Origin: Candidatus Marinacidobacterales bacterium
GTDB taxonomy: Bacteria; Acidobacteriota; Vicinamibacteria; Marinacidobacterales; DATDRI01
Direction: 5' to 3'
Length of the DNA stretch: 64,000 bases
Assembly: GCA_965226495.1 (NCBI GenBank)
Contig: OZ245365.1
Span: 896,001 to 960,000, forward strand
In this document: positions 1 to 64,000 of the stretch, piece by piece
Numbering within the stretch: position 1 is the stretch's first letter
Layout: each line of letters begins with the position of its first letter
Notes under the pieces: model-generated
Seen by the model: only the letters and a program-made list of their open reading frames with translations
Databases searched by the model: none
What the model was told of the DNA's origin: nothing
Made by a program: the position numbers and the translations under genes

Positions 1-288
1 GGGGATCGCGAGCGGCCCCTCGCCGAGCGACACCCCGGCATCGAGACCTGCCTTCTCGCTGTCGATGACCGAGAGGATCTTGTAGACCTCCGAGTGACGA
101 ACGAGCCCGTTGGCGGTCTTGCCGTCGACGGCACCGAAGTTCGCTTCGCAATAGACGATGGCAGTTGCAACTGGTCGCCGTTTACGGCTGGATGGTAGTT
201 GCGTGGATATCGTCGCCTCGTTTCCGGCGGTAAGGGTATGATCGGCAACGGGTGCGTTCACCGAAGGGGAGAATGGGGCTGTGGACAT
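1..288 (-). CDS. DUF1611 domain-containing protein, N-terminal part (runs off window edge)
   Basis: My translation from ATG 288 (GAGGAG RBS upstream) gives ...TAIVYCEANFGAVDGKTANGLVRHSEVYKILSVIDSEKAGLDAG..., the typical DUF1611 N-terminus. Not in the ORF track. Confidence 0.75.
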   Translation of the reverse strand, partial: MSTAPFSPSVNAPVADHTLTAGNEATISTQLPSSRKRRPVATAIVYCEANFGAVDGKTANGLVRHSEVYKILSVIDSEKAGLDAGVSLGEGPLAIP

Positions 289-529
289 CGTCGCTCCTCG
301 AGTTGAGCTCAGAGGAGGCGACCGGATCGTGCCGGCCGAAATTAGCCGGATGTCAAGGAGAGGTCCCCGCTAAGTTTAATTCGTGCTGCCTATGGTATCA
401 CACCCGCGATAGGCAAGTATCGGGGAAGCACTCATCAGCCGACAGCACCATTCCACTAATTCCCATTTAGTGAGAGAGTACCGCTCCCGAAGCGCCACAG
501 GCGCCCGGAATCAAGAGGAGGTCACCCCG

Positions 530-3007
530 TTGAGTCTACAGAGACCCGCATTCCCGCGGCTCGCCGCGACCATCATGTTTTTGGCGACGTTCATACCGTT
601 CGGCACGGTGGAGGCGCAGACCGAGCCCCCGATCGTCCAGCCGGGCGCTCCCGGAGAGCCTAGTCGGCAGATCTCCGCGGAGGAAGCCTCGGATCTCGCT
701 GGTATCCTGTATACCGAAGCCGACGTGAAGTTTATGCAAGGAATGATCTCTCACCATGCCCAGGCGCTCGAAATGACCGAGCTCCTCGCGTCGCGGAGTG
801 AGCGCGAGGTCATGCACACGCTTGCGAAACGCATGGAGCTCTCCCAAGAGGACGAGATCAAGATGATGCAGGAATGGCTCCGGTCACACGACCAGGAGGT
901 CACTGCCGTGGAGGCTCATCACGCGCATGGCGCGGTCCTGATGCCGGGCATGCTGACCGCCGAGCAGATGGGCCGTCTTGAACAAGCGCGCGCGATCGAG
1001 TTCGACCAAGCTTTCCTCGAGCTCATGATCAAGCATCACCAAGGCGCCTTGATCATGGTCGAGAATCTCCTCGCCCAGCAGGGCGCGGCACAGGACTCGG
1101 CCATCTACGGGTTCACTTCCGACATCGTCGCCGATCAGAGCATGGAGATCGATCGTATGGGGGGCATGCTGGCGGAGCTCTCCTCCGATCCTCGGGTCCA
1201 TCTCAAAGCTGGCTTTCGGGATGCCGGTGAGGCTGCGTTGAATCTGGAGCTCGTCGCGACGCTTCCAAAGCCGGAGGGTTTCTTCGATCCCCACGCGCCG
1301 GCGGGTTTGCCCGTACCGCCCGAGCCAGGAGACGAGGAAAGTGAGGAGCCAGAGGGCGATGCTGACGGCGAGACAGAGGATGAGGGAGAGGAGGCTGAAG
1401 AATCTGCCCCGGAGACGGGAAGGCCTGGTCTTTTGAACTTCGCGAACTCGGATCTCGCATTCGCGGGAGACGTCGTGTTCGAGGGCAATTTCCACGGCTT
1501 CAATACGTACAACGTCGAGGATCCGATGGTGCCACGGCTTCTGGGTTCTGTGGTGTGCCCGGGTGGTCAAGGCGATGTGTCCATCATTGGCAACCTCTTA
1601 ATAATGTCGGTCGAGCAGACACGGGGCCGACTCGACTGCGGCCTTCAGGGTGTTGCGGAGCCAGTCAGCGGCGCACGGTTCCGTGGAATCCGGATCTTCG
1701 ATATCAGCGATGTGCGGATCCCGAAACAGGTGGCCGCGGTTCAAACGTGCCGAGGCTCACACACGCACACCGTAGTGACCGACGTCGATGACGAGGGCAA
1801 CGTCTATGTCTTTGGTTCCGGCACGGGCTCGGTGCGCTCTGGAGAAGAGCTCGCCGGGTGTTCGGACGCGGGTCCGGGCGCGGATGAGAACACGGCTCTA
1901 TTCAGCATCGACGTCATCCAAATCCCGTTGGCGAAACCGGAAGAAGCGCGCATTGTGAACCGGCCGCGCATCTTTGCGGATCCGAATTCTGGCGTGATCG
2001 CAGGCTTGTGGAAGGGAGGCGATCATGGTCCGGGCACACAGAAGACTTCCGAGACCAACCAGTGCCACGACATCACGGTGTTTCCCGAGATGGGCCTCGC
2101 AGCGGGGGCGTGCTCCGGCAACGGCATCCTCCTCGATATCTCCGATCCGGTGAATCCGGTCCGGCTCGATCAGGTAGTCGACCCGAGCTTTGCCTACTGG
2201 CACTCGGCGACGTTCAACAACGACGGTACCAAAGTGATATTCACCGACGAATGGGGCGGCGGCATGCGCCCTCGATGTCGAGCCTCCGATCCCAAGCAGT
2301 GGGGCGCCAATGCGATTTTTGACATCGTCGATCGCAAGTTGCAGTTCCGAAGCTACTTCAAGTTGCCGGCGCCGCAAACCGAGGAGGAGAACTGCGTGGC
2401 CCACAACGGGTCTCTCGTCCCTGTCCCGGGGCGCGACATCATGGTTCAGGCTTGGTATCAGGGCGGCGTCTCTGTATTCGATTTCACCGATTCCTCTAGA
2501 CCGGTCGAGATTGCGTTCTTCGACCGCGGCCCGATCGATGGGAGTAAGCTCGTCATGGGGGGCCATTGGTCGGCGTACTGGTACAAGGGATTCATCTACG
2601 GTACGGAGATAGCTCGGGGCCTCGACGTGCTGAAACTCGAGCCGAGTGAGTTCCTGTCGCAGAACGAGCTCGGTGCTGCGTCACTGATCACCCCGGAGGT
2701 CGTCAATGCGCAGCAGCAACGGCGGGTCGATTGGCCGGCGAAGCCCGTTGTAGCGAGGGCGTATCTGGACCAGCTGGGGCGGAGCCGGGCGCTTACCTCG
2801 GAGAGGGCCGAGGCTTTGACGGAAGCGCTCGACCGCGCCGAGCAAATCCTCGCCAGCGGTACTTCAGACAAAGGCCGAACTTCGGGGCAGCTCGACGCGT
2901 TCGCAACCGAGCTCGAGCGCGATAGCGCTGGGGCGGGCCGACGCGACCAGGCTCGACTCCGGTCACTCGCGGAGACCGTGAAAGGCGTTGCCGACAGCCT
3001 AAGGTGA
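530..3007 (+). CDS. Secreted DUF305 (ferritin-like) + LVIVD-repeat fusion protein
   Basis: TTG at 530 follows GAGGAGG; signal peptide ending VEA-Q. DUF305 motifs FMQGMISHHAQALEM and LMIKHHQGAL; LVIVD-family motifs NSDLAF, CPGGQGDVS, CHDITV, WHSATFNNDGTKV. Confidence 0.8.
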   Translation: MSLQRPAFPRLAATIMFLATFIPFGTVEAQTEPPIVQPGAPGEPSRQISAEEASDLAGILYTEADVKFMQGMISHHAQALEMTELLASRSEREVMHTLAKRMELSQEDEIKMMQEWLRSHDQEVTAVEAHHAHGAVLMPGMLTAEQMGRLEQARAIEFDQAFLELMIKHHQGALIMVENLLAQQGAAQDSAIYGFTSDIVADQSMEIDRMGGMLAELSSDPRVHLKAGFRDAGEAALNLELVATLPKPEGFFDPHAPAGLPVPPEPGDEESEEPEGDADGETEDEGEEAEESAPETGRPGLLNFANSDLAFAGDVVFEGNFHGFNTYNVEDPMVPRLLGSVVCPGGQGDVSIIGNLLIMSVEQTRGRLDCGLQGVAEPVSGARFRGIRIFDISDVRIPKQVAAVQTCRGSHTHTVVTDVDDEGNVYVFGSGTGSVRSGEELAGCSDAGPGADENTALFSIDVIQIPLAKPEEARIVNRPRIFADPNSGVIAGLWKGGDHGPGTQKTSETNQCHDITVFPEMGLAAGACSGNGILLDISDPVNPVRLDQVVDPSFAYWHSATFNNDGTKVIFTDEWGGGMRPRCRASDPKQWGANAIFDIVDRKLQFRSYFKLPAPQTEEENCVAHNGSLVPVPGRDIMVQAWYQGGVSVFDFTDSSRPVEIAFFDRGPIDGSKLVMGGHWSAYWYKGFIYGTEIARGLDVLKLEPSEFLSQNELGAASLITPEVVNAQQQRRVDWPAKPVVARAYLDQLGRSRALTSERAEALTEALDRAEQILASGTSDKGRTSGQLDAFATELERDSAGAGRRDQARLRSLAETVKGVADSLR

Positions 3008-3072
3008 ACTCAGGGAGACGTCGGAAATACGCCGGCAACGTTTATCGAAGCTTTCGAATTATCGAATCCTCT

Positions 3073-3600
3073 TTATTTCCCCAGAAGCTCCTCGAGGGCA
3101 AGGCGCGTCTTGGGGTGAAGCTGCGCGTCGTCGAAGTAGCGGCCGACGACAGCGAGCGCTTCGTCGACGGTCGAAATATCGAGATGTCGAAGCAGATATC
3201 GTACGTCATCCAAGTCGTGGAACTCTTCGCCCAGCCGCATCGCTGCACATTTCATGGCGAGTAGGTAGTGCGGCTCTGCGACGTAGACGCGAAGGTGCGG
3301 GCGCTCGAGATAGGGAGCGAACTCTCCTCGAGGGCTGAGGAAACCCTTCACGGCATCGTTCAACCAGGTGCTCGAAACGTTTGCTTGGGCGGCGACGCGC
3401 CCTGCTGCTTCGCGGACCAGTTTGGCCGGTTTGAAGAATGCGTCGACATCGCGTGTCGCATCACGGGCATCCAGAACGAGGCACATGACCGCACCGCCGA
3501 CGACGTAGAGCTCGCCCAGGCTTTCTTCTTTCGCGAGTTCTGAATCGAGTAGATCGAACAACTGGATGATGTCCGATTTGGTGAGCCGCGATGTGGACAT
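3073..3600 (-). CDS. Nucleotidyltransferase-fold protein (DUF6036-like), putative toxin
   Basis: Motifs LYVVGGAVM, RDATRDVD, WLND and LLAMKCAAMR...DLDDV; starts 4 bp after the upstream gene. Confidence 0.7.
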   Translation of the reverse strand: MSTSRLTKSDIIQLFDLLDSELAKEESLGELYVVGGAVMCLVLDARDATRDVDAFFKPAKLVREAAGRVAAQANVSSTWLNDAVKGFLSPRGEFAPYLERPHLRVYVAEPHYLLAMKCAAMRLGEEFHDLDDVRYLLRHLDISTVDEALAVVGRYFDDAQLHPKTRLALEELLGK

Positions 3601-3604
3601 CCTG

Positions 3605-4093
3605 TTAGACGCGCTCGCCGATTCCCGAATCGACGAATATGTTTCGCTTTCTGAACGGCACCGGAGACGCCCTCAGCAAGTGTGGACGGAGGCTCGCGAG
3701 GGGCGCGGCAAAACGAGGCTCCGGCAGAGGCTCGACGCCGCCGACCCAGGCCGGCGGCGAGACTCCTTTTTGCTGCGATGCTTGCTCCACCATCGCAGCT
3801 ACGTAGTTCCGAAGGTAGGGCGATAGCGCTTCATCCGGAGCCTCGCCGACGGATTCTCGGAACTCCGAGCGCGTGAGACCGGCAAGAAGGTCGTTCAATT
3901 CGGCCAGGGCGAAACGCCGTTCGCCCTCATCCTGCAGCGCTCGGAGCAGCTCGGCGAATCGAACTTGGTTCTCCGGCAATGCGCGAGACAGGACATAAGC
4001 GGAGATGCTCTGTCCGGCGCGTCGTGCCAGGCGTTTGAGCGCAGCTTTCTCCTCGCGGGTTACCCGGATCTGCAGCTGCTCGGTCCTGTTCAT
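3605..4093 (-). CDS. Putative antitoxin/autoregulator with N-terminal ribbon-helix-helix-like domain
   Basis: N-terminus QLQIRVTREEKAALKRLARRAGQSISAYV is RHH-like; C-terminus PPAWV...PVPFRKRNIF; first gene of the two-gene operon. Confidence 0.6.
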   Translation of the reverse strand: MNRTEQLQIRVTREEKAALKRLARRAGQSISAYVLSRALPENQVRFAELLRALQDEGERRFALAELNDLLAGLTRSEFRESVGEAPDEALSPYLRNYVAAMVEQASQQKGVSPPAWVGGVEPLPEPRFAAPLASLRPHLLRASPVPFRKRNIFVDSGIGERV

Positions 4094-4099
4094 CAACCT

Positions 4100-4150
4100 A
4101 GGATAGCGCCGAAGTCCTTATATGTCAATACATGTGTATTGACATATAAG
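4100..4150 (-). promoter_or_regulatory. Sigma70 promoter with perfect palindromic operator for the TA-like operon
   Basis: CTTATATGTCAATACA-tg-TGTATTGACATATAAG at 4117-4150. Minus-strand TTGACA (4128-4123)-N17-TATCCT (4105-4100) ends 7 nt before ATG 4093. Confidence 0.8.
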
Positions 4151-4290
4151 TTCCCTAGAGTCACAGGATCCCGCTGCCGGCCACGGTGAGAAAACGTTGG
4201 CGAACGCGTAAGCGTCCGTGCTCCTGGCTTGAGCATTCTCGATGCTCAGGGACGCACCGCTCGTCATCTGTGTCTAAGGGCGAAAAGCTT

Positions 4291-4344
4291 ACCTCTCCCC
4301 CTTGGGGGAGAGGTCGACGGCGTTTGCGCCGTCGGGTGAGGGGG
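4291..4344. repeat. Intergenic double-hairpin (RIME/REP-like) element
   Basis: ACCTCTCCCCC-tt-GGGGGAGAGGT, then CGACGGCG-tttg-CGCCGTCG, then GGTGAGGGG; matches the layout of widespread CCTCTCCC...GGGAGAGG...GGTGAGGGG extragenic repeats. Confidence 0.6.
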
Positions 4345-4398
4345 AAGTCGGTGCTTGTACGACCGCGGTGCGAACGAGCGGCATCGCGAAGCTGCCAT

Positions 4399-5100
4399 TC
4401 ATCTGTCTGCACTGGACTGCTCCCGCTTTTCCTGTTCCAGCTTGCGCTTGACGAGAAGAGGGATTAGCGCAGCCACCGCCGCGAGCAGGCTAATCGGCGG
4501 AAGGCCTCCGTGCCACCCCGATGGCGCCAACCAGCCTTTCACGCCGAGGAACACGAGGTGAACGAGCACGAGAGCTAGAGCGAGGTAGCCCACACGCTGG
4601 GTTCGCTTCCAGCGCTTGCCTCCAAGCTCTCTCGGCATCATCGGAAGCGTGGAGATCGCCGGCGACAGGAGAAAGAACAGAGCGAGGACACCCACCGACA
4701 TCGCCAGCTCGCCGTCGAGATTCAAGCCGCCATCGGAGTCGAAATACTTGGCGTAGTACGCCGGTCGCAAGAGCGCGAGCGAAAAAAAAGCGTGCACCCC
4801 GGCCATGAAGAAACCGGTCAAACCGCAGAATTTGATCACCACCAGGCGCAGCGCCTTGTCGTGATCGTGCCAGTGGATGATCTTGCCGATGAGATACGAG
4901 CACGCGACGAACACCACCGCCGCCAAGGATGTCGCCTTGTTGAGGATGAAGAGCGGGAGGTGCCGCCAAGCAACGTCCCCGGCGAGGTGATAACGGACGA
5001 TCGCGTAGGCGAGCGAAGCTCCAAACACGACGGCAAACCACTTCCCTGTGGTGGGTTGCCACAGCCGATCGGGCGGCAGATCCGAATGCGCATCACTCAT
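4399..5100 (-). CDS. Ferric reductase-like transmembrane protein (MsrQ/STEAP-like)
   Basis: About 6 hydrophobic segments; His in AGVHAFFS and LVLVHLV; motif ISTLP...LGGKRWKRTQRVGYLAL. Confidence 0.6.
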   Translation of the reverse strand: MSDAHSDLPPDRLWQPTTGKWFAVVFGASLAYAIVRYHLAGDVAWRHLPLFILNKATSLAAVVFVACSYLIGKIIHWHDHDKALRLVVIKFCGLTGFFMAGVHAFFSLALLRPAYYAKYFDSDGGLNLDGELAMSVGVLALFFLLSPAISTLPMMPRELGGKRWKRTQRVGYLALALVLVHLVFLGVKGWLAPSGWHGGLPPISLLAAVAALIPLLVKRKLEQEKREQSSADR

Positions 5101-5307
5101 CTCGCGTGCCTCCTAGGGGTCTTTGGTCCCCGTTTGATGGGCGGTTCGGCCGCAAGCGATTTGCATGTGCTCCCCCAACTGGCCCAACGCGGCCTTCGGT
5201 ACCCACGTGTGGGGGAAGAGCACGTTCTCACGCTCTTGTGGGTCTGTAAGCAGGTTGTAGAGTCGCGGCATTCCGTACTCGCGCGTTTCGCTAAAGACGT
5301 GATGCAA
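5097..5307 (-). pseudogene. Frameshifted C-terminal remnant of a sulfatase-like gene
   Basis: PRLYNLLTDPQERENV resembles a sulfatase C-terminal motif; SLAAEPPIK continues in another frame; no N-terminal catalytic domain upstream. Confidence 0.5.
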
Positions 5308-5412
5308 CGGTTCCGGCGATCAGGCAACCTCGCGCGCGAGCCGGCGCAGCTCTACTTGTAAAGTATTGCAGATAAGTCGCTTACGAGTCAGCCTCACCCT
5401 CCAATTAATGCT

Positions 5413-5468
5413 TTGACATCCATCGAACATTTAGACTATGATATATCCGACCAAACTGGTCGTATATA
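5413..5468 (+). promoter_or_regulatory. suf operon sigma70 promoter with Rrf2-type operator
   Basis: TTGACA (5413-5418)-N18-TATGAT (5437-5442); inverted repeat TATATCCGACCA-aac-TGGTCGTATATA (5442-5468, 11/12 match). Confidence 0.75.
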
Positions 5469-5474
5469 GTAATC

Positions 5475-5966
5475 ATGCTGAGACTCTCCAAGAAAGTGGA
5501 CTACGGGCTGATGGCACTCATGCATCTGGCTCGATATGACGATGCCTCGTCCTGGAGTGCTCGCAAGATGGCGGAAACCTACGACATCCCGGGGGGGCTT
5601 CTGGCGAAGGTTCTTCAAAAGCTGGCACAAGATGGCTTCGTCGCATCCCAACATGGCCAGAAGGGCGGCTATACACTCGCACGTCCCGCCAGCCAGATCA
5701 GCGTGGCGGAGATCGTGCGAGCGATCGATGGGACGCTGTCCTTGACCGAATGTTCGTCGGTCGATGGGAACTGCCTGCAATTCGAGAACTGCAATGTGAA
5801 GAGCCCTCTACAAAGACTCCACGATCGCGTCGTCGGGATGTTGTCCACTCTGACCATCGCTCAGATGGTCGCGCAAGAGTCCGAGATTCGCCCAGCCGGC
5901 AATCCTGAAAGTCCTGACGTTCCTGACGTTCCTGACGTTATTGATGAGCTGCCGGTCCTCCAATAG
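5475..5966 (+). CDS. Rrf2-family Fe-S-sensing transcriptional regulator (IscR/SufR-like)
   Basis: MLRLSKKVDYGLMAL, GQKGGYTLARP, three Cys in ECSSVDGNCLQFENC; heads the suf operon. Confidence 0.9.
   Translation: MLRLSKKVDYGLMALMHLARYDDASSWSARKMAETYDIPGGLLAKVLQKLAQDGFVASQHGQKGGYTLARPASQISVAEIVRAIDGTLSLTECSSVDGNCLQFENCNVKSPLQRLHDRVVGMLSTLTIAQMVAQESEIRPAGNPESPDVPDVPDVIDELPVLQ
5904..5939 (+). repeat. 9-bp coding tandem repeat (CCTGACGTT x3 plus one degenerate unit)
   Basis: Directly visible; encodes PES-PDV-PDV-PDV in the Rrf2 C-terminal tail. Confidence 0.9.
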
Positions 5967-6019
5967 GAAATTCGGACCGAAGTGAATCGGTCCAGAAGAA
6001 CTCGACAAGGGGAGTATAG

Positions 6020-7465
<1,446 letters not shown>

Positions 7466-7470
7466 AAGCG

Positions 7471-8265
7471 ATGGCAAAGGGAAAATCAGCGATGCTCGAA
7501 ATCAACGATCTTCACGCCAAGGCCGGCTGTGTGGAGATTCTGAAGGGAATCAACCTCAAGGTAAATGCCGGCGAGGTGCACGCCATCATGGGGCCCAATG
7601 GTTCCGGCAAGAGCACCTTGTCTCAAGTACTTGCGGGAAGAGAGACGTACGTTGTTACCCGGGGAGAGGTGTTGTATCGAGGAGAGAACTTGCTGGAAAT
7701 GCCTCCCGAGGTCCGTGCCTGTGAAGGCATCTTTCTGGCTTTTCAATACCCGGTGGAGATTCCCGGCGTCAACAATACCTATTTCTTGAAGGCGGCGGCC
7801 AACGCGATCCGGAAGCATCGCGGCGAAGAAGAGCTCGACGCCATGGACTTCCTGGCCTTGGTTCGCAAGAAGATGAAGCTGGTGGAAATGGATGAAGGGC
7901 TCATCAACCGTCCCGTCAACGAAGGATTCTCCGGCGGCGAGAAGAAGCGAAACGAAGTGTTTCAACTTGCGGTCCTGGAGCCGGCGCTTGCTATCCTCGA
8001 CGAGACGGACTCCGGGCTCGATATCGACGCTCTGAAGGTCGTGGCCAATGGCGTCAACACGCTTCGCAGCGAAGAGCGCGCCTTTGTCGTGATCACGCAC
8101 TATCAGAGACTGCTGAATTACATCGTGCCCGATTTCGTTCACGTGATAGATGACGGACGCATCGTGCGCTCGGGAGGCAAAGAGTTGGCCCTCGAGCTCG
8201 AGGAGAAGGGGTACGGTTGGATCGAGAAGGTACCGGCGCCGAGTCAGACCGCCGAGGCTGTTTGA
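7471..8265 (+). CDS. sufC: Fe-S cluster assembly ATPase SufC
   Basis: GPNGSGKST, FQYPVEIPGV, NEGFSGGEKKR, LDETDSGLDIDAL. Confidence 0.98.
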   Translation: MAKGKSAMLEINDLHAKAGCVEILKGINLKVNAGEVHAIMGPNGSGKSTLSQVLAGRETYVVTRGEVLYRGENLLEMPPEVRACEGIFLAFQYPVEIPGVNNTYFLKAAANAIRKHRGEEELDAMDFLALVRKKMKLVEMDEGLINRPVNEGFSGGEKKRNEVFQLAVLEPALAILDETDSGLDIDALKVVANGVNTLRSEERAFVVITHYQRLLNYIVPDFVHVIDDGRIVRSGGKELALELEEKGYGWIEKVPAPSQTAEAV

Positions 8266-8279
8266 GCCGTCATGCCACC

Positions 8280-9638
8280 ATGCCTCCCATGTTAGAAGCG
8301 ACCAAGCAACTGGGAAATTACCTCGAGGAGTTTTCGCGCTTCGAGAAGGCCCTCGGGGGCAAGCCATCCTGGGTTCATTCTCTGCGGCAGGCAGCCATGC
8401 AACGCTTCGCGGAGCGCGGCTTCCCGACCACCCACGATGAAGAATGGCGTTTCACGAGCGTCGCCCCGATCACGCGCAACGCGTTCGAGCTCGCCACGCC
8501 CACAACTGTTTCACCCGATGCCCCTGCCCATATCGCCCGACTCGGTCTCGGCGAGTGGAACCGGAGCGAGCTGGTCTTCGTTAACGGATGGTTTTCGCCG
8601 GCGCTCTCGTCCATACGTTCTTTACCCCAAGGAGCGTTTGTGGGGAGCCTGAGTGAAGCCTTGGAGACGAAACGCGACCTCGTCGAACCGCACCTAGCAG
8701 GCTATGCTGACTACCGAGAGAATAGCTTCGCCGCATTGAATACAGCTTTCCTCGGGGATGGAGCCTTCGTTTTCTTGCCCAAGGGAGGAGTCGTCGAGGA
8801 ACCCATTCACCTCGTGTTCCTCTCTGCTCCTGGCGATACGGCCACGGTCTCGCACCCGCATAACCTTATTGTTGCGGAGTCGGGAAGCCAGGCAAGGATT
8901 GTGGAAAGCTACGCGGGGACGGACGGGATCGGCTATTTCACCAATGCGACCACCGAGGTTGTGGCCGGGGAAAGCGCCAACCTCGATCACTACAAGCTCC
9001 AACGCGAAAGCGCTCAGGCGTTCCACGTCGCCACGCTTCATTTTCAGCTCGAGCGGAGCGCGACGGTTTCTACTCACTCGATCTCGTTAGGTGGTGGGCT
9101 CGTTCGGAACGACATCAACGCCGTCTTGGACGGGGAGGGCGGCGATCTTACGCTAAACGGGCTCTATGTCGTGGGAGGCGAACAGCATGTCGACCACCAT
9201 ACGGTGATCGACCATGCTAAGCCGCACTGTACGAGCCGGGAGCTCTACAAAGGGATCTTGAACGAGCGTGCTCAAGCCGTCTTCAACGGCCGGGTCATCG
9301 TGCGTCCCGACGCCCAGAAGACCGATGCCCAGCAAACCAACAAGAACCTCCTGCTTTCGGACGAGGCCTTGGTAAATACTATCCCCCAGCTCGAGATCAA
9401 CGCCGACGACGTGAAGTGCGCGCACGGCGCGACCATTGGTCAGCTAGACGCCGACGTTCTCTTCTACCTTCGTTCTCGCGGGATCGACATCGAAACCGCC
9501 CGGCATCTCCTGACCTTCGGGTTCATGAGTGACATCAACTCCAGGATCAAGGTCGATGCGATTCGGTCGGAGCTCGAAAGGACATTGTTCGCCGGTTTGC
9601 CCGCACCAGTGAATGTGAGCGACGGGACACCCCGATGA
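8280..9638 (+). CDS. sufD: Fe-S cluster assembly protein SufD
   Basis: FPTTHDEEWRFT, AQKTDAQQTNKNLLLS, PQLEINADDVKCAHGAT; start placed at ATG 8280 after the sufC stop. Confidence 0.95.
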   Translation: MPPMLEATKQLGNYLEEFSRFEKALGGKPSWVHSLRQAAMQRFAERGFPTTHDEEWRFTSVAPITRNAFELATPTTVSPDAPAHIARLGLGEWNRSELVFVNGWFSPALSSIRSLPQGAFVGSLSEALETKRDLVEPHLAGYADYRENSFAALNTAFLGDGAFVFLPKGGVVEEPIHLVFLSAPGDTATVSHPHNLIVAESGSQARIVESYAGTDGIGYFTNATTEVVAGESANLDHYKLQRESAQAFHVATLHFQLERSATVSTHSISLGGGLVRNDINAVLDGEGGDLTLNGLYVVGGEQHVDHHTVIDHAKPHCTSRELYKGILNERAQAVFNGRVIVRPDAQKTDAQQTNKNLLLSDEALVNTIPQLEINADDVKCAHGATIGQLDADVLFYLRSRGIDIETARHLLTFGFMSDINSRIKVDAIRSELERTLFAGLPAPVNVSDGTPR

Positions 9639-9645
9639 GCGCCCG

Positions 9646-10914
9646 ATGAGTGTTGGCAGCAAGCCTTCGGCTACTCCACCGGTCGCAGCGAAGAAGCCGT
9701 ACGACGTCTACCGGCTCCGAGAAGACTTCCCCATTCTGAAGCAAAAAGTTCGAGGCAAGCCTCTCGTCTACCTAGACAATGCGGCTAGCTCGCAGAAGCC
9801 GAGGAAAGTGATCGATGCTATCTCGCGCTTTTACTCCGAAGATTATTCCAACATCCATCGCGGCGTCCACGAGCTGAGCCAGCGGGCCACCAAAGGCTAC
9901 GAAGACGCTCGGCTCAAGGTGCAGCGTTTCATCAAGGCGGCCAGCGAGCGGGAGATCATCTTCGTACGCGGCACCACCGAGGCCATCAACCTGGTAGCCG
10001 AAACCTATGGACGGGCTCAGGTAGGTGCTGGCGACGAAGTCTTGATCACGACCATGGAGCATCATTCCAACATCGTTCCATGGCAGATGCTTTGCGAGGA
10101 AAAAGGCGCTTACCTGAGAGTCGCCCCTATTAATGACCGGGGCGAAGTGATCCTGGACGAGCTCGAAAAACTCCTTAGCCCGAAGACCAAATTGGTGGCC
10201 TTGGCCCATGTTTCGAACGCGCTCGGCACCATCAACCCCGTGCGGGAGATTATTCGCATGGCGCACGCGGGTGACATTCCAGTCCTCCTCGATGCAGCGC
10301 AGGCCGTACCGCACATGGCCGTCGATGTGCAGGAGCTGGACGTCGACTTCTACGCCTTCTCGAGCCATAAGATGTTCGGCCCATCGGGGGTCGGTGTTCT
10401 CTATGGCAAGGAAGCGCTCCTCGAGGCGATGCCGCCCTACCAGGGTGGGGGAGATATGATCAGCTCGGTCACCTTCGAGAAGACGACCTACAACCAGCTT
10501 CCCTACAAATTCGAGGCAGGAACGCCGAACATTGCCGACGTGGTGGGACTGGGCGCCGCCATCGACTACGTCGAAGAGATCGGGATGGATGCCATGGAAG
10601 TTTACGAACAGGAGCTACTGGAGTACGGAACTCAAGCGCTCTCGAAGATTTCGGGGCTCACCATCATCGGCCAGGCGAAGGAAAAGGCGTCGGTTCTTTC
10701 TTTCGCCTTGGAGGGGATCCACCCCCACGACGTCGGCACGGTCTTGGATCAGGGCGGTATCGCGGTTCGAACCGGACACCACTGCGCACAGCCGGTAATG
10801 GACCGATTCGGACTCCCCGCCACCGCCCGCGCCTCGCTCGCGCTCTATAATACGAAGGAAGAGATCGATATCTTGGTCGAAGGAATTCATAAGGTCATCG
10901 AGGTGTTTCGTTGA
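9646..10914 (+). CDS. sufS: Cysteine desulfurase SufS
   Basis: YLDNAASSQKP, EHHSN, FSSHKMFGP (PLP Lys), RTGHHCAQP (catalytic Cys). Confidence 0.97.
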   Translation: MSVGSKPSATPPVAAKKPYDVYRLREDFPILKQKVRGKPLVYLDNAASSQKPRKVIDAISRFYSEDYSNIHRGVHELSQRATKGYEDARLKVQRFIKAASEREIIFVRGTTEAINLVAETYGRAQVGAGDEVLITTMEHHSNIVPWQMLCEEKGAYLRVAPINDRGEVILDELEKLLSPKTKLVALAHVSNALGTINPVREIIRMAHAGDIPVLLDAAQAVPHMAVDVQELDVDFYAFSSHKMFGPSGVGVLYGKEALLEAMPPYQGGGDMISSVTFEKTTYNQLPYKFEAGTPNIADVVGLGAAIDYVEEIGMDAMEVYEQELLEYGTQALSKISGLTIIGQAKEKASVLSFALEGIHPHDVGTVLDQGGIAVRTGHHCAQPVMDRFGLPATARASLALYNTKEEIDILVEGIHKVIEVFR

Positions 10915-11366
10915 TGGAGGGACTGCGCGAGCTTTATCAAGAAGTCATCCTGGACCATAGCAAAAAACCCCGCAATTTCCGCGAAATCGAAAACGCCAGG
11001 CATCAGGCCAAGGGGCACAATCCCTTGTGCGGAGACAAGGTCACCGTCTTCATCACCGTGGAAGACGGCAAGATCCAAGACCTCGGTTTTCAAGGAGCAG
11101 GCTGCGCGATCTCGACGGCGTCGGCGTCGCTGATGACCGAGAGTCTGAAAGGGAAGACCCTGGAAGACGCGGAGGCGCTTTTCGGACAGTTTCACGGTCT
11201 GGTGACCGGCAAGCTCGAGCCGGGAGGCGGAACCGAAGGTCTCGGTAAACTTACGGTCTTCGCCGGCGTCCAAGAGTTTCCGATTCGCGTGAAGTGCGCC
11301 ACACTGGCGTGGCATACGTTGCGGGCCGCGTTGGACAAGACCGACGAGGCTGTATCCACAGAGTAG
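10914..11366 (+). CDS. sufU: SUF system NifU-family protein SufU
   Basis: LYQEVILDH, NPLCGD, GCAISTAS, RVKCATLAWH; coupled to sufS by TGATG. Confidence 0.95.
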   Translation: MEGLRELYQEVILDHSKKPRNFREIENARHQAKGHNPLCGDKVTVFITVEDGKIQDLGFQGAGCAISTASASLMTESLKGKTLEDAEALFGQFHGLVTGKLEPGGGTEGLGKLTVFAGVQEFPIRVKCATLAWHTLRAALDKTDEAVSTE

Positions 11367-11380
11367 GGGGAGTAGAAAGA

Positions 11381-11800
11381 ATGACGGAAACGAACGAACC
11401 CAAGGTGACCGGCAGCCCTGACAGTAACGACGGGCCTGACAGTAACGACAGTAACGACAGCGCCGAGAAAAACACCACCAACGAGGCCGGGGTCTCGAAG
11501 GATCTCAAGAGCAAGGTGGTCGAGGTGCTCGAGACGTGTTTCGATCCCGAGATCCCCGTCAATATTTACGAGCTGGGACTCATTTACGACATCGACATCG
11601 ACGACGCGGGCTCGGTCGCGATCCAGATGACCTTGACCTCGCCGGCCTGCCCGGTGGCCGGGTCGCTTCCGCCGGAAGTAGAGAACAAGGTTAAAAATGT
11701 CGAAGGGGTCAGCGCGGCCAAGGTGGAGGTTATCTGGGAGCCTCCCTGGACACCGGAAAAAATGACTGAGGCCGCTCGGTTACAGCTCGGGATGTTCTGA
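11381..11800 (+). CDS. sufT: DUF59/SufT-like Fe-S assembly protein
   Basis: DPEIPVNIYELGLIY, MTLTSPACPVAG, WEPPWTPEKM; N-terminal PDSND repeats at 11417-11461. Confidence 0.85.
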   Translation: MTETNEPKVTGSPDSNDGPDSNDSNDSAEKNTTNEAGVSKDLKSKVVEVLETCFDPEIPVNIYELGLIYDIDIDDAGSVAIQMTLTSPACPVAGSLPPEVENKVKNVEGVSAAKVEVIWEPPWTPEKMTEAARLQLGMF

Positions 11801-11881
11801 ACCCGCCCGACGTTTTCCCGCCCGGCCACCTCGCATCGATTCCATCGCAGTGTTGCCGCTAGAGAATCTCGGTCGAGTTGA

Positions 11882-12421
11882 ATGGTAAACATCAAGAGCG
11901 CACAACAAGCTAGCTGGCCCGAGGAGCTTTTTGCGGTGCTACAGGACATGGCGATTCGCCAGGCGGTATATGTACCGGATGCGGGCCATACGCGCTTGAT
12001 CGAGCTTTGTCATGCCGACGAGCACATCAAAGCCATTCCCCTGACCACAGAAGAGGAAGGCATCGCTTTGCTCGCGGGCGCCTGGCTTGGCGGCGAGCGC
12101 GGCGTATTGCTGACGCAATCGAGTGGCGTCGGTAACTGCATCAACATGCTGGCGATGGTCCAGGAGTGTCGCTTTCCCTTACTCATGCTAGTGACCATGC
12201 GCGGTGAGTGGGGAGAGTTCAATCCATGGCAGGTACCGATGGGACAAGCGGCCCGACGCTTACTTCAGGAGGTCGGCGTAATCGTCCATCATGTGGACGT
12301 GGCCGAGCGGCTGGCTGAGACAGTCGAGGCTGCGGCGCGATTGGCTTTCAACGCCAACCACGCAGTAGCCGTTTTGGTTTCACAACGGATCGTTGGTTTC
12401 AAAAATTGGGAATGTAAGTAG
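11882..12421 (+). CDS. Sulfopyruvate/phosphonopyruvate decarboxylase-like alpha subunit (ComD-like)
   Basis: YVPDAGH, LTTEEEG, QSSGVGNCIN, RGEWGEFNPWQVPMG. Confidence 0.8.
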   Translation: MVNIKSAQQASWPEELFAVLQDMAIRQAVYVPDAGHTRLIELCHADEHIKAIPLTTEEEGIALLAGAWLGGERGVLLTQSSGVGNCINMLAMVQECRFPLLMLVTMRGEWGEFNPWQVPMGQAARRLLQEVGVIVHHVDVAERLAETVEAAARLAFNANHAVAVLVSQRIVGFKNWECK

Positions 12422-12465
12422 CCCATCTTCGTCGATATCCAGCACGATGCCGGACTCTTCCAGCC

Positions 12466-13065
12466 ATGACACGTAGCAAGGAAATTACACTTGACCGCCA
12501 CGAGGTGGTCCCACGGATTCTTGAGGATCGCGGTGATGCCTTACTCATCGCAGGTCTTGGGAGTACGGCATGGGACGCGGCAGCCGCAGGCGACCACCCC
12601 GATAACTTCTACCTGTGGGGCGCAATGGGCGGTGCGGCCATGATCGGCCTTGGGCTTGCGCTGGCGCAACCGAATCGACGCGTGCTCGTGATCACCGGGG
12701 ATGGCGAGTTACTTATGGGGCTCGGCGGGCTCGCGACTATCGCCGTGCAACGGCCGCAAAACCTGTCGGTGGTTGTTATCGACAACGAGCGCTACGGCGA
12801 GACCGGCATGCAGGACTCACACACCCGCTTCGGCGTTGATCTGGCAGGCATCGCTAGCGCTGCAGGTTTCGTGCACAGCGCGACGGTGTACGATCAAGGC
12901 GAGCTTGACGCCCTCGTTCCGACGCTTTACAGCGGCGATGGCCCAACTTTTGCCGCCATCAAGGTCAAAGCCGTATCACCGCCTACGGTGCTGCCGGCAC
13001 GCGATGGTGCGTATCTTAAGAATCGTTTCCGCGAGGCCGTACTTGGCGGGCAAGCGAATGAGTAA
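12466..13065 (+). CDS. Sulfopyruvate/phosphonopyruvate decarboxylase-like beta subunit (ThDP-binding, ComE-like)
   Basis: WGAMGGA and the ThDP motif TGDGELLM...IDNERYGETG. Confidence 0.8.
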   Translation: MTRSKEITLDRHEVVPRILEDRGDALLIAGLGSTAWDAAAAGDHPDNFYLWGAMGGAAMIGLGLALAQPNRRVLVITGDGELLMGLGGLATIAVQRPQNLSVVVIDNERYGETGMQDSHTRFGVDLAGIASAAGFVHSATVYDQGELDALVPTLYSGDGPTFAAIKVKAVSPPTVLPARDGAYLKNRFREAVLGGQANE

Positions 13066-13100
13066 AGGTGGTCGAATCTACAAGTTTCATGGAGGGGTGT

Positions 13101-14600
13101 ATGAACACGGCACGGCAACCGCTTGAAACGTACAAGATGTACATCGACGGGAAGTGGGTGGAGTCTGCTTCCGGCGACTACTTTGAGAGCGAGAACCCGT
13201 ACACGGGTCGTCCGTGGGCGCGAATTCCGAAAGGCAATGCCGAGGATGTCGACCGCGCCGTGCAGGCCGCCCACAAGGCTTTCACAACCGGCAAGTGGCC
13301 GAAGCTGACGGCGACCGAGCGCGGCGCACTGCTGCGCAAGCTTGGCGACGCCCTCGCCGAACATGCGGAGCAGCTTGCGGAGATCGAGGTGCGCGACAAC
13401 GGCAAGCTGATCGCCGAGATGGGTGCGCAGCTCAAATACGCACCCCAGTGGTATTACTACTATGGCGGCCTAGCCGACAAGATCGAGGGGGCGGTTATAC
13501 CCATCGATAAGCCCGGGAATTTCAACTATACGCGCTACGAGCCGCTGGGTGTGATAGGCGCGATCGTTCCGTGGAACTCGCCACTGCTACTCACGACCTG
13601 GAAGCTTGCCCCGGCACTCGCGGCGGGCAACACCGTCGTGATCAAGCCGTCCGAGTACACCTCGGCCTCCACGCTCGAGTTTGTGAAGCTGCTCGAGCAA
13701 GCGGGGTTGCCGCCCGGTGTGGTGAACGTGGTTACGGGTTTCGGTCCGGATGTGGGTACCCCACTGGTTGAGCACCCACTCGTGCGCAAGGTGGCCTTTA
13801 CCGGATCCGACAAGACCGGGCAGCTGATCTATGAAACGGCGGCGCGCGGACTCAAGCGCGTAAGCCTCGAGCTTGGTGGCAAATCTCCCAATATCGTGTT
13901 CGACGACGCCGACATAGACAATGCGGTGAAAGGTGTCATATCGGGGATCTTCGCCGCCACCGGCCAAACCTGCATTGCCGGATCGAGGCTGCTTGTGCAA
14001 CAAAGCATCCACGATGAGTTTGTCGATAAGTTGCTCGGTTTCGCTAAGACTGCGAAGATGGGCGATCCGATGAGCCTCGACACCCAGGTCGGACCGGTCA
14101 CGAACAAGCCGCAGTACCAAAAAGTGCTCGACTACATCGACATCGCCAAAAGCGAGGGAGTGGAAACCTTGCTTGGGGGGGGCAAGGCAACGCGTCCCGA
14201 GTGCGGCGATGGCTGGTTTGTCGAGCCGACGATCTTTACGCACGTAAAAAACTCGATGCGCATCGCCCAGGAAGAAGTGTTCGGTCCGGTCCTTTCTGTC
14301 ATACCATTCAAAGACGAAGACGAAGCAGTCGCGGTCGGTAATGACATCGTCTTCGGTCTCGCCGCTGGAGTGTGGACGCAGAGCATTCGTCGTGCCATCA
14401 CGATGGCGGAACGTTTGCAGGCAGGCACCGTATGGGTGAACACCTACCGCGCGGTGAGTTTCATGTCGCCCTTCGGCGGATACAAGCGCAGCGGGCTCGG
14501 GCGCGAAAACGGCCAGGAAATGATCAAGGAGTACATGCAGATCAAGAGTGTGTGGATCTCTACCTCGACCGAGGTTCCGAATCCGTTTGTTATTCGTTAG
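13101..14600 (+). CDS. NAD(P)-dependent aldehyde dehydrogenase
   Basis: PWNSP, FTGS, LELGGKSP, GQTCIAG, EEVFGP; GGAGG RBS before ATG 13101. Confidence 0.95.
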   Translation: MNTARQPLETYKMYIDGKWVESASGDYFESENPYTGRPWARIPKGNAEDVDRAVQAAHKAFTTGKWPKLTATERGALLRKLGDALAEHAEQLAEIEVRDNGKLIAEMGAQLKYAPQWYYYYGGLADKIEGAVIPIDKPGNFNYTRYEPLGVIGAIVPWNSPLLLTTWKLAPALAAGNTVVIKPSEYTSASTLEFVKLLEQAGLPPGVVNVVTGFGPDVGTPLVEHPLVRKVAFTGSDKTGQLIYETAARGLKRVSLELGGKSPNIVFDDADIDNAVKGVISGIFAATGQTCIAGSRLLVQQSIHDEFVDKLLGFAKTAKMGDPMSLDTQVGPVTNKPQYQKVLDYIDIAKSEGVETLLGGGKATRPECGDGWFVEPTIFTHVKNSMRIAQEEVFGPVLSVIPFKDEDEAVAVGNDIVFGLAAGVWTQSIRRAITMAERLQAGTVWVNTYRAVSFMSPFGGYKRSGLGRENGQEMIKEYMQIKSVWISTSTEVPNPFVIR

Positions 14601-16216
14601 GCTGAAGGTGCTCCGCGAATCGTCTCTAGCATCGAGCGATAGCCCGAAGGGTCGACCCGCGCGTCGATCAGCACGGGTCCTTCCGTCGCCAAGGCCGTGG
14701 CAAACGCCTCTTTGAACTCAGTCTCCGTGACCGCGGCAAAGGCCTCGAATCCGAAACCGCGAGCGAGCGTCGGGAAGTCCGGTCCGCAGTAGCTCATGTC
14801 TCGGTCCCCATAGCCCTTCTGCTCCTGCTTGACTTTGATGAGGGAGAGAGTTCGGTCGTTGAACACGACGATGACGATCGGCAAGCCGAGGCGCTTCACG
14901 GTTTCCAGCTCCGCCGCCACCATCATCAGCCCGCCGTCTCCAGTGAAGCAGATGACGGGCCAGTCGGGACGAGCGAGCTGGGCGGCGATGGCGGCGGGAA
15001 GCGCGAAGCCCATCGTGGCCAACCCGTTGCTAATGAGGAAGCTCTGAGGCGCTCGCGCCGTCCAGAAGTGGGTCAGGGGGAACATGTGGGCCCCGGAATC
15101 GACAACGGCGATACTTGGTTCCGGTGCCATTTCCCTGGACATCTGTACGACGCGGTGGGGTGCCAAACCCTCCGTCGGAACCGCCAGTCTTTCGACCACG
15201 GAGCGCTTGAGCTCGGCCAGCGTCTCTCTTTTCCACTCGGTAAGCACATCGCGGCCGAGTTGTGCCATCAGCTCCTGAAGGATCTGTCCCGGCTGACCGG
15301 TGAGGGCGACATCGGGGCGGTAGTAATGAGCCGAGGACGGCTCGCGGCTGATGTGGATGACGGGGCTCTTGTAGGCCCACCGCTTGGGGATCAACTCCAC
15401 ATGGTCGAGCCCGACGGCCACGATCACGTCGGCGGCCCCGACGACGCCCTGCTCGATGGCGGCTCCCGTGAAGATCCCCGCGTGCAGCGGGTGATCGTCC
15501 GGCACGACGCCTTTCGCCTTGTAGGTCGTGAGGACGGGAGCGCCGAGACGCGTGGCCAGCTCTCGGACATGTCGGGTATCCTCATCATCTCGGCACTCTA
15601 ATCCCACAAGCAGCACGGGTCGTCGGGACGAGCGAATCCTCTCGGCGGCCCGGTTCATCCCGGAAATCTCCGTGAGAGGCTCTGGCCCGGGCTCCCCCAC
15701 GAGAGCCGACACGGCGGCCGGCTCGGACGCTACGTCCGCCGGTAGCTCCAGATGCACCGGCCCCCGGGGGTCGGTCAAGGCGAGCTCAACTGCTTCGGCG
15801 ATCTGAGCATGCGCCGTGGTTGGACGGACGATCGTGCTCGCTTTGGCAGCGGTGCCGAGGAGACCTCGGTGGTCGAGAGCTTGGTGGGTCGTAAAGGCAC
15901 GCGTTTCCTCGGGGTGGCGGTCGGTGAAGACGACCAGGGGCGCCCGGTCCAGCCGCGCGTAGGCGACCCCGTTGACCGCGCTCGCCGCTCCCGGTCCCAG
16001 GGCGACGAGGGCGGCACCGGGTTTTCCTGTGAGCTCTCCGGTGACCGCGGCCATGATACAGGCGGCCGTTTCCTGGTGACACAAGACGAAGGGCAGACCG
16101 CAGCGGCGGGCCGCCTCCAGGAGCTCCAGGCTGGAGCCGCCACCGGGAACTCCGAACAACCGCGCCGCTCCCGCGTTCTTGAGACCGCTAAGCAGTACTT
16201 CCGCTACCGAGGACAC
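14597..16216 (-). CDS. Thiamine diphosphate-dependent enzyme (acetolactate synthase-like fold)
   Basis: FGVPGGG, HQETAA, LGPGAAS, NGLATMGF, GDGG...VFND. Confidence 0.85.
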   Translation of the reverse strand: MSSVAEVLLSGLKNAGAARLFGVPGGGSSLELLEAARRCGLPFVLCHQETAACIMAAVTGELTGKPGAALVALGPGAASAVNGVAYARLDRAPLVVFTDRHPEETRAFTTHQALDHRGLLGTAAKASTIVRPTTAHAQIAEAVELALTDPRGPVHLELPADVASEPAAVSALVGEPGPEPLTEISGMNRAAERIRSSRRPVLLVGLECRDDEDTRHVRELATRLGAPVLTTYKAKGVVPDDHPLHAGIFTGAAIEQGVVGAADVIVAVGLDHVELIPKRWAYKSPVIHISREPSSAHYYRPDVALTGQPGQILQELMAQLGRDVLTEWKRETLAELKRSVVERLAVPTEGLAPHRVVQMSREMAPEPSIAVVDSGAHMFPLTHFWTARAPQSFLISNGLATMGFALPAAIAAQLARPDWPVICFTGDGGLMMVAAELETVKRLGLPIVIVVFNDRTLSLIKVKQEQKGYGDRDMSYCGPDFPTLARGFGFEAFAAVTETEFKEAFATALATEGPVLIDARVDPSGYRSMLETIRGAPSA

Positions 16217-16219
16217 CGT

Positions 16220-16738
16220 CTACCTCGGTGTCGGATCTTGGCGTCCTGTACTCGGAGGCCATGTCTGCGGGACGTGACCACGCTTGTAAATCATCATGGT
16301 CCGCTTGAACTCGATAATCACCTTCCCGTCCTGATTGAGGCCGGTCGTTTTCACCTTGACGATGCCGACGTTGGGTCGTGACTTGGACTCGCGCTTTTCG
16401 AGGACCTCGCTCTGCGAGTAAACGGTGTCTCCTTCGAAGAGAGGATGCGGCAAGCGCACCTCGTCCCAACCCAGGTTCGCCATGGCGTTCTGGGAGGTGT
16501 CCGTCACCGACTGGCCGGTCACTAGAGCCAGCGTAAACGTGGAATCCACCAGCGGCTTTCCTATCTCGGTCTTGCCGGCGTAGGCGTGATCGAAATGTAG
16601 CGGGTTGGTGTTTTGCGTCAATAGGGTAAACCAGATGTTGTCGGCGGCAATGACGGTCCTTCCGAGTGGGTGGCGATAGATGTCACCGACCTCGAAGTCT
16701 TCGTAAACTCGCCCGGTCCACCCTTCTTTGATTGCCAT
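16220..16738 (-). CDS. MaoC-family (R)-enoyl-CoA hydratase/dehydratase
   Basis: GRVYEDFEVGD, TQNTNPLHFD, ANLGWDEVRLPHPLFEGDT. Confidence 0.9.
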   Translation of the reverse strand: MAIKEGWTGRVYEDFEVGDIYRHPLGRTVIAADNIWFTLLTQNTNPLHFDHAYAGKTEIGKPLVDSTFTLALVTGQSVTDTSQNAMANLGWDEVRLPHPLFEGDTVYSQSEVLEKRESKSRPNVGIVKVKTTGLNQDGKVIIEFKRTMMIYKRGHVPQTWPPSTGRQDPTPR

Positions 16739-16803
16739 GGTCTTAACCTCACCTGGTCAACGGGCCACCATTGAGAATAATCTTGTAGAAATTCGCTTCA
16801 GGA

Positions 16804-17982
16804 TTAGATCACTCCCGCCCGTCGGAGCGTTTCGAAAGTGCTCGAATCGAATCCCAGCTCCCGGAGGATGGCCTCGGTGTGCTGGCCCAGGGCCGGAACG
16901 GCTTCCATCAAGGGCTCGACCCCCTCCATGATCACGGGAGGAAGGAGAACCCGCACTGGGCCCGCAGGGGAGTCCACTTCCTGCCAGCGTTCGCGGGCGG
17001 CAAGCTGCGGGTGCTCCAAAAACTCCTGAACGCTTCTCATACGACCATGGGCAATCTGCGCCTGCCCGAGGCGCTCCACAACCTGCCGAGAGCTGAGTTC
17101 CTGAAACGACGACTCGATCAGGGCATGGAGAGCCTCACGATTCCGAACACGCTTCGAGTTGGAGTCGAAGCGGGGGTCCTCCGCCAGCTCGGGACGCTTC
17201 AAGACATGCTTGCAAAAGCGCTTCCACTCCGTCTCGTTCTGGACGGCGAGATACACGACGTCACCCCCACCGCTCGCAAAAGGTCCGTAAGGGGCAATCG
17301 CGGCGTGGCTCGGTCCGGTTCGAGGTGGGGCCGAGCCTCCATAGCCGGTGTAAAGCGCCGGATAGCCCATCCACTCTCCCAGCGCGTCGAGAAGAGAGAC
17401 TTCGATGGCCAGTCCCTCACCGGTTTTGGCCCGACAAAGAAGTGCTGACAGAACCCCCGCGTAGGCATACGTACCGGCCGCGATGTCGGCGACGGAGATC
17501 CCCACCTTGGAAGGAGTCTCCTCGGTTCCGGTGATGGAGATGAGTCCCGTCTCTGCCTGGACGAGCAGATCGTAAGCTTTCTCCTCTCGCAATGGACCCG
17601 ACGAGCCGTAGCCGGAAATCGTGCAGATAATGAGACGGGGGTGCCTTTTTCTCAAGTCCAGCGACCCCAGTCCGAGCCGGTCCACGGCACCCGGCGCCAG
17701 GTTGTGAATGAACACGTCCGCCTTGGCCAGAAGCTGGTCCACGATGGAACGAGCTTCTTCTTGTTTGAGGTCGAGGGTGAGGGATTCCTTCGACCGGTTG
17801 AGCCAGACGAAATGACTGGACAAGCCCTTGACGGTCGTGTCGTAGGAGCGAGCGAAGTCGCCGATCTTCGGGCGCTCGATCTTGATCACCCGCGCGCCGA
17901 GATCGGCGAGCTGGCGACTGGCAAAGGGGCCCGCCACGGCTTGCTCGACGGCGACGACGGTGATCCCGTCCAGTGGAAGCAT
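16804..17982 (-). CDS. CaiB/BaiF class III CoA-transferase
   Basis: PLDGITVV..EQAVAGP, LADLGARVIKIERP, NRSKESLTLDLK, AYDLLVQAE. Confidence 0.93.
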   Translation of the reverse strand: MLPLDGITVVAVEQAVAGPFASRQLADLGARVIKIERPKIGDFARSYDTTVKGLSSHFVWLNRSKESLTLDLKQEEARSIVDQLLAKADVFIHNLAPGAVDRLGLGSLDLRKRHPRLIICTISGYGSSGPLREEKAYDLLVQAETGLISITGTEETPSKVGISVADIAAGTYAYAGVLSALLCRAKTGEGLAIEVSLLDALGEWMGYPALYTGYGGSAPPRTGPSHAAIAPYGPFASGGGDVVYLAVQNETEWKRFCKHVLKRPELAEDPRFDSNSKRVRNREALHALIESSFQELSSRQVVERLGQAQIAHGRMRSVQEFLEHPQLAARERWQEVDSPAGPVRVLLPPVIMEGVEPLMEAVPALGQHTEAILRELGFDSSTFETLRRAGVI

Positions 17983-19145
17983 TAATAAGACCGGGGGAGT
18001 CCCAGCGTGTGCTCGGCCACATACGCCAGAATGAGGTTCGTCGAGATCGGAGCGACCTGATAGAGCCTCGTCTCTCGAAACTTGCGCTCGATGTCGTACT
18101 CTTCGGCGAAGCCGAAGCCGCCGTGGGTCTGAACGGCGACGTTGGCCGCCTCCCAGGAGGCGTCTGCCGCCAAGAGCTTGGCCATGTTGGCTTCAGCCCC
18201 ACAGGGCTTGCCGCGATCGAAAAGCGCCGCAGACTCGAAACGCATGAGGTCCGCAGCTTCTACATTAATATGGGCGCGCGCAATGGGGAACTGAACGCCT
18301 TGGTTCTGGCCGATGGGCCGGCCGAAGACCACGCGTTCTTTGGCATAACGGCAGGACCGATCGAGGAACCAGCGCCCGTCACCGATGCACTCGGCAGCGA
18401 TGAGAATCCGCTCGGCGTTCAAGCCGTCGAGAAGGTAGCGAAAACCCTTGCCCTCGGCGCCGATCAAGTTCTCGACCGGAACTTCGAGCTCCTCGATGAA
18501 GAGCTCCGTTGAATGATGGTTCATCATGGTGCGAATAGGCCGAATGGTGATGCCGTTGCCGACCGCCTGGCGCAGGTCAACCAACAAGATGGACAGTCCA
18601 TCGGTTCGTTTCTCAACTTGCTCAGCCGGCGTGGTGCGAGCCAGGAGGAGAAGCAAGTCCGAATGTTCGGCCCGCGAGATGAACACCTTTTGGCCGTTGA
18701 CCACATACTTGTCACCCTTCCGCACCGCCGTCGTCTTGAGCTGGGTCGTATCCGAGCCGGTCGTGGGCTCGGTCACGCCGAAGGCTTGCAAGCGTACCTC
18801 GCCGCGGGCAACGGCCGGCAGGTACTGTTTCTTCTGGCGATCCGATCCGTGTCGAAGCAGCGTCCCCATGATGTACATTTGTGCGTGGCAAACGGCGGCA
18901 TTACCCTCGGAGTGGTTGATCTCCTCCAGGATCAGGCTCGCTTCCAGGACGCCCAATCCGATGCCGCCGTGTTCTTCGGGGATGAGTGCTGCCAGCCAGC
19001 CTCCTTCGGTGAGGGCTTCGACGAAGGCCGCCGGGTACCCCCCCCGACGATCCAAATCGCGCCAATACTCTCCCGGGAAGCCGCTGCAGATCTCGCGGAC
19101 GCCCTTTCTTATCTGTTCTTGCTCAGGGGTATGCTGAAACGGCAT
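17982..19145 (-). CDS. Acyl-CoA dehydrogenase
   Basis: FGVTEPTTGSD, NGQKVFIS, FGRPIGQNQGVQF, QTHGGFGF; start placed at ATG 19145. Confidence 0.93.
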   Translation of the reverse strand: MPFQHTPEQEQIRKGVREICSGFPGEYWRDLDRRGGYPAAFVEALTEGGWLAALIPEEHGGIGLGVLEASLILEEINHSEGNAAVCHAQMYIMGTLLRHGSDRQKKQYLPAVARGEVRLQAFGVTEPTTGSDTTQLKTTAVRKGDKYVVNGQKVFISRAEHSDLLLLLARTTPAEQVEKRTDGLSILLVDLRQAVGNGITIRPIRTMMNHHSTELFIEELEVPVENLIGAEGKGFRYLLDGLNAERILIAAECIGDGRWFLDRSCRYAKERVVFGRPIGQNQGVQFPIARAHINVEAADLMRFESAALFDRGKPCGAEANMAKLLAADASWEAANVAVQTHGGFGFAEEYDIERKFRETRLYQVAPISTNLILAYVAEHTLGLPRSY

Positions 19146-19166
19146 TGAGCTCTCGCGATTCCCATG

Positions 19167-19260
19167 TTCTCGAAGCGGAACACCCTGCGATTCTATACCA
19201 GGCACCACCTCTGGGAACATCACACGGGTGCGGAGATCTCGCGCTCTTCGTCAATCTGGA
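19167..19260 (-). promoter_or_regulatory. Duplicated ~95-bp non-coding element, copy 1 (upstream of the acyl-CoA dehydrogenase operon)
   Basis: Aligns by eye with 39527-39622; contains a minus-strand extended -10-like TGgTATAGA. Confidence 0.6.
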
Positions 19261-19308
19261 CGGAGAGCGGGGGTTCTTCGCCGCCCCCTATAAGGCGGCG
19301 GATAGGCC

Positions 19309-20616
19309 TGTCCCTCGTCAATACTCGTCAGCCTGTGCAATCAAGGTCTTACCACCCGCTTGAGTTCCGGGCCGAAGAAAGCGAAACTCCGCCGCCATGC
19401 TCCGTGTACTCATTTTCTTCGTCTCTCTCGGCGCCCGTGCGTTGCGGGCGATGTGTCGGCGGCGGGCCGACCTGGTGATGGAAAACCTCGCTCTGAGGCA
19501 GCAGTGACGGCGTTCAAGAAAGAGCGACCCCGGCCACCCCTCGACGACACGGACCGCGCATTCTGGGTTGCGCTCCGAAGCTCGTGGCCGGCGTGGGCGA
19601 GCCGCTTGGTCATCGTCAACGCAGACACAGTCAAGCAGTGGAATCGGGAACGATTCCGACGATACTGGACTCGGATCTCACGCAGACGCTATCCAGGCCG
19701 ACCTCGGATTGACGCCGAGATTCGCCGACTCGTCCGCACGATGTCGCAAGACGGCTGGGGCGCACCTCGTATCCACGCCGAGCTCATGAAGCTCGGCTTC
19801 ATCATCTCGGAGAAGACGGTGTCGCGATACATGCCGCGGCTCCCAGCGGAGCCCAATCAGGTCAAGCGTTGGGTAGTGTTCTTGCGGAACCACAAGGACG
19901 ACATTGCCGCCATGGATCTGTTCACCGCGCCGACCGCGTCGCTTCGGCTGCTGTACGGCTTCTTCGTCATCGAGCACGGCCGCCGCCATATCTTGCACTT
20001 CAACGCCACATTCCATCCGACCTCGGCCTGGGTGATGCAGCAACTGCGTGAGGCATTTCCGTACGACACCGCGCCGCGATACCTCATCTTGGACCGCGAC
20101 TCCATATTCAGCCCCGCGGTGGTCGGGTTCATAAGGGCCATGGGCACAAAGCCTGTTCGCATTTCGTATCGGAGCCCTTGGCAAAATGGCACCGCTGAGC
20201 GCTGGATCGGAAACTGCCGGGGCGAGCTCCTTGAACATGTCGTAGTCCTCGGCGAGCGCCATCTCGTGCGGCTCATGCGCTTGTATCTCAGTTACTACCA
20301 TGAAGATCGTTGTCACTTGGGGCTCGAAAACGACACGCCGAACGAGAGACGAATCACGCCGCGACCGTCACCCACGGCGAAAGTTGTCGCACTGCCGCGC
20401 GTCGGTGGACTGCACCACCGCTACGAGTGGAGCGAGGCTGCGTAGCAACGTTTTCGGCCGCATCCGGGGCCCCGAGTCTTGACATCCCCGGCCCTCCTGA
20501 ATCCGCGCTCCCGCTTCAACCCGGCGCCATCTCTCACGCGTTTGAACCCCGTTTCATCGTCCCTTCTCGCTTCGAACGGCTGTTCGTCCCAACCGGATCT
20601 ATAATGACGAGGCACA
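19309..20616 (+). mobile_element. 1308-bp integrase-core (DDE) insertion sequence, IS481/IS3-like, copy 1
   Basis: Left end TGTCCCTCGTCAATA, right end TAATGACGAGGCACA (imperfect inverted repeats). DDE motifs AMDLF, ILDRDS, QNGTAERW. Confidence 0.85.
19397..20445 (+). pseudogene. Integrase-core transposase with a 1-bp frameshift
   Basis: ATG 19397 gives MLRVLIFF...ENLALRQQ then TGA at 19505; the protein continues in the -1 frame (VTAFKKERPRP...). Copy 3 reads CAGCAGGTG at this site. Confidence 0.75.
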
Positions 20617-20736
20617 GCCCTTCAACGCCGATGGGCCCATCTCATCCGACGGGTGTTTGAAGTCGACCCCCTCGTTTGCACCCAATGCGCGGGACAACTC
20701 CGCGTCGTGGCCTTCATCACCGAGCCGCGAGTCATC
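20617..20736 (+). pseudogene. IS91-family transposase C-terminal remnant
   Basis: RWAHLIRRVFEVDPLVCTQCAGQLRVVAFITEPRVI begins exactly at the right end of IS copy 1. Confidence 0.7.
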
Positions 20737-20871
20737 TTCCCCATTACCTCGAATGTGCTATTTTCCGGACCCACCGACAGCCGAAGCAATCTCACGAACA
20801 CGAACTCACTAGTCTTGGCTCGCGCGGCCACAGTCAAATTTCCTATGATTTAACGCCATGCGGGTCCCCGG

Positions 20872-21810
20872 CTAGAATTCTCCGGAGTGCGTCCTGATTC
20901 TATCCAAGACCTCTTTGAACGTTGGTCCCGGAGAGAGTAGCAAGCTGTTTATTGACTCAAACTCCTTCTCGAACAAGCGGTAGGTCTTGTCATCGGTGAT
21001 CGTAAAGGCGCTCCGGGCCGCAAACTCCTTCGCATCCTCTCCACGGAGCTTTTCTTGCTTGTAGGTTTGGTAGTCTGTCGTCCCGATAAACTTCTTGACC
21101 CGCTCGAGCTCCAGCAGCTTGTAGAGATCATAGTAATGCCGCATAAACTGGCGAGGACGATCTCTTTCTTCATTCCGATCCCGATACTGCCGGAACCTTT
21201 TGCAAATCGTTTGGAGTTTATCAACGACCGTGTACTCGGGATTGAAGCATTTGACTGCCGTAGCCCGGTTATCAACGACATCAATATTCGCCTGAAGAGC
21301 CTTCTCCAGAGCCCAGCTGGTGAAATCCCTTGGCTCATTCGGAGCTGTCCGTGCGAACCCAATCTCGAGGAGTACCTCGGGTTTCAGCTCAGGCAACGCC
21401 TTGAAGTATGAGTCGAACTTGAGGCTGATCCCTCCGTTCCGAGCCTTCTCATCGTCGTAGGCTCGGTTCCTTTCCACAGCAATCCCTGGAATTTCGAACT
21501 CTTTGGCGAGACCGTCATAAAACTCGCATCGAGCTTCGATGTGGGCAGGCTTCTCTCCTTTGAGGTTCAATCCTTCCGGGGGCTCAAAGCGGATGTCGAT
21601 GTCTTCCGAGAAACGATCAATGCAGCGCCATCCTTTCGAGAGCGAGGTGCCGCCTTTCATTTCAAACTCAAAACCTTTCTGCTTCAATCCCCAAAGGCAA
21701 TGCATGACCCAGTAGTCTTTCTCAATCACGATGGGAAGGAGGTTCTTCTCCGCACCGAGGGTCTCGAACAACGCCTTGGCGTCGGGCAATTCGTGGACCA
21801 ATTTAGGCAA
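20872..21810 (-). CDS. AbiEii/AbiGii-family nucleotidyltransferase toxin (type IV TA)
   Basis: IEKDYW, KGGTSLSKG, RFSEDID, RHYYD. Confidence 0.9.
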   Translation of the reverse strand: MPKLVHELPDAKALFETLGAEKNLLPIVIEKDYWVMHCLWGLKQKGFEFEMKGGTSLSKGWRCIDRFSEDIDIRFEPPEGLNLKGEKPAHIEARCEFYDGLAKEFEIPGIAVERNRAYDDEKARNGGISLKFDSYFKALPELKPEVLLEIGFARTAPNEPRDFTSWALEKALQANIDVVDNRATAVKCFNPEYTVVDKLQTICKRFRQYRDRNEERDRPRQFMRHYYDLYKLLELERVKKFIGTTDYQTYKQEKLRGEDAKEFAARSAFTITDDKTYRLFEKEFESINSLLLSPGPTFKEVLDRIRTHSGEF

Positions 21811-22375
21811 GCGCCTCTTGCAGGGCTCTTCGTGCAGCGGGGCGTCCGTATCGCTCTAGGTGTTTTCTCACACCTGCCTGGTCGAACTGGTTCAAGCGGG
21901 ACTTCAAATTCCGAAGCACAAGACCCGTATTATCGGGCAGGTGCTTGAGATTGTTGAGCATGTCGACGAGTAGATACTCCTTACTCAGTTTTTCAGGATA
22001 GGCTGGAACCACCCGGAACTTGAAGTGCTTCCCGCCCAGAGAGAAATCGCCTGACCGCTTGTGGTTGTAGACCAGATAGGTGTTATAGACCTGGGTCAGG
22101 CCAAGGCCAAGTTGGTTGTAGTAATTGCAGGAGGTCAGCAGGAAGTCGGCTGTTTTAAGAAAAGCACGCACGAGATCCCGGTCGTCCGGCGGAGTGTTGC
22201 CGAAACGATTCTTACGAGGACGATAGTAGAGTCCCCCGGCCAGTTTCTTGACGTCTCTACTGGCAACAAGCGACCTAAGATCCCGGTCCACGGCCGTCGA
22301 GAAGCCTTTGAGGTGTTGGCGCCGATAGACCCGTCCAGGGCGCATAGATTTTTTTAGCTTATCTGCATTTTTCAT
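21803..22375 (-). CDS. AbiEi-like (DUF6088-like) antitoxin
   Basis: wHTH-like AVDRDLRSLV...GGLYYRP and YNQLGLGLTQV; overlaps the toxin start by 8 bp. Confidence 0.75.
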   Translation of the reverse strand: MKNADKLKKSMRPGRVYRRQHLKGFSTAVDRDLRSLVASRDVKKLAGGLYYRPRKNRFGNTPPDDRDLVRAFLKTADFLLTSCNYYNQLGLGLTQVYNTYLVYNHKRSGDFSLGGKHFKFRVVPAYPEKLSKEYLLVDMLNNLKHLPDNTGLVLRNLKSRLNQFDQAGVRKHLERYGRPAARRALQEALA

Positions 22376-22394
22376 GGCTTCTCTCCTCAGGAGT

Positions 22395-22424
22395 AGTATA
22401 GACAGATTCCCGCCCGGATTGCAA
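22395..22424 (-). promoter_or_regulatory. Sigma70-like promoter of the AbiE-like operon
   Basis: TTGCAA (22424-22419)-N18-TATACT (22400-22395); GAGGAGAG RBS; AT-rich upstream tract. Confidence 0.55.
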
Positions 22425-22499
22425 GTATTTTATATTATAATACATGCGAATATATTGGCTATCCTACTTAAAATAAGGATCTTTGCCATTAGTGTGCAT

Positions 22500-23137
22500 G
22501 CCGGCGTTTTCTTCCAAGGCCCCGGGGCGGTGCGCATGGAGAACATGCTCCTCGATTGGATGGCCGATCTGGTGGGATACCCTGAGAGCGCCGCGGGGAG
22601 CTTGAGCTCGGGAGGCAGTATCGCCAACCTTGGCGGGATCGTCGCCGCACGGGATGCCCACGGTTTGAAGGCCAGGGATTTCGAGCGCTCGGTGATCTAC
22701 TTGACCGATCACGTCCACCACTCGGTGGATAAGGCGATCCGCATCGCTGGCCTCGGTGAGTCGGCTCGGACGATCGTACCTGTGGACGCACGTCGTCGAA
22801 TGGACCCCGAGGCCCTTGAGGAGGCGATCCAGAAAGACAAGGCCGCCGGACTGAGCCCCTGGCTCGTCATCGCCTCCGCGGGAACCGCCGACACCGGGGC
22901 GGTGGATCCGCTCGGAAACATAGGCGAGATCGCCAGCCGCCGATCTCTCCCCCGAGTTCAGCAAGCATTTCCGCGCCCTCAGACTTTGGTTGCCGCTGAA
23001 GCTTTTCGGAGTGCGGCCCTTCCGAGCGGCTCTAGAGGAGAAAATGCTTTTGGCTCGCTACTTCTACGAGAAGATTCAGTCCATGGACGGATTCGAGGTC
23101 GGTCCTTTCCCAGACCTCTCGGTGGTCACGTTCCGGT
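22500..23137 (+). pseudogene. Fragmented PLP-dependent group II amino-acid decarboxylase
   Basis: SGGSIANL, HHSVDKA and SAGTADTGAVDPL, then a jump near 22938 to ADLSPEFSKHFRALRLWLPLK in another frame. The PLP-Lys segment is deleted, the 5' end is missing and the 3' end is cut by IS copy 2. Confidence 0.8.
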
Positions 23138-24445
23138 TGTCCATCGTCAAAACTCGTCAGCCTGTGCAATCAAGGTCTTACCACCCGCTTGAGTTCCGGG
23201 CCGAAGAAAGCGAAACTCCGCCGCCATGCTCCGTGTACTCATTTTCTTCGTCTCTCTCGGCGCCCGTGCGTTGCGGGCGATGTGTCGGCGGCGGGCCGAC
23301 CTGGTGATGGAAAACCTCGCTCTGAGGCAGCAGTGACGGCGTTCAAGAAAGAGCGACCCCGGCCACCCCTCGACGACACGGACCGCGCATTCTGGGTTGC
23401 GCTCCGAAGCTCGTGGCCGGCGTGGGCGAGCCGCTTGGTCATCGTCAACGCAGACACAGTCAAGCAGTGGAATCGGGAACGATTCCGACGATACTGGACT
23501 CGGATCTCACGCAGACGCTATCCAGGCCGACCTCGGATTGACGCCGAGATTCGCCGACTCGTCCGCACGATGTCGCAAGACGGCTGGGGCGCACCTCGTA
23601 TCCACGCCGAGCTCATGAAGCTCGGCTTCATCATCTCGGAGAAGACGGTGTCGCGATACATGCCGCGGCTCCCAGCGGAGCCCAATCAGGTCAAGCGTTG
23701 GGTAGTGTTCTTGCGGAACCACAAGGACGACATTGCCGCCATGGATCTGTTCACCGCGCCGACCGCGTCGCTTCGGCTGCTGTACGGCTTCTTCGTCATC
23801 GAGCACGGCCGCCGCCATATCTTGCACTTCAACGCCACATTCCATCCGACCTCGGCCTGGGTGATGCAGCAACTGCGTGAGGCATTTCCGTACGACACCG
23901 CGCCGCGATACCTCATCTTGGACCGCGACTCCATATTCAGCCCCGCGGTGGTCGGGTTCATAAGGGCCATGGGCACAAAGCCTGTTCGCATTTCGTATCG
24001 GAGCCCTTGGCAAAATGGCACCGCTGAGCGCTGGATCGGAAACTGCCGGGGCGAGCTCCTTGAACATGTCGTAGTCCTCGGCGAGCGCCATCTCGTGCGG
24101 CTCATGCGCTTGTATCTCAGTTACTACCATGAAGATCGTTGTCACTTGGGGCTCGAAAACGACACGCCGAACGAGAGACGAATCACGCCGCGACCGTCAC
24201 CCACGGCGAAAGTTGTCGCACTGCCGCGCGTCGGTGGACTGCACCACCGCTACGAGTGGAGCGAGGCTGCGTAGCAACGTTTTCGGCCGCATCCGGGGCC
24301 CCGAGTCTTGACATCCCCGGCCCTCCTGAATCCGCGCTCCCGCTTCAACCCGGCGCCATCTCTCACGCGTTTGAACCCCGTTTCATCGTCCCTTCTCGCT
24401 TCGAACGGCTGTTCGTCCCAACCGGATCTATAATGACGAGGCACA
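23138..24445 (+). mobile_element. 1308-bp integrase-core insertion sequence, copy 2
   Basis: Direct repeat of 19309-20616 with identical ORF translations and the same frameshift; I saw differences only at two positions in the left IR. Confidence 0.88.
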
Positions 24446-25610
24446 GGAACAAGGCGAAACTCCGCCGCCATGCTTCGTGTTCTCGTCTTCCTCGTCTCTC
24501 TCGGCGCCCGCGTGATCCGAGTGATCTGTCGGCGCCGAGCCGACCTTGTGATAGAAAATCTCGCTCTCGGCAGCAGGTGACGGCGCTCAAGAAGGAGCGG
24601 CCGCGGCCAGCGCTCGAGACGATATCGATCGGGCCTTCTGGGTCGCGCTGCGAAGCTCGTGGCCCGCGTGGGCGAGCCGCTTGGTCATCGTCAACGCCGA
24701 TACAGTTGTCCGGTGGCATCGGGATCGATTCCGGCGATACTGGGCGAAGATCTCGAAGCGCCTCTATCCCGGGCGACCTCGCGTCGAGGCCGAGATTCGT
24801 CGACTCATACGGCTCATGGCGCAAGACGGTTGGGGTGCACCTCGTATCCACGCCGAGCTCATGAAGCTCGGCTTCGTCATCTCCGAGATCCCTCCGCGAT
24901 GTACCTGTGGCAGCTTGCTCCGGCCCGACCGTGTCGCTTCGACTTCTGTATGGCTTCTTCGTCATCGAGCACGGCCGGCGACACATCGTTCACTTCAACG
25001 CCACGTTCCATCCGACGTCGGCCTGGGTGATGCAGCAACTGCGTGAGGCGTTTCCGTACGACACCGCGCCGCGATACCTGGTCTTCGACCGCGACTCTAT
25101 ATTCAGCCCCGCGGTGGTCGAGTTCATAAGGGCCATGGGCACAAAGCCTGTTCGCATCTCCTATCGCAGTCCTTGGCAAAACGGAACCGCCGAGCGCTGG
25201 ATTGGGACCTGTCGTCGCGAGCTCCTCGAGCACGTCGTCGTCCTCAGCGAACGGCATCTCGTCCGGCTCGTGGGCTTGTACATCAGCTATTACCACGAGG
25301 ACCGCTGCCACTTGGGTCTCGACAACGACACTCCGAACGAGAGAACGGTCACGCCACGACCGTCACCCGCGGCGAAGGTCGTGGCACTGCCGCGCGTCGG
25401 TGGACTGCACCATCGGTACGAGTGGCGCGAGGCTGCGTAGCAACGTTTTCGGCTGCATCCGGGGTCCCGAGTCTTGACATCCCCGGCGCTCCTGAATCCG
25501 CTCTCCGCGTCAACTCGGGGCCATCTCTCAGGCTTTGAACCTCGTTTCGTCGTCGCTTCTCGCTTCGCGTGGCTGTTCGATCCCCGCCGGATCAATAATG
25601 ACAAGGGACA
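24446..25610 (+). mobile_element. Diverged, degenerate third copy of the integrase-core IS (left end lost)
   Basis: Homologous sequence with several frameshifts and an internal deletion near 24890; right end ATAATGACAAGGGACA. Confidence 0.85.
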
Positions 25611-25999
25611 GGCCGGAGATCTGCTCTGGGCTCCAGTCGGCCTTAAGCTTCTTCTCCACCAGGGCAAAGTCGGCCTTTGTGAAGTACTGGTTTCGGCGAG
25701 ACCGCGAGCGTCGTCCGTTCGTTCTCTCGATGGCCTTGCTCGGCCGGTAGCATCCATCACTAGGTGAGCTGTTCCTCCTGACCTCTCTCGAGATGGTGCT
25801 CCGGTGGCGCCCCAGGCGCCGCGCGATCTCGGCCGAGCAAAATCCCTCCCGTCGCAGCGCCGCGATGGTGTAGCGTTCTTCCGAGGTGATCTGGTAATAA
25901 GTCATTAGCGAGTCCCCATTCTTGGTCGTTTGAGGAATCGTGGTACATTCCAGGTCACCTCATCCGGGAGCTGTGTTGCACTTACTTTATGAATTCGCG
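25611..25999 (-). mobile_element. Truncated IS30-family element (terminal IR plus N-terminal HTH of the transposase)
   Basis: MTYYQITSEERYTI...IARRLGRHRSTISREVRRN...WSPEQISG starting at 25905 and cut at the right end of IS copy 3; IS30-like end GTTGCACTTACTTTATGAATTCGC. Confidence 0.85.
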
Positions 26000-26147
26000 G
26001 GGGAGACCACCATGAACGGGCGGACCAGGGGATGGCTCGACAGCCTTGATTGTGCTTAAATGTCCGAATTCTCGGCGGTCGGTTCAACGCCGTGTCGCAT
26101 CGATTTGAGCGCCGCATGGGGTCGGCCTCCACGAAAGGAGCAGCCGG

Positions 26148-27578
26148 GTGAAGAAACCCAATCGTAGCGTAGTTCCGCGTCGCATCGTGATTCTGTTGGC
26201 CCTGCTGAGTGTAGGGACAGCAATCTCAGAAGCAGCCGAGTGGTCGCGCTATCGAGGGCCGAACGGGTCAGGGATCTCAGACGCGGTCGGCCTTCCCATC
26301 GTGTTCGGGCCTGCGAAGCACCTGGTGTGGAAAACGAAGCTGCCTCCCGGGCACTCCTCTCCCGTCTTAACCGAAGATCGGATCTTCCTCACCGCCTTCG
26401 AGGACGAGATTCTCCTGACGTTCTGTCTGGACCGTGAGACCGGAGAAATCCTGTGGCGCCGGGTGGCTCCCCGGGACCGTAGCGAAAAGCTGGATCGACG
26501 GAATTCGCCTGCTTCTCCAACCCCGGTGACCGATGGCGAAAATGTCTACGTCTTCTTCGGGGACTTTGGGATGCTCTCCTATGACTCTGCCGGCAACGAG
26601 CGCTGGAGGCTGCCGCTCGGACCCTTTGACAACGCGTATGGGATGGCGGCATCTCCGATCATCGTCGAGGACAAGGTGGTTCTGGTGTGCGACCAGGCCA
26701 CCGGGTCGTTCATGATCGCGGTGGGAAGGGATGACGGCCAGCCTAGGTGGAAAGTGGATCGCGCGGAGTACAAGACCGGACACTCCACCCCAATTGAGTA
26801 CCGCACGGAGCGGGGCGACGTGCTGCTCCTCGTCCCGGGATCTTTTCGCCTGACCGCGTACACCGTCGATACTGGCGAGCCGGTTTGGTGGGTGACGGGT
26901 CTGGCCTTCGAGATGAAGGCTACCCCGGTCTTCGACCGGGACATGGTTTTCATCAACGGTACCAGCGGCGCCCAGGCCAGCATTCCACCATTCGAGAAAG
27001 TGTTGCCTGCATATGACGAGGACGGTGATGGGCTCTTCTCCCGCGAAGAGACAAAGGACGGGAGAGTCAAGTGGTTCGGGTTGATGGACCTGGACGGGAG
27101 CGGCTTTCTCGATGCCGAGGAATGGGCCTATTACCAGGCGGCTAGCGCGACACGGGGCGGGATGTACGGCTTCACACTCGGCGGTCGCGGCGACATGACG
27201 GAGGCCAACTTTCGCTGGCACTACGGCAAGTCTGTTCCCCAGCTCCCATCTTCCTTGCTCTACAAGGGCGTCCTTCACATGTTGAGTGACACCGGCATCG
27301 TGACATCCTTCGAGCCGTCAACGGGCAAGGTCATCAACCAAGGTAGACTGAAAGGTGCGATCGACAACTTCCGCGCGGCTCCGGTGGCCGCGGACGACAA
27401 GATTTTCATGGTTAGTGAGTCGGGCAAGGTCGTGGTGATGGAGTCTGACGGTAGCCTCGAGGTATTGGCCGTGAACGACCTCGACGATCTGTGCTTCGCC
27501 ACACCCGCCGTCGCTGACGGTCGAATCTACATTCGCACGATGAGCGCTCTCTACAGCTTCGGCCTTACGACCCCTTAA
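26148..27578 (+). CDS. Secreted PQQ-like beta-propeller protein with EF-hand-like insert
   Basis: Signal peptide, WSRYRGPNGSG, GHSSPV, ASPTPVTDG, ATPAVADGRIYIRT; DEDGDGLFSREE and DLDGSGFLDAEE. Confidence 0.85.
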   Translation: MKKPNRSVVPRRIVILLALLSVGTAISEAAEWSRYRGPNGSGISDAVGLPIVFGPAKHLVWKTKLPPGHSSPVLTEDRIFLTAFEDEILLTFCLDRETGEILWRRVAPRDRSEKLDRRNSPASPTPVTDGENVYVFFGDFGMLSYDSAGNERWRLPLGPFDNAYGMAASPIIVEDKVVLVCDQATGSFMIAVGRDDGQPRWKVDRAEYKTGHSTPIEYRTERGDVLLLVPGSFRLTAYTVDTGEPVWWVTGLAFEMKATPVFDRDMVFINGTSGAQASIPPFEKVLPAYDEDGDGLFSREETKDGRVKWFGLMDLDGSGFLDAEEWAYYQAASATRGGMYGFTLGGRGDMTEANFRWHYGKSVPQLPSSLLYKGVLHMLSDTGIVTSFEPSTGKVINQGRLKGAIDNFRAAPVAADDKIFMVSESGKVVVMESDGSLEVLAVNDLDDLCFATPAVADGRIYIRTMSALYSFGLTTP

Positions 27579-27648
27579 GCTTATTGAAGACGGGGATAAT
27601 CGTGCGATAATGGGCGTCTCTCGCCGACGTCACTTCAAGGAGGATGAC

Positions 27649-28230
27649 ATGAGAAACTTCTGGATGGGCGTGGTCTTGGCCCCGCTGGTTCTTTCAATGG
27701 CGGCGTCCGAGGCCGCGCAGGAACCCGAAGTGCAGACCTTCCAGCCGCTTAGCAGTCGGGCCATCTATCTAGGGCGGGTTTTGGACGACGGCGCGTTAGG
27801 ACAGCGCGCGCTAGAGCAAAACGCGGCCAGCGGCGCAATCGAAGTCTACAATGTCTGGACTAGCTTTCAGGAACCCCAGATCAAGAGCAACCTCAGCCTG
27901 AAGGGCCACGCTTACCAAATCTGCGGCGACCAATACAATTCGTTCTTCTTTGCCAGTCTGATCTTCAACTCCGCAAATTCCATCGACGTCGAGGTAACCT
28001 ACAATCTCTCCAAAGCGCGAAAACAGTCGACCACTTGTTCCTTCGATGTCAATCTCCCTGGCTTGTGGCTGCTCATGTGTGAGGGCGATTCTCGGGATTA
28101 CGTCACCGGCTTGTACAAGCTCAAGGCCAAGCACACTGTCACCCAGGGAGGTTCCGGCCGCGGCACGGCAAAGTGTTTTTTTGATGTTCTCGCCTGCCTC
28201 AGTGGTGAGGGCCCGCCGCCGGTCTACTGA
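27649..28230 (+). CDS. Hypothetical secreted protein
   Basis: AAGGAGG RBS, signal-peptide-like N-terminus, five Cys; no family recognised. Confidence 0.6.
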   Translation: MRNFWMGVVLAPLVLSMAASEAAQEPEVQTFQPLSSRAIYLGRVLDDGALGQRALEQNAASGAIEVYNVWTSFQEPQIKSNLSLKGHAYQICGDQYNSFFFASLIFNSANSIDVEVTYNLSKARKQSTTCSFDVNLPGLWLLMCEGDSRDYVTGLYKLKAKHTVTQGGSGRGTAKCFFDVLACLSGEGPPPVY

Positions 28231-28248
28231 GCGGATCGACAATCTCGG

Positions 28249-31200
28249 ATGAGGTGGCATTTCTGGATCGACAGGGGTGGCACCTTTACCGATGTGGTGG
28301 GCCGGCGTCCCGACGGCGCCGTCGTATCGCAAAAACTCCTTTCGGAAAACCCGGGCCGCTACACCGACGCGGCGATTGAAGGTATCCGGCGGCTACTCGA
28401 TGTTCCGATCGCGGCCGCGATCCCCGCCTCCGAGATCGAGGTGGTCAAGATGGGAACGACCGTGGCCACCAATGCGCTCCTGGAGCGAAGGGGAGTCCCC
28501 GTGGCGCTCGCCATCACCAAGGGGTTCCGAGACGCGCTGCGCATCGCTTACCAGAATCGGCCCCGGCTCTTCGTCCACCGGATCGAGCTTCCCGGGATGC
28601 TCTACGAGCGGGTGCTCGAGGTTGATGAGCGAATGAGTGCCCAGGGCGAGGTGTTGCATCCCCTCTCGATCGAGGCGGTCCGTCGCGACTTGGAAGTGGC
28701 TTTCGCAGCCGGCATCCGTTCCTTGGCCATCGTCTTCATGCACGGGTATCGCTACCCGAATCACGAGAAGCAAGTAGCGGCGCTGGCGCGGGAGATCGGG
28801 TTTACGCAGATCTCGGCGAGCTCAGAGGTAAGCCCACTCATGAAGCTCGTCTCGCGCGGCGACACCACGGTCGTCGACGCCTATCTCTCGCCGATCCTTC
28901 GCCGCTATGTGGACGGCGTCTCGGGTGAGCTGGGCACTACTCGCTTGATGTTCATGCAGTCCAGCGGCGGCCTTACCGACGCCCACCTCTTTCGTGGCAA
29001 GGACGCCATCCTCTCCGGGCCGGCAGGGGGTCTGGTGGGCGCGGTGGAGACATCGGCCATGGGCGGCTTCGAGAAGATCATTACCCTCGACATGGGCGGC
29101 ACTTCCACGGATGTGGCCCACTACGACGGTGAGTACCCACGGGTCTTCGAGACGCGGGTGGCGGGCGTTCGTATGCGGGCGCCGATGATCGAGATCCATA
29201 CCGTTGCCGCTGGCGGTGGGTCCATCGTGAGGTTCGACGGCGCGCGTTATCGCGTGGGCCCCGAATCGGCAGGCGCCGACCCGGGCCCCGCCTGCTACCG
29301 GCGTGAGGGGCCGCTGGCTCTTACCGATGCCAACCTCATGCTGGGCCGCATCGTTCCGGAGTTCTTCCCCCATGTCTTTGGCCCCGAGGGCAACTCGCCC
29401 CTAGACGCGGAAGTCGTTTCCAGGGGTTTCGCCGAGTTGGCGAAGACGATCGGCGAGGCCACCGACGATGTGCGCCGCCCCGAGGAGGTGGCCGAGGGTT
29501 TCCGCCGGATCGCCATCGAGAACATGGCCAACGCCATCAAGAAGATCTCGCTCGAGCGTGGCTACGACGTAACCGAGTACACGCTGAGTTGCTTCGGCGG
29601 CGCGGGTGGGCAACATGCGTGCGACATCGCCGATACCCTGGGGATGACCACGATCTTTCTGCACCCCCTGGCAGGCGTTCTCTCCGCCTACGGTATGGGG
29701 CTGGCCGACGTTAGGGCGCTTAGGGAGCAGGCGGTCGAAGCCGAGCTAGACGAAGAGATGCTCGCCTCGCTCTCGGACACCTTGGAGCGTTTGGCGGAGG
29801 CGGGGCGGAAGGAGCTTCGTCACCAGGGTGTCGCGGAGGAGCACATCGAGGTGCTTCAGAAGGTGCATCTGCGCTATATGGGTACCGACTCGGCCCTCGT
29901 CATCGACTACGGAGATCTAGCTTCCGTCACCACCCGGTTCGAGGCCGCCCACCGTCAGCGCTTTGGGTTCACAATGGAAGACAAGGGTTTCATGGTGGAG
30001 GCGGTCTCGGTCGAGGTGATTGGCCGGACGACCACGGTCGAAGAGCCACTTCTGGAGGCCGTGGTCCGCAAACAACCGATCGAGCCTAGTACCCACGTTC
30101 CCATGTATGTGGGGGGCGATTGGCATGACACACCCGTTTACGAGCGAGAAGATCTCGTCCGTGGCGACACGATCGACGGCCCGGCCATCATCACGGAAGC
30201 GGGGAGCACCACGGTCGTCGAGCTCGGCTGGCAATCGCGGCTTACCGAGCGTAACCACCTCGTGTTGAAGCGCGTGGTCCCGCTTCCCCGTCGCAAAGTG
30301 GTGGGCACCGAGGCCGACCCGGTGATGCTCGAGATCTTCAATAACCTCTTCATGTCCATTGCCGAGCAAATGGGCTCGACCCTCGAGAAGACCGCCTACT
30401 CTGTGAACATCAAGGAACGACTCGACTTCTCCTGCGCCATTTTCGATCCGCACGGGAACCTCGTCGCCAACGCCCCTCACATGCCGGTTCACTTGGGGTC
30501 CATGAGCGAGAGCATCCGTACTGTGATCCGCGAGAACCGGGAGCAACTAGCTCCCGGAAACGTTTATGTGTTGAACGCACCTTACAACGGCGGGACTCAC
30601 TTGCCGGACGTCACCGTGGTGACGCCGGTCTTCGACGCCGGCGGTAACGAGCTCCGGTTCTTCGTGGCGAGTCGTGGTCACCATGCCGATATTGGAGGCG
30701 TGACACCGGGCTCCATGCCGCCTGACAGCCGCAGCGTGGACGAGGAGGGTGTGCTCATCGACAACTTCAAGCTGGTCGATGGCGGTCGATTCCGCGAGGC
30801 GGCCATGCGCCAACTACTAACCTCGGGACGTTACCCGGCGAGAAATCCGGACCAAAACATCGCTGATTTGAAGGCCCAGATTGCCGCCAACGAGAAGGGA
30901 GTTCAGGAGATCGGAAAGATGATCGAGCACTACGGCCTGAACGTCGTGCACGCTTACATGAAGCATGTGCAGGACAACGCCGAGGAGCATGTACGCCGCG
31001 TGCTCGACGTGCTCAAGGACGGTCGCTTCCGCTATCCTCTCGACGACGGTGCTGTCGTGGCGGTCCAGATCCGCATCGACAAAGAAAGCCGGAGCGCACT
31101 CATCGACTTCTCCGAGACCAGCCCCCAGCAGCCGACGAACTTCAACGCGCCCAGTGCGGTGTGCCGTGCCGCCGTGCTCTACGTTTTCCGTACTCTGGTC

Positions 31201-31845
31201 GATGACGAGATCCCGATGAACGAAGGCTGCCTCAAACCGCTTGAAATCACCATCCCCGAAGGCTCGATGCTGAGCCCTCGCTATCCCGCCGCCGTGGTCG
31301 CAGGCAACGTGGAGACTAGCCAAATCATCACCGACACGCTCTATGGAGCTTTGGGAGTCCTCGCCGCTTCCCAAGGCACCATGAACAACTTCACCTTCGG
31401 CAACGATCGACATCAGTACTATGAGACCGTTGCCGGCGGCGCCGGCGCCGGGCCGGACTTCGACGGCACTGACGCCGTCCACACCCACATGACGAACTCA
31501 CGTTTGACGGATCCAGAGGTGCTCGAGTGGCGGTTCCCCGTGCTCCTGGAGTGCTTCGAGATCCGTCGCGGCTCCGGAGGGTCTGGCCGGCATCGGGGAG
31601 GCGACGGAGCGCGCCGACGGATCGTCTTCCGCGAGGCGATGACGGCGGCCATCCTTTCCAGCCACCGGAAGGTGCCTCCCTTCGGCGTTGACGGTGGGGA
31701 GACCGGAGCGTTAGGCCGCAACCGGGTCGAGCGGACGGACGGAACGGTAGAAGAGCTCGAAGGCACCGACCAGACCGAAATGAATCCAGGAGATGTCTTC
31801 GTCATCGAAACCCCAGGGGGTGGCGGCTTCGGTCCTCCCGAGTAG
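28249..31845 (+). CDS. 5-oxoprolinase-like fused hydantoinase A/B protein (ATP-dependent)
   Basis: IDRGGTFTD, LSGPAGG, DMGGTSTD, NIKERLDFSCA, HMPVHLGSM, TPGGGGFG. Confidence 0.92.
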   Translation: MRWHFWIDRGGTFTDVVGRRPDGAVVSQKLLSENPGRYTDAAIEGIRRLLDVPIAAAIPASEIEVVKMGTTVATNALLERRGVPVALAITKGFRDALRIAYQNRPRLFVHRIELPGMLYERVLEVDERMSAQGEVLHPLSIEAVRRDLEVAFAAGIRSLAIVFMHGYRYPNHEKQVAALAREIGFTQISASSEVSPLMKLVSRGDTTVVDAYLSPILRRYVDGVSGELGTTRLMFMQSSGGLTDAHLFRGKDAILSGPAGGLVGAVETSAMGGFEKIITLDMGGTSTDVAHYDGEYPRVFETRVAGVRMRAPMIEIHTVAAGGGSIVRFDGARYRVGPESAGADPGPACYRREGPLALTDANLMLGRIVPEFFPHVFGPEGNSPLDAEVVSRGFAELAKTIGEATDDVRRPEEVAEGFRRIAIENMANAIKKISLERGYDVTEYTLSCFGGAGGQHACDIADTLGMTTIFLHPLAGVLSAYGMGLADVRALREQAVEAELDEEMLASLSDTLERLAEAGRKELRHQGVAEEHIEVLQKVHLRYMGTDSALVIDYGDLASVTTRFEAAHRQRFGFTMEDKGFMVEAVSVEVIGRTTTVEEPLLEAVVRKQPIEPSTHVPMYVGGDWHDTPVYEREDLVRGDTIDGPAIITEAGSTTVVELGWQSRLTERNHLVLKRVVPLPRRKVVGTEADPVMLEIFNNLFMSIAEQMGSTLEKTAYSVNIKERLDFSCAIFDPHGNLVANAPHMPVHLGSMSESIRTVIRENREQLAPGNVYVLNAPYNGGTHLPDVTVVTPVFDAGGNELRFFVASRGHHADIGGVTPGSMPPDSRSVDEEGVLIDNFKLVDGGRFREAAMRQLLTSGRYPARNPDQNIADLKAQIAANEKGVQEIGKMIEHYGLNVVHAYMKHVQDNAEEHVRRVLDVLKDGRFRYPLDDGAVVAVQIRIDKESRSALIDFSETSPQQPTNFNAPSAVCRAAVLYVFRTLVDDEIPMNEGCLKPLEITIPEGSMLSPRYPAAVVAGNVETSQIITDTLYGALGVLAASQGTMNNFTFGNDRHQYYETVAGGAGAGPDFDGTDAVHTHMTNSRLTDPEVLEWRFPVLLECFEIRRGSGGSGRHRGGDGARRRIVFREAMTAAILSSHRKVPPFGVDGGETGALGRNRVERTDGTVEELEGTDQTEMNPGDVFVIETPGGGGFGPPE

Positions 31846-32095
31846 TGACCGGCTCCCTGTTGCTTTGTGCACGCTGGGGGTATATGGGATAGGTGCATGC
31901 ATCCCAGTGGAGCCCTATCCCTAAATCGCTGGAACGCTCGCCCGCTCTTCGCAAAGGCTCACCTCCGCTTCACTGTGATCATTCCTGATGGTTTTCTCTC
32001 GCAGAGTAATGCAATTGGCGTGCTTGCTCATGTGAGGTCACGACACGCCTGACGCCAGGGCTTAAGTTGCCTAGGCGTGAGAAAGGAGAACGATC

Positions 32096-35000
32096 ATGAG
32101 GGTACGGACATTGACGCTCGTTATTGCCGGGATGGCGTTGGCCTCTCAAGCTCCGCATCTTCAAGGAGAGACCGCCGAGCTGGCTTTCGATTCTTTATTC
32201 AATCTAGGTGCCGTCCTGGAAGATCGCAATGGGGATGGCATTGCCGACTTCGTCAACGTCCGGATCGTGGTTCCGGAGGCGGCCTCGCCATCCGACATCT
32301 CGGGAGCGGCAGAAATCGCCGCCCGGCTCGGCTACGAGACCACGGCAACGGACATACCGCTGGTTGTAGCCGACACCGGCATCGAGCCGGCCTCGGCCGG
32401 CCAACCGCTCATCCTCGTGGGCCGGAACAATAAATGGGTGGACGAGAAGAAACTCGGTTCGGGCCAGCTAGCGGCGGGCCAGGGCGCCGCTGTTCTGGTT
32501 GGCTCGGCTTTCGGCTCGAACGATGCTCTGATGGTCTTCGGGGCGGATGAAGCAGGGAGCTTGGCAGCGGCTCGAGCGGTCGCGAGCCGCGTTCCGTTTG
32601 TAGGAAAGATCGGCGGGGCCACGTTCGCGACGGTAGAAACGGATGTCGAAAACTTCCTTTCCGAAAAGGACATCCGACCAGCCTCCCCTCCGCGGTCGAC
32701 GCGAATGGTCACGGATTCGAGCCCGAATACCGTTAGGGTTTCGGTCGACGTGCGGCTCTCGAGTCAACAGCAAGTCCGAGCGGCGCAGGCGGCCCTTCGG
32801 TCGCTGGCGGGGGCGCACCGGCAGGGTCGAAGCGGGGAGGTTTTGAGCTACCCGGGGCTTACGAGTCTCGAAGTGGAGCTTTCTGCGGAGGGTCTCCGAA
32901 GGTCGGTGGTCATCCCGGGTGCGGCGGCTGTGGAGATGACGATGGCGGCTCCTCCGGGTAAGCCGGGGAGCAAACAGTTCGATCTCTCGAATCTTTACAG
33001 CATCGAGGGTCTGTTTGAAGACACCAACAACGACCTGATCCCGGACGCGAGCGTCACTGCTCTCATTCTGGGGGAGGGAAGCGCGCGGCCCGCGGTGGGC
33101 TGGCTGGCCACACGGCTGGGACTGGAATCGGCTGGAATCCGTCTGCCTCTCAGCGAGAGCGTTTCCAACCTTGAAGAGGTTCCCAAGGAGGGACATCCCA
33201 TCTTGATCGGAACCCAGGGAGATTTGATCGACCCTCTGCGAGAGCAGGGAAAACTCCGAGGCGGGGAGCTGGGTGCCGGGGAAGGGCTCGTGCAGGTGGT
33301 CCGTAAGGCGATTGACGACTCTGCCGCGGTGGTGGTGACCGGCGGGGACGAGGCGGGCTTGGACGCGGCGCTGGACTACGTGAGCCAGCGGCTGCCGCAC
33401 CTCGACGAGCGGGGCAAGGATCGGCCCACCCTGGGCGATGTGGTCGAGGAAGGAAGGAGATTTCTCGGCGCCCGCAACGCTTCCGGCCAAGCGGCCACCG
33501 CGATTTACAAGCTCGACCAGATGGTGTCGGACCTCGAGGGCAAAGATTTAGAGCGTCTCGAGGCGAAGGTTTTCATCGATAAGGCGAGCCCTGAGTTGAA
33601 GGGCTTCCTCGAGCAACGGCTTGGCTCGAAAGTCCGTGCCGACGAGCTAGAGGTTGAAGTAGCCAGCCTCAATATCCACGACTCGGTCACCTTGCATGAA
33701 GAGACGGTGGAGTTCCCTTGGGAGGTGGATGATTTCTGGAAGGTCTTCCGGGAGAAGCTTCTCCGTCGCGTGAAGTCGCGCTCGAAGGTGGAGCTCGAGG
33801 TGCGGCTCGGCGAGTCTCCCGAGATCCGGCGGGAGCTCGTGAAGCAGATCCGCTCCGAGCTGAAGCAGAAGGCCAAGAGGGGCACGGTGGAGGTTCAAGT
33901 GCTGTCCTCGTACAAGGCGGGCTACAGCTGGCTGACGGAAGTCGTCGCTCCGGCCATTCAGGGAAAGGACATCGGGAAGATCCGCGTCAGCTTTGCCGAG
34001 CTCAAGCCTGAAAAGTGGCAGGAGATCTACTCGAAGATCCGCTGGTTGCTGGAGCTTTACCCGGTCGATGAAGTGCTGGCTCGGGATCTGGGGATACCGC
34101 TGGGGTCGGTCGAGTTTGAGATGAAGGACGAAGACTCCCCGACCTACGAGGTCCTGGTGACCGACAAGCAAGGAGGAGAGCTCTACCGGGGAAGCTTCGA
34201 CGCGAAATACGTTATTCGTCCAATGTTCGACCAGTTTCCGGATTACGACAAAGTGCATGTGACAACGGGTTGGGTCACGGCCAAGGTGGACGGTAAGCCG
34301 GTGGTCGATGAGCGCATCGTGACCGACATCGAGAAATTCTGGGATCACTATCAAAAAGAAACGCTTCCTCGCGCTTACAGCCATATCATGGACCTGTACG
34401 AAGGCAAGCCGCGGGCGCGATACGCGCCTTACTTCGGAGAGCTGCGGGTCGATCTGACGATGAGCGAGCCCAACTTTCGCATCGGGATCGACGAGGAGAT
34501 CATCTCCTCGCTGGACGCCGTCCACGAGGACATCTATTTCGATACCATCGCCTTTTTCGACGTGATGGGCATGCGGACGTCGGAGGAAAAGCTCTGGCAT
34601 CCGGGCCGGATTCTGCCCTATATGCGCCCGACCGAGAAAGGAGGGCCGGGGAAAGCAGTGATCCGTTTCACCGGCAAGCCGGCCGGTTACCCTCGAGTGG
34701 TGGTTCGTTTCCAGGAGCGAGGCGGTGAGACGACGGAGCGCAAGCTGGAGATCGCGCCGATGGAGATCGACCCCCCTCGGGCGGCAGCGGTGAGGGTGCG
34801 TGGGGGCTCCAATCGTCTGGAGAAGCTATTCCTGGAATGCAAGGTCGACACCGAGCGGGATGAGAGGGAGGCTCTCTTGCTCCGGGCGCGAGAGGAGCAG
34901 GTGGACCGTTTGATCCTCTCCCAGGAGCAGGCGGTGGCGATGGTGGAGGCGTTAGCGGAGCTGCAGCAGAGGGGGCTTTACACCGAGGCGTTTGGGTATC

Positions 35001-36292
35001 CGGCTCTCGAGGAGCTCGATTTCGTCTTTCAAGTGGGAGAAAAAGAGGCAGCCGCCTCACTGCGGTCCAGCGGGAAGAAACCACAACAGGATATCAAGAC
35101 TGTAGCGAAAGGCTATCAACACCGGGGGGAGCGTATCGTTCATTGGGATGCTCCGATCAGCCCCAAGGAAGCCGAGCAAATGGTGGCGAAGCTAGACACT
35201 TTCCCCGAGTTCACGGCCTATCACGCCGGCCGGTCGTTTCTGGGCCAGGACATCTGGGCGATGGATGTGATGCTGCCGGTGGAAGCCAGTCACTGGTCCC
35301 AGGCCAAGGCCAGCACCGTCAAGCCGGTCCTCATTATCTCGGGCCGCCAACACGCCAACGAGGTTTCGAGCACCAGCCACATACTCCGTCTCGCCGAGCT
35401 AGTGGCCACCAAGGAGGAGTACAAGCGTTATCTCGAGCGGGTCAACGTGGTCATCCACCCGATTACCAACCCGGACGGCGCCGCGCTTGCCTATGAGTTT
35501 TACCAGATCACCCCCGACTTCATCCTACATGCGGGCTATCTCGGCTCGCTCGGAATCGATATGACCACCCAGATGTGGGAGAAGGATCCTATCTACCCGG
35601 AGGCGAAGGTCCGTACCGAGCTGTGGAGAACCTGGCTTCCGGACATCTTCCTCAATCCGCACGGCTACCCCAAGCACGAGTGGGTGCAGTACTTCGCCGG
35701 CTACGCGGCCTGGGTGCGGGCCCGCTTCCCCACGAACCACGCGTGGGCCGGCCCTCGGGGCTGGTACACCAGCGTACGCTATGTGGACGACCCCAAGTAC
35801 CCGCACCACAAGGAGGTTGCTTTCGCCCTGCGTGACTACGTCGTCAAAGGTATCCTCAGCGAGCCGGCGGTGATGGCAATGAACGAGCGCATGTACTCCC
35901 GCTATGACCGGTACGGGGGGAGGTTCGATCCCGAGAACTTCAAACGCGACTACTATGAGCGTGTCCGCATTTATGAGGCGCTCAAGGGAGGGAAGCCGGA
36001 CCCGAAATCGAGCGATTTTGGCACGCGCTACCCGAACGTCACGGTCAAATCATGGGGCACGGAGGCTCCCGACGAAACCGCCTATGGAGATTGGATGAAG
36101 CTGGTTGCCTCCGCCGGGTTTCAGTTCGACTTGGCCAACCTGAAATATCTCTACGATTCCACCTATGAAGTGAAAAGAACCCACGAGCGTCTTGGGGAAA
36201 CGGTACGGTTTGCGACAATTAGGCCGAGGCCGCCTCGGCCGGGTAAGTCGAGTACGTCGAGTACTGAAGAGAAGCCCACATCCGAACCGTAA
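32096..36292 (+). CDS. Giant secreted M14-family zinc metallopeptidase-like protein, paralog A
   Basis: AAAGGAG RBS, signal peptide, two repeated N-terminal modules; C-terminal RQHANE, TNPDG, NPHGYP, TEAPDE. Confidence 0.8.
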   Translation: MRVRTLTLVIAGMALASQAPHLQGETAELAFDSLFNLGAVLEDRNGDGIADFVNVRIVVPEAASPSDISGAAEIAARLGYETTATDIPLVVADTGIEPASAGQPLILVGRNNKWVDEKKLGSGQLAAGQGAAVLVGSAFGSNDALMVFGADEAGSLAAARAVASRVPFVGKIGGATFATVETDVENFLSEKDIRPASPPRSTRMVTDSSPNTVRVSVDVRLSSQQQVRAAQAALRSLAGAHRQGRSGEVLSYPGLTSLEVELSAEGLRRSVVIPGAAAVEMTMAAPPGKPGSKQFDLSNLYSIEGLFEDTNNDLIPDASVTALILGEGSARPAVGWLATRLGLESAGIRLPLSESVSNLEEVPKEGHPILIGTQGDLIDPLREQGKLRGGELGAGEGLVQVVRKAIDDSAAVVVTGGDEAGLDAALDYVSQRLPHLDERGKDRPTLGDVVEEGRRFLGARNASGQAATAIYKLDQMVSDLEGKDLERLEAKVFIDKASPELKGFLEQRLGSKVRADELEVEVASLNIHDSVTLHEETVEFPWEVDDFWKVFREKLLRRVKSRSKVELEVRLGESPEIRRELVKQIRSELKQKAKRGTVEVQVLSSYKAGYSWLTEVVAPAIQGKDIGKIRVSFAELKPEKWQEIYSKIRWLLELYPVDEVLARDLGIPLGSVEFEMKDEDSPTYEVLVTDKQGGELYRGSFDAKYVIRPMFDQFPDYDKVHVTTGWVTAKVDGKPVVDERIVTDIEKFWDHYQKETLPRAYSHIMDLYEGKPRARYAPYFGELRVDLTMSEPNFRIGIDEEIISSLDAVHEDIYFDTIAFFDVMGMRTSEEKLWHPGRILPYMRPTEKGGPGKAVIRFTGKPAGYPRVVVRFQERGGETTERKLEIAPMEIDPPRAAAVRVRGGSNRLEKLFLECKVDTERDEREALLLRAREEQVDRLILSQEQAVAMVEALAELQQRGLYTEAFGYPALEELDFVFQVGEKEAAASLRSSGKKPQQDIKTVAKGYQHRGERIVHWDAPISPKEAEQMVAKLDTFPEFTAYHAGRSFLGQDIWAMDVMLPVEASHWSQAKASTVKPVLIISGRQHANEVSSTSHILRLAELVATKEEYKRYLERVNVVIHPITNPDGAALAYEFYQITPDFILHAGYLGSLGIDMTTQMWEKDPIYPEAKVRTELWRTWLPDIFLNPHGYPKHEWVQYFAGYAAWVRARFPTNHAWAGPRGWYTSVRYVDDPKYPHHKEVAFALRDYVVKGILSEPAVMAMNERMYSRYDRYGGRFDPENFKRDYYERVRIYEALKGGKPDPKSSDFGTRYPNVTVKSWGTEAPDETAYGDWMKLVASAGFQFDLANLKYLYDSTYEVKRTHERLGETVRFATIRPRPPRPGKSSTSSTEEKPTSEP

Positions 36293-36357
36293 CAAAGGGT
36301 GCACGGAGAAAGAGAACGTCTGGCTCACACTGACAATTGAAACGGTGTAAGAAACTG

Positions 36358-38595
36358 ATGGCCCATCGTCCTCTGCTGGTGGGAGGAGGCCCGCTCCGGC
36401 CGGTCCGGGCTCTTCTCGTCCTCACCACGCTCCTCTTGGTCGGGACGGAGGAACTTGCCGCGAGCCCTCGTCAGGTTCAGGCGGCCGCCGAACACGAAAC
36501 CGTCCTGCGCGCGATCCCGGTGTCTGAGCCTCCGAGACTAGATGGGGTTCTGGACGAGCCGCTCTGGCAGGACGCTCCTCTGTTCGACAGGTTCCTCCAG
36601 CAAGTTCCGGACGAGGGGAAGCCGGCCACGGAAAGAACGGAAGTCCGGATCGTTTACACTCGTGACAAGCTGTATTTCGGGGTCATGGTGTTTTACAGCG
36701 ATCCGAACAAGATGATTGCCAACGAGCTTCGCTACGATCAGGCTCGCATGTATGCCCAGGATGACACCTTCTCCATCATGCTGGACACCTTTCACGACCA
36801 TCGTAACGGCTATCTGTTCCTCATCAACGCACTAGGGACGCGCAACGAATGGGCCTGCACCGAGGAAGGGCGTCACTGGAACCGATACTGGGATCCGGTG
36901 TGGGACGTGGCGACCCGGGTGGGGCCCGACGGGTGGTCGGCGGAGGTGGAAATTCCTTTCAAGAGCCTTCGCTATGACGGTGAGAGTGGCGAGTGGGGCA
37001 TCAACCTCCGTCGGGCGATTCTGTATAAGAACGAGTGGGTTCACGCGACCCTCATTCCGCCTGGGTATAACCACCCCTCTCAAGGAATCGGGAAGCTGTC
37101 TTCGGCGGCGGTGCTCGAGGGGCTGGACGGCATCACCGAAAGCCGGAACCTCGAGTTCAAACCGTTTGTAACTGCCGCGGCAGTCGAGACTGACGTCGAA
37201 ATCCCCGGAGTTGTTCCAAGCAGCGACATCCAGCCGGGGATCGACATCAAGTACGGGTTTACGCCCAACCTGAACCTCGACCTGACCGTCAACACCGACT
37301 TTTCCCACGTCGAGGTGGACCAGCAGCAAATCAACCTCACTCGTTTCGGACTCTTCTTTCCGGAGAAACGTGCGTTTTTTCAAGAGGGCCAAGGAATCTT
37401 CGACTTCGGCCAGGGGCGAGGGAACTACCGCGTGCTGCCCTTCTTTAGTCGAAGAATCGGACTAGAGGACGGCCGACCGGTACCTATTCGCGCCGGAGCC
37501 CGGCTCACCGGAAAGCTCGGCCCCTATAGTTTGGGTTTGCTCGGGATGCGGACCAAGGACGCGGGCCTCTACCCCGCCACATCGTTCTCCGCCCTCCGGC
37601 TCAAGCGAGACGTTCTCCAGAGGTCGAGCCTCGGTCTTCTTTTTACCGATCGCCGGCCGACCGGACCCGTCAATTCCTCAGCCAACCAGGTGGCGGGGCT
37701 CGACGCCAATTTCGCCTTCTTTGCCAAGAGCAAGGTGGATCTGTTCTGGGCCCGAAGCAATCAGGACGCACCCGGTCAGAGCTCCACTTCTTACCGCGCC
37801 CACCTACTTCTGGAGAGCGATCTGCTGGGTTTAGAAACGGACTGGATGCAGGTGGGCGACACCTTTAGTCCGGAAGTGGGTTTCGTCCAGAGAGACGATA
37901 TGGACCGGCGCTACCTCGGGCTGCAGGTGAGTCCGCGGCCGGGCCGGTGGGGCATGCGCAAGGTCTACTTTCGCTCCTCTGTGGACTATGTTGAAAACCT
38001 TCGGGGGCTACTCGAGACCCGTCACCTGGCGAGCGGCATCGAGATCGAGTTCGACAACGCCGATGAGCTCTCCGGCAATTGGGTGCGCTCTTACGAGGCC
38101 CTCGAACAACCCTTCTTAGTCGCGGGGCTTTTGGCGGTCGCACCGGGCGAGTATCGTTTCGACCATTGGAACGCTCGTTTCGTGTCTTCCCAACACCGCA
38201 ACGTTTCGGCAACGGTCGACCTGAGGGGCGGGGGCTTCTTCGACGGCACTCGTCGAGACCTCGGTGCGGCTACGAAGCTCAAGGTCAACCAGCATTTATT
38301 CTTTGACCTCGACTACTCGACCAGTGATATACGGCTCTTGGCGGGAGATCTCCGAACCCATCTGGCGGGTCTCAGAAGCAGTGTGGCTCTGAACACTCGG
38401 CTGTTTGGTGCCGCAGTGGTGCAGTGGAATAGCGTGAGCCGGGAGTTCGGAGTGAATGTTCGACTGCGCTACACGTATCGCCCGGGGAGTGACTTTTACA
38501 TCGTCTTCAACGAACGCATGACGCGCCCGGGCGATCTCTGGTTTTTGAACGAAAGAAGCCTCACCGTCAAATGGACTTACCTGTTTCAGGTCTAA
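36358..38595 (+). CDS. CBM9-like/DUF5916 outer-membrane beta-barrel protein, paralog 1
   Basis: PRLDGVLDEPLW, GWSAEVEIPFKSLRY, NTDFSHVEVD, FFPEKRAFFQEG, FFSRRIG; C-terminal KWTYLFQV. Confidence 0.8.
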   Translation: MAHRPLLVGGGPLRPVRALLVLTTLLLVGTEELAASPRQVQAAAEHETVLRAIPVSEPPRLDGVLDEPLWQDAPLFDRFLQQVPDEGKPATERTEVRIVYTRDKLYFGVMVFYSDPNKMIANELRYDQARMYAQDDTFSIMLDTFHDHRNGYLFLINALGTRNEWACTEEGRHWNRYWDPVWDVATRVGPDGWSAEVEIPFKSLRYDGESGEWGINLRRAILYKNEWVHATLIPPGYNHPSQGIGKLSSAAVLEGLDGITESRNLEFKPFVTAAAVETDVEIPGVVPSSDIQPGIDIKYGFTPNLNLDLTVNTDFSHVEVDQQQINLTRFGLFFPEKRAFFQEGQGIFDFGQGRGNYRVLPFFSRRIGLEDGRPVPIRAGARLTGKLGPYSLGLLGMRTKDAGLYPATSFSALRLKRDVLQRSSLGLLFTDRRPTGPVNSSANQVAGLDANFAFFAKSKVDLFWARSNQDAPGQSSTSYRAHLLLESDLLGLETDWMQVGDTFSPEVGFVQRDDMDRRYLGLQVSPRPGRWGMRKVYFRSSVDYVENLRGLLETRHLASGIEIEFDNADELSGNWVRSYEALEQPFLVAGLLAVAPGEYRFDHWNARFVSSQHRNVSATVDLRGGGFFDGTRRDLGAATKLKVNQHLFFDLDYSTSDIRLLAGDLRTHLAGLRSSVALNTRLFGAAVVQWNSVSREFGVNVRLRYTYRPGSDFYIVFNERMTRPGDLWFLNERSLTVKWTYLFQV

Positions 38596-39455
38596 GCTTC
38601 CGGCAACAATCCCAGCGCTTTCGCCTGATCCAGTGTTCGCTTGGCTCCTTTGAGGTGGAGCTCTTCAATCAGCTCCCCGTCCAAGCTCGTCACCGAGCTG
38701 CCCTGTTTCATGGCTTTTTCCATCGCCGCCGCGACTTTCGTTGCACGGGCCACCTCGGACGGCGTGGGCGAGAAGATCTCATTAATGGTAGCAACCTGGG
38801 CCGGATGGACCGCGGTCTTGCCGTCGAAGCCTAGCAAGCGAGCGCGGCGAGCGCTGCGGTCGAGCGCCTCGTCGTCGAGGTACTCGAAGGTGGGTGTGTC
38901 GAAGGCGAATACATCCGTGCCGGCGGCTCGAGCCGCGTGGACCACTTGACTCCGGGCGAAGAAAATCTCGCGCTCCTCGGCGTCCGGTTGCATCCGCATG
39001 CTTTCCCGGTAGTCCGCGGCGCCAAGGACGAGCCCGGCGACCCGCGGCGAGCACCGTGCCAGCGAAGCGACGTTCAGCACTCCCGCCGCCGTCTCAATCA
39101 TCAGGAACAAGGGCGTCGCCTCGCCAAGCTTCTCGTCCACCGGGGTCACGTCATCTTCATCGCTTACCTTGGGAAGCACCACGCCGTCGGGGCGAATGCC
39201 GGCGATGGCCTCGATGTCTCGGGCTCCCCAGGGAGAGGAGAGAGAATTGGCACGGACGAAGACCTCGGCCCCTCCAAAATCGACTTCTGGAATGAGCCGG
39301 GCGACTTGCTCGCGAGCCTGGTCCTTGGCGTCGGGATGGACGCCGTCCTCGAGATCCAGGATCAGGACATCGGCGCCCCGGCGTCCGGCCTTCCGGATCA
39401 TCTTCTCAGAGGATCCCGGGGTGTATAGAAGTGAGCGCTTCAGCGGGGCTGCCAT
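38592..39455 (-). CDS. CitE/HpcH-family acyl-CoA lyase (citryl/malyl/citramalyl-CoA lyase-like)
   Basis: RSLLYTPG, ILDLEDGV, MIETAAG, LGAADY, GFDGKTAVHP; start placed at ATG 39455. Confidence 0.9.
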   Translation of the reverse strand: MAAPLKRSLLYTPGSSEKMIRKAGRRGADVLILDLEDGVHPDAKDQAREQVARLIPEVDFGGAEVFVRANSLSSPWGARDIEAIAGIRPDGVVLPKVSDEDDVTPVDEKLGEATPLFLMIETAAGVLNVASLARCSPRVAGLVLGAADYRESMRMQPDAEEREIFFARSQVVHAARAAGTDVFAFDTPTFEYLDDEALDRSARRARLLGFDGKTAVHPAQVATINEIFSPTPSEVARATKVAAAMEKAMKQGSSVTSLDGELIEELHLKGAKRTLDQAKALGLLPEA

Positions 39456-39526
39456 GCCGGGTATGGTAGCTGCGGCCGCAGCTCCGCCGCCACCATCATC
39501 AGCCCTCCGTCTCCGGTGAGCCGGTT

Positions 39527-39622
39527 TCTTGAAAGGCAACACACTTGCGGTACTATACCAGGCACAACCTGTCGGAACATCAAGACGGGTGCGGAAATCT
39601 CGCGTTCTTACGTCAATCTGGA
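39527..39622 (-). promoter_or_regulatory. Duplicated ~95-bp non-coding element, copy 2 (between divergent citE-like and prpD-like genes)
   Basis: Aligns with 19167-19260; contains minus-strand TGgTATAGT. Confidence 0.6.
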
Positions 39623-39628
39623 GGTCGG

Positions 39629-40984
39629 ATGATGGTTGAAGCATCCGTTACCGAACGTCTTGCGCGCTGGCTGACTAGATGGCGCGAGGCGGGGTTACCG
39701 CAAGCGGTTCTGGAAACTTCTCAAGGTTATCTCCTCGATTGGTTGGGCTCCGCGCTCGCCGGGACGGCCACCGGACCCGGAGCCAAGCTGCTTGACTATG
39801 CGCAGGCTCAGCCGCCCGGACCTTGCGGTCTGGTCGGGAGCGATTTGTCCCGGTCGGCGGAGGTTGCCGCTCTTGTGAACGGCGGTCTCTCGCACATTGT
39901 CGAGATGGACGACGTGGATCGTGGATCGGTGGTGCACCCGGCCGCCGTCGTCATTCCGGCTGCCTTGGCCGTGGCGCAGCGGGAGGACCTGAACGGCAGA
40001 GACTTCCTTTCGGCGGTGGTGGCGGGTTACGAGGTGGCCATTCGTGTGGGCGAGGCGGTCGGTAAGCGACACTACTACTACTTCCACAACACGGGGACGT
40101 GTGGTGTTTTCGGTGCCGCGGCGGCGGTGGGCTGGCTTCTGGGACTGACGGAAGACCAGCTGGTATGGGCTTTGGGGAACGCGGGTACTCAATCGTCCGG
40201 CCTTTGGGAGTTCAAGGCGGACGGCGCGATGACGAAGCACCTGCATACCGGGCGCGCAGCGGCTAGTGGTGTTCTCGCCGCTGACCTGGCGGCGAGAGGC
40301 TTCACCGGCCCGCGCCGCATCCTGGACGGAGAGCGGGGACTTTTCGCCGCTACGGCTCCGGACGCCGCTCCCGAGCGGGTTGTCGACGGACTCGACGCTC
40401 GTTCGCCGATCTTTAAGATCGGTGGCGTCTCCATCAAACCCCACGCGTCTTGTCGTCACACGCACGCCGCCATCGATTTGGCATTGACGCTTCGGAGCCG
40501 ACTCGAAGGCCGCTCGGTCGATCGTGTCGAGATCGACACCTACCAGGCGGCGCTCGATCTCTGCGACGACCCCGGTCCTCAAACACCTTATGCCGCGCAG
40601 TTCAGCTTGCAGTACTGCGTCTCCTTAGCCCTCGAGCGAGGTCATGTCACGCTCGAGGATTTCACGCCCGCGAGTATGACCGACCCGGCTGTCGGCGACC
40701 TGCTGCCTCGAATCACCGCTGCGGCCCGACCGGATCTCGAGGCGCGCTATCCGCTCGAGTGGCCGGCTCGTATCCGTCTCGTGTTGGAGGGCGGCGAGAA
40801 GTTGGACGGCGCGGTAACTCACCCCCGGGGAGACCCCGAATCGCCACTCACCCGAGCCGAGCTCGAAGAAAAGTTTCGGATGCTTGCATCTTATGGCGGC
40901 CACGCCGCGCGGGCGGATGGTTTGCTGTCCTGGGTGTTTGGCCTCATCAAAGACGCCCCCGTCGCTCACGCCGCGACTGCCTGA
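39629..40984 (+). CDS. MmgE/PrpD family protein
   Basis: SHIVEMDDV, HPAAVVIPAALA, KHLHTG, KPHASCRHTH, AQFSLQY; GGAGG RBS. Confidence 0.92.
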   Translation: MMVEASVTERLARWLTRWREAGLPQAVLETSQGYLLDWLGSALAGTATGPGAKLLDYAQAQPPGPCGLVGSDLSRSAEVAALVNGGLSHIVEMDDVDRGSVVHPAAVVIPAALAVAQREDLNGRDFLSAVVAGYEVAIRVGEAVGKRHYYYFHNTGTCGVFGAAAAVGWLLGLTEDQLVWALGNAGTQSSGLWEFKADGAMTKHLHTGRAAASGVLAADLAARGFTGPRRILDGERGLFAATAPDAAPERVVDGLDARSPIFKIGGVSIKPHASCRHTHAAIDLALTLRSRLEGRSVDRVEIDTYQAALDLCDDPGPQTPYAAQFSLQYCVSLALERGHVTLEDFTPASMTDPAVGDLLPRITAAARPDLEARYPLEWPARIRLVLEGGEKLDGAVTHPRGDPESPLTRAELEEKFRMLASYGGHAARADGLLSWVFGLIKDAPVAHAATA

Positions 40985-41122
40985 CCATCATTCAGTACCC
41001 CCGCCTCGGTGGGAATGGCGCCACGGCACTGGATCGTGCTTAAATGCCGAGAATCTCGGCAGGCGTTCACGCCCACAAGACCCTCAATTGGACGCGACGC
41101 CAACTCTAACCGACAAACGTTG

Positions 41123-43342
41123 ATGCGAGGAAAAGGGTCTTTGCGACCGGTGCCGATTCTCCTCGTCTTCACCACCCTCCTCTTGGTCGGGCCGGAGGGG
41201 CTTGCGGCGCGCCCTCCTCTTCTTCACCAGGCCGCCGCGGAACCCGAAACGGTACTCAGCGCGGTTCCGGTATCCGAGGCTCCCAGACTCGATGGGGTTC
41301 TGGACGAGCCTCTCTGGAAGGACGCTCCTCTCTTCGACAGATTTCTCCAGCAAGTTCCGGACGAGGGGAAGCCGGCCACAGAAAGAACGGAAGTCCGGAT
41401 TGTTTACACCCGCGACAATCTGTATTTCGGGGTCACGGTCTTTTATAGCGATCCACAGAAGATCATTGCCGACGAGCTGCGTCGTGATTCCCCCGGCCGT
41501 ATGCATGTTCGAGACGATACGTTCTCCATCATCCTCGATACATTCCACGACCATCGCAACGGTTATCTCTTCACCTTCAACGCCCTCGGGGCGCGTGACG
41601 ATTGGGCTTGCACCGATGAAGGGCGCCACTGGAACCGATATTGGGATCCGGTGTGGGATGTGGCGACCCGCGTCGGACCCGAAGGGTGGTCGGCGGAAGT
41701 GGAAATTCCTTTCAAGAGCCTTCGCTATAGCGGCGAGGATGTTGAGTGGGGCATCAACTTCCGCCGCGTGGTCCTCCACAAGAACGAATGGACTTACGCG
41801 ACCGCCATCCCGGCGTCGTACTCGACCGCGGGAATCGGGAAGCTGTCCTCGGCCGGCGTACTGGAAGGGCTGGACGGTATCACCGTAAGCCGCAACCTCG
41901 AGTTCAAACCTTTCGTGACCGCGGCGGCGGTCGAGTCTCGGGCCGAGGTTACCGGAGATGTGCCCACCAGGGACGCCTTTCAGCCGGGGATCGACATCAA
42001 GTACGGGTTCACGCCCAACGTGAACCTCGATCTGACCGTGAATACCGACTTCTCGGACGTCGAGGTGGACCAACAACAGATCAACCTCACTCGCTTCGGA
42101 CTCTTTTTTCCGGAAAAGCGCGACTTCTTTCAGGAAGGCCGCGGGATCTTCGACTTCGGCGTGAGACGGGGGAGTTACCGTGTGCTGCCTTTCTTCAGTC
42201 GAAGAATCGGACTGGAGGATGGCCGCCCAGTGCCTATTCGTGGCGGGGCCCGGCTAACCGGAAAGATGGGGCACTACAGTGTGGGATTTCTCGGGATGCG
42301 TACCAAAGACGTGAGCCTCTACCCCGCGACGTCGTTCTCCGTCTTGCGGCTCAAACGAGATGTTTTTCAGAGATCGAGCGTCGGTGTACTCTTTACCGAT
42401 CGTCGCCCGACCGGACCCGTCAATTCCTCCGCCAACCAGGTGGCGGGACTCGACGCCAATTTCGCCTTCTTTTCCAAGAGCAAGGTGGATCTGTTCTGGG
42501 CCCGTAGCAGTCAGGACACTCCGGGCACGAGCCCCACGTCCTACCGCGCGCATCTTCTATTGGAAAGCGATCTGCTGGGTTTGGAAACGGACTGGATGCG
42601 GGTGGGCGATACGTTTCGTCCGGAAGTGGGGTTCGTGCAGAGAGACGACATGGACCGTCGCTTCCTTCGCCTACAAGTGAGTCCGCGGCCCGGCCAGATG
42701 GGCATCCGCAAGGTCTACTTCCGCTCGTCGCTGGACTATGTCCAGAACCTCCGGGGGCTGCTGGAAACCCGTCACCTGGCGACAGACGTCGAGGTCGAAT
42801 TCGACAGCGCCGATGTGCTCTCCTTCGCTTGGCTACGCTCTTACGAGGCTCTGGAACGACCTTTCCGGGTCGTCGGGCTCGAGATCGCCCCGGGCGAGTA
42901 CCGTTTCGACCATTGGAACACTCGTTTCGTGTCGGCCCAGCACCGCAAGGTCTCGGCAACGGTGGACCTGAGGGGCGGGGGCTTCTTCGACGGCAGCCGT
43001 CGAGACCTCAGTGCCGCCACGCTGCTCAAGGTCAACCGGCATTTATTCCTTGACCTCGACTACTCGACCAGTGATATACGTGTGTTGGCGGGAGACCTCC
43101 GCACCCACCTGGTGGCTCTGCGCAGCAGCGTTGCCCTCAACACCCGCCTGTTTGGTGCAGCACTGGTCCAGTGGAATAGCGTAAGCCGGGAATTCGGAGT
43201 CAATGTTCGCTTGCGATACATGTACCGTCCAGGAAGCGACTTTTATATCGTCTTCAACGAACGGATGACTCAGCCGGGGGGTGTCTGGTTTCTCAATGAA
43301 CGGAGCTTCATCGTCAAGTGGACTTACCTGTTCCGAGTCTAG
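41123..43342 (+). CDS. CBM9-like/DUF5916 outer-membrane beta-barrel protein, paralog 2
   Basis: Colinear and highly similar to 36358-38595; ends KWTYLFRV. Confidence 0.8.
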   Translation: MRGKGSLRPVPILLVFTTLLLVGPEGLAARPPLLHQAAAEPETVLSAVPVSEAPRLDGVLDEPLWKDAPLFDRFLQQVPDEGKPATERTEVRIVYTRDNLYFGVTVFYSDPQKIIADELRRDSPGRMHVRDDTFSIILDTFHDHRNGYLFTFNALGARDDWACTDEGRHWNRYWDPVWDVATRVGPEGWSAEVEIPFKSLRYSGEDVEWGINFRRVVLHKNEWTYATAIPASYSTAGIGKLSSAGVLEGLDGITVSRNLEFKPFVTAAAVESRAEVTGDVPTRDAFQPGIDIKYGFTPNVNLDLTVNTDFSDVEVDQQQINLTRFGLFFPEKRDFFQEGRGIFDFGVRRGSYRVLPFFSRRIGLEDGRPVPIRGGARLTGKMGHYSVGFLGMRTKDVSLYPATSFSVLRLKRDVFQRSSVGVLFTDRRPTGPVNSSANQVAGLDANFAFFSKSKVDLFWARSSQDTPGTSPTSYRAHLLLESDLLGLETDWMRVGDTFRPEVGFVQRDDMDRRFLRLQVSPRPGQMGIRKVYFRSSLDYVQNLRGLLETRHLATDVEVEFDSADVLSFAWLRSYEALERPFRVVGLEIAPGEYRFDHWNTRFVSAQHRKVSATVDLRGGGFFDGSRRDLSAATLLKVNRHLFLDLDYSTSDIRVLAGDLRTHLVALRSSVALNTRLFGAALVQWNSVSREFGVNVRLRYMYRPGSDFYIVFNERMTQPGGVWFLNERSFIVKWTYLFRV

Positions 43343-43380
43343 TGGGCCCAAGTTTCGAGTAATGAACTGAGGTGTATGGT

Positions 43381-46300
43381 ATGGAACCAATCCAGGATCG
43401 AAATTTCTCGATATGCGCGCGGTTGGCCGCAGTCCTTCTCCTAAGCGTAGTGAGTACGAGCGCGACTGCCCAAGAGCCTGAAACCTCCGGACTGGAGGCG
43501 GTGTTCTCGCCGGGTCTCATTCTTCAAGATCGCAACGGCGACGGGGTCATCGACTTCGTCGACGCCGCCATCGTTGTGGGGGAGTCGCCCACGGTTGGTG
43601 ACATAGCCGCCGCGGCCGACATCGCGGCGCGGCTCGGCTACGAGACGATGGCGATGGATATCCCGCTCGCTTCCACCGAGGAGTCGTCCGGGGTTGCGAT
43701 CCTCGTCGGGTCGGCCGCCCTCACGCGAGCCGGGCTTGCGGCCACCGAGGTCGGCCTCGCGGAATTGGAGACCGGCGAGGGCATCATCGCGCTGTTAACC
43801 GCCAATGGACGTGAGTGGTTGGTGATTGCGGGTGCCGACGAGGCGGGTACACGGACCGCGGCCGAAGTGCTGGCGGGGCGTCTACCGTATGTCTGGGACC
43901 CCGAGGGGCCCACTCTTGAAAAGGTGGTTGAGGAGCTAGGTGCCTTCCTGACCGCTCAAGAGGTTTCGGTCAGCGCGGTACAGGTCCCCTCGGTTCATGT
44001 GAAAAGCGGCGAGGAAACACTGACCAGGCTTGTCGTGACGGCGAAGCTGGGATCGGCCACCGACGTCGGCAAGGCCGAGTCCGCGTTGCGCGCGCTGGCT
44101 CGCCGCCCGGCCGAAGCGAGTGCCGACGAGGAGGCACCGCTTTCCTACGCTGGCACTCGGGTTCTGCGGGTGGTGCTCTCCGCTCCCGACACCGAGACGG
44201 TGGAGGTGGAGGTGCCGGGTGCTCGGGCGATTCCTACCCGCAAGCCCACGCCGCCTCGACCCGGATCGGATGCGAAGGCCGACCTCGATCTTTCAAACTT
44301 TTACACGCCTAAGGGGTTCCTGGGCGATTCCAACGAAGACCTGATCGCCGACCGGGTGGACGTGTTGCTGAGTCCTTCTGGGGAGGGAATCGAAGGGACG
44401 GTCGACCTTGCCGCGCGCATCGGGCTCGAGTCGGCTGGGATCCCTATTCCCATCGCTCGCGACCCGGAGGCCATCGAAGAGGCCGAAGAGCATCCGACGC
44501 TGGTTCTTATCGGCACGGACCATCCCCTCGTGCAGCAATTGGTGCAAGAGGGAAAGCTCCAGCTACCTACCCTTGAGGCGGGCCAGGGTCTCATTCAAGT
44601 GGTACCCAAAGCATTTGGCGACAAGAGTGCAGTGGTGGTGACCGGGGGTGACGGGGCCGGTGTGGCCCGGGCGCTCGAACAAGTTGCCGAGCGGTTCCCC
44701 AACGTCTGGGAGCGGGGCAAGGATCGGACCACGATCGATAGCGTCGAGGAGGACGCGCGGCGCTTCCTGTCGGGTCGATCCCCTTCCGGGCAGGCGGCTA
44801 CCGCTTTGTACAAGCTGGAGAAGTTGGTGCAGAAACTGTCAGGGAAGGATCTGGAGTCGGCCCACGTCGTGGTCTCTGTCGAGAAGCCCGCAGACGGTTT
44901 CGAGCAGGTGGTGCGCGAGCAAGCGGAAGCGCTCGGGGCGGACTCCCTGGAGGTGACCGTCGATAACCGGGATGTCGAGAAGGCCGCGATCATCTTCGAG
45001 GAGGAGTTCGAGGTGGCCTCGGAGGTAGAGGCGTTCTGGGGGGTCTTCCGTTCGGAGGTCGTTTCGAAGGTCCGGAGGGGGCAGCCGGTGGTGGTGGAAG
45101 TGCGGCTGAGCGAGTCGCCGGAGGTCCGGGCGAAGCTCGAAGGACAGGCGAGGGCGGAGCTGATCCTCGCCGGTGCCGCGGAGGTGGGGACCGAGGTCAC
45201 TGTTCTTTCCGCCTACAAACAAGGCTACAGCTGGCTGTACGACGTGGTGCGTCCGGCGCTCGAAGGTAAAACGATCGATCATTTGACCATTCGCTTTGCC
45301 GAGTCCGGACCGCCGCCGGAGTGGAAACAACAGGCAATGTACACCCCGTCACGGTGGCTGTTGGAGCTCTACCCCATCGACGAGATATTGGCCAGGGAGC
45401 TGAAGCTCGATTTGGATCAGATCGGCTTCGAGATGATGCCCATTGACGCCCCCACCTATGAGGCGATTGCCACCGCGCCGGATGGGACCGAGATCCTGCG
45501 GTCGACGTTCGAGCCCAAGTTCGTGCTGCGGTCGTTCTTCGACCGCTTCCCCGATTACGAGAAAGTCCGGGTGACCACCGGATGGATCACCGCTCGGGTG
45601 GGAAACGACACGATCGTGGATCGCAGGATCGTCACCGACGTCGAGCGCTTCTGGGACCACTACCAGGCAAAGACCCTGCCGGCCGTCTACGACTACATAA
45701 TGAAGAATTCCAAGGGCAAGCCTAGGAAGGCCGACGCACCCCATTTTGGAAAGCTCGTCGTGGAGCTGACTCTCAGCGAGCCCGACTACTTGATCGACAT
45801 CGATCGGGAGATCATCGCCTCCATGGAGGCGATGCACGAGGAAATCTACTTCCACACCCTCCACTTCTTTGATGTGCTGGGCCGTTTTACGCGCGGCGAA
45901 GCGCTCGACTACATCGGGCGAGTCATCCCCATCATGCGTCCCAAGGGAGATGGCAAGGCGGGGCAGGCCAAGATCACCTTCTCTGGCTTCCGTACCAACC
46001 GCCCAGCGGTGGTCATCGAATATACGGAGCGCGGCGGCCAGCGCGGTGAGGCGCGCCTCGACGTCCCCAAAGTAAAGGTGAAAAAGCCCCAGGCGCTTGC
46101 CGCCCTGGTCCGGGCCGGCCAGCCCGGTCTCGAGCGTCTCGATCTGCGCGTCAAAGTCGACACCGAGACGGACGAACGCGACGAGCTCGTGAAACGAGCG
46201 CGTGCAGAACAGGTGGATGAACAGATCATTTCGGCCGAGCAGGTGGGGGCGATCCTGGCCAACCTGGAGCGGCTGCGTGGGGCGGGTCTTTACCGGGACG

Positions 46301-47610
46301 CCTTGGCGTACCACGACCTCGGCGTCCTAACGATGGCCGCTAGCTGGGAACACGAGGTGGACCCGGCAACAGAAGTACGGTTCTCACTCGATCGGAGCGG
46401 TGTGCCGGAACCCTTCCCTGACATCCGTGCCGTGCTGCCTACCGGATACAGATACGAAGGCGGGCCCATCGTGCAGTGGGATACACCCATTCCTCCGGGG
46501 GAGGCGGCCGAGCTGGTAGCCAAATTGTCCACGTTCGACGAAGTCAACGCTTACAAACTCGGCGAGAGCTACCTGGGCACGGACATCTGGGCCATGGACC
46601 TCATGCCGCCCATCGAGGCGTCTCACTGGTCCCACGCCAAGGCCACCACGCTCAAACCCACGATCGTTTACTCCGGTCGCCAAGACGCCAACGAGGTATC
46701 GTCGACGAGCCACCTCTTGAAGCTCTCCGAGATGCTCTTGACCGAGCCGGAGTTCAGGAAGAAGCTCGACCGGGTGAACGTGGTGGTGCACCCCATCACC
46801 AACCCGGGTGGTGCCCAGCTCGCCTACGATCTCTACAAGATCACTCCTGATTACATGCTTCATGCCGGGTACTTGGGTCCGCTGGGGGTCAGCCTGGTCA
46901 CCCGCTGGGACCCCGATCCGATTTATCCGGAATCGAAGCACCGCGTACACTTGTGGCAGACGTGGCTCCCGGACATCTTTCTCAATCCTCATGGGTACCC
47001 TTCGCACGAATGGGTACAGCTCTTCTCCGAGTATGCCGCATGGGTGCGTAATCGAGCCACTGAATCGCGTGACTGGTGGGGAACTCGTGGCTGGTTCATC
47101 CCAAGTTTCAATTACCTCGATGACGCCAAGTATCCTCGGCACAAGGAGGCGGCGTTCCAGATTCGCGAGCGGATCACCGAGTACATCAACGCCGTCCCCG
47201 ATGTCAGGGCCCTCAACCAGCGCAACTACGCTCGGTACCAGCGCTATGGCTTCGCGCACGACCCAGAAAACTTCAAGTTGGATTTCACCAATGAAGTGCT
47301 GATCTACAGCGCGATCAAGGGATGGGAAGCCGATCCGGGTACAAGGGACACGGTGGGCGACAACTTCATGGTCAGAAACCCGAAGGTGACGATTTTTTAC
47401 GGAGCGACCGAAGCGCCCGACGAAACGGCCTATGGTGACTGGATGACGCTCGTCGCGACGGCGGGTCTACAGTGGGACAAGGCCAACCTGGACTACCTGG
47501 TTGAAGGTGACCACGCGGTGGAAAGAAAGGCGAAGACGTTCTTTGGTGGGATAAGCCTCAGCATGCACCGTCCCCGGCCACCGAAGCCGAAGGAGGAGGG
47601 GATCCAGTAG
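43381..47610 (+). CDS. Giant secreted M14-family metallopeptidase-like protein, paralog B (DxxE variant)
   Basis: Same architecture as paralog A; motifs read RQDANE, TNPGG, NPHGYP, TEAPDE. Confidence 0.8.
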   Translation: MEPIQDRNFSICARLAAVLLLSVVSTSATAQEPETSGLEAVFSPGLILQDRNGDGVIDFVDAAIVVGESPTVGDIAAAADIAARLGYETMAMDIPLASTEESSGVAILVGSAALTRAGLAATEVGLAELETGEGIIALLTANGREWLVIAGADEAGTRTAAEVLAGRLPYVWDPEGPTLEKVVEELGAFLTAQEVSVSAVQVPSVHVKSGEETLTRLVVTAKLGSATDVGKAESALRALARRPAEASADEEAPLSYAGTRVLRVVLSAPDTETVEVEVPGARAIPTRKPTPPRPGSDAKADLDLSNFYTPKGFLGDSNEDLIADRVDVLLSPSGEGIEGTVDLAARIGLESAGIPIPIARDPEAIEEAEEHPTLVLIGTDHPLVQQLVQEGKLQLPTLEAGQGLIQVVPKAFGDKSAVVVTGGDGAGVARALEQVAERFPNVWERGKDRTTIDSVEEDARRFLSGRSPSGQAATALYKLEKLVQKLSGKDLESAHVVVSVEKPADGFEQVVREQAEALGADSLEVTVDNRDVEKAAIIFEEEFEVASEVEAFWGVFRSEVVSKVRRGQPVVVEVRLSESPEVRAKLEGQARAELILAGAAEVGTEVTVLSAYKQGYSWLYDVVRPALEGKTIDHLTIRFAESGPPPEWKQQAMYTPSRWLLELYPIDEILARELKLDLDQIGFEMMPIDAPTYEAIATAPDGTEILRSTFEPKFVLRSFFDRFPDYEKVRVTTGWITARVGNDTIVDRRIVTDVERFWDHYQAKTLPAVYDYIMKNSKGKPRKADAPHFGKLVVELTLSEPDYLIDIDREIIASMEAMHEEIYFHTLHFFDVLGRFTRGEALDYIGRVIPIMRPKGDGKAGQAKITFSGFRTNRPAVVIEYTERGGQRGEARLDVPKVKVKKPQALAALVRAGQPGLERLDLRVKVDTETDERDELVKRARAEQVDEQIISAEQVGAILANLERLRGAGLYRDALAYHDLGVLTMAASWEHEVDPATEVRFSLDRSGVPEPFPDIRAVLPTGYRYEGGPIVQWDTPIPPGEAAELVAKLSTFDEVNAYKLGESYLGTDIWAMDLMPPIEASHWSHAKATTLKPTIVYSGRQDANEVSSTSHLLKLSEMLLTEPEFRKKLDRVNVVVHPITNPGGAQLAYDLYKITPDYMLHAGYLGPLGVSLVTRWDPDPIYPESKHRVHLWQTWLPDIFLNPHGYPSHEWVQLFSEYAAWVRNRATESRDWWGTRGWFIPSFNYLDDAKYPRHKEAAFQIRERITEYINAVPDVRALNQRNYARYQRYGFAHDPENFKLDFTNEVLIYSAIKGWEADPGTRDTVGDNFMVRNPKVTIFYGATEAPDETAYGDWMTLVATAGLQWDKANLDYLVEGDHAVERKAKTFFGGISLSMHRPRPPKPKEEGIQ

Positions 47611-47953
47611 GCCGAGCATTCGGGTCATCCGACATTCGGGCGAGGTTCGGGCGCGCCGGTCCTTCTGGGTCGTCAGAATATGCTCATTAACATTTGGCTC
47701 GATTGCCGGGTGTACTGTTTTGGAAAAAAAGATCGAAAAAAGACTTGACAGGTTTTCGGAGGCCCTTTCGAAAAGCGATACGTCGTCCGCGTAAACGCCT
47801 TCCTGGAACGCCCACACGCCCTCTCCCCCTCCTTTCTCCAAGATTTGAGCACCTTCTTAATTTTAGTCGTTTGCGCCCGTCTGACGACGGCTGAGGATCC
47901 AGAAAAACCCGTTGCTATAGTTGGGGAATAGAGAATCGAAAGAGGGGGCAACG

Positions 47954-49093
47954 GTGATCATCGAAAAAATCAAGACCTACTTTGGAACGCTCGAAGGTCT
48001 CTCCACCGAAGAGCTCGACCGCTCCGCCGAAAAGCTGGTCCGTGCCGAGAAACGAAACGTAGCCCTGGTCATCGCTCACATCGCGGAGATGTCGAGAAGA
48101 AAGGGCCACCTCGAGCGCGGCTACAAGAATCTTTTCGACTATTGCACGAGGCGGCTGCATCTGAGCGAAGGCTCGGTCGCCTTGCGGATTCAGGTGGCCA
48201 ACGTCGCATTACGTTTCCCTCAGATACTCCTGGCGCTGGCTGAGAACCGGATGAGTCTAACCGTGGCGGGTCTCCTCGCGCCCGTCCTCACAGAGAGCAA
48301 CGTCGCGAAGCTTCTCGCGGATTGCGACGGAATGACCAAGCGGGAGGCCGAGGAATACCTCGTCGCGCTCCGGCCCAAGCCCATCTTCGCGCCCTCGATT
48401 CGAAAAACACCCTCTCGGCCGCCTTTCACGTCGCCACCGAAGTTGCTAGTCACGTCTCCCCCGAAGTCTCCCGCGGTCCAGGAGACCAGGGGCGCGCGCC
48501 CGGATTTCCGAACGTCGCCGAGCATCCTCGAGCCGGCAAGACCGGAGCTCTACAACTTCCGCTTTGCCGCTGATCGAAAGTTCAAGGAGAAGTTCGAGCG
48601 CCTGGCGGAAGTCCTCGGGATCGAAAACCCTCTACAACATATGACCGCGATCATGGAGCAGGCCCTGGACATCGCGCTCGACAAGAAGGACCTCAAGAGA
48701 AAGCGCGCACGGCGGCTCCAAAGGGAGGAGGAGCGGACCACGGAGCCGACCCAGGAAGAATCTTGTCTGGACAAGGTTTCTGCGAGGGAGCAGAAACCAG
48801 TCTCCCGCTACATCCCGTCAGCGGTCCGCGAGCGCGTCCACGAGCGGGCTGGCCATCAATGCGAATTCCAAGCTCGGGACGGGACCCGTTGTCGCTCGCG
48901 AACGAGACTCCAGATCGAGCACGTGCGGCCCTTTGCTTTGTATCGAAGCCACGACGAGAGATTCCTCCGGCTTCACTGCCCTCCGCACAACCGTTTGAGC
49001 GCAGAAAGGGTTTTCGGGGTCGCGTTCATCCAGGAGAAGATCGATGCCTCTCGGCGGAAGCCCTCGCCGAATGCCCGTGCCGACTCATCGTAG
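47954..49093 (+). CDS. HNH endonuclease-signature protein with helical N-terminal domain
   Basis: GYKNLFDYCTRRLHLSEG; C-terminal YIPSAVRERVHERAGHQC...C...EHVRP...LRLHCPPHN; TGcTATAGT upstream at 47913-47921. Confidence 0.75.
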   Translation: MIIEKIKTYFGTLEGLSTEELDRSAEKLVRAEKRNVALVIAHIAEMSRRKGHLERGYKNLFDYCTRRLHLSEGSVALRIQVANVALRFPQILLALAENRMSLTVAGLLAPVLTESNVAKLLADCDGMTKREAEEYLVALRPKPIFAPSIRKTPSRPPFTSPPKLLVTSPPKSPAVQETRGARPDFRTSPSILEPARPELYNFRFAADRKFKEKFERLAEVLGIENPLQHMTAIMEQALDIALDKKDLKRKRARRLQREEERTTEPTQEESCLDKVSAREQKPVSRYIPSAVRERVHERAGHQCEFQARDGTRCRSRTRLQIEHVRPFALYRSHDERFLRLHCPPHNRLSAERVFGVAFIQEKIDASRRKPSPNARADSS

Positions 49094-49242
49094 CCAACAA
49101 CCTGCCGCCCCTCACCCGAGCCGTGAAGGAAGCGATTGAGAACAAGCGATTCAGTGCCGATTCGCCTGTTACCGTCCACTAAATACTCGCCTATCGAAGC
49201 AGAGCGCGAGTGTCCCCTTTTCGCCAGGTGGGCAGCGGCTCG

Positions 49243-51337
49243 CTACCAGATGAAACGAAACGCTATCTCGGCTTGCCTCCCAGGCTTGGCGGTCAGGATC
49301 TGTCCGAACGATGGGGAAAGAGAGTTTTCTATGTTCGGGGTTGCAACGTTAAGTCCTTGGCGCGTACCTAGATTGACGTTGCTGAAGACATTAAACACCT
49401 GAAAGATGACCTCTAAGGCTGTCCCACGACCGGTTGGAATCTGTTTACTCACGCGCAAATCCAGGTTGAGAAACCGGCTGCTATCGATCTGGTCGGGAGA
49501 GACCGGCCCCAATCCGTTCTCGGCCCTCCAAGCATTCACCAAGGAAAGGTCGAGATCGCGGTTCCCCTGGTTGCGGGTGGTGCCCGGCACGTAGTCGCCA
49601 GCCCTGCCGGTGGCAAAGCCGTCCCCATTGAGATCCCTGCCTGCTTTCGCACTAAAGGGCATCGTCGTGCGCCAGGTGAAGATTCCCGACAGCCCGATGT
49701 CGTAAGGGAGATCCACGAAGCCGGAGGCCACTAGCATGTGCCGACGGTCAATATCGAAGGGCCCGTAATCCGCGTCCCGATCCAGCTGATTCACGAAACG
49801 TCCACTCGGCTTGTTATCGTGTCCCTTCTGGAAGGTGTAGCTCAGCAGGTACTGATAGTTGTCCCGGTAGCGCCTCTCGAGCCTTATGTATAGGCCCTTG
49901 TAGTCGCTCTCGGAGATGGACTCGTGCTGGTCGATTCGGCCGAACTCGGGAATGGGCCGCCGGCGGGTGATCGGATCCCTTGGGTTCAGGTCGACCCTCT
50001 TTCGGTGGTCCCGGACACGTGTGTGCAGGAAGTCCGCGTTGAACGAAAATCCTGGCGAGAGCTCCTTCTCGAAACCCAGGTTCAGCTGCTGCGACCAGGG
50101 ATTGTGAAAGTCTTCGGCCAAAAAGCTGACGTTGGGTGGACTCGAGACCGCAAACAACAGAGGGTCCTGGTCCCGGTAGGGATCGGGAAAGCCTGGATTA
50201 CTGATCCGGAGAGACAAAACGCCAAAGTTTCGCCACTCTTGGAAGTTGGCCAAGGTGCGGATGTTGTCGTAGTAGATGCCGTATCCGCCACGGATCACCG
50301 TCTTGGCGTCACCGACTGGGTCATAGGCGAAGCCAAAGCGGGGCCCAAAGTTGTTCTTGTCTCCCCTGTCTTTTGGATTGGGCTGGAAGGGAATGGGGCG
50401 GACGTTGGCGGAAAGCGCGGCGACGACATCGGGTGGGACGGGGGGGTCTCGGCCTTCGACGAGGGGATAGTCGTTGACATCCAGCCGCTCATTGAAGGAG
50501 CCATACTGCCGGTCGTAGCGGATCCCGAGGTTGAAGGTCAGTTTTGAGTTCGGCGACCAGTCGTCCTGGAAATAAAAGGCCAAGTGCTGTGAGTCGACCC
50601 GGGTATAGATTTCCGGCAAAAAGTTGACGTACAAGATCGGATGAGTGGTGGGATCGTCCGGATCGAAGGGCCGGTTGGTGGCGAAGATGTACGTTCCTCC
50701 GTCAGGAGTCAGTGCGACGCTGTCCTCAAAGGGAATATGGCTGAAGTCGACACCCATCTTGAAGTTGTGCTCGCCTCCCCAGTCGCTCTGGAAGTAGGTA
50801 AAGTCGTCGCGGAACTCCCAGCGATGCTCGGGTCCAAGCTCGTCGAAGTTGGTACCGTCGACGACATTGGGACGCACGATCTGGCCCTGGATGTTGTCTA
50901 ACCGTTGCTGAGGAAACTCGGCCACCTTGGTAAAGATCGGAGTTCCGGAGGGAGCGAGCTGGTACATGGAGAAGGCCCGCTGGAACTTGAACTCGTTCAG
51001 GGCCTGCGCACTGAGGATCGAAGTCAGTCCGACGACCAGCGCCTTCCGAGGGATCTGGAGGTCGGAGCCTGCATTTTCCCTTCGCGTGCCGCCACAGTTA
51101 AAGCAGCCCGCGAATTCATCCTGCTGTGCGTAGCGGGCGAAGAGGTTATGGTTCTCCGAGATCGTTTGATCCCATCGAATCGAGAAGAGGTTCCGCCAGA
51201 ACTCTCTGGGAAAGGCTCCGTCGAAATGCGGGAACACTCCACCCGTGTTCACCGTAAAGGCTTCCTCCTGGTCCGTCCTTTCGACAGCCACATAAAAGTG
51301 ACTCTTGTCCTGTACGATCGGCCCTCCCAGGCTACCT
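49243..51337 (-). pseudogene. 5'-truncated TonB-dependent receptor (barrel portion only)
   Basis: Recognisable homology starts at GSLGGPIVQDK; YFQDDW, NLGIRYD, NNFGPRFGFAYD, RGGYG; ends FRFIW. No signal peptide or plug domain upstream. Confidence 0.75.
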
Positions 51338-51484
51338 GTGGTTCGCCAATACTCGATCGCCACTAGACTGAGTCGTTGCGGAAGATCGCTCAATCATAAT
51401 CCTCGACCGTAAAATTTGAGGAGGACGGCCGACGTGTGCCTTCACGTCCAAAAACCTCCCCACTTACCGCTTTTCGCAACGTCT

Positions 51485-51514
51485 TTGCCTCTCTACCCAG
51501 GCTTCTGCTATCCT
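51485..51514 (+). promoter_or_regulatory. Putative sigma70 promoter for the Asp-box protein gene
   Basis: TTGCCT-N18-TATCCT with a TGn extension. Confidence 0.35.
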
Positions 51515-51629
51515 CGCCGCGATACAAACGGCCTCACAACCTCGCCAGAGCTGGGAAACTCGACGCGGACCGGAGTCGGATAGGTATTGAATGCTCCTAA
51601 TTTTTCTTGTCCGCATTTAGGAGGGATTC

Positions 51630-54600
51630 ATGAAGGGACTGTGGAAAATCATTACGCATGTCTCGATGTTCGCCACCCCGCTTTGTCTGTTAACGAGCCT
51701 GCCTGCTGCAACCCATGCCCAGGATCCCGTGACCAAGAGTCATGTTGTCTACCACCCCGCTCTCTACCAGGCACTCAAGTACCGGATGATCGGACCGCAT
51801 CGAGGGTCTCGGGTCACCGCGGTAAGTGGTGTTGCCAGCCAGCGTGAAACCTTCTACATGGCTCCGACGGGTGGTGGGGTCTGGAAGACGATCGACGGTG
51901 GGGAAATATGGGAAAGCGTCTCAGACGGATATTTTGAGGCGGGGTCGATGGGAGCCATTACGGTGGCCGACTCTGACCCCAACGTAATCTACGTAGGCAC
52001 GGGCTCTGCTTGCATCCGCGGCAATGTGTCGCCGGGCATCGGGATGTACAAGTCGACGGATGCTGGCAAGAGTTGGAAGCATGTGGGGTTAGAAGATGCC
52101 GGGCAGATCGGCCGGATTCGAGTGCATCCAAACAATTCCGACCTGGTGTATGTGGCGGTGTTGGGGCATGCGTTTGGGCCGAACGAACAGCGGGGGGTGT
52201 TCCGTTCGAAGGATGGTGGGCGAACCTGGGAGAAAGTTCTTTATATCAGCGAGAAGACCGGGGCGATCGACCTTGCGATGGACACGAACAACCCGCGGGT
52301 GCTGTACGCCGCCATGTGGACCGGGGAGCGGAAGCCCTGGGCGATCCTCTCCGGCAGTGAGGAGGGTGGTCTCTACAAGACCACTGACGGGGGCGACACC
52401 TGGACCGAGCTGACAAACGGGTTACCGACGGGTATCACGGGAAGGATTGGGGTCACGGTTTCTCCGGCCCAATCAGAGCGAGTGTGGGCGCTCGTCGAAG
52501 CCGAGGAAGGTGGGGTATTCCGTTCCGACGATGCCGGCACCACGTTCCGCCGGGTCAACAAGGAGCGCGGTCTCCAGAGACGGCCCTGGTACTACATGCA
52601 CATCTTTGCCGACCCGAAGGACGAGAACACCGTCTACATTGCGACCCGGCACTTCGTCAAGTCGGTCGACGGAGGGAAAACGTTCGAGCCCATCAATGTT
52701 CCACACGGGGACCAGCATGATCTTTGGATCAATCCGCATGACCCGAACGTCATGATCGAGGCGAACGACGGTGGGGCTAACATCTCTTTCAACGGCGGCA
52801 AGAGCTGGTCGACGCAGCTGAACCAACCGACGGCGGAGATGTACCGAGTCACCGTTGACAACCAGTTTCCGTACCGGGTGTACGGTGCACAGCAGGACCA
52901 GTATGAGGCCATCTCGCTGCCGAGTCGCTCGGCAAATTTCGGCGCCAAACTCCAGCTGCAGTACTGGTATGGAGTGGGCGGCTTTGAGGGCGGACACGTT
53001 GCCGTACATCCCGACAACCCCAACATCGTCTATGGAGGGGGGCCCTCCGGAATTATCAGTAGGTACGACCGATCCACGGGCCAGATCCGCCAGATCAAGG
53101 GGTACCCGGAGGGCTGGTCGCGGGGAACGGCGGCGAAGAACCTGCGCTACCGGTTCCCGTGGAGCGCGCCCATCCGGCTCTCCCCGCACGACCCGAACAT
53201 CCTGTACCACACGTCGCAATATGTGCATAAATCCACCAACGGGGGCCAGAGCTGGGAGCTTATCAGCCGGGACTTAACCACCAACGACAAGGCCAAGCAG
53301 GACTACTCCACCGGCCCCATCACGCGGGGCGGAGGCAGCGCCGAGATCTACACCACCATTTTCGCCTTCGAGGAGTCGCCGAAAAAGCCTGGGTTACTTT
53401 GGGCCGGGAGCGACGACGGCCTGATGCACATCTCCCAGAACGGCGGTGCCAGCTGGGACAACGTCACGCCCGAGGGCCTGCCCGAGTGGGGCACCGTCAA
53501 TACGATCGACCTTTCGGCCCACGACCCGGGAAGGGCGTTTGTTGCGGTACACCGTTACCGTCTCGATGACTTCAAGCCGTATATCTTTCGCACCAACGAT
53601 TACGGCAAGAGCTGGAAGCTGCTCACCGACGGCAGCAACGGTATTCCCGCGAACCACTTCGTGCGGGTGGCTCGAGAGGACCCGGATCGAAAGGGCCTGC
53701 TGTACGCGGGCACGGAGTTCGGCATGTACATCTCCTTCGATGATGGGACGCACTGGCAGTCGTTCCAGCTCAACCTGCCGGTGACGCCGATCACCGATAT
53801 GGTGGTGCACCAGAAGGACCTGGTGATGTCGACCCAGGGGCGCTCGTTCTGGATCCTCGATGACTTGACGCCGTTGCACCAGATTACCGACCAGGTGGCC
53901 AAGTCTGAAGCCTACCTGTTCAAACCTCGCGATGCCTACCGGGTGAGGACCTCGGAGGAGGAGGCGGACCAAGCCTACGTTGCCGGGCGAGAGAATGTTA
54001 CTAACCCGAGGGATCCTATAGGGGGCGCGAGAATTGAACGGCATCGTATGGGTACGGAGGCTCCGGACGGGGCGATCATCTACTCCTACTTTGCCAAGAA
54101 GCCTGAGGAGGAGGTCACCGTGGAGATTCTGGACCTCAGTGGCAACGTAATCCGCAGCTTCTCCAGCAAGGACGAGCCCAAGGACAAGTCCGTGGTGGCA
54201 AGGCCGGAGCCGCCCTGGCTGAAGGACGAAAGCACCTATTCCAAAGCCGGGTTGAACCGCTTCGTGTGGGATCTGCGCTATTCCGGTGCGGAGGTGGTTG
54301 AAAATGGGACTCTCAGCAGGCTTACCCGAGATTTGGGTGCGCCCGAGACTATTGGACCCAAGGCAGTTCCCGGTACTTACCAGGTGAGGTTGGCGGCCGG
54401 TGAGTGGAGTCAGACGCAGAGTTTCGAGGTGCTGAAGGACCCGAGACTGGATACGACCCTCGCGGATTACCGGCAGCAATTCGACCTGCTCACCCAGATC
54501 CGCAACCAGATCGGCGAACTCCACCATGCGGTCAGCCAGATTCGGGACGTGCGTGAGCAGGTAAGCCAGCTGGTGGTGCGGTTAAAGAAGACTGCTCGAG

Positions 54601-54989
54601 CGGACGAGGTTGAGAAGGCAGGAAACGCCCTGATCGAGAAGCTCACAGCAATCGAGTGGGAACTGGTGCCGACCGAGGATGACTACCGGATGGATCGGCT
54701 CGACTTCCCGCCGAAGCTGCTCAACCGGTTTACATTCCTTTATAACTTCGTAGGTAGCGCGGACGCCAAGCCTACAGACGGTTCTCATGAACGCTTCGAG
54801 GACCTAAAGCCCGAGCTGGCGAAGCGTGTCGCGCGATTGCAGGAAGTCATCGAAACCGAACTGCCTGCGTTCAACACGCTGATTCTGCAGAGCGATGTGG
54901 CACCGGTTATCGTCACCGACCTGTCCCTTGAAGAAACTGAGTCCGCGAACGTTTTTCGGATGAAAGGGGGTTGCCAAGACCCTTCTTAG
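51630..54989 (+). CDS. Secreted Asp-box (BNR)/Vps10-sortilin-like beta-propeller protein
   Basis: Repeated S/TxDGGxT/SW boxes (KSTDAGKSW, RSKDGGRTW, KTTDGGDTW and others); GLNRFVWDLRY, PGTYQVRL; signal peptide; AGGAGG RBS. Confidence 0.85.
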   Translation: MKGLWKIITHVSMFATPLCLLTSLPAATHAQDPVTKSHVVYHPALYQALKYRMIGPHRGSRVTAVSGVASQRETFYMAPTGGGVWKTIDGGEIWESVSDGYFEAGSMGAITVADSDPNVIYVGTGSACIRGNVSPGIGMYKSTDAGKSWKHVGLEDAGQIGRIRVHPNNSDLVYVAVLGHAFGPNEQRGVFRSKDGGRTWEKVLYISEKTGAIDLAMDTNNPRVLYAAMWTGERKPWAILSGSEEGGLYKTTDGGDTWTELTNGLPTGITGRIGVTVSPAQSERVWALVEAEEGGVFRSDDAGTTFRRVNKERGLQRRPWYYMHIFADPKDENTVYIATRHFVKSVDGGKTFEPINVPHGDQHDLWINPHDPNVMIEANDGGANISFNGGKSWSTQLNQPTAEMYRVTVDNQFPYRVYGAQQDQYEAISLPSRSANFGAKLQLQYWYGVGGFEGGHVAVHPDNPNIVYGGGPSGIISRYDRSTGQIRQIKGYPEGWSRGTAAKNLRYRFPWSAPIRLSPHDPNILYHTSQYVHKSTNGGQSWELISRDLTTNDKAKQDYSTGPITRGGGSAEIYTTIFAFEESPKKPGLLWAGSDDGLMHISQNGGASWDNVTPEGLPEWGTVNTIDLSAHDPGRAFVAVHRYRLDDFKPYIFRTNDYGKSWKLLTDGSNGIPANHFVRVAREDPDRKGLLYAGTEFGMYISFDDGTHWQSFQLNLPVTPITDMVVHQKDLVMSTQGRSFWILDDLTPLHQITDQVAKSEAYLFKPRDAYRVRTSEEEADQAYVAGRENVTNPRDPIGGARIERHRMGTEAPDGAIIYSYFAKKPEEEVTVEILDLSGNVIRSFSSKDEPKDKSVVARPEPPWLKDESTYSKAGLNRFVWDLRYSGAEVVENGTLSRLTRDLGAPETIGPKAVPGTYQVRLAAGEWSQTQSFEVLKDPRLDTTLADYRQQFDLLTQIRNQIGELHHAVSQIRDVREQVSQLVVRLKKTARADEVEKAGNALIEKLTAIEWELVPTEDDYRMDRLDFPPKLLNRFTFLYNFVGSADAKPTDGSHERFEDLKPELAKRVARLQEVIETELPAFNTLILQSDVAPVIVTDLSLEETESANVFRMKGGCQDPS

Positions 54990-55030
54990 GAAGTATAGGA
55001 AATTTCAAGCCCGCCCGGCGAGTGGAAGCG

Positions 55031-57088
55031 TCACTCCGTCGAATCCGTGTGCACACGATTGTGCTTGGCCAGGAAGGCAGCCGTCCGGACGTATACGTCG
55101 CGGAACGAACCGGTGTGGCTGAACCCGTGACCCTCCCCGACGTAGGCGACGTACTGCACGGTCTTGCCCGCCTTGCGCATGGCCTCGTAGAGCGACTCCC
55201 CCTGCTCCGGGACGACGCCGGGGTCGTCCTGTCCCTGGAGGATGAGCAACGGGGAGCGGGCCTGGGCCACGAAGCGGATCGGTGCCGCCCGATGCCAGAG
55301 CTCCGGGTTCTCTGCCGGGTCGCCGAGTTTGGCCAGGACGCGGACGTTGTAGAGCTTCCTATCGGGCTGCTTGAGCATGAGCTCCCAGTCCGAGACGCCA
55401 AACTCAGAGATCCCCGCGCTGCAGACCTCCGGAGCCTTGGTGATCGCCAACATCGTCATATAGCCCCCGTAGCTGCCCCCCCAACAGGCGATCCGCTCGG
55501 GATCCACGCCCACCTCTTTCTCAAGGAACTCGGCGCCCGCCACCACGTCGTCCAGCTCGCCCCCGGCGTAGTCCCGATAGTTGGCCCGCTCGAACTCGGT
55601 GCCGTAGCCGATGTGGGTGCCCCGCCAGTTGATGGAAAGCACGGTGTAGCCCTGCTGCACTAGGTACTGGTGAAAGGTGTAGTAGCGCAGCCCTCCCCAG
55701 CCCTTCAGGTTGATGCCGCCCTTGCCGTGGAAGAACAGCAGTCCGGGGCCCGACGGGAGGCTCTCCCGTGGTCGTAGGAGGATGGCCGGGACCTGGGTGC
55801 CGTCGCGGCTGGGATAGCGGACCGCCTCGGGCTCGACGAAGCCCGCGGTGATGACGGGATCGGGCCTGGATTCGGTCAGACGAAGCACGGGAGCTCCCGG
55901 GGCCGCTTCCTGGACCACCACCTCCGGCGGCTCGGTGGCGCTGGATCGTCGGTAGGCCAGCCGGCTACCATCCGGCGACCACGCCGGATCGGTGCAGAAA
56001 CCATCGGGTGAGACCCGCACCGGCTCGTCTCCGGAGGCGTCCACCACCCAGACATGTCGCTCTTCCACGTCGCCGGCACGACTGCCGATGAACACGATCC
56101 GATCGTCGGTGGGGGACCACCGGGGGCTGTAGTCGACGTACGGTCCGGTGGTGATCTCCACCGGATCGCCTCCCGCGACGGGTGCGATCCAAAGGTGGTT
56201 GTAACCGGTGCGGCTTGCGAGATACACGATGCGCGTTCCGTCGGGGGAGAAGTGGTGGTTGCCGTCGAAGCGGAACTCCTCCACACCCCGCTCGTAGGTT
56301 TCGGTGACCAGTTGCCTTTGCTCCGAGCCGTCGAGGTTGCTGATCCATATCTCGTAGCCCTTCCAGTCTTCGAATCGCCGGATGAAGGCCAGGCGATCCG
56401 ACGAGGGCGACCAGATAGGAGAGTCCTCATCCCGCGCCGTCTCTGCGATCATCTTCACCTCGCCTCCCGAGGCGGGCACGATACCGACGTCCGTCTGATG
56501 GCCGAACCCAGCCGGCGAGCCGGGTCGAGACAGCGCGTCCTCGCGCTGAACGAAGAAGGCGATGTGGCTCCCGTCTGGCGACCAGTTGAGGACCATGCCC
56601 CTCGGGGCGTAACTGCCCTCCTCGGTGGTCAGACGGACCGGCTGGCCGCCTTCCAGGGGAATCTTCCAGATGTGATCCTTCGAGACGTACGCGAGGTGCC
56701 GCCCATCCGGAGAAATCGTGGTAACGGCCCGGTCCACGAGGGGCGAAAGTTGCCTCAGGGTTGGCACTCCTGGCTGCCCGGGTTCGGCGGCTGCGGCGTC
56801 GGCGGCCCACAGCTCTTTTTCGCCTCCCTGGCTCCAGGAAAAGGCCACCTCCCGGCCACCGGGCAACCAGGAGGGCGAACCCGTATCCCGGATCTCGAGG
56901 ATCTCCTCGATGGTGATGTTGCGTGGCGCACTCGGCCCATCGGTGGCGCAGGCGCAGACCACCCCGGCAAGGGCCCCCACGAGCAGCATGGGCCCGAGAC
57001 CAGAGCGTGGCCGCCCCCACCCACTTTCGGCTCCGGCTCGGCCATCGGGGGGGCAGGGGTTCACGCGATCGATGTTCCGTACCAGCAT
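55031..57088 (-). CDS. S9-family serine peptidase with WD40-like (PD40) repeats
   Basis: WSPDG repeats; catalytic triad motifs GGSYGG, QGQDD, GEGHGF; possible lipoprotein signal VVCAC; starts 28 bp after paralog C. Confidence 0.9.
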   Translation of the reverse strand: MLVRNIDRVNPCPPDGRAGAESGWGRPRSGLGPMLLVGALAGVVCACATDGPSAPRNITIEEILEIRDTGSPSWLPGGREVAFSWSQGGEKELWAADAAAAEPGQPGVPTLRQLSPLVDRAVTTISPDGRHLAYVSKDHIWKIPLEGGQPVRLTTEEGSYAPRGMVLNWSPDGSHIAFFVQREDALSRPGSPAGFGHQTDVGIVPASGGEVKMIAETARDEDSPIWSPSSDRLAFIRRFEDWKGYEIWISNLDGSEQRQLVTETYERGVEEFRFDGNHHFSPDGTRIVYLASRTGYNHLWIAPVAGGDPVEITTGPYVDYSPRWSPTDDRIVFIGSRAGDVEERHVWVVDASGDEPVRVSPDGFCTDPAWSPDGSRLAYRRSSATEPPEVVVQEAAPGAPVLRLTESRPDPVITAGFVEPEAVRYPSRDGTQVPAILLRPRESLPSGPGLLFFHGKGGINLKGWGGLRYYTFHQYLVQQGYTVLSINWRGTHIGYGTEFERANYRDYAGGELDDVVAGAEFLEKEVGVDPERIACWGGSYGGYMTMLAITKAPEVCSAGISEFGVSDWELMLKQPDRKLYNVRVLAKLGDPAENPELWHRAAPIRFVAQARSPLLILQGQDDPGVVPEQGESLYEAMRKAGKTVQYVAYVGEGHGFSHTGSFRDVYVRTAAFLAKHNRVHTDSTE

Positions 57089-57115
57089 CTGAAGCCTCCT
57101 CCTCGGTGCGCCTCC

Positions 57116-60100
57116 TTATGGGCGATCGCTCGTCGTGGGCGACGGCTCCTCCTTTTTCTCTGGCGGTCGTGCGCGATGCATGCTGAAGTGGACACCGCGG
57201 AAGAAGATTTTGCTTTTTCGCTCGACTACGTGGTTACCCTCCACGAGGTAGTCGAGGTTGGCCCGGTCGAACTGGAAGCCCGCGGTGGCCACGACCTTCA
57301 GCCAATCGCCGTAGGCGGTCTCGTCAGGACCCTCGGTGCCACCCCGATAGATGGTGACCTTGGGGTTCTTGCTCATGAAGTCGTTGCCCTCGCCGGCTTT
57401 CTCACCCTTGATGGCGGTGTAGGCGAGCACGCCGTTGGTGAAGTCGAGCCTGAAGCTTTCGGGGTCGAACGCGACGCCCCAGCGGCGGTAGCGGTCGTAG
57501 GCTCGCCGGTTCATGGCCATCACCTCCGGCTCGGCGCTGATGTACTGGGTGACCTTCTCGCGGATCTCGAAGGCCGCCTCCTTGTGTCGGGGGTACTCCG
57601 GGTCCTCGAGGTAGCGGATGCTGGCGTACCAGCCTCGCGTCGCCCACCAGTCGTGGGACTCGGTCGTTCGTTTGCGAACCCATGCCGCGTACTCGGAGAA
57701 CATCTGGACCCATTCGTGGTGGGGGTAGCCGTGCGGGCTGAGGTAGATATCGGGGAGCCACTTCCTCCAGAGTTTCGGGCGATTGTGGGACTCTGGGTAG
57801 ATAGGATCGGGATCCCAGTGGGACTCCTGCACCCCCACGCCCAGGGCCCCCAAGTACCCGGCGTGGAGCATGTATTCGGGGGTGATCTCGTAGAGATCGT
57901 AGGCGAGCTGCGCACCGTCCGGGTTGGTGATGGGATGGACCACTACGTTGGCCTTGTTGAGCTTCTGGCGGAACTGCTCGTCGGTGAGCAGACGCTCGGT
58001 GAGCTTCAGCACGTGGCTGGTGGAGGAGATCTCGTTGGCGTGCTCCCGCGCGGAGTAAATGATAGTGGGCTTGAGCGTGGTCGCCTTCGCGTGAGACCAG
58101 TGGGAGGCCTCTATCGGCGGCATCAGATCCATCGCCCAGATTTCCTTGCCTAAATAACTCTCGCCGAGCTTGTAGACGGTCGTCTCGGGGAAGGTGGACA
58201 TCTTGGCGAGGATTTCGAACGCTTCGTCGGGAGGGATGGGAGTGTCCCACTGCACGAGGGTCTGGCCGTTGTATTGCCAACCTGCGGGCAGGCGCTCGGT
58301 GATGTCGGGGAATGATGGGGGAGCGCCGTTGCTTCCGAGTGACGCCACCGCCTGAGTTGCCGGGTCCACCTCGTACTCCCACCCGGCGGTGATTTTGAGC
58401 TCGCCTAAGTCGTGGTACGCGAGAGTGTCACGATAGAGACCAGCCTGCCGCAGCCGGGACAGGTTCTCCACCAGTGCCGTGATTTGCTGGGCGGACATGA
58501 TCCGTCGGTCCACCTCTTCAACACGCGCTCGCGTCAGGAGCTCGGTGCGCTGATCCGTTTCGGTATCCACCTTCACCCGCAGTTCCAGGCGCTCGATCCC
58601 GTCGAGTCCGTCTCGTACGGTTGCCGCCAGGGCCTGGGGGCGTTCCAGATCCACGCGCCGTATGTCCCGGCGCACCTTGCCTTGCCCGCCCCCTCGCTCC
58701 GTGTACTCCACCACCACCGCCGGACGAGGGGAGGCGAAGCCGCTGAAAGAGATCTTCGCCCGTCCCGCCTTGCCGTCTCCCTTGGGACGCATGATGGGGA
58801 TCACCCGGCCCGGAAAGCGCAGCTTGTCGCCCTGGGCGAATTGGCCCAGCACGTCGAAGAAATGCAGGGTGGTGAAGTAGAGATCCTCGTGCATCGACTC
58901 CATGGAAGCGATGAGCTCCCGGTCGACGCCCAGCAAGTAATTGGGCTCGCTGAGGGTCAAGTCCACGACGAGTTTCCCGAAGTGGGGTGCGTCCTCCGCC
59001 CGGGGGTTGCCCTCGGTAAGCTCCATCACGTAGTCGTACATCCCTTGCAGGGTCTTTTCCTGATAGTGGTCCCAGAAGCGCTCGACGTCGGTGATGATCC
59101 TACGGTCCACAACCGTATCGCCGCCCACCCGGGCGTTGAGCCATCCGGTGGTTACCCGGACCTTCTCGTAATCGGGAAGGGGATCGAAATACGACCTCAA
59201 CACGTACTTAGGCTCGAAGGTCTGCCGGAGCAACTCGCGGCCGTCGGGCGCCGTGGCGATGGCCTCGTACGTCGGTGCACCGATCGGCATCATCTCGAAG
59301 CCGATCTGATCCAACTCGAGGCCCAGCTCCCGAGCCAGCACCTCGTCGATGGGGTAGGTCTCCATCAGCCAGCGACTCTTGGCGTACATGGCCTGCTGCT
59401 TCCACTCCGGCGGCGGGCCGTTCTCCGCAAAGCGGATGGTCAGCTTACCCACCTTCTGGCCTTTGAGCTCCGGGCCTACTACGTCGTGCAGCCAGCTGTA
59501 GCCTTGTTTGTAGGCCGAAAGCACAGTGACGTTGGTGCCCGATTCCGCCGCGCCCGCGGCGATCAGCTCCGCCCTTGCCTTTCCTTCGATCTCCGTCCGG
59601 ACTTCCGGCGGCTCGCTCAGGCGCGCCTCTATCACCACGGGCTGCCCACTCCGGACTTCCGGCACAACCTCCAAGCGAAAGATCTCCCAGAACTCCGCAA
59701 CCTCCGAGGCAACGTCGAACTCTTCTTCGAAGAGGATCGCGGCGTTCTCTACGTCCCGGTTATCGATGCTTACCTCGAGGGAGCCGGCACCCAGGGCTTC
59801 CGCATGCTCCCGCACGATCCCCTCCAGTCCGTCCGCCGGCTTCTCCACCGAAACCAGAACGCGCGCGGACTCCAGGTCTTTTCCGGACAACTCCTGAACG
59901 AGGCTATCCAGTTTGTACAGGGCGGTGGCCGCCTGCCCGGCGGGGGAGCGACCCGAAAGGAACCGGTACAGGTTCTCCTCGACGCCCTCGATGGTCGTGC
60001 GATCCTTGCCGCGCTCCCAGACATTGGGAAACCGCTCGGCAATTTGCCGAAGCGCCCGGGCGACACCGGCCCCGTCACCTCCTGTGATCACCACCGCACT

Positions 60101-61357
60101 CTTGTCCTTGAACGCTTTGGGTACCACTTGGATGAGACCCTGGCCCGGCTCGAGGGAAGGCAGCTGTAGCTTTCCCTTCTGCTCCAGTTGCTGCACGAGA
60201 GGATGGTCGGTGCCGATGAGCACCAGCGACGGCGCCGCTTCCGGATCCTCGATGGCCTCCGGCGCGCGGGCTATGGGGATCTGGACTCCGGCCGACTCCA
60301 GCCCGATGCGGGCGGCAAGATCCACCGTCCCCTCGATCCCCTGGCCAAAGGGACTGAGGAGCACGTCGATCCGGTCGGGGATCAGGTTCTCGTCCGAATC
60401 GCCGAGGAAGCCATCGTTGGTGTAAATACTAGAAAGATCCAACTTTACCTTTGCCTTAGAGCCTGGCCGCGGAGGGATCGGCCCTGCCTTGGGGACGGAA
60501 TTCACTTTTGGCACCTCCACCTCCGCCGCGTCGGCCCCTTGTGCCAAGAGCGCCACACGCAGCACGCGCGCACCCGGGTAGGAGAGAGGCGCCTCGGCGC
60601 CGCTTGCTAAGCCACGACGCGCCCCGACCAGCTCCTCGAGGGCTCCTCGAGCGCGGCTGAGGTCAGACGCCGAGCCTAGCTGCACCTTCACCTCCAGGAG
60701 CCGAAACCCCTGCTCGCCTGCTTTCACACGAAGGCCGGCCACCTCGGAGCCTTGCGCCCGAACCCCGTGCTCGACCAAGAAAGCCTCCACGTCCTGAGTT
60801 ACGTCCTTCAGCTCCGGGCCCTTTGGATCCCACACATGGGGAAGGCGTTGTGCGAACGCGTCCGCCGCCGCCCGGGTGCCGGCATCGTCGGAGCCTGCCA
60901 CCACGACCCAGCGGGGCCCGCTTCCGGAGACCATCCGGACCACGCCCTCGCCAGGCGAAAGGCCCTGAAGCCCGGCATCGGCGGCACGGAGGCCAGCCCG
61001 TGCCACGGCCCCTTTACCAATGAGGATTCCGGTGGTGGCAGCCCCGGGCTCCGAAGCCACCGGCACGTTCATGGCCATGGTTTCGTGGCCCATTCGAGCC
61101 GCGATATCGGCCGCGGCGGCGACTTCCTGAGGCGTCGGCGCCTCACCCAAAACGATGGCCGCCTCGACGAAATCGACTACCTCATCGCCATTTCGATCCT
61201 GCAGGATGGCTCCCGTCGAAAAAATCCCCTCGAGGCCGGTATCGGACTCTTGCGGCGTCGTCTGCGACACCGGCACGGCGGCACCCGACACTGCCAGAAG
61301 GATTATCACGACCAACAACGTGGCCCCTCGGGGCACTCGATACTCTGCCTGTCTCAT
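57116..61357 (-). CDS. Giant secreted M14-family metallopeptidase-like protein, paralog C
   Basis: AAGGAG RBS, signal peptide; REHANE, TNPDG, SPHGYP, TEGPDE. Confidence 0.8.
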   Translation of the reverse strand: MRQAEYRVPRGATLLVVIILLAVSGAAVPVSQTTPQESDTGLEGIFSTGAILQDRNGDEVVDFVEAAIVLGEAPTPQEVAAAADIAARMGHETMAMNVPVASEPGAATTGILIGKGAVARAGLRAADAGLQGLSPGEGVVRMVSGSGPRWVVVAGSDDAGTRAAADAFAQRLPHVWDPKGPELKDVTQDVEAFLVEHGVRAQGSEVAGLRVKAGEQGFRLLEVKVQLGSASDLSRARGALEELVGARRGLASGAEAPLSYPGARVLRVALLAQGADAAEVEVPKVNSVPKAGPIPPRPGSKAKVKLDLSSIYTNDGFLGDSDENLIPDRIDVLLSPFGQGIEGTVDLAARIGLESAGVQIPIARAPEAIEDPEAAPSLVLIGTDHPLVQQLEQKGKLQLPSLEPGQGLIQVVPKAFKDKSAVVITGGDGAGVARALRQIAERFPNVWERGKDRTTIEGVEENLYRFLSGRSPAGQAATALYKLDSLVQELSGKDLESARVLVSVEKPADGLEGIVREHAEALGAGSLEVSIDNRDVENAAILFEEEFDVASEVAEFWEIFRLEVVPEVRSGQPVVIEARLSEPPEVRTEIEGKARAELIAAGAAESGTNVTVLSAYKQGYSWLHDVVGPELKGQKVGKLTIRFAENGPPPEWKQQAMYAKSRWLMETYPIDEVLARELGLELDQIGFEMMPIGAPTYEAIATAPDGRELLRQTFEPKYVLRSYFDPLPDYEKVRVTTGWLNARVGGDTVVDRRIITDVERFWDHYQEKTLQGMYDYVMELTEGNPRAEDAPHFGKLVVDLTLSEPNYLLGVDRELIASMESMHEDLYFTTLHFFDVLGQFAQGDKLRFPGRVIPIMRPKGDGKAGRAKISFSGFASPRPAVVVEYTERGGGQGKVRRDIRRVDLERPQALAATVRDGLDGIERLELRVKVDTETDQRTELLTRARVEEVDRRIMSAQQITALVENLSRLRQAGLYRDTLAYHDLGELKITAGWEYEVDPATQAVASLGSNGAPPSFPDITERLPAGWQYNGQTLVQWDTPIPPDEAFEILAKMSTFPETTVYKLGESYLGKEIWAMDLMPPIEASHWSHAKATTLKPTIIYSAREHANEISSTSHVLKLTERLLTDEQFRQKLNKANVVVHPITNPDGAQLAYDLYEITPEYMLHAGYLGALGVGVQESHWDPDPIYPESHNRPKLWRKWLPDIYLSPHGYPHHEWVQMFSEYAAWVRKRTTESHDWWATRGWYASIRYLEDPEYPRHKEAAFEIREKVTQYISAEPEVMAMNRRAYDRYRRWGVAFDPESFRLDFTNGVLAYTAIKGEKAGEGNDFMSKNPKVTIYRGGTEGPDETAYGDWLKVVATAGFQFDRANLDYLVEGNHVVERKSKIFFRGVHFSMHRARPPEKKEEPSPTTSDRP

Positions 61358-61628
61358 GGTTCTCTCCTTAACTCCCCCCAACAAACAACCGGGAGTACGT
61401 CGGATCCGACATCAAGAATTTTGTCTCCGTTGAATTGTCCTGGCGGTGGAACGGGCGCTTTGGCCTCTGGAGGACCCGAGTCTACCACGTCCAACACCTC
61501 CAAATCCCGAAAGAACGCCGCCGCATTCGACAGCGTCGACTGGAAGGCTACATCGAGGTATAAGGAGTTTCCTTCGGTTTAGGATCGGGCGGGCTAGCTT
61601 CTTTTGTCTTATGTCCAAGGAGGTTCGA

Positions 61629-63347
61629 ATGATGCGAGCATGGAAACGTTACCGAGCAATGGCTGCCGCGTGTGTGCTGGCGGGGACTATCGTCCTGCTG
61701 AGCATGTGGAGCGTCATACCCATTGAGGCTCAGAACATGGCCATCAACGGCATGGTGGTGACCTCACACCCAATGGCGGGGCAGGCGGGTCTGAGAATGT
61801 TGCAACAAGGCGGGAACGCCTTCGATGCCGCGGTGGCAACCGCCGCGGTGCTCGCCGTCACCGAACCGCTGATGTCCGGGCTCGGCGGTGTTGGTGGCTA
61901 CGCGCTGATCTATGACGCCAAAGAGAAACGGGTTCGCTCGGTGGACTTCGTCGGCGACGCGCCCGCTGCGGCGACGCCCGAAATGTACGAGGCCGGCGCG
62001 CGGCTCTGGGATCGTACCCACCCCGCCCGAGACGGCTTCATCGCGCCTCTCGTTCCAGGGAACCTCGCAGGTTGGGCCGCCCTGCTCGAGGAGTACGGCT
62101 CGATGAGCTGGCCGCAAGTGTTGGCACCCGCCATCGAGTACGCGGAGGCCGGCTTCGCGATGACCCCGTCGGTCAGCAATCCCTTCGGCAATGGGAGTTT
62201 TGGGGGCGCGGTGGGACGCTACCCTTACGGCGCAAGCATTTTCTTCAAGAACGGTAAGCCCTGGCCGGTAGGCGAGGTGCTGCAACAGCCCGACCTCGCG
62301 GCGAGCTTCAAGACCATCGCCGCGGAGGGCCCAGCGGCTTTTTACGGTGGGTCTCTCGCCGAGAAGTTCGCAGCGTTCTTTCAAGCAAACGGTGGCATCG
62401 TTACCGTCGAGGACTTCGCCAGCTATCGCGTGCGGTGGGCGGATCCGCTCTCGATCACCTATCGGGGTTATGACGTTCACAGCCAGCCCCCCGGTGGGTC
62501 GGGGATGACGGTCCTACAAACGCTCAATATTCTCGAACAGTTCGAGATTTCCGCTCTCGGTCACAACTCGCCGGAGTTCATCCATCTAGCGGCAGAGGCG
62601 ATGAAGCTGGCCTTCGTCGATGACGATGCCTACAATGTCGGCAAAGCGGGTGCCGAGGTTCCGCTTACGCGATTGCTCTCGAAGGAATATGCTAGGGAGC
62701 AGGCAGCGCGCATCGATCTAAAACGAGCGTCGTTCTATCCGCCGGTCCGTCGGTCGACGACGACCACCAGCGCCATCGATCACACCACCCATCACACCGT
62801 GGTTGACCGAGATCACAACGTGGTATCGATTACTCAAACGCTGATGCTTCCGGCAGGCGTCGTGGTTCCGGACACCGGCGTCATTTTCAATAACGGGATG
62901 TCGTACTTCAGCACCGATCCTGAGGACGCCAACTACATCGAAGGAGGAAAGCGCCCTCGCTTCGTCATGAGCCCGACCCTCATCATGCGGCACGGCGAGC
63001 CTTACTTCGCGCTCGGGGCCGCCGGTGGGTGGACGATCCAACAAACGGTTCTGCAGGTTGCAGTGCGTGCAATGGATTTCGACATGGACGCCCACGCGGC
63101 GGTGAAGGCTCCACGCTTCGTGCTTCGCTACCTGCGGAACTCGATCCCCTATATGGAAGGAACCGACCTGGTGTTGGAGCGCCCGTTCTCGAGCGAGGTA
63201 CGGGAGGCTTTGTCTTCGATGGGGCACCGCTTACGGGAGCCGGCCGAGCGGTTGGGGACGCTCCACGCCATCAAGATTTACCCGCAGAGCGGGGTTCTCT
63301 CCGGAGGCGCCGATGCACGACGGGAGGGTCACGCCGCTTCGTGGTGA
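61629..63347 (+). CDS. Secreted gamma-glutamyltransferase-family Ntn hydrolase
   Basis: GGNAFDAAVA, SGLGG, HTTH autoprocessing site, FNNGM, GAAGG, GADARREG; AAGGAGG RBS. Confidence 0.9.
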   Translation: MMRAWKRYRAMAAACVLAGTIVLLSMWSVIPIEAQNMAINGMVVTSHPMAGQAGLRMLQQGGNAFDAAVATAAVLAVTEPLMSGLGGVGGYALIYDAKEKRVRSVDFVGDAPAAATPEMYEAGARLWDRTHPARDGFIAPLVPGNLAGWAALLEEYGSMSWPQVLAPAIEYAEAGFAMTPSVSNPFGNGSFGGAVGRYPYGASIFFKNGKPWPVGEVLQQPDLAASFKTIAAEGPAAFYGGSLAEKFAAFFQANGGIVTVEDFASYRVRWADPLSITYRGYDVHSQPPGGSGMTVLQTLNILEQFEISALGHNSPEFIHLAAEAMKLAFVDDDAYNVGKAGAEVPLTRLLSKEYAREQAARIDLKRASFYPPVRRSTTTTSAIDHTTHHTVVDRDHNVVSITQTLMLPAGVVVPDTGVIFNNGMSYFSTDPEDANYIEGGKRPRFVMSPTLIMRHGEPYFALGAAGGWTIQQTVLQVAVRAMDFDMDAHAAVKAPRFVLRYLRNSIPYMEGTDLVLERPFSSEVREALSSMGHRLREPAERLGTLHAIKIYPQSGVLSGGADARREGHAASW

Positions 63348-63529
63348 GTCGGTAGAACGCCCGAAGCCTGATTGTTTTCGAGCCGCAACCGTGTTACCTA
63401 CGGACTTGCCGTGGGTCGTCGCCCCATGAAGTCTTGCCTTTCTTGGACTCCACCCAGCAGACCGGCCTCGGCCTGAAGGAACGAGAAAAACGACAAGAAC
63501 ATTCAACCCTTTGAATTGAGGAGTTGGCT

Positions 63530-64000
63530 ATGGAACAGGACCGAAGTCTCGCCACCGGCCTGCGGTTCGCCGCTGCGCTGCTCTTAGTCGTGTTAGGGAC
63601 GGGCGCGACCGCCCAAGAACCTGAAACCTCCGGACTGGAGGCGGTGTTCTCGCCGGGTCTGATTCTTCAAGATCGCAACGGGGACGGGGTCATCGATTTC
63701 ATCGACGCCGCCATCGTTGTGGGGGAGTCGCCCACGGTTGGTGACATTGCCGCGGCGGCCGACGTCGCGGCTCGGCTCGGCTACGAAACGATGGCCATGG
63801 ACATTCCTCTCGGCTCCACGGAGGAATCGTCCGGTCCGGCGATCCTCGTCGGCTCCGCGGCGCTTGCGCGGGCCGGCGTCGCCGCCGCCGATGTCGGCCT
63901 CGCGGGCTTGGAAAGCGGCGAGGGCATCATCACGCTTGCAGCCGCTAATGGACGTGAGTGGTTGGTGATCGCCGGAGCCGACGAGGCCGGTACGCGCGCG
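63530..64000 (+). CDS. Giant M14-like protein paralog D, N-terminal part (runs off window edge)
   Basis: My translation from ATG 63530 (GAGGAG RBS) gives ...ATAQEPETSGLEAVFSPGLILQDRNGDGVIDF..., nearly identical to the mature N-terminus of paralog B. Not in the ORF track. Confidence 0.85.
   Translation, partial: MEQDRSLATGLRFAAALLLVVLGTGATAQEPETSGLEAVFSPGLILQDRNGDGVIDFIDAAIVVGESPTVGDIAAAADVAARLGYETMAMDIPLGSTEESSGPAILVGSAALARAGVAAADVGLAGLESGEGIITLAAANGREWLVIAGADEAGTRA

Follow-up and report, generated by a model that had tools for sequence, protein, structure and literature searches.

A candidate envelope module of Acidobacteriota centred on giant M14-fold proteins and linked to 5-oxoprolinase-type genes

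The Candidatus Marinacidobacterales DNA analysed here (the window, 64,000 nucleotides) carries an island of four paralogous giant proteins, which is best explained as a four-fold, lineage-specific expansion of a widespread, uncharacterised envelope module of the Acidobacteriota and some Gemmatimonadota. The strongest conserved feature of the giant loci is their link to an oxoprolinase. We assign a probability of about one half to the reading in which the giant releases 5-oxoproline or a closely related lactam acid, for import and ring-opening to glutamate.

The island and its genes

The four giants, designated A to D, were delineated from open reading frames and Pfam matches and are 1398-1438 aa long. 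A search of the 6.34-Mb genome with A returned exactly four matches, all within the cluster, so that the four paralogs of about 1400 residues described in an earlier note on this DNA are confirmed as the only ones in the genome; the start coordinates in that note are the first ATG of each giant ORF. Giant A shares 44-46% identity with B, C and D, and these three are 59-67% identical among themselves. The neighbours that the note had named were also recovered, and the island in the window reads as follows:

28249-31845, plus strand: fused HyuA/HyuB, ATP-dependent lactam hydrolase of the oxoprolinase/hydantoinase family, 1198 aa, preceding A (Pfam Hydant_A_N, Hydantoinase_A, Hydant_A_C, Hydantoinase_B)
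32096-36292, plus strand: giant A, 1398 aa
36337-38595, plus strand: DUF5916 protein 1, 752 aa, 44 bp after A, with a weak CBM9-like N-terminal region
41009-43342, plus strand: DUF5916 protein 2, 777 aa, 82-83% identical to protein 1, ending 29 bp before B
43372-47610, plus strand: giant B, 1412 aa from GTG 43372 (first ATG 43381)
49243-51393, minus strand: 5'-truncated remnant of an Oar-like TonB-type barrel, 716 aa (OMP_b-brl_4 model positions 154-836 of 838)
51630-54989: Sortilin/BNR (Asp-box) protein, by Pfam
55031-57088, minus strand: S9 (prolyl-oligopeptidase family) peptidase, 685 aa, 27 bp downstream of C (Pfam Peptidase_S9, PD40, DPPIV_N)
57116-61384, minus strand: giant C, 1422 aa from TTG 61384 (first ATG 61357), with an HANE motif
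61446-63347, plus strand: gamma-glutamyltransferase 1 (GGT), 633 aa, divergent from C and upstream of D (Pfam G_glu_transpept)
63524-64000, plus strand: giant D, first 159 residues within the window (first ATG 63530)

In the genome, giant D is complete at 1438 aa (L005:1524-5840) and ends about 3.8 kb past the window. The island extends further there: a second GGT immediately follows D, and a proline-racemase-family gene, an MFS transporter, an esterase and a second S9 peptidase (86% identical to the first) are also present. Giants B, C and D have no adjacent oxoprolinase gene of their own in the window. Two metatranscriptome libraries from a single study yield contigs that cover A and B with zero to few mismatches.

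DUF5916 protein 1 scores 65.5 bits against the Pfam DUF5916 model (cut-off 22.6), over model positions 5-96 of 572 only; its nearest Atlas clusters carry DUF5916 and CBM9_1, the latter matching the protein itself only at E 0.075. The ORF at 49243-51393 lacks a signal peptide, an N-terminal extension and a plug region. It is considered a truncated remnant, because it aligns (74% identity) only to residues 280-989 of a paralog of 989 aa encoded elsewhere in the genome, and no upstream sequence matching paralog residues 1-279 was found.

Architecture and zinc site of the giants

Giant A comprises a signal-peptide-like N-terminus, a BcsB-like scaffold (residues ~24-440), a conserved middle region (~441-1010) and an M14-fold zinc domain (~1010-1385). 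A simple hydropathy scan of 74 family members shows an N-terminal hydrophobic segment in 68 and a later membrane-spanning segment in none; the giants are thus predicted to be exported. The middle region of about 550 residues is conserved without a Pfam family match.

The model of the N-terminal half (pLDDT 87.1) superposes over its first ~415 residues on BcsB, the periplasmic subunit of bacterial cellulose synthase (chain 6yg8_A, Z 18.4, rmsd 4.0 over 290 residues; Foldseek E ~1e-5). Unlike BcsB, the giants show no sequence-family match to it, lack the C-terminal membrane anchor and have the scaffold fused to a hydrolase. No cellulose synthase genes were observed near the giants.

The C-terminal half was modelled with a pLDDT of 88.6 as an M14 fold (VIA-align to 7eqx, Z 24.5, rmsd 2.9 over 248 residues). 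Its top Foldseek matches are the bacterial carboxypeptidase structures 3k2k, 4b6z and 3l2n (E ~1e-10), and the M14 domain also matches 4a37 (Z 21.5); these four we take to be of the M14D/CCP-like subfamily. PF00246 exceeds the Pfam cut-off in the giants, with the sequence match restricted to model positions 10-115 of 286; a solved chain was not found by sequence. Features in common with peptidase family M14 are the fold, the HxxE...H zinc motif and, at the expected place of the general base, an acidic residue that is conserved; some 1000 additional N-terminal residues set the giants apart from that family.

In giant A the motif is HANE, at residues 1086-1089 (window 35351-35362). Among 74 full-length members, the first zinc His is present in 69, the Glu in all 74, the second His in 73 and the candidate general-base Glu in 73. 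The other five carry Asp in place of the first zinc His, namely giant B (DANE) and its relatives in loci L016, L018, L021 and L028, a departure from family M14. The canonical carboxylate clamp of that family, Asn144/Arg145, is not conserved, falling on variable positions in a profile alignment (probability 81.5%), and the chemistry may therefore not be carboxypeptidase-like.

Conserved linkage across related loci

The giant family is large and occurs mainly in Acidobacteriota and in some Gemmatimonadota, including many soil and sediment bacteria. It bears no functional name in the collections searched, and the papers searched describe no giant-plus-partner system, in line with the earlier note, which knew of no characterised counterpart. 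We compared 79 loci, which are kin and in several cases derive from one genome, such that the counts overstate independence.

A lactam hydrolase, either Hyu (29 loci) or a PxpA-type LamB (28 loci), occurs in 52 of the 79 loci and is absent within reach in 27. Its median gap to the giant is 160 bp; it lies within 300 bp in 36 of the 52 loci, and 50 of them have it on the giant's strand. Carboxylate symporters (MFS or SSF) are present in 48 loci and an outer-membrane barrel in 39, within 300 bp of the giant in 28. All three classes occur together in 21 loci, and 10 have none of them, six of these with full 10-kb flanks. A sigma-54 response regulator is found in 12 loci. S9 peptidases (16 loci) and GGT (6 loci) are occasional accessories. 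The co-occurrence of giants with oxoprolinase, DUF5916 and GGT, which the earlier note proposed to examine, therefore held for the oxoprolinase, whereas DUF5916 (9 loci) and GGT proved infrequent. The symporter, and the swap between two unrelated oxoprolinase types, had not figured in that note.

The linkage is retained across three deep clades of giants and through changes of order, despite repeated swaps of non-homologous partners: HyuAB for PxpA, MFS for SSF, and an Oar-like barrel for DUF5916. The view that the giants are part of a conserved extracytoplasmic system and not of a chance cluster is supported.

Proposed route

The module would consist of four components: (i) a Sec-exported giant of about 1400 aa, combining the BcsB-like scaffold, the ~550-aa middle region and the C-terminal M14-fold zinc hydrolase; (ii) an outer-membrane barrel, usually Oar-like and TonB-type with CarboxypepD_reg, or in the window's lineage a DUF5916 protein as a putative barrel; (iii) an inner-membrane carboxylate symporter, MFS or SSF; and (iv) a cytoplasmic, 5-oxoprolinase-like lactam hydrolase, which is PxpA or a member of one specific HyuAB orthogroup. 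We infer that the giant would cut an amide bond of a glutamyl- or pyroglutamyl-containing peptide, or a polymer-bound amide, outside the cytoplasm, in the periplasm or at the surface. The resulting small acid would be 5-oxoproline or a lactam acid very like it, to be taken up by the symporter and ring-opened to glutamate by the oxoprolinase. GGT and S9 may serve as accessory trimming enzymes in some lineages, including that of the window. Both symporter types are of carboxylate or proline-like kinds (MFS of the anion:cation type, SSF resembling PutP/PanF/MctP). Release of mainly 5-oxoproline by an M14 carboxypeptidase would not, to our knowledge, be textbook chemistry, which counts against this route.

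In general plan the loci resemble the polysaccharide utilisation loci of Bacteroidota, which likewise combine an outer-membrane TonB-type barrel and an extracytoplasmic hydrolase with a transporter in the inner membrane, an enzyme in the cytoplasm and a regulator of their own. In contrast to those loci, the giant has a peptidase/amidase rather than a glycosidase fold, and the downstream enzyme is a lactam hydrolase.

The barrel and the direction of transport

The earlier note paired the giants with DUF5916 barrels. A barrel partnership stands, but the usual partner is Oar-like and TonB-type and bears an N-terminal CarboxypepD_reg domain; it is found in 33 of the 79 loci and within 300 bp of the giant in 25 of these. 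DUF5916, a putative barrel, is in the minority.

TonB-type barrels usually serve in import. The opposite direction, in which the adjacent barrel would carry the giant across the outer membrane, by analogy with Oar and the protease PopC, the giant acting at the surface or in the medium and its products entering via general porins, is unlikely. PopC belongs to a different protease family from the giants and is much smaller, and a giant of about 150 kDa would be a far larger cargo. According to PMC6434023, the Oar protein of Myxococcus xanthus has an N-terminal extension annotated as PF13620, and PopC secretion depends on both Oar and the Ton system; the giants' neighbours have the same architecture, a PF13620 extension followed by a TonB-type barrel, paired here too with a protease-like protein. 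The giants' N-terminal domain also resembles an archaeal S-layer cell-wall anchoring domain (9fsa; profile E 5.9e-05, Z 9.4), consistent with a surface location. In the window, however, the Oar-like copy is the truncated remnant, and the giants' neighbour there comes from a different family, DUF5916.

GGT, S9 and the nature of the substrate

GGT and S9, presented earlier as partners of the giants, turn out to be facultative; nevertheless, true orthologs of the window copies lie near giants in other orders. Those of the window S9 (58-62% identity) occur in L027, L056 and L063, and those of the window GGT (68-70% identity) in L025, L036 and L039. GGT 1 scores 434.9 bits against TIGR00066 (cut-off 357.85).

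GGT and oxoprolinase act together in gamma-glutamyl turnover. Close to the gamma-glutamyl-cycle idea of the earlier note is a substrate such as poly-gamma-glutamate, gamma-glutamyl peptides or a glutathione-like compound, whose gamma-glutamyl bonds the M14-fold domain would cut and whose N-terminal gamma-glutamyl groups GGT would trim, 5-oxoproline arising from the gamma-glutamyl products. The two GGT genes flanking D and the recurrence of GGT orthologs in three further loci favour such a substrate, as does the presence among the structural matches of M14-fold enzymes that cut gamma-linked glutamate (MpaA, Z 14.8; Csd4, Z 15.6; CCP5, Z 19.9). We nevertheless consider it improbable: GGT is rare in the loci, the best structural matches of the C-terminal half are ordinary M14A/B carboxypeptidases, and the list of recurrent neighbours, inspected without a name-directed search, revealed no gamma-glutamylcyclotransferase.

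HyuAB and PxpA as alternative lactam hydrolases

On the tree of giants, HyuAB and LamB occupy one and the same position in sister subclades. With 375 bits, the LamB representative clears the NCBIfam PxpA subfamily cut-off of 226. In five of five genomes with LamB-type loci, the sole LamB gene is the one beside the giant, with PxpC elsewhere, and LamB was not found in four of five genomes with Hyu-type loci. Such complementarity would be expected of two enzymes that each fill the role of 5-oxoprolinase in their cell. PxpA reportedly depends on PxpB and PxpC, whose genes lie apart from the giant loci.

The window HyuAB has 7hk5, named 'N-methylhydantoinase', as its nearest solved chain (E 2.3e-142), and misses every NCBIfam equivalog cut-off. 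In the HyuB tree, the window copy groups with 21 of the 24 locus HyuB genes and separates from the 14 further paralogs in its genome; the remaining three locus genes belong to a second orthogroup. The genomic background is 14 Hyu loci and one LamB in 6.34 Mb. A canonical pxpA-pxpC cluster lies about 90 kb upstream, so that 5-oxoproline need not be the substrate of the window HyuAB. The same genome has, about 45 kb downstream, an Oar-like barrel, DUF3179, HyuA and HyuB adjoining sarcosine-oxidase genes, a set that fits a creatinine-type route.

It is conceivable, if quite improbable, that HyuAB or LamB opens another cyclic amide (N-methylhydantoin-like, caprolactam-like or other) that the giant produces or unmasks. 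The N-methylhydantoinase relative, matches of Hyu proteins to caprolactamase models (below cut-off only), and the membership of the three divergent locus HyuB genes in the orthogroup of the creatinine-type set would be consistent with this. Against it stand the PxpA that takes the place of HyuAB, as a sole copy, and the lack of LamB in most of the Hyu-type genomes examined.

A precedent for the 5-oxoproline reading is found in the pxpTABC utilisation operon of Corynebacterium glutamicum and Bacillus subtilis, where, according to PMC13274462, a transporter and PxpABC are used for growth on 5-oxoproline. In both cases a secondary transporter gene adjoins a 5-oxoprolinase gene, for external 5-oxoproline in the operon. 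The giant loci differ in that their transporter is MFS or SSF rather than NRAMP-like, in that PxpB and PxpC lie apart or HyuAB replaces PxpA, and in the addition of a giant exported hydrolase and an outer-membrane barrel.

Finally, that there is no system at all, the giants being envelope or cell-wall remodellers (e.g., trimming peptidoglycan stem peptides) in a nitrogen-catabolic neighbourhood, is very improbable: the kinship of the loci, the 10 that have no partner class, and the recurrence beside giants in Vicinamibacterales of argJ, ornithine carbamoyltransferase and rhamnose-synthesis genes with no obvious link would fit, but shared gene-order ancestry alone is insufficient to explain a linkage that outlasts deep clades, order changes and non-homologous swaps. 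If the 5-oxoproline reading is true, the giant loci would point to an undescribed route for harvesting glutamate-derived nitrogen.

Organization of the gene island

The genes of the window were assigned from an ORF listing together with Pfam and NCBIfam scans. These bore out the gene list of the earlier note, and with it the observation of an island in which four paralogous proteins of ~1400 aa (giants A to D) lie among the following neighbours.

Gene content of the island (coordinates, strand, description)
28249-31845, +, fused HyuA/HyuB oxoprolinase/hydantoinase-family gene; 1198 aa, all four HyuA/HyuB Pfam domains
32096-36292, +, giant A; 1398 aa
36337-38595, +, DUF5916 protein 1 (Pfam)
38592-39644, -, CitE/HpcH-like lyase, between the two DUF5916 genes
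39545-40984, +, MmgE/PrpD-family gene, between the two DUF5916 genes
41009-43342, +, DUF5916 protein 2 (Pfam)
43372-47610, +, giant B
47921-49093, +, 390-aa gene without a family match in Pfam or NCBIfam
49243-51393, -, OMP_b-brl_4/TonB-type barrel ORF, a remnant
51630-54989, +, Sortilin/BNR (Asp-box) protein; 1119 aa
55031-57088, -, S9 peptidase
57116-61384, -, giant C
61446-63347, +, GGT (TIGR00066); 633 aa
63524 onward, +, giant D; 1438 aa when complete in the genome

Directly after D, the genome encodes a second GGT, followed by a proline-racemase-family gene, an MFS transporter, an esterase and a second S9 peptidase. A search of the whole genome recovered exactly four giants, all within this cluster. 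A shares 44-46% identity with each of the other three (B, C and D), among which identity is 59-67%. No Rfam family was found in 26000-64000, the sigma-54 promoter consensus matched the window 49 times against 50.3 expected, and sigma-70 promoter-like and terminator-like sites in 28000-47999 were not in excess of those in shuffled sequences.

Four genes of the island do not recur as neighbours of giants: CitE, PrpD, the Asp-box gene and the 390-aa gene. In the nearest relative (locus L006), DUF5916 is still followed by the lyase; elsewhere neither the lyase nor the MmgE/PrpD gene recurs. The Asp-box protein has 10 further paralogs in the genome (28-57% identity), and an ORF-based pass placed it close to a giant in just 3 of 75 loci. 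The 390-aa gene, which adjoins the truncated barrel, is present in 34 genomic copies, many at 65-77% identity, and inspection by eye suggests an HNH nuclease motif at its C-terminus. The gene appears to be a selfish element present in many copies. Two 361-aa ORFs (19360-20445 and 23189-24274, both +), each have an rve_3 integrase core and HTH_21 at identical Pfam scores. Between them lie an AbiEii toxin-family gene (20872-21810, -) and part of a PLP-dependent decarboxylase gene (22374-23192). The arrangement suggests copies of an insertion sequence immediately upstream of the island.

Modular structure of the giants

An N-terminal hydrophobic segment was detected in 68 of the 74 full-length members of the family and a later membrane-spanning segment in none; on this simple hydropathy scan, the giants are predicted to be soluble, exported proteins. 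Two AlphaFold models, computed from alignments of 68-70 relatives, reached pLDDT values of 87.1 and 88.6. The first ~415 modelled residues superpose on chain 6yg8_A of BcsB, the periplasmic subunit of cellulose synthase (Z 18.4, rmsd 4.0, 290 residues). The likeness is one of fold only, as the BcsB Pfam family is absent from the giants' hits at E <= 0.01. The first module also matches a domain by which an S-layer protein of Methanococcus is anchored to the cell wall (9fsa; Z 9.4, 29% identity; profile E 5.9e-05), and this archaeal domain was the sole match of the whole-protein profile among solved structures.

The ~550 residues between the scaffold and the M14 domain are highly conserved, mean column identity over the C-half alignment being 57%. 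At E <= 1, a Pfam scan of this part of A and B (570 residues) gave no credible hit. Shorter, stand-alone forms of this region number 11 proteins, many of them probably fragments; two are named, both as "hypothetical protein".

The C-terminal ~375 residues adopt, in the models, an M14 carboxypeptidase fold (7eqx: Z 24.5, rmsd 2.9, 248 residues by VIA-align). VIA-align returned 102 chains at Z >= 8, the ten highest-ranking being M14 enzymes that mostly bear carboxypeptidase names; Foldseek placed bacterial carboxypeptidases (3k2k, 4b6z and 3l2n) at the top with a probability of 1.00. By sequence, PF00246 is matched at 48.2, 33.8, 48.8 and 44.4 bits for A, B, C and D, respectively, versus a gathering cut-off of 21.6, the match being limited to model positions 10-115 of 286, and the M14 part alone gave nothing meaningful against solved structures.

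Examination of the putative active site shows that the zinc motif HxxE...H is retained in nearly all of the 74 members (first His 69, Glu 74, second His 73). In five, namely B and four relatives, Asp replaces the first His. When the family was aligned by hhalign to canonical M14 genes from the same loci, the HxxE, NPDG and second His all aligned (probability 81.5%). The alignment ends before the motif TEAPDE, in which one Glu, present in 73 of 74 members, is a candidate for the general base corresponding to Glu270 of carboxypeptidase A. The carboxylate clamp, Asn144/Arg145, is aligned by hhalign, where confidence is low, to two positions of the family motif QWxxDPIYPE that vary; other invariant arginines are present in the family. 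The giants are real but very divergent M14-fold enzymes, and their chemistry may differ from that of an ordinary carboxypeptidase.

Distribution of the family

A word-index search scored 7997 candidates, 723 of them at E <= 1e-3. The best 120 of these 723 are 1359-1495 aa long, and the only names among the 120 matches listed are "hypothetical protein", "zinc carboxypeptidase" and "M14 family metallopeptidase". With a C-half profile, HMMER retrieved 1178 cluster representatives at E <= 1e-3, of which 537 remain at E <= 1e-30; these numbers include forms of ~1000-1290 aa sharing only the M14 part. Among 185,579 species genomes, 330 stretches encode a relative, and the best 80 of these supplied the 79 loci compared here. 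Nearly all are from Acidobacteriota (Vicinamibacterales, "Candidatus Marinacidobacterales", Blastocatellia and others), with a few from Gemmatimonadota and a few whose labels look like mis-binned contigs. Relatives within "Candidatus Marinacidobacterales" are 76-83% identical to A. In an even sample of the phylum, which includes the window's genome, 53 of 301 genomes and 35 of 186 genera encode a relative at E <= 1e-30.

Conserved neighbours of the giants

Neighbouring families were mapped on the DNA of the 79 loci by tblastn and named by Pfam and NCBIfam scans of representatives. The term lactam hydrolase is used here for either HyuA/HyuB (Hyu) or LamB/YcsF (PxpA).

Occurrence of neighbour families in the 79 loci, which are kin and in several cases come from one genome, so that the counts are not independent trials
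HyuA/HyuB: 29
LamB/YcsF (PxpA): 28
Hyu or LamB: 52 (both in 5)
MFS: 38
SSF: 10
MFS or SSF: 48
Oar-like barrel: 33 (<=300 bp from the giant in 25)
DUF5916: 9
Either barrel type (Oar-like, or the putative barrel DUF5916): 39
S9: 16
GGT: 6
Sigma-54 response regulator: 12
Two or more giants: 18
Lactam hydrolase, transporter and barrel together: 21
None of lactam hydrolase, transporter and barrel: 10 (4 of these loci < 24 kb)

In the 52 loci that have a lactam hydrolase, the gap between its nearest gene and a giant has a median of 160 bp and is no more than 300 bp in 36; the two genes share a strand in 50. In the 41 loci with full flanks, a lactam hydrolase was present in 28, a symporter in 23 and a barrel in 23. 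The 6.34-Mb genome of the window contains 14 Hyu loci, one LamB, nine DUF5916 matches, seven GGTs, 31 S9 peptidases and ~10 Oar-like barrels; by simple arithmetic, a random 24-kb stretch of it would be expected to carry Hyu in ~6% of cases and LamB in well under 1%.

The partners stressed in the earlier note (S9, DUF5916 and GGT) do recur near giants, but in only 16, 9 and 6 of the 79 loci, respectively. Outside the window's own order, orthologs of the window copies near giants are 58-62% identical for S9 (loci L027, L056 and L063), 48-55% for DUF5916 (L027 and L063) and 68-70% for GGT (L025, L036 and L039), and the other paralogs within the window's genome reach at most ~33-41% identity to the window copies. 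Since the orthologs near distant giants are closer than the paralogs of the same genome, the three families are real but facultative accessories. The window GGT scores 434.9 bits with TIGR00066, versus an equivalog cut-off of 357.85. In seven loci, a protein of ~444 aa (L042:16489-17823 and relatives) without a Pfam or NCBIfam match follows MFS in the order giant, PxpA, MFS.

Exchange of lactam hydrolases and symporters

The tree of giants has three deep clades: the first holds A and a group with the order MFS, barrel, giant, HyuA, HyuB; the second holds the upstream giant of the order regulator, giant, barrel, giant; and the third comprises the rest, including B, C, D and the giants that adjoin HyuAB or LamB. 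In sister subclades, HyuAB or LamB occupies the same position, the symporter (MFS or SSF) differs by lineage, and the barrel partner is Oar-like in most lineages and DUF5916 in some. Of 24 HyuB proteins from the loci, 21 form one clade with the window's own, apart from the 14 other Hyu paralogs of its genome. A LamB representative (L034:14088-14858) scores 375.2 bits versus 226 for the NCBIfam PxpA subfamily NF003814, and does not reach the equivalog models. In all five LamB-type genomes the sole LamB adjoins a giant and a single PxpC lies elsewhere; no LamB was found in four of five Hyu-type genomes, for which completeness is not given.

Judged by gene order and phylogeny, the linkage looks functional. 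Both symporter types belong to families for uptake of carboxylates or proline-like compounds. Taken together, the Hyu/PxpA swap, the specificity of the association and the symporter families point to a small lactam acid, most simply 5-oxoproline, that would pass from the envelope to the cytoplasm. In Corynebacterium, the published basis for growth on 5-oxoproline is a transporter together with PxpABC (PMC13274462).

The window itself contains no PxpA, and a canonical pxpA-pxpC cluster is located ~90 kb upstream in the same genome. The window Hyu protein reaches no NCBIfam equivalog cut-off (caprolactamase models, 365 and 188 bits versus 1000). Downstream, at ~45 kb from the window, another cassette (L086, a stretch of the same genome, 998001-1018000) consists of MFS, a divergent Oar-like barrel (989 aa, complete), DUF3179, HyuA and HyuB, followed by FAD-oxidase and sarcosine-oxidase gamma genes and a large NAD-glutamate dehydrogenase; DUF3179 occupies the place of the giant in relatives, and this MFS is the genome's sole close homolog of the giant-linked MFS. 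Given the genome's own pxpA-pxpC cluster and the second Hyu cassette beside sarcosine-oxidase genes, its Hyu enzymes may have diverged in substrate.

Candidate outer-membrane partners

The two DUF5916 proteins of the window, putatively barrels, score 65.5 and 65.3 bits with PF19313, versus a cut-off of 22.6, over model positions 5-96 of 572 only, and the Atlas clusters nearest to them are 99-100% DUF5916. The barrel ORF of the window matches only residues 280-989 of its 989-aa paralog in L086 (74% identity), and nothing matching residues 1-279 was found upstream; by this comparison it is a remnant without the N-terminal extension, its Oar-like architecture being incomplete. The Oar-like copies of relatives, like the L086 paralog, are complete (PF13620 extension and PF25183 barrel). 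In a Gemmatimonadota locus (L055), the gene upstream of the giant (7381-9993, -) combines DUF5686 with CarboxypepD_reg and may be yet another type of partner in the outer membrane, the third; genes for a peptidase M1 and an amidohydrolase are neighbours there as well. SusD was absent from the Pfam hits to the scanned neighbours.

The default role of TonB-type barrels is substrate import. Oar of Myxococcus, a TonB-type barrel with a PF13620 extension, is required for secretion of the protease PopC (PMC6434023), and the Oar-like barrels of the giants carry the same extension.

Occurrence in public sequencing runs

The stretch from A to DUF5916 is present in 20 public runs from eight studies; two of the runs are metatranscriptomes from one study. 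Contigs of the latter cover A (31966-35804) and B (43456-46465) with zero to few mismatches, a weak sign that both are transcribed in nature. Almost no cover was seen for the Hyu gene, both DUF5916 genes, CitE and PrpD, which says nothing on silence or separate transcripts.

Discussion

The earlier note had interpreted the island as an extracytoplasmic system for processing amides or peptides. That a system exists is upheld, but its conserved core is other than the one stressed there. It is best filed with nutrient-utilisation loci, built around an uncharacterised branch of M14. No description of it was found in the papers searched, nor were papers found on DUF5916, on Marinacidobacter, on Acidobacteria with M14 and 5-oxoprolinase, or on a peptide or protein utilization locus; the Vicinamibacter, carboxypeptidase and oxoprolinase literature likewise gave nothing relevant.

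The boldest reading, at a low probability of about 0.2, is that the giants define an undescribed, phylum-wide pathway of Acidobacteriota for mining refractory organic nitrogen. The BcsB-like scaffold would hold a polymer or blocked peptide, from which a re-tooled M14 domain, presumed to lack the usual carboxylate clamp, would free 5-oxoproline, the source being pyroglutamyl-capped or gamma-glutamyl-linked material. The conserved ~550-residue middle would be a new domain with its own function. Carboxypeptidase D carries a transthyretin-like domain in cis; here the barrel would dock to the enzyme via its CarboxypepD_reg extension, which would provide such a domain in trans. In Bacteroidetes, exported proteins reportedly begin with Gln (the "Q-rule"), giving a pyroglutamyl cap. 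A similar start of exported proteins was considered here and set aside, as AxA-Q follows the hydrophobic segment in just 6 of the 74 giants.

The Acidobacteriota rank with the most common bacteria of soil and sediment, yet the greater part of their physiology is still to be worked out. The giants form a large family of ~1400-aa proteins, strongly conserved from end to end and without a functional name in the collections searched, which gene order ties to glutamate-lactam salvage. If a lactam acid such as 5-oxoproline is indeed what the system delivers, this would name a way of acquiring organic nitrogen that is overlooked by current annotation. It would give a testable role to DUF5916, to the Oar-like barrels of Acidobacteriota and to the many HyuAB paralogs, for all of which annotation assigns none, and would offer a second case of a TonB-type barrel genetically paired with a protease-like protein.
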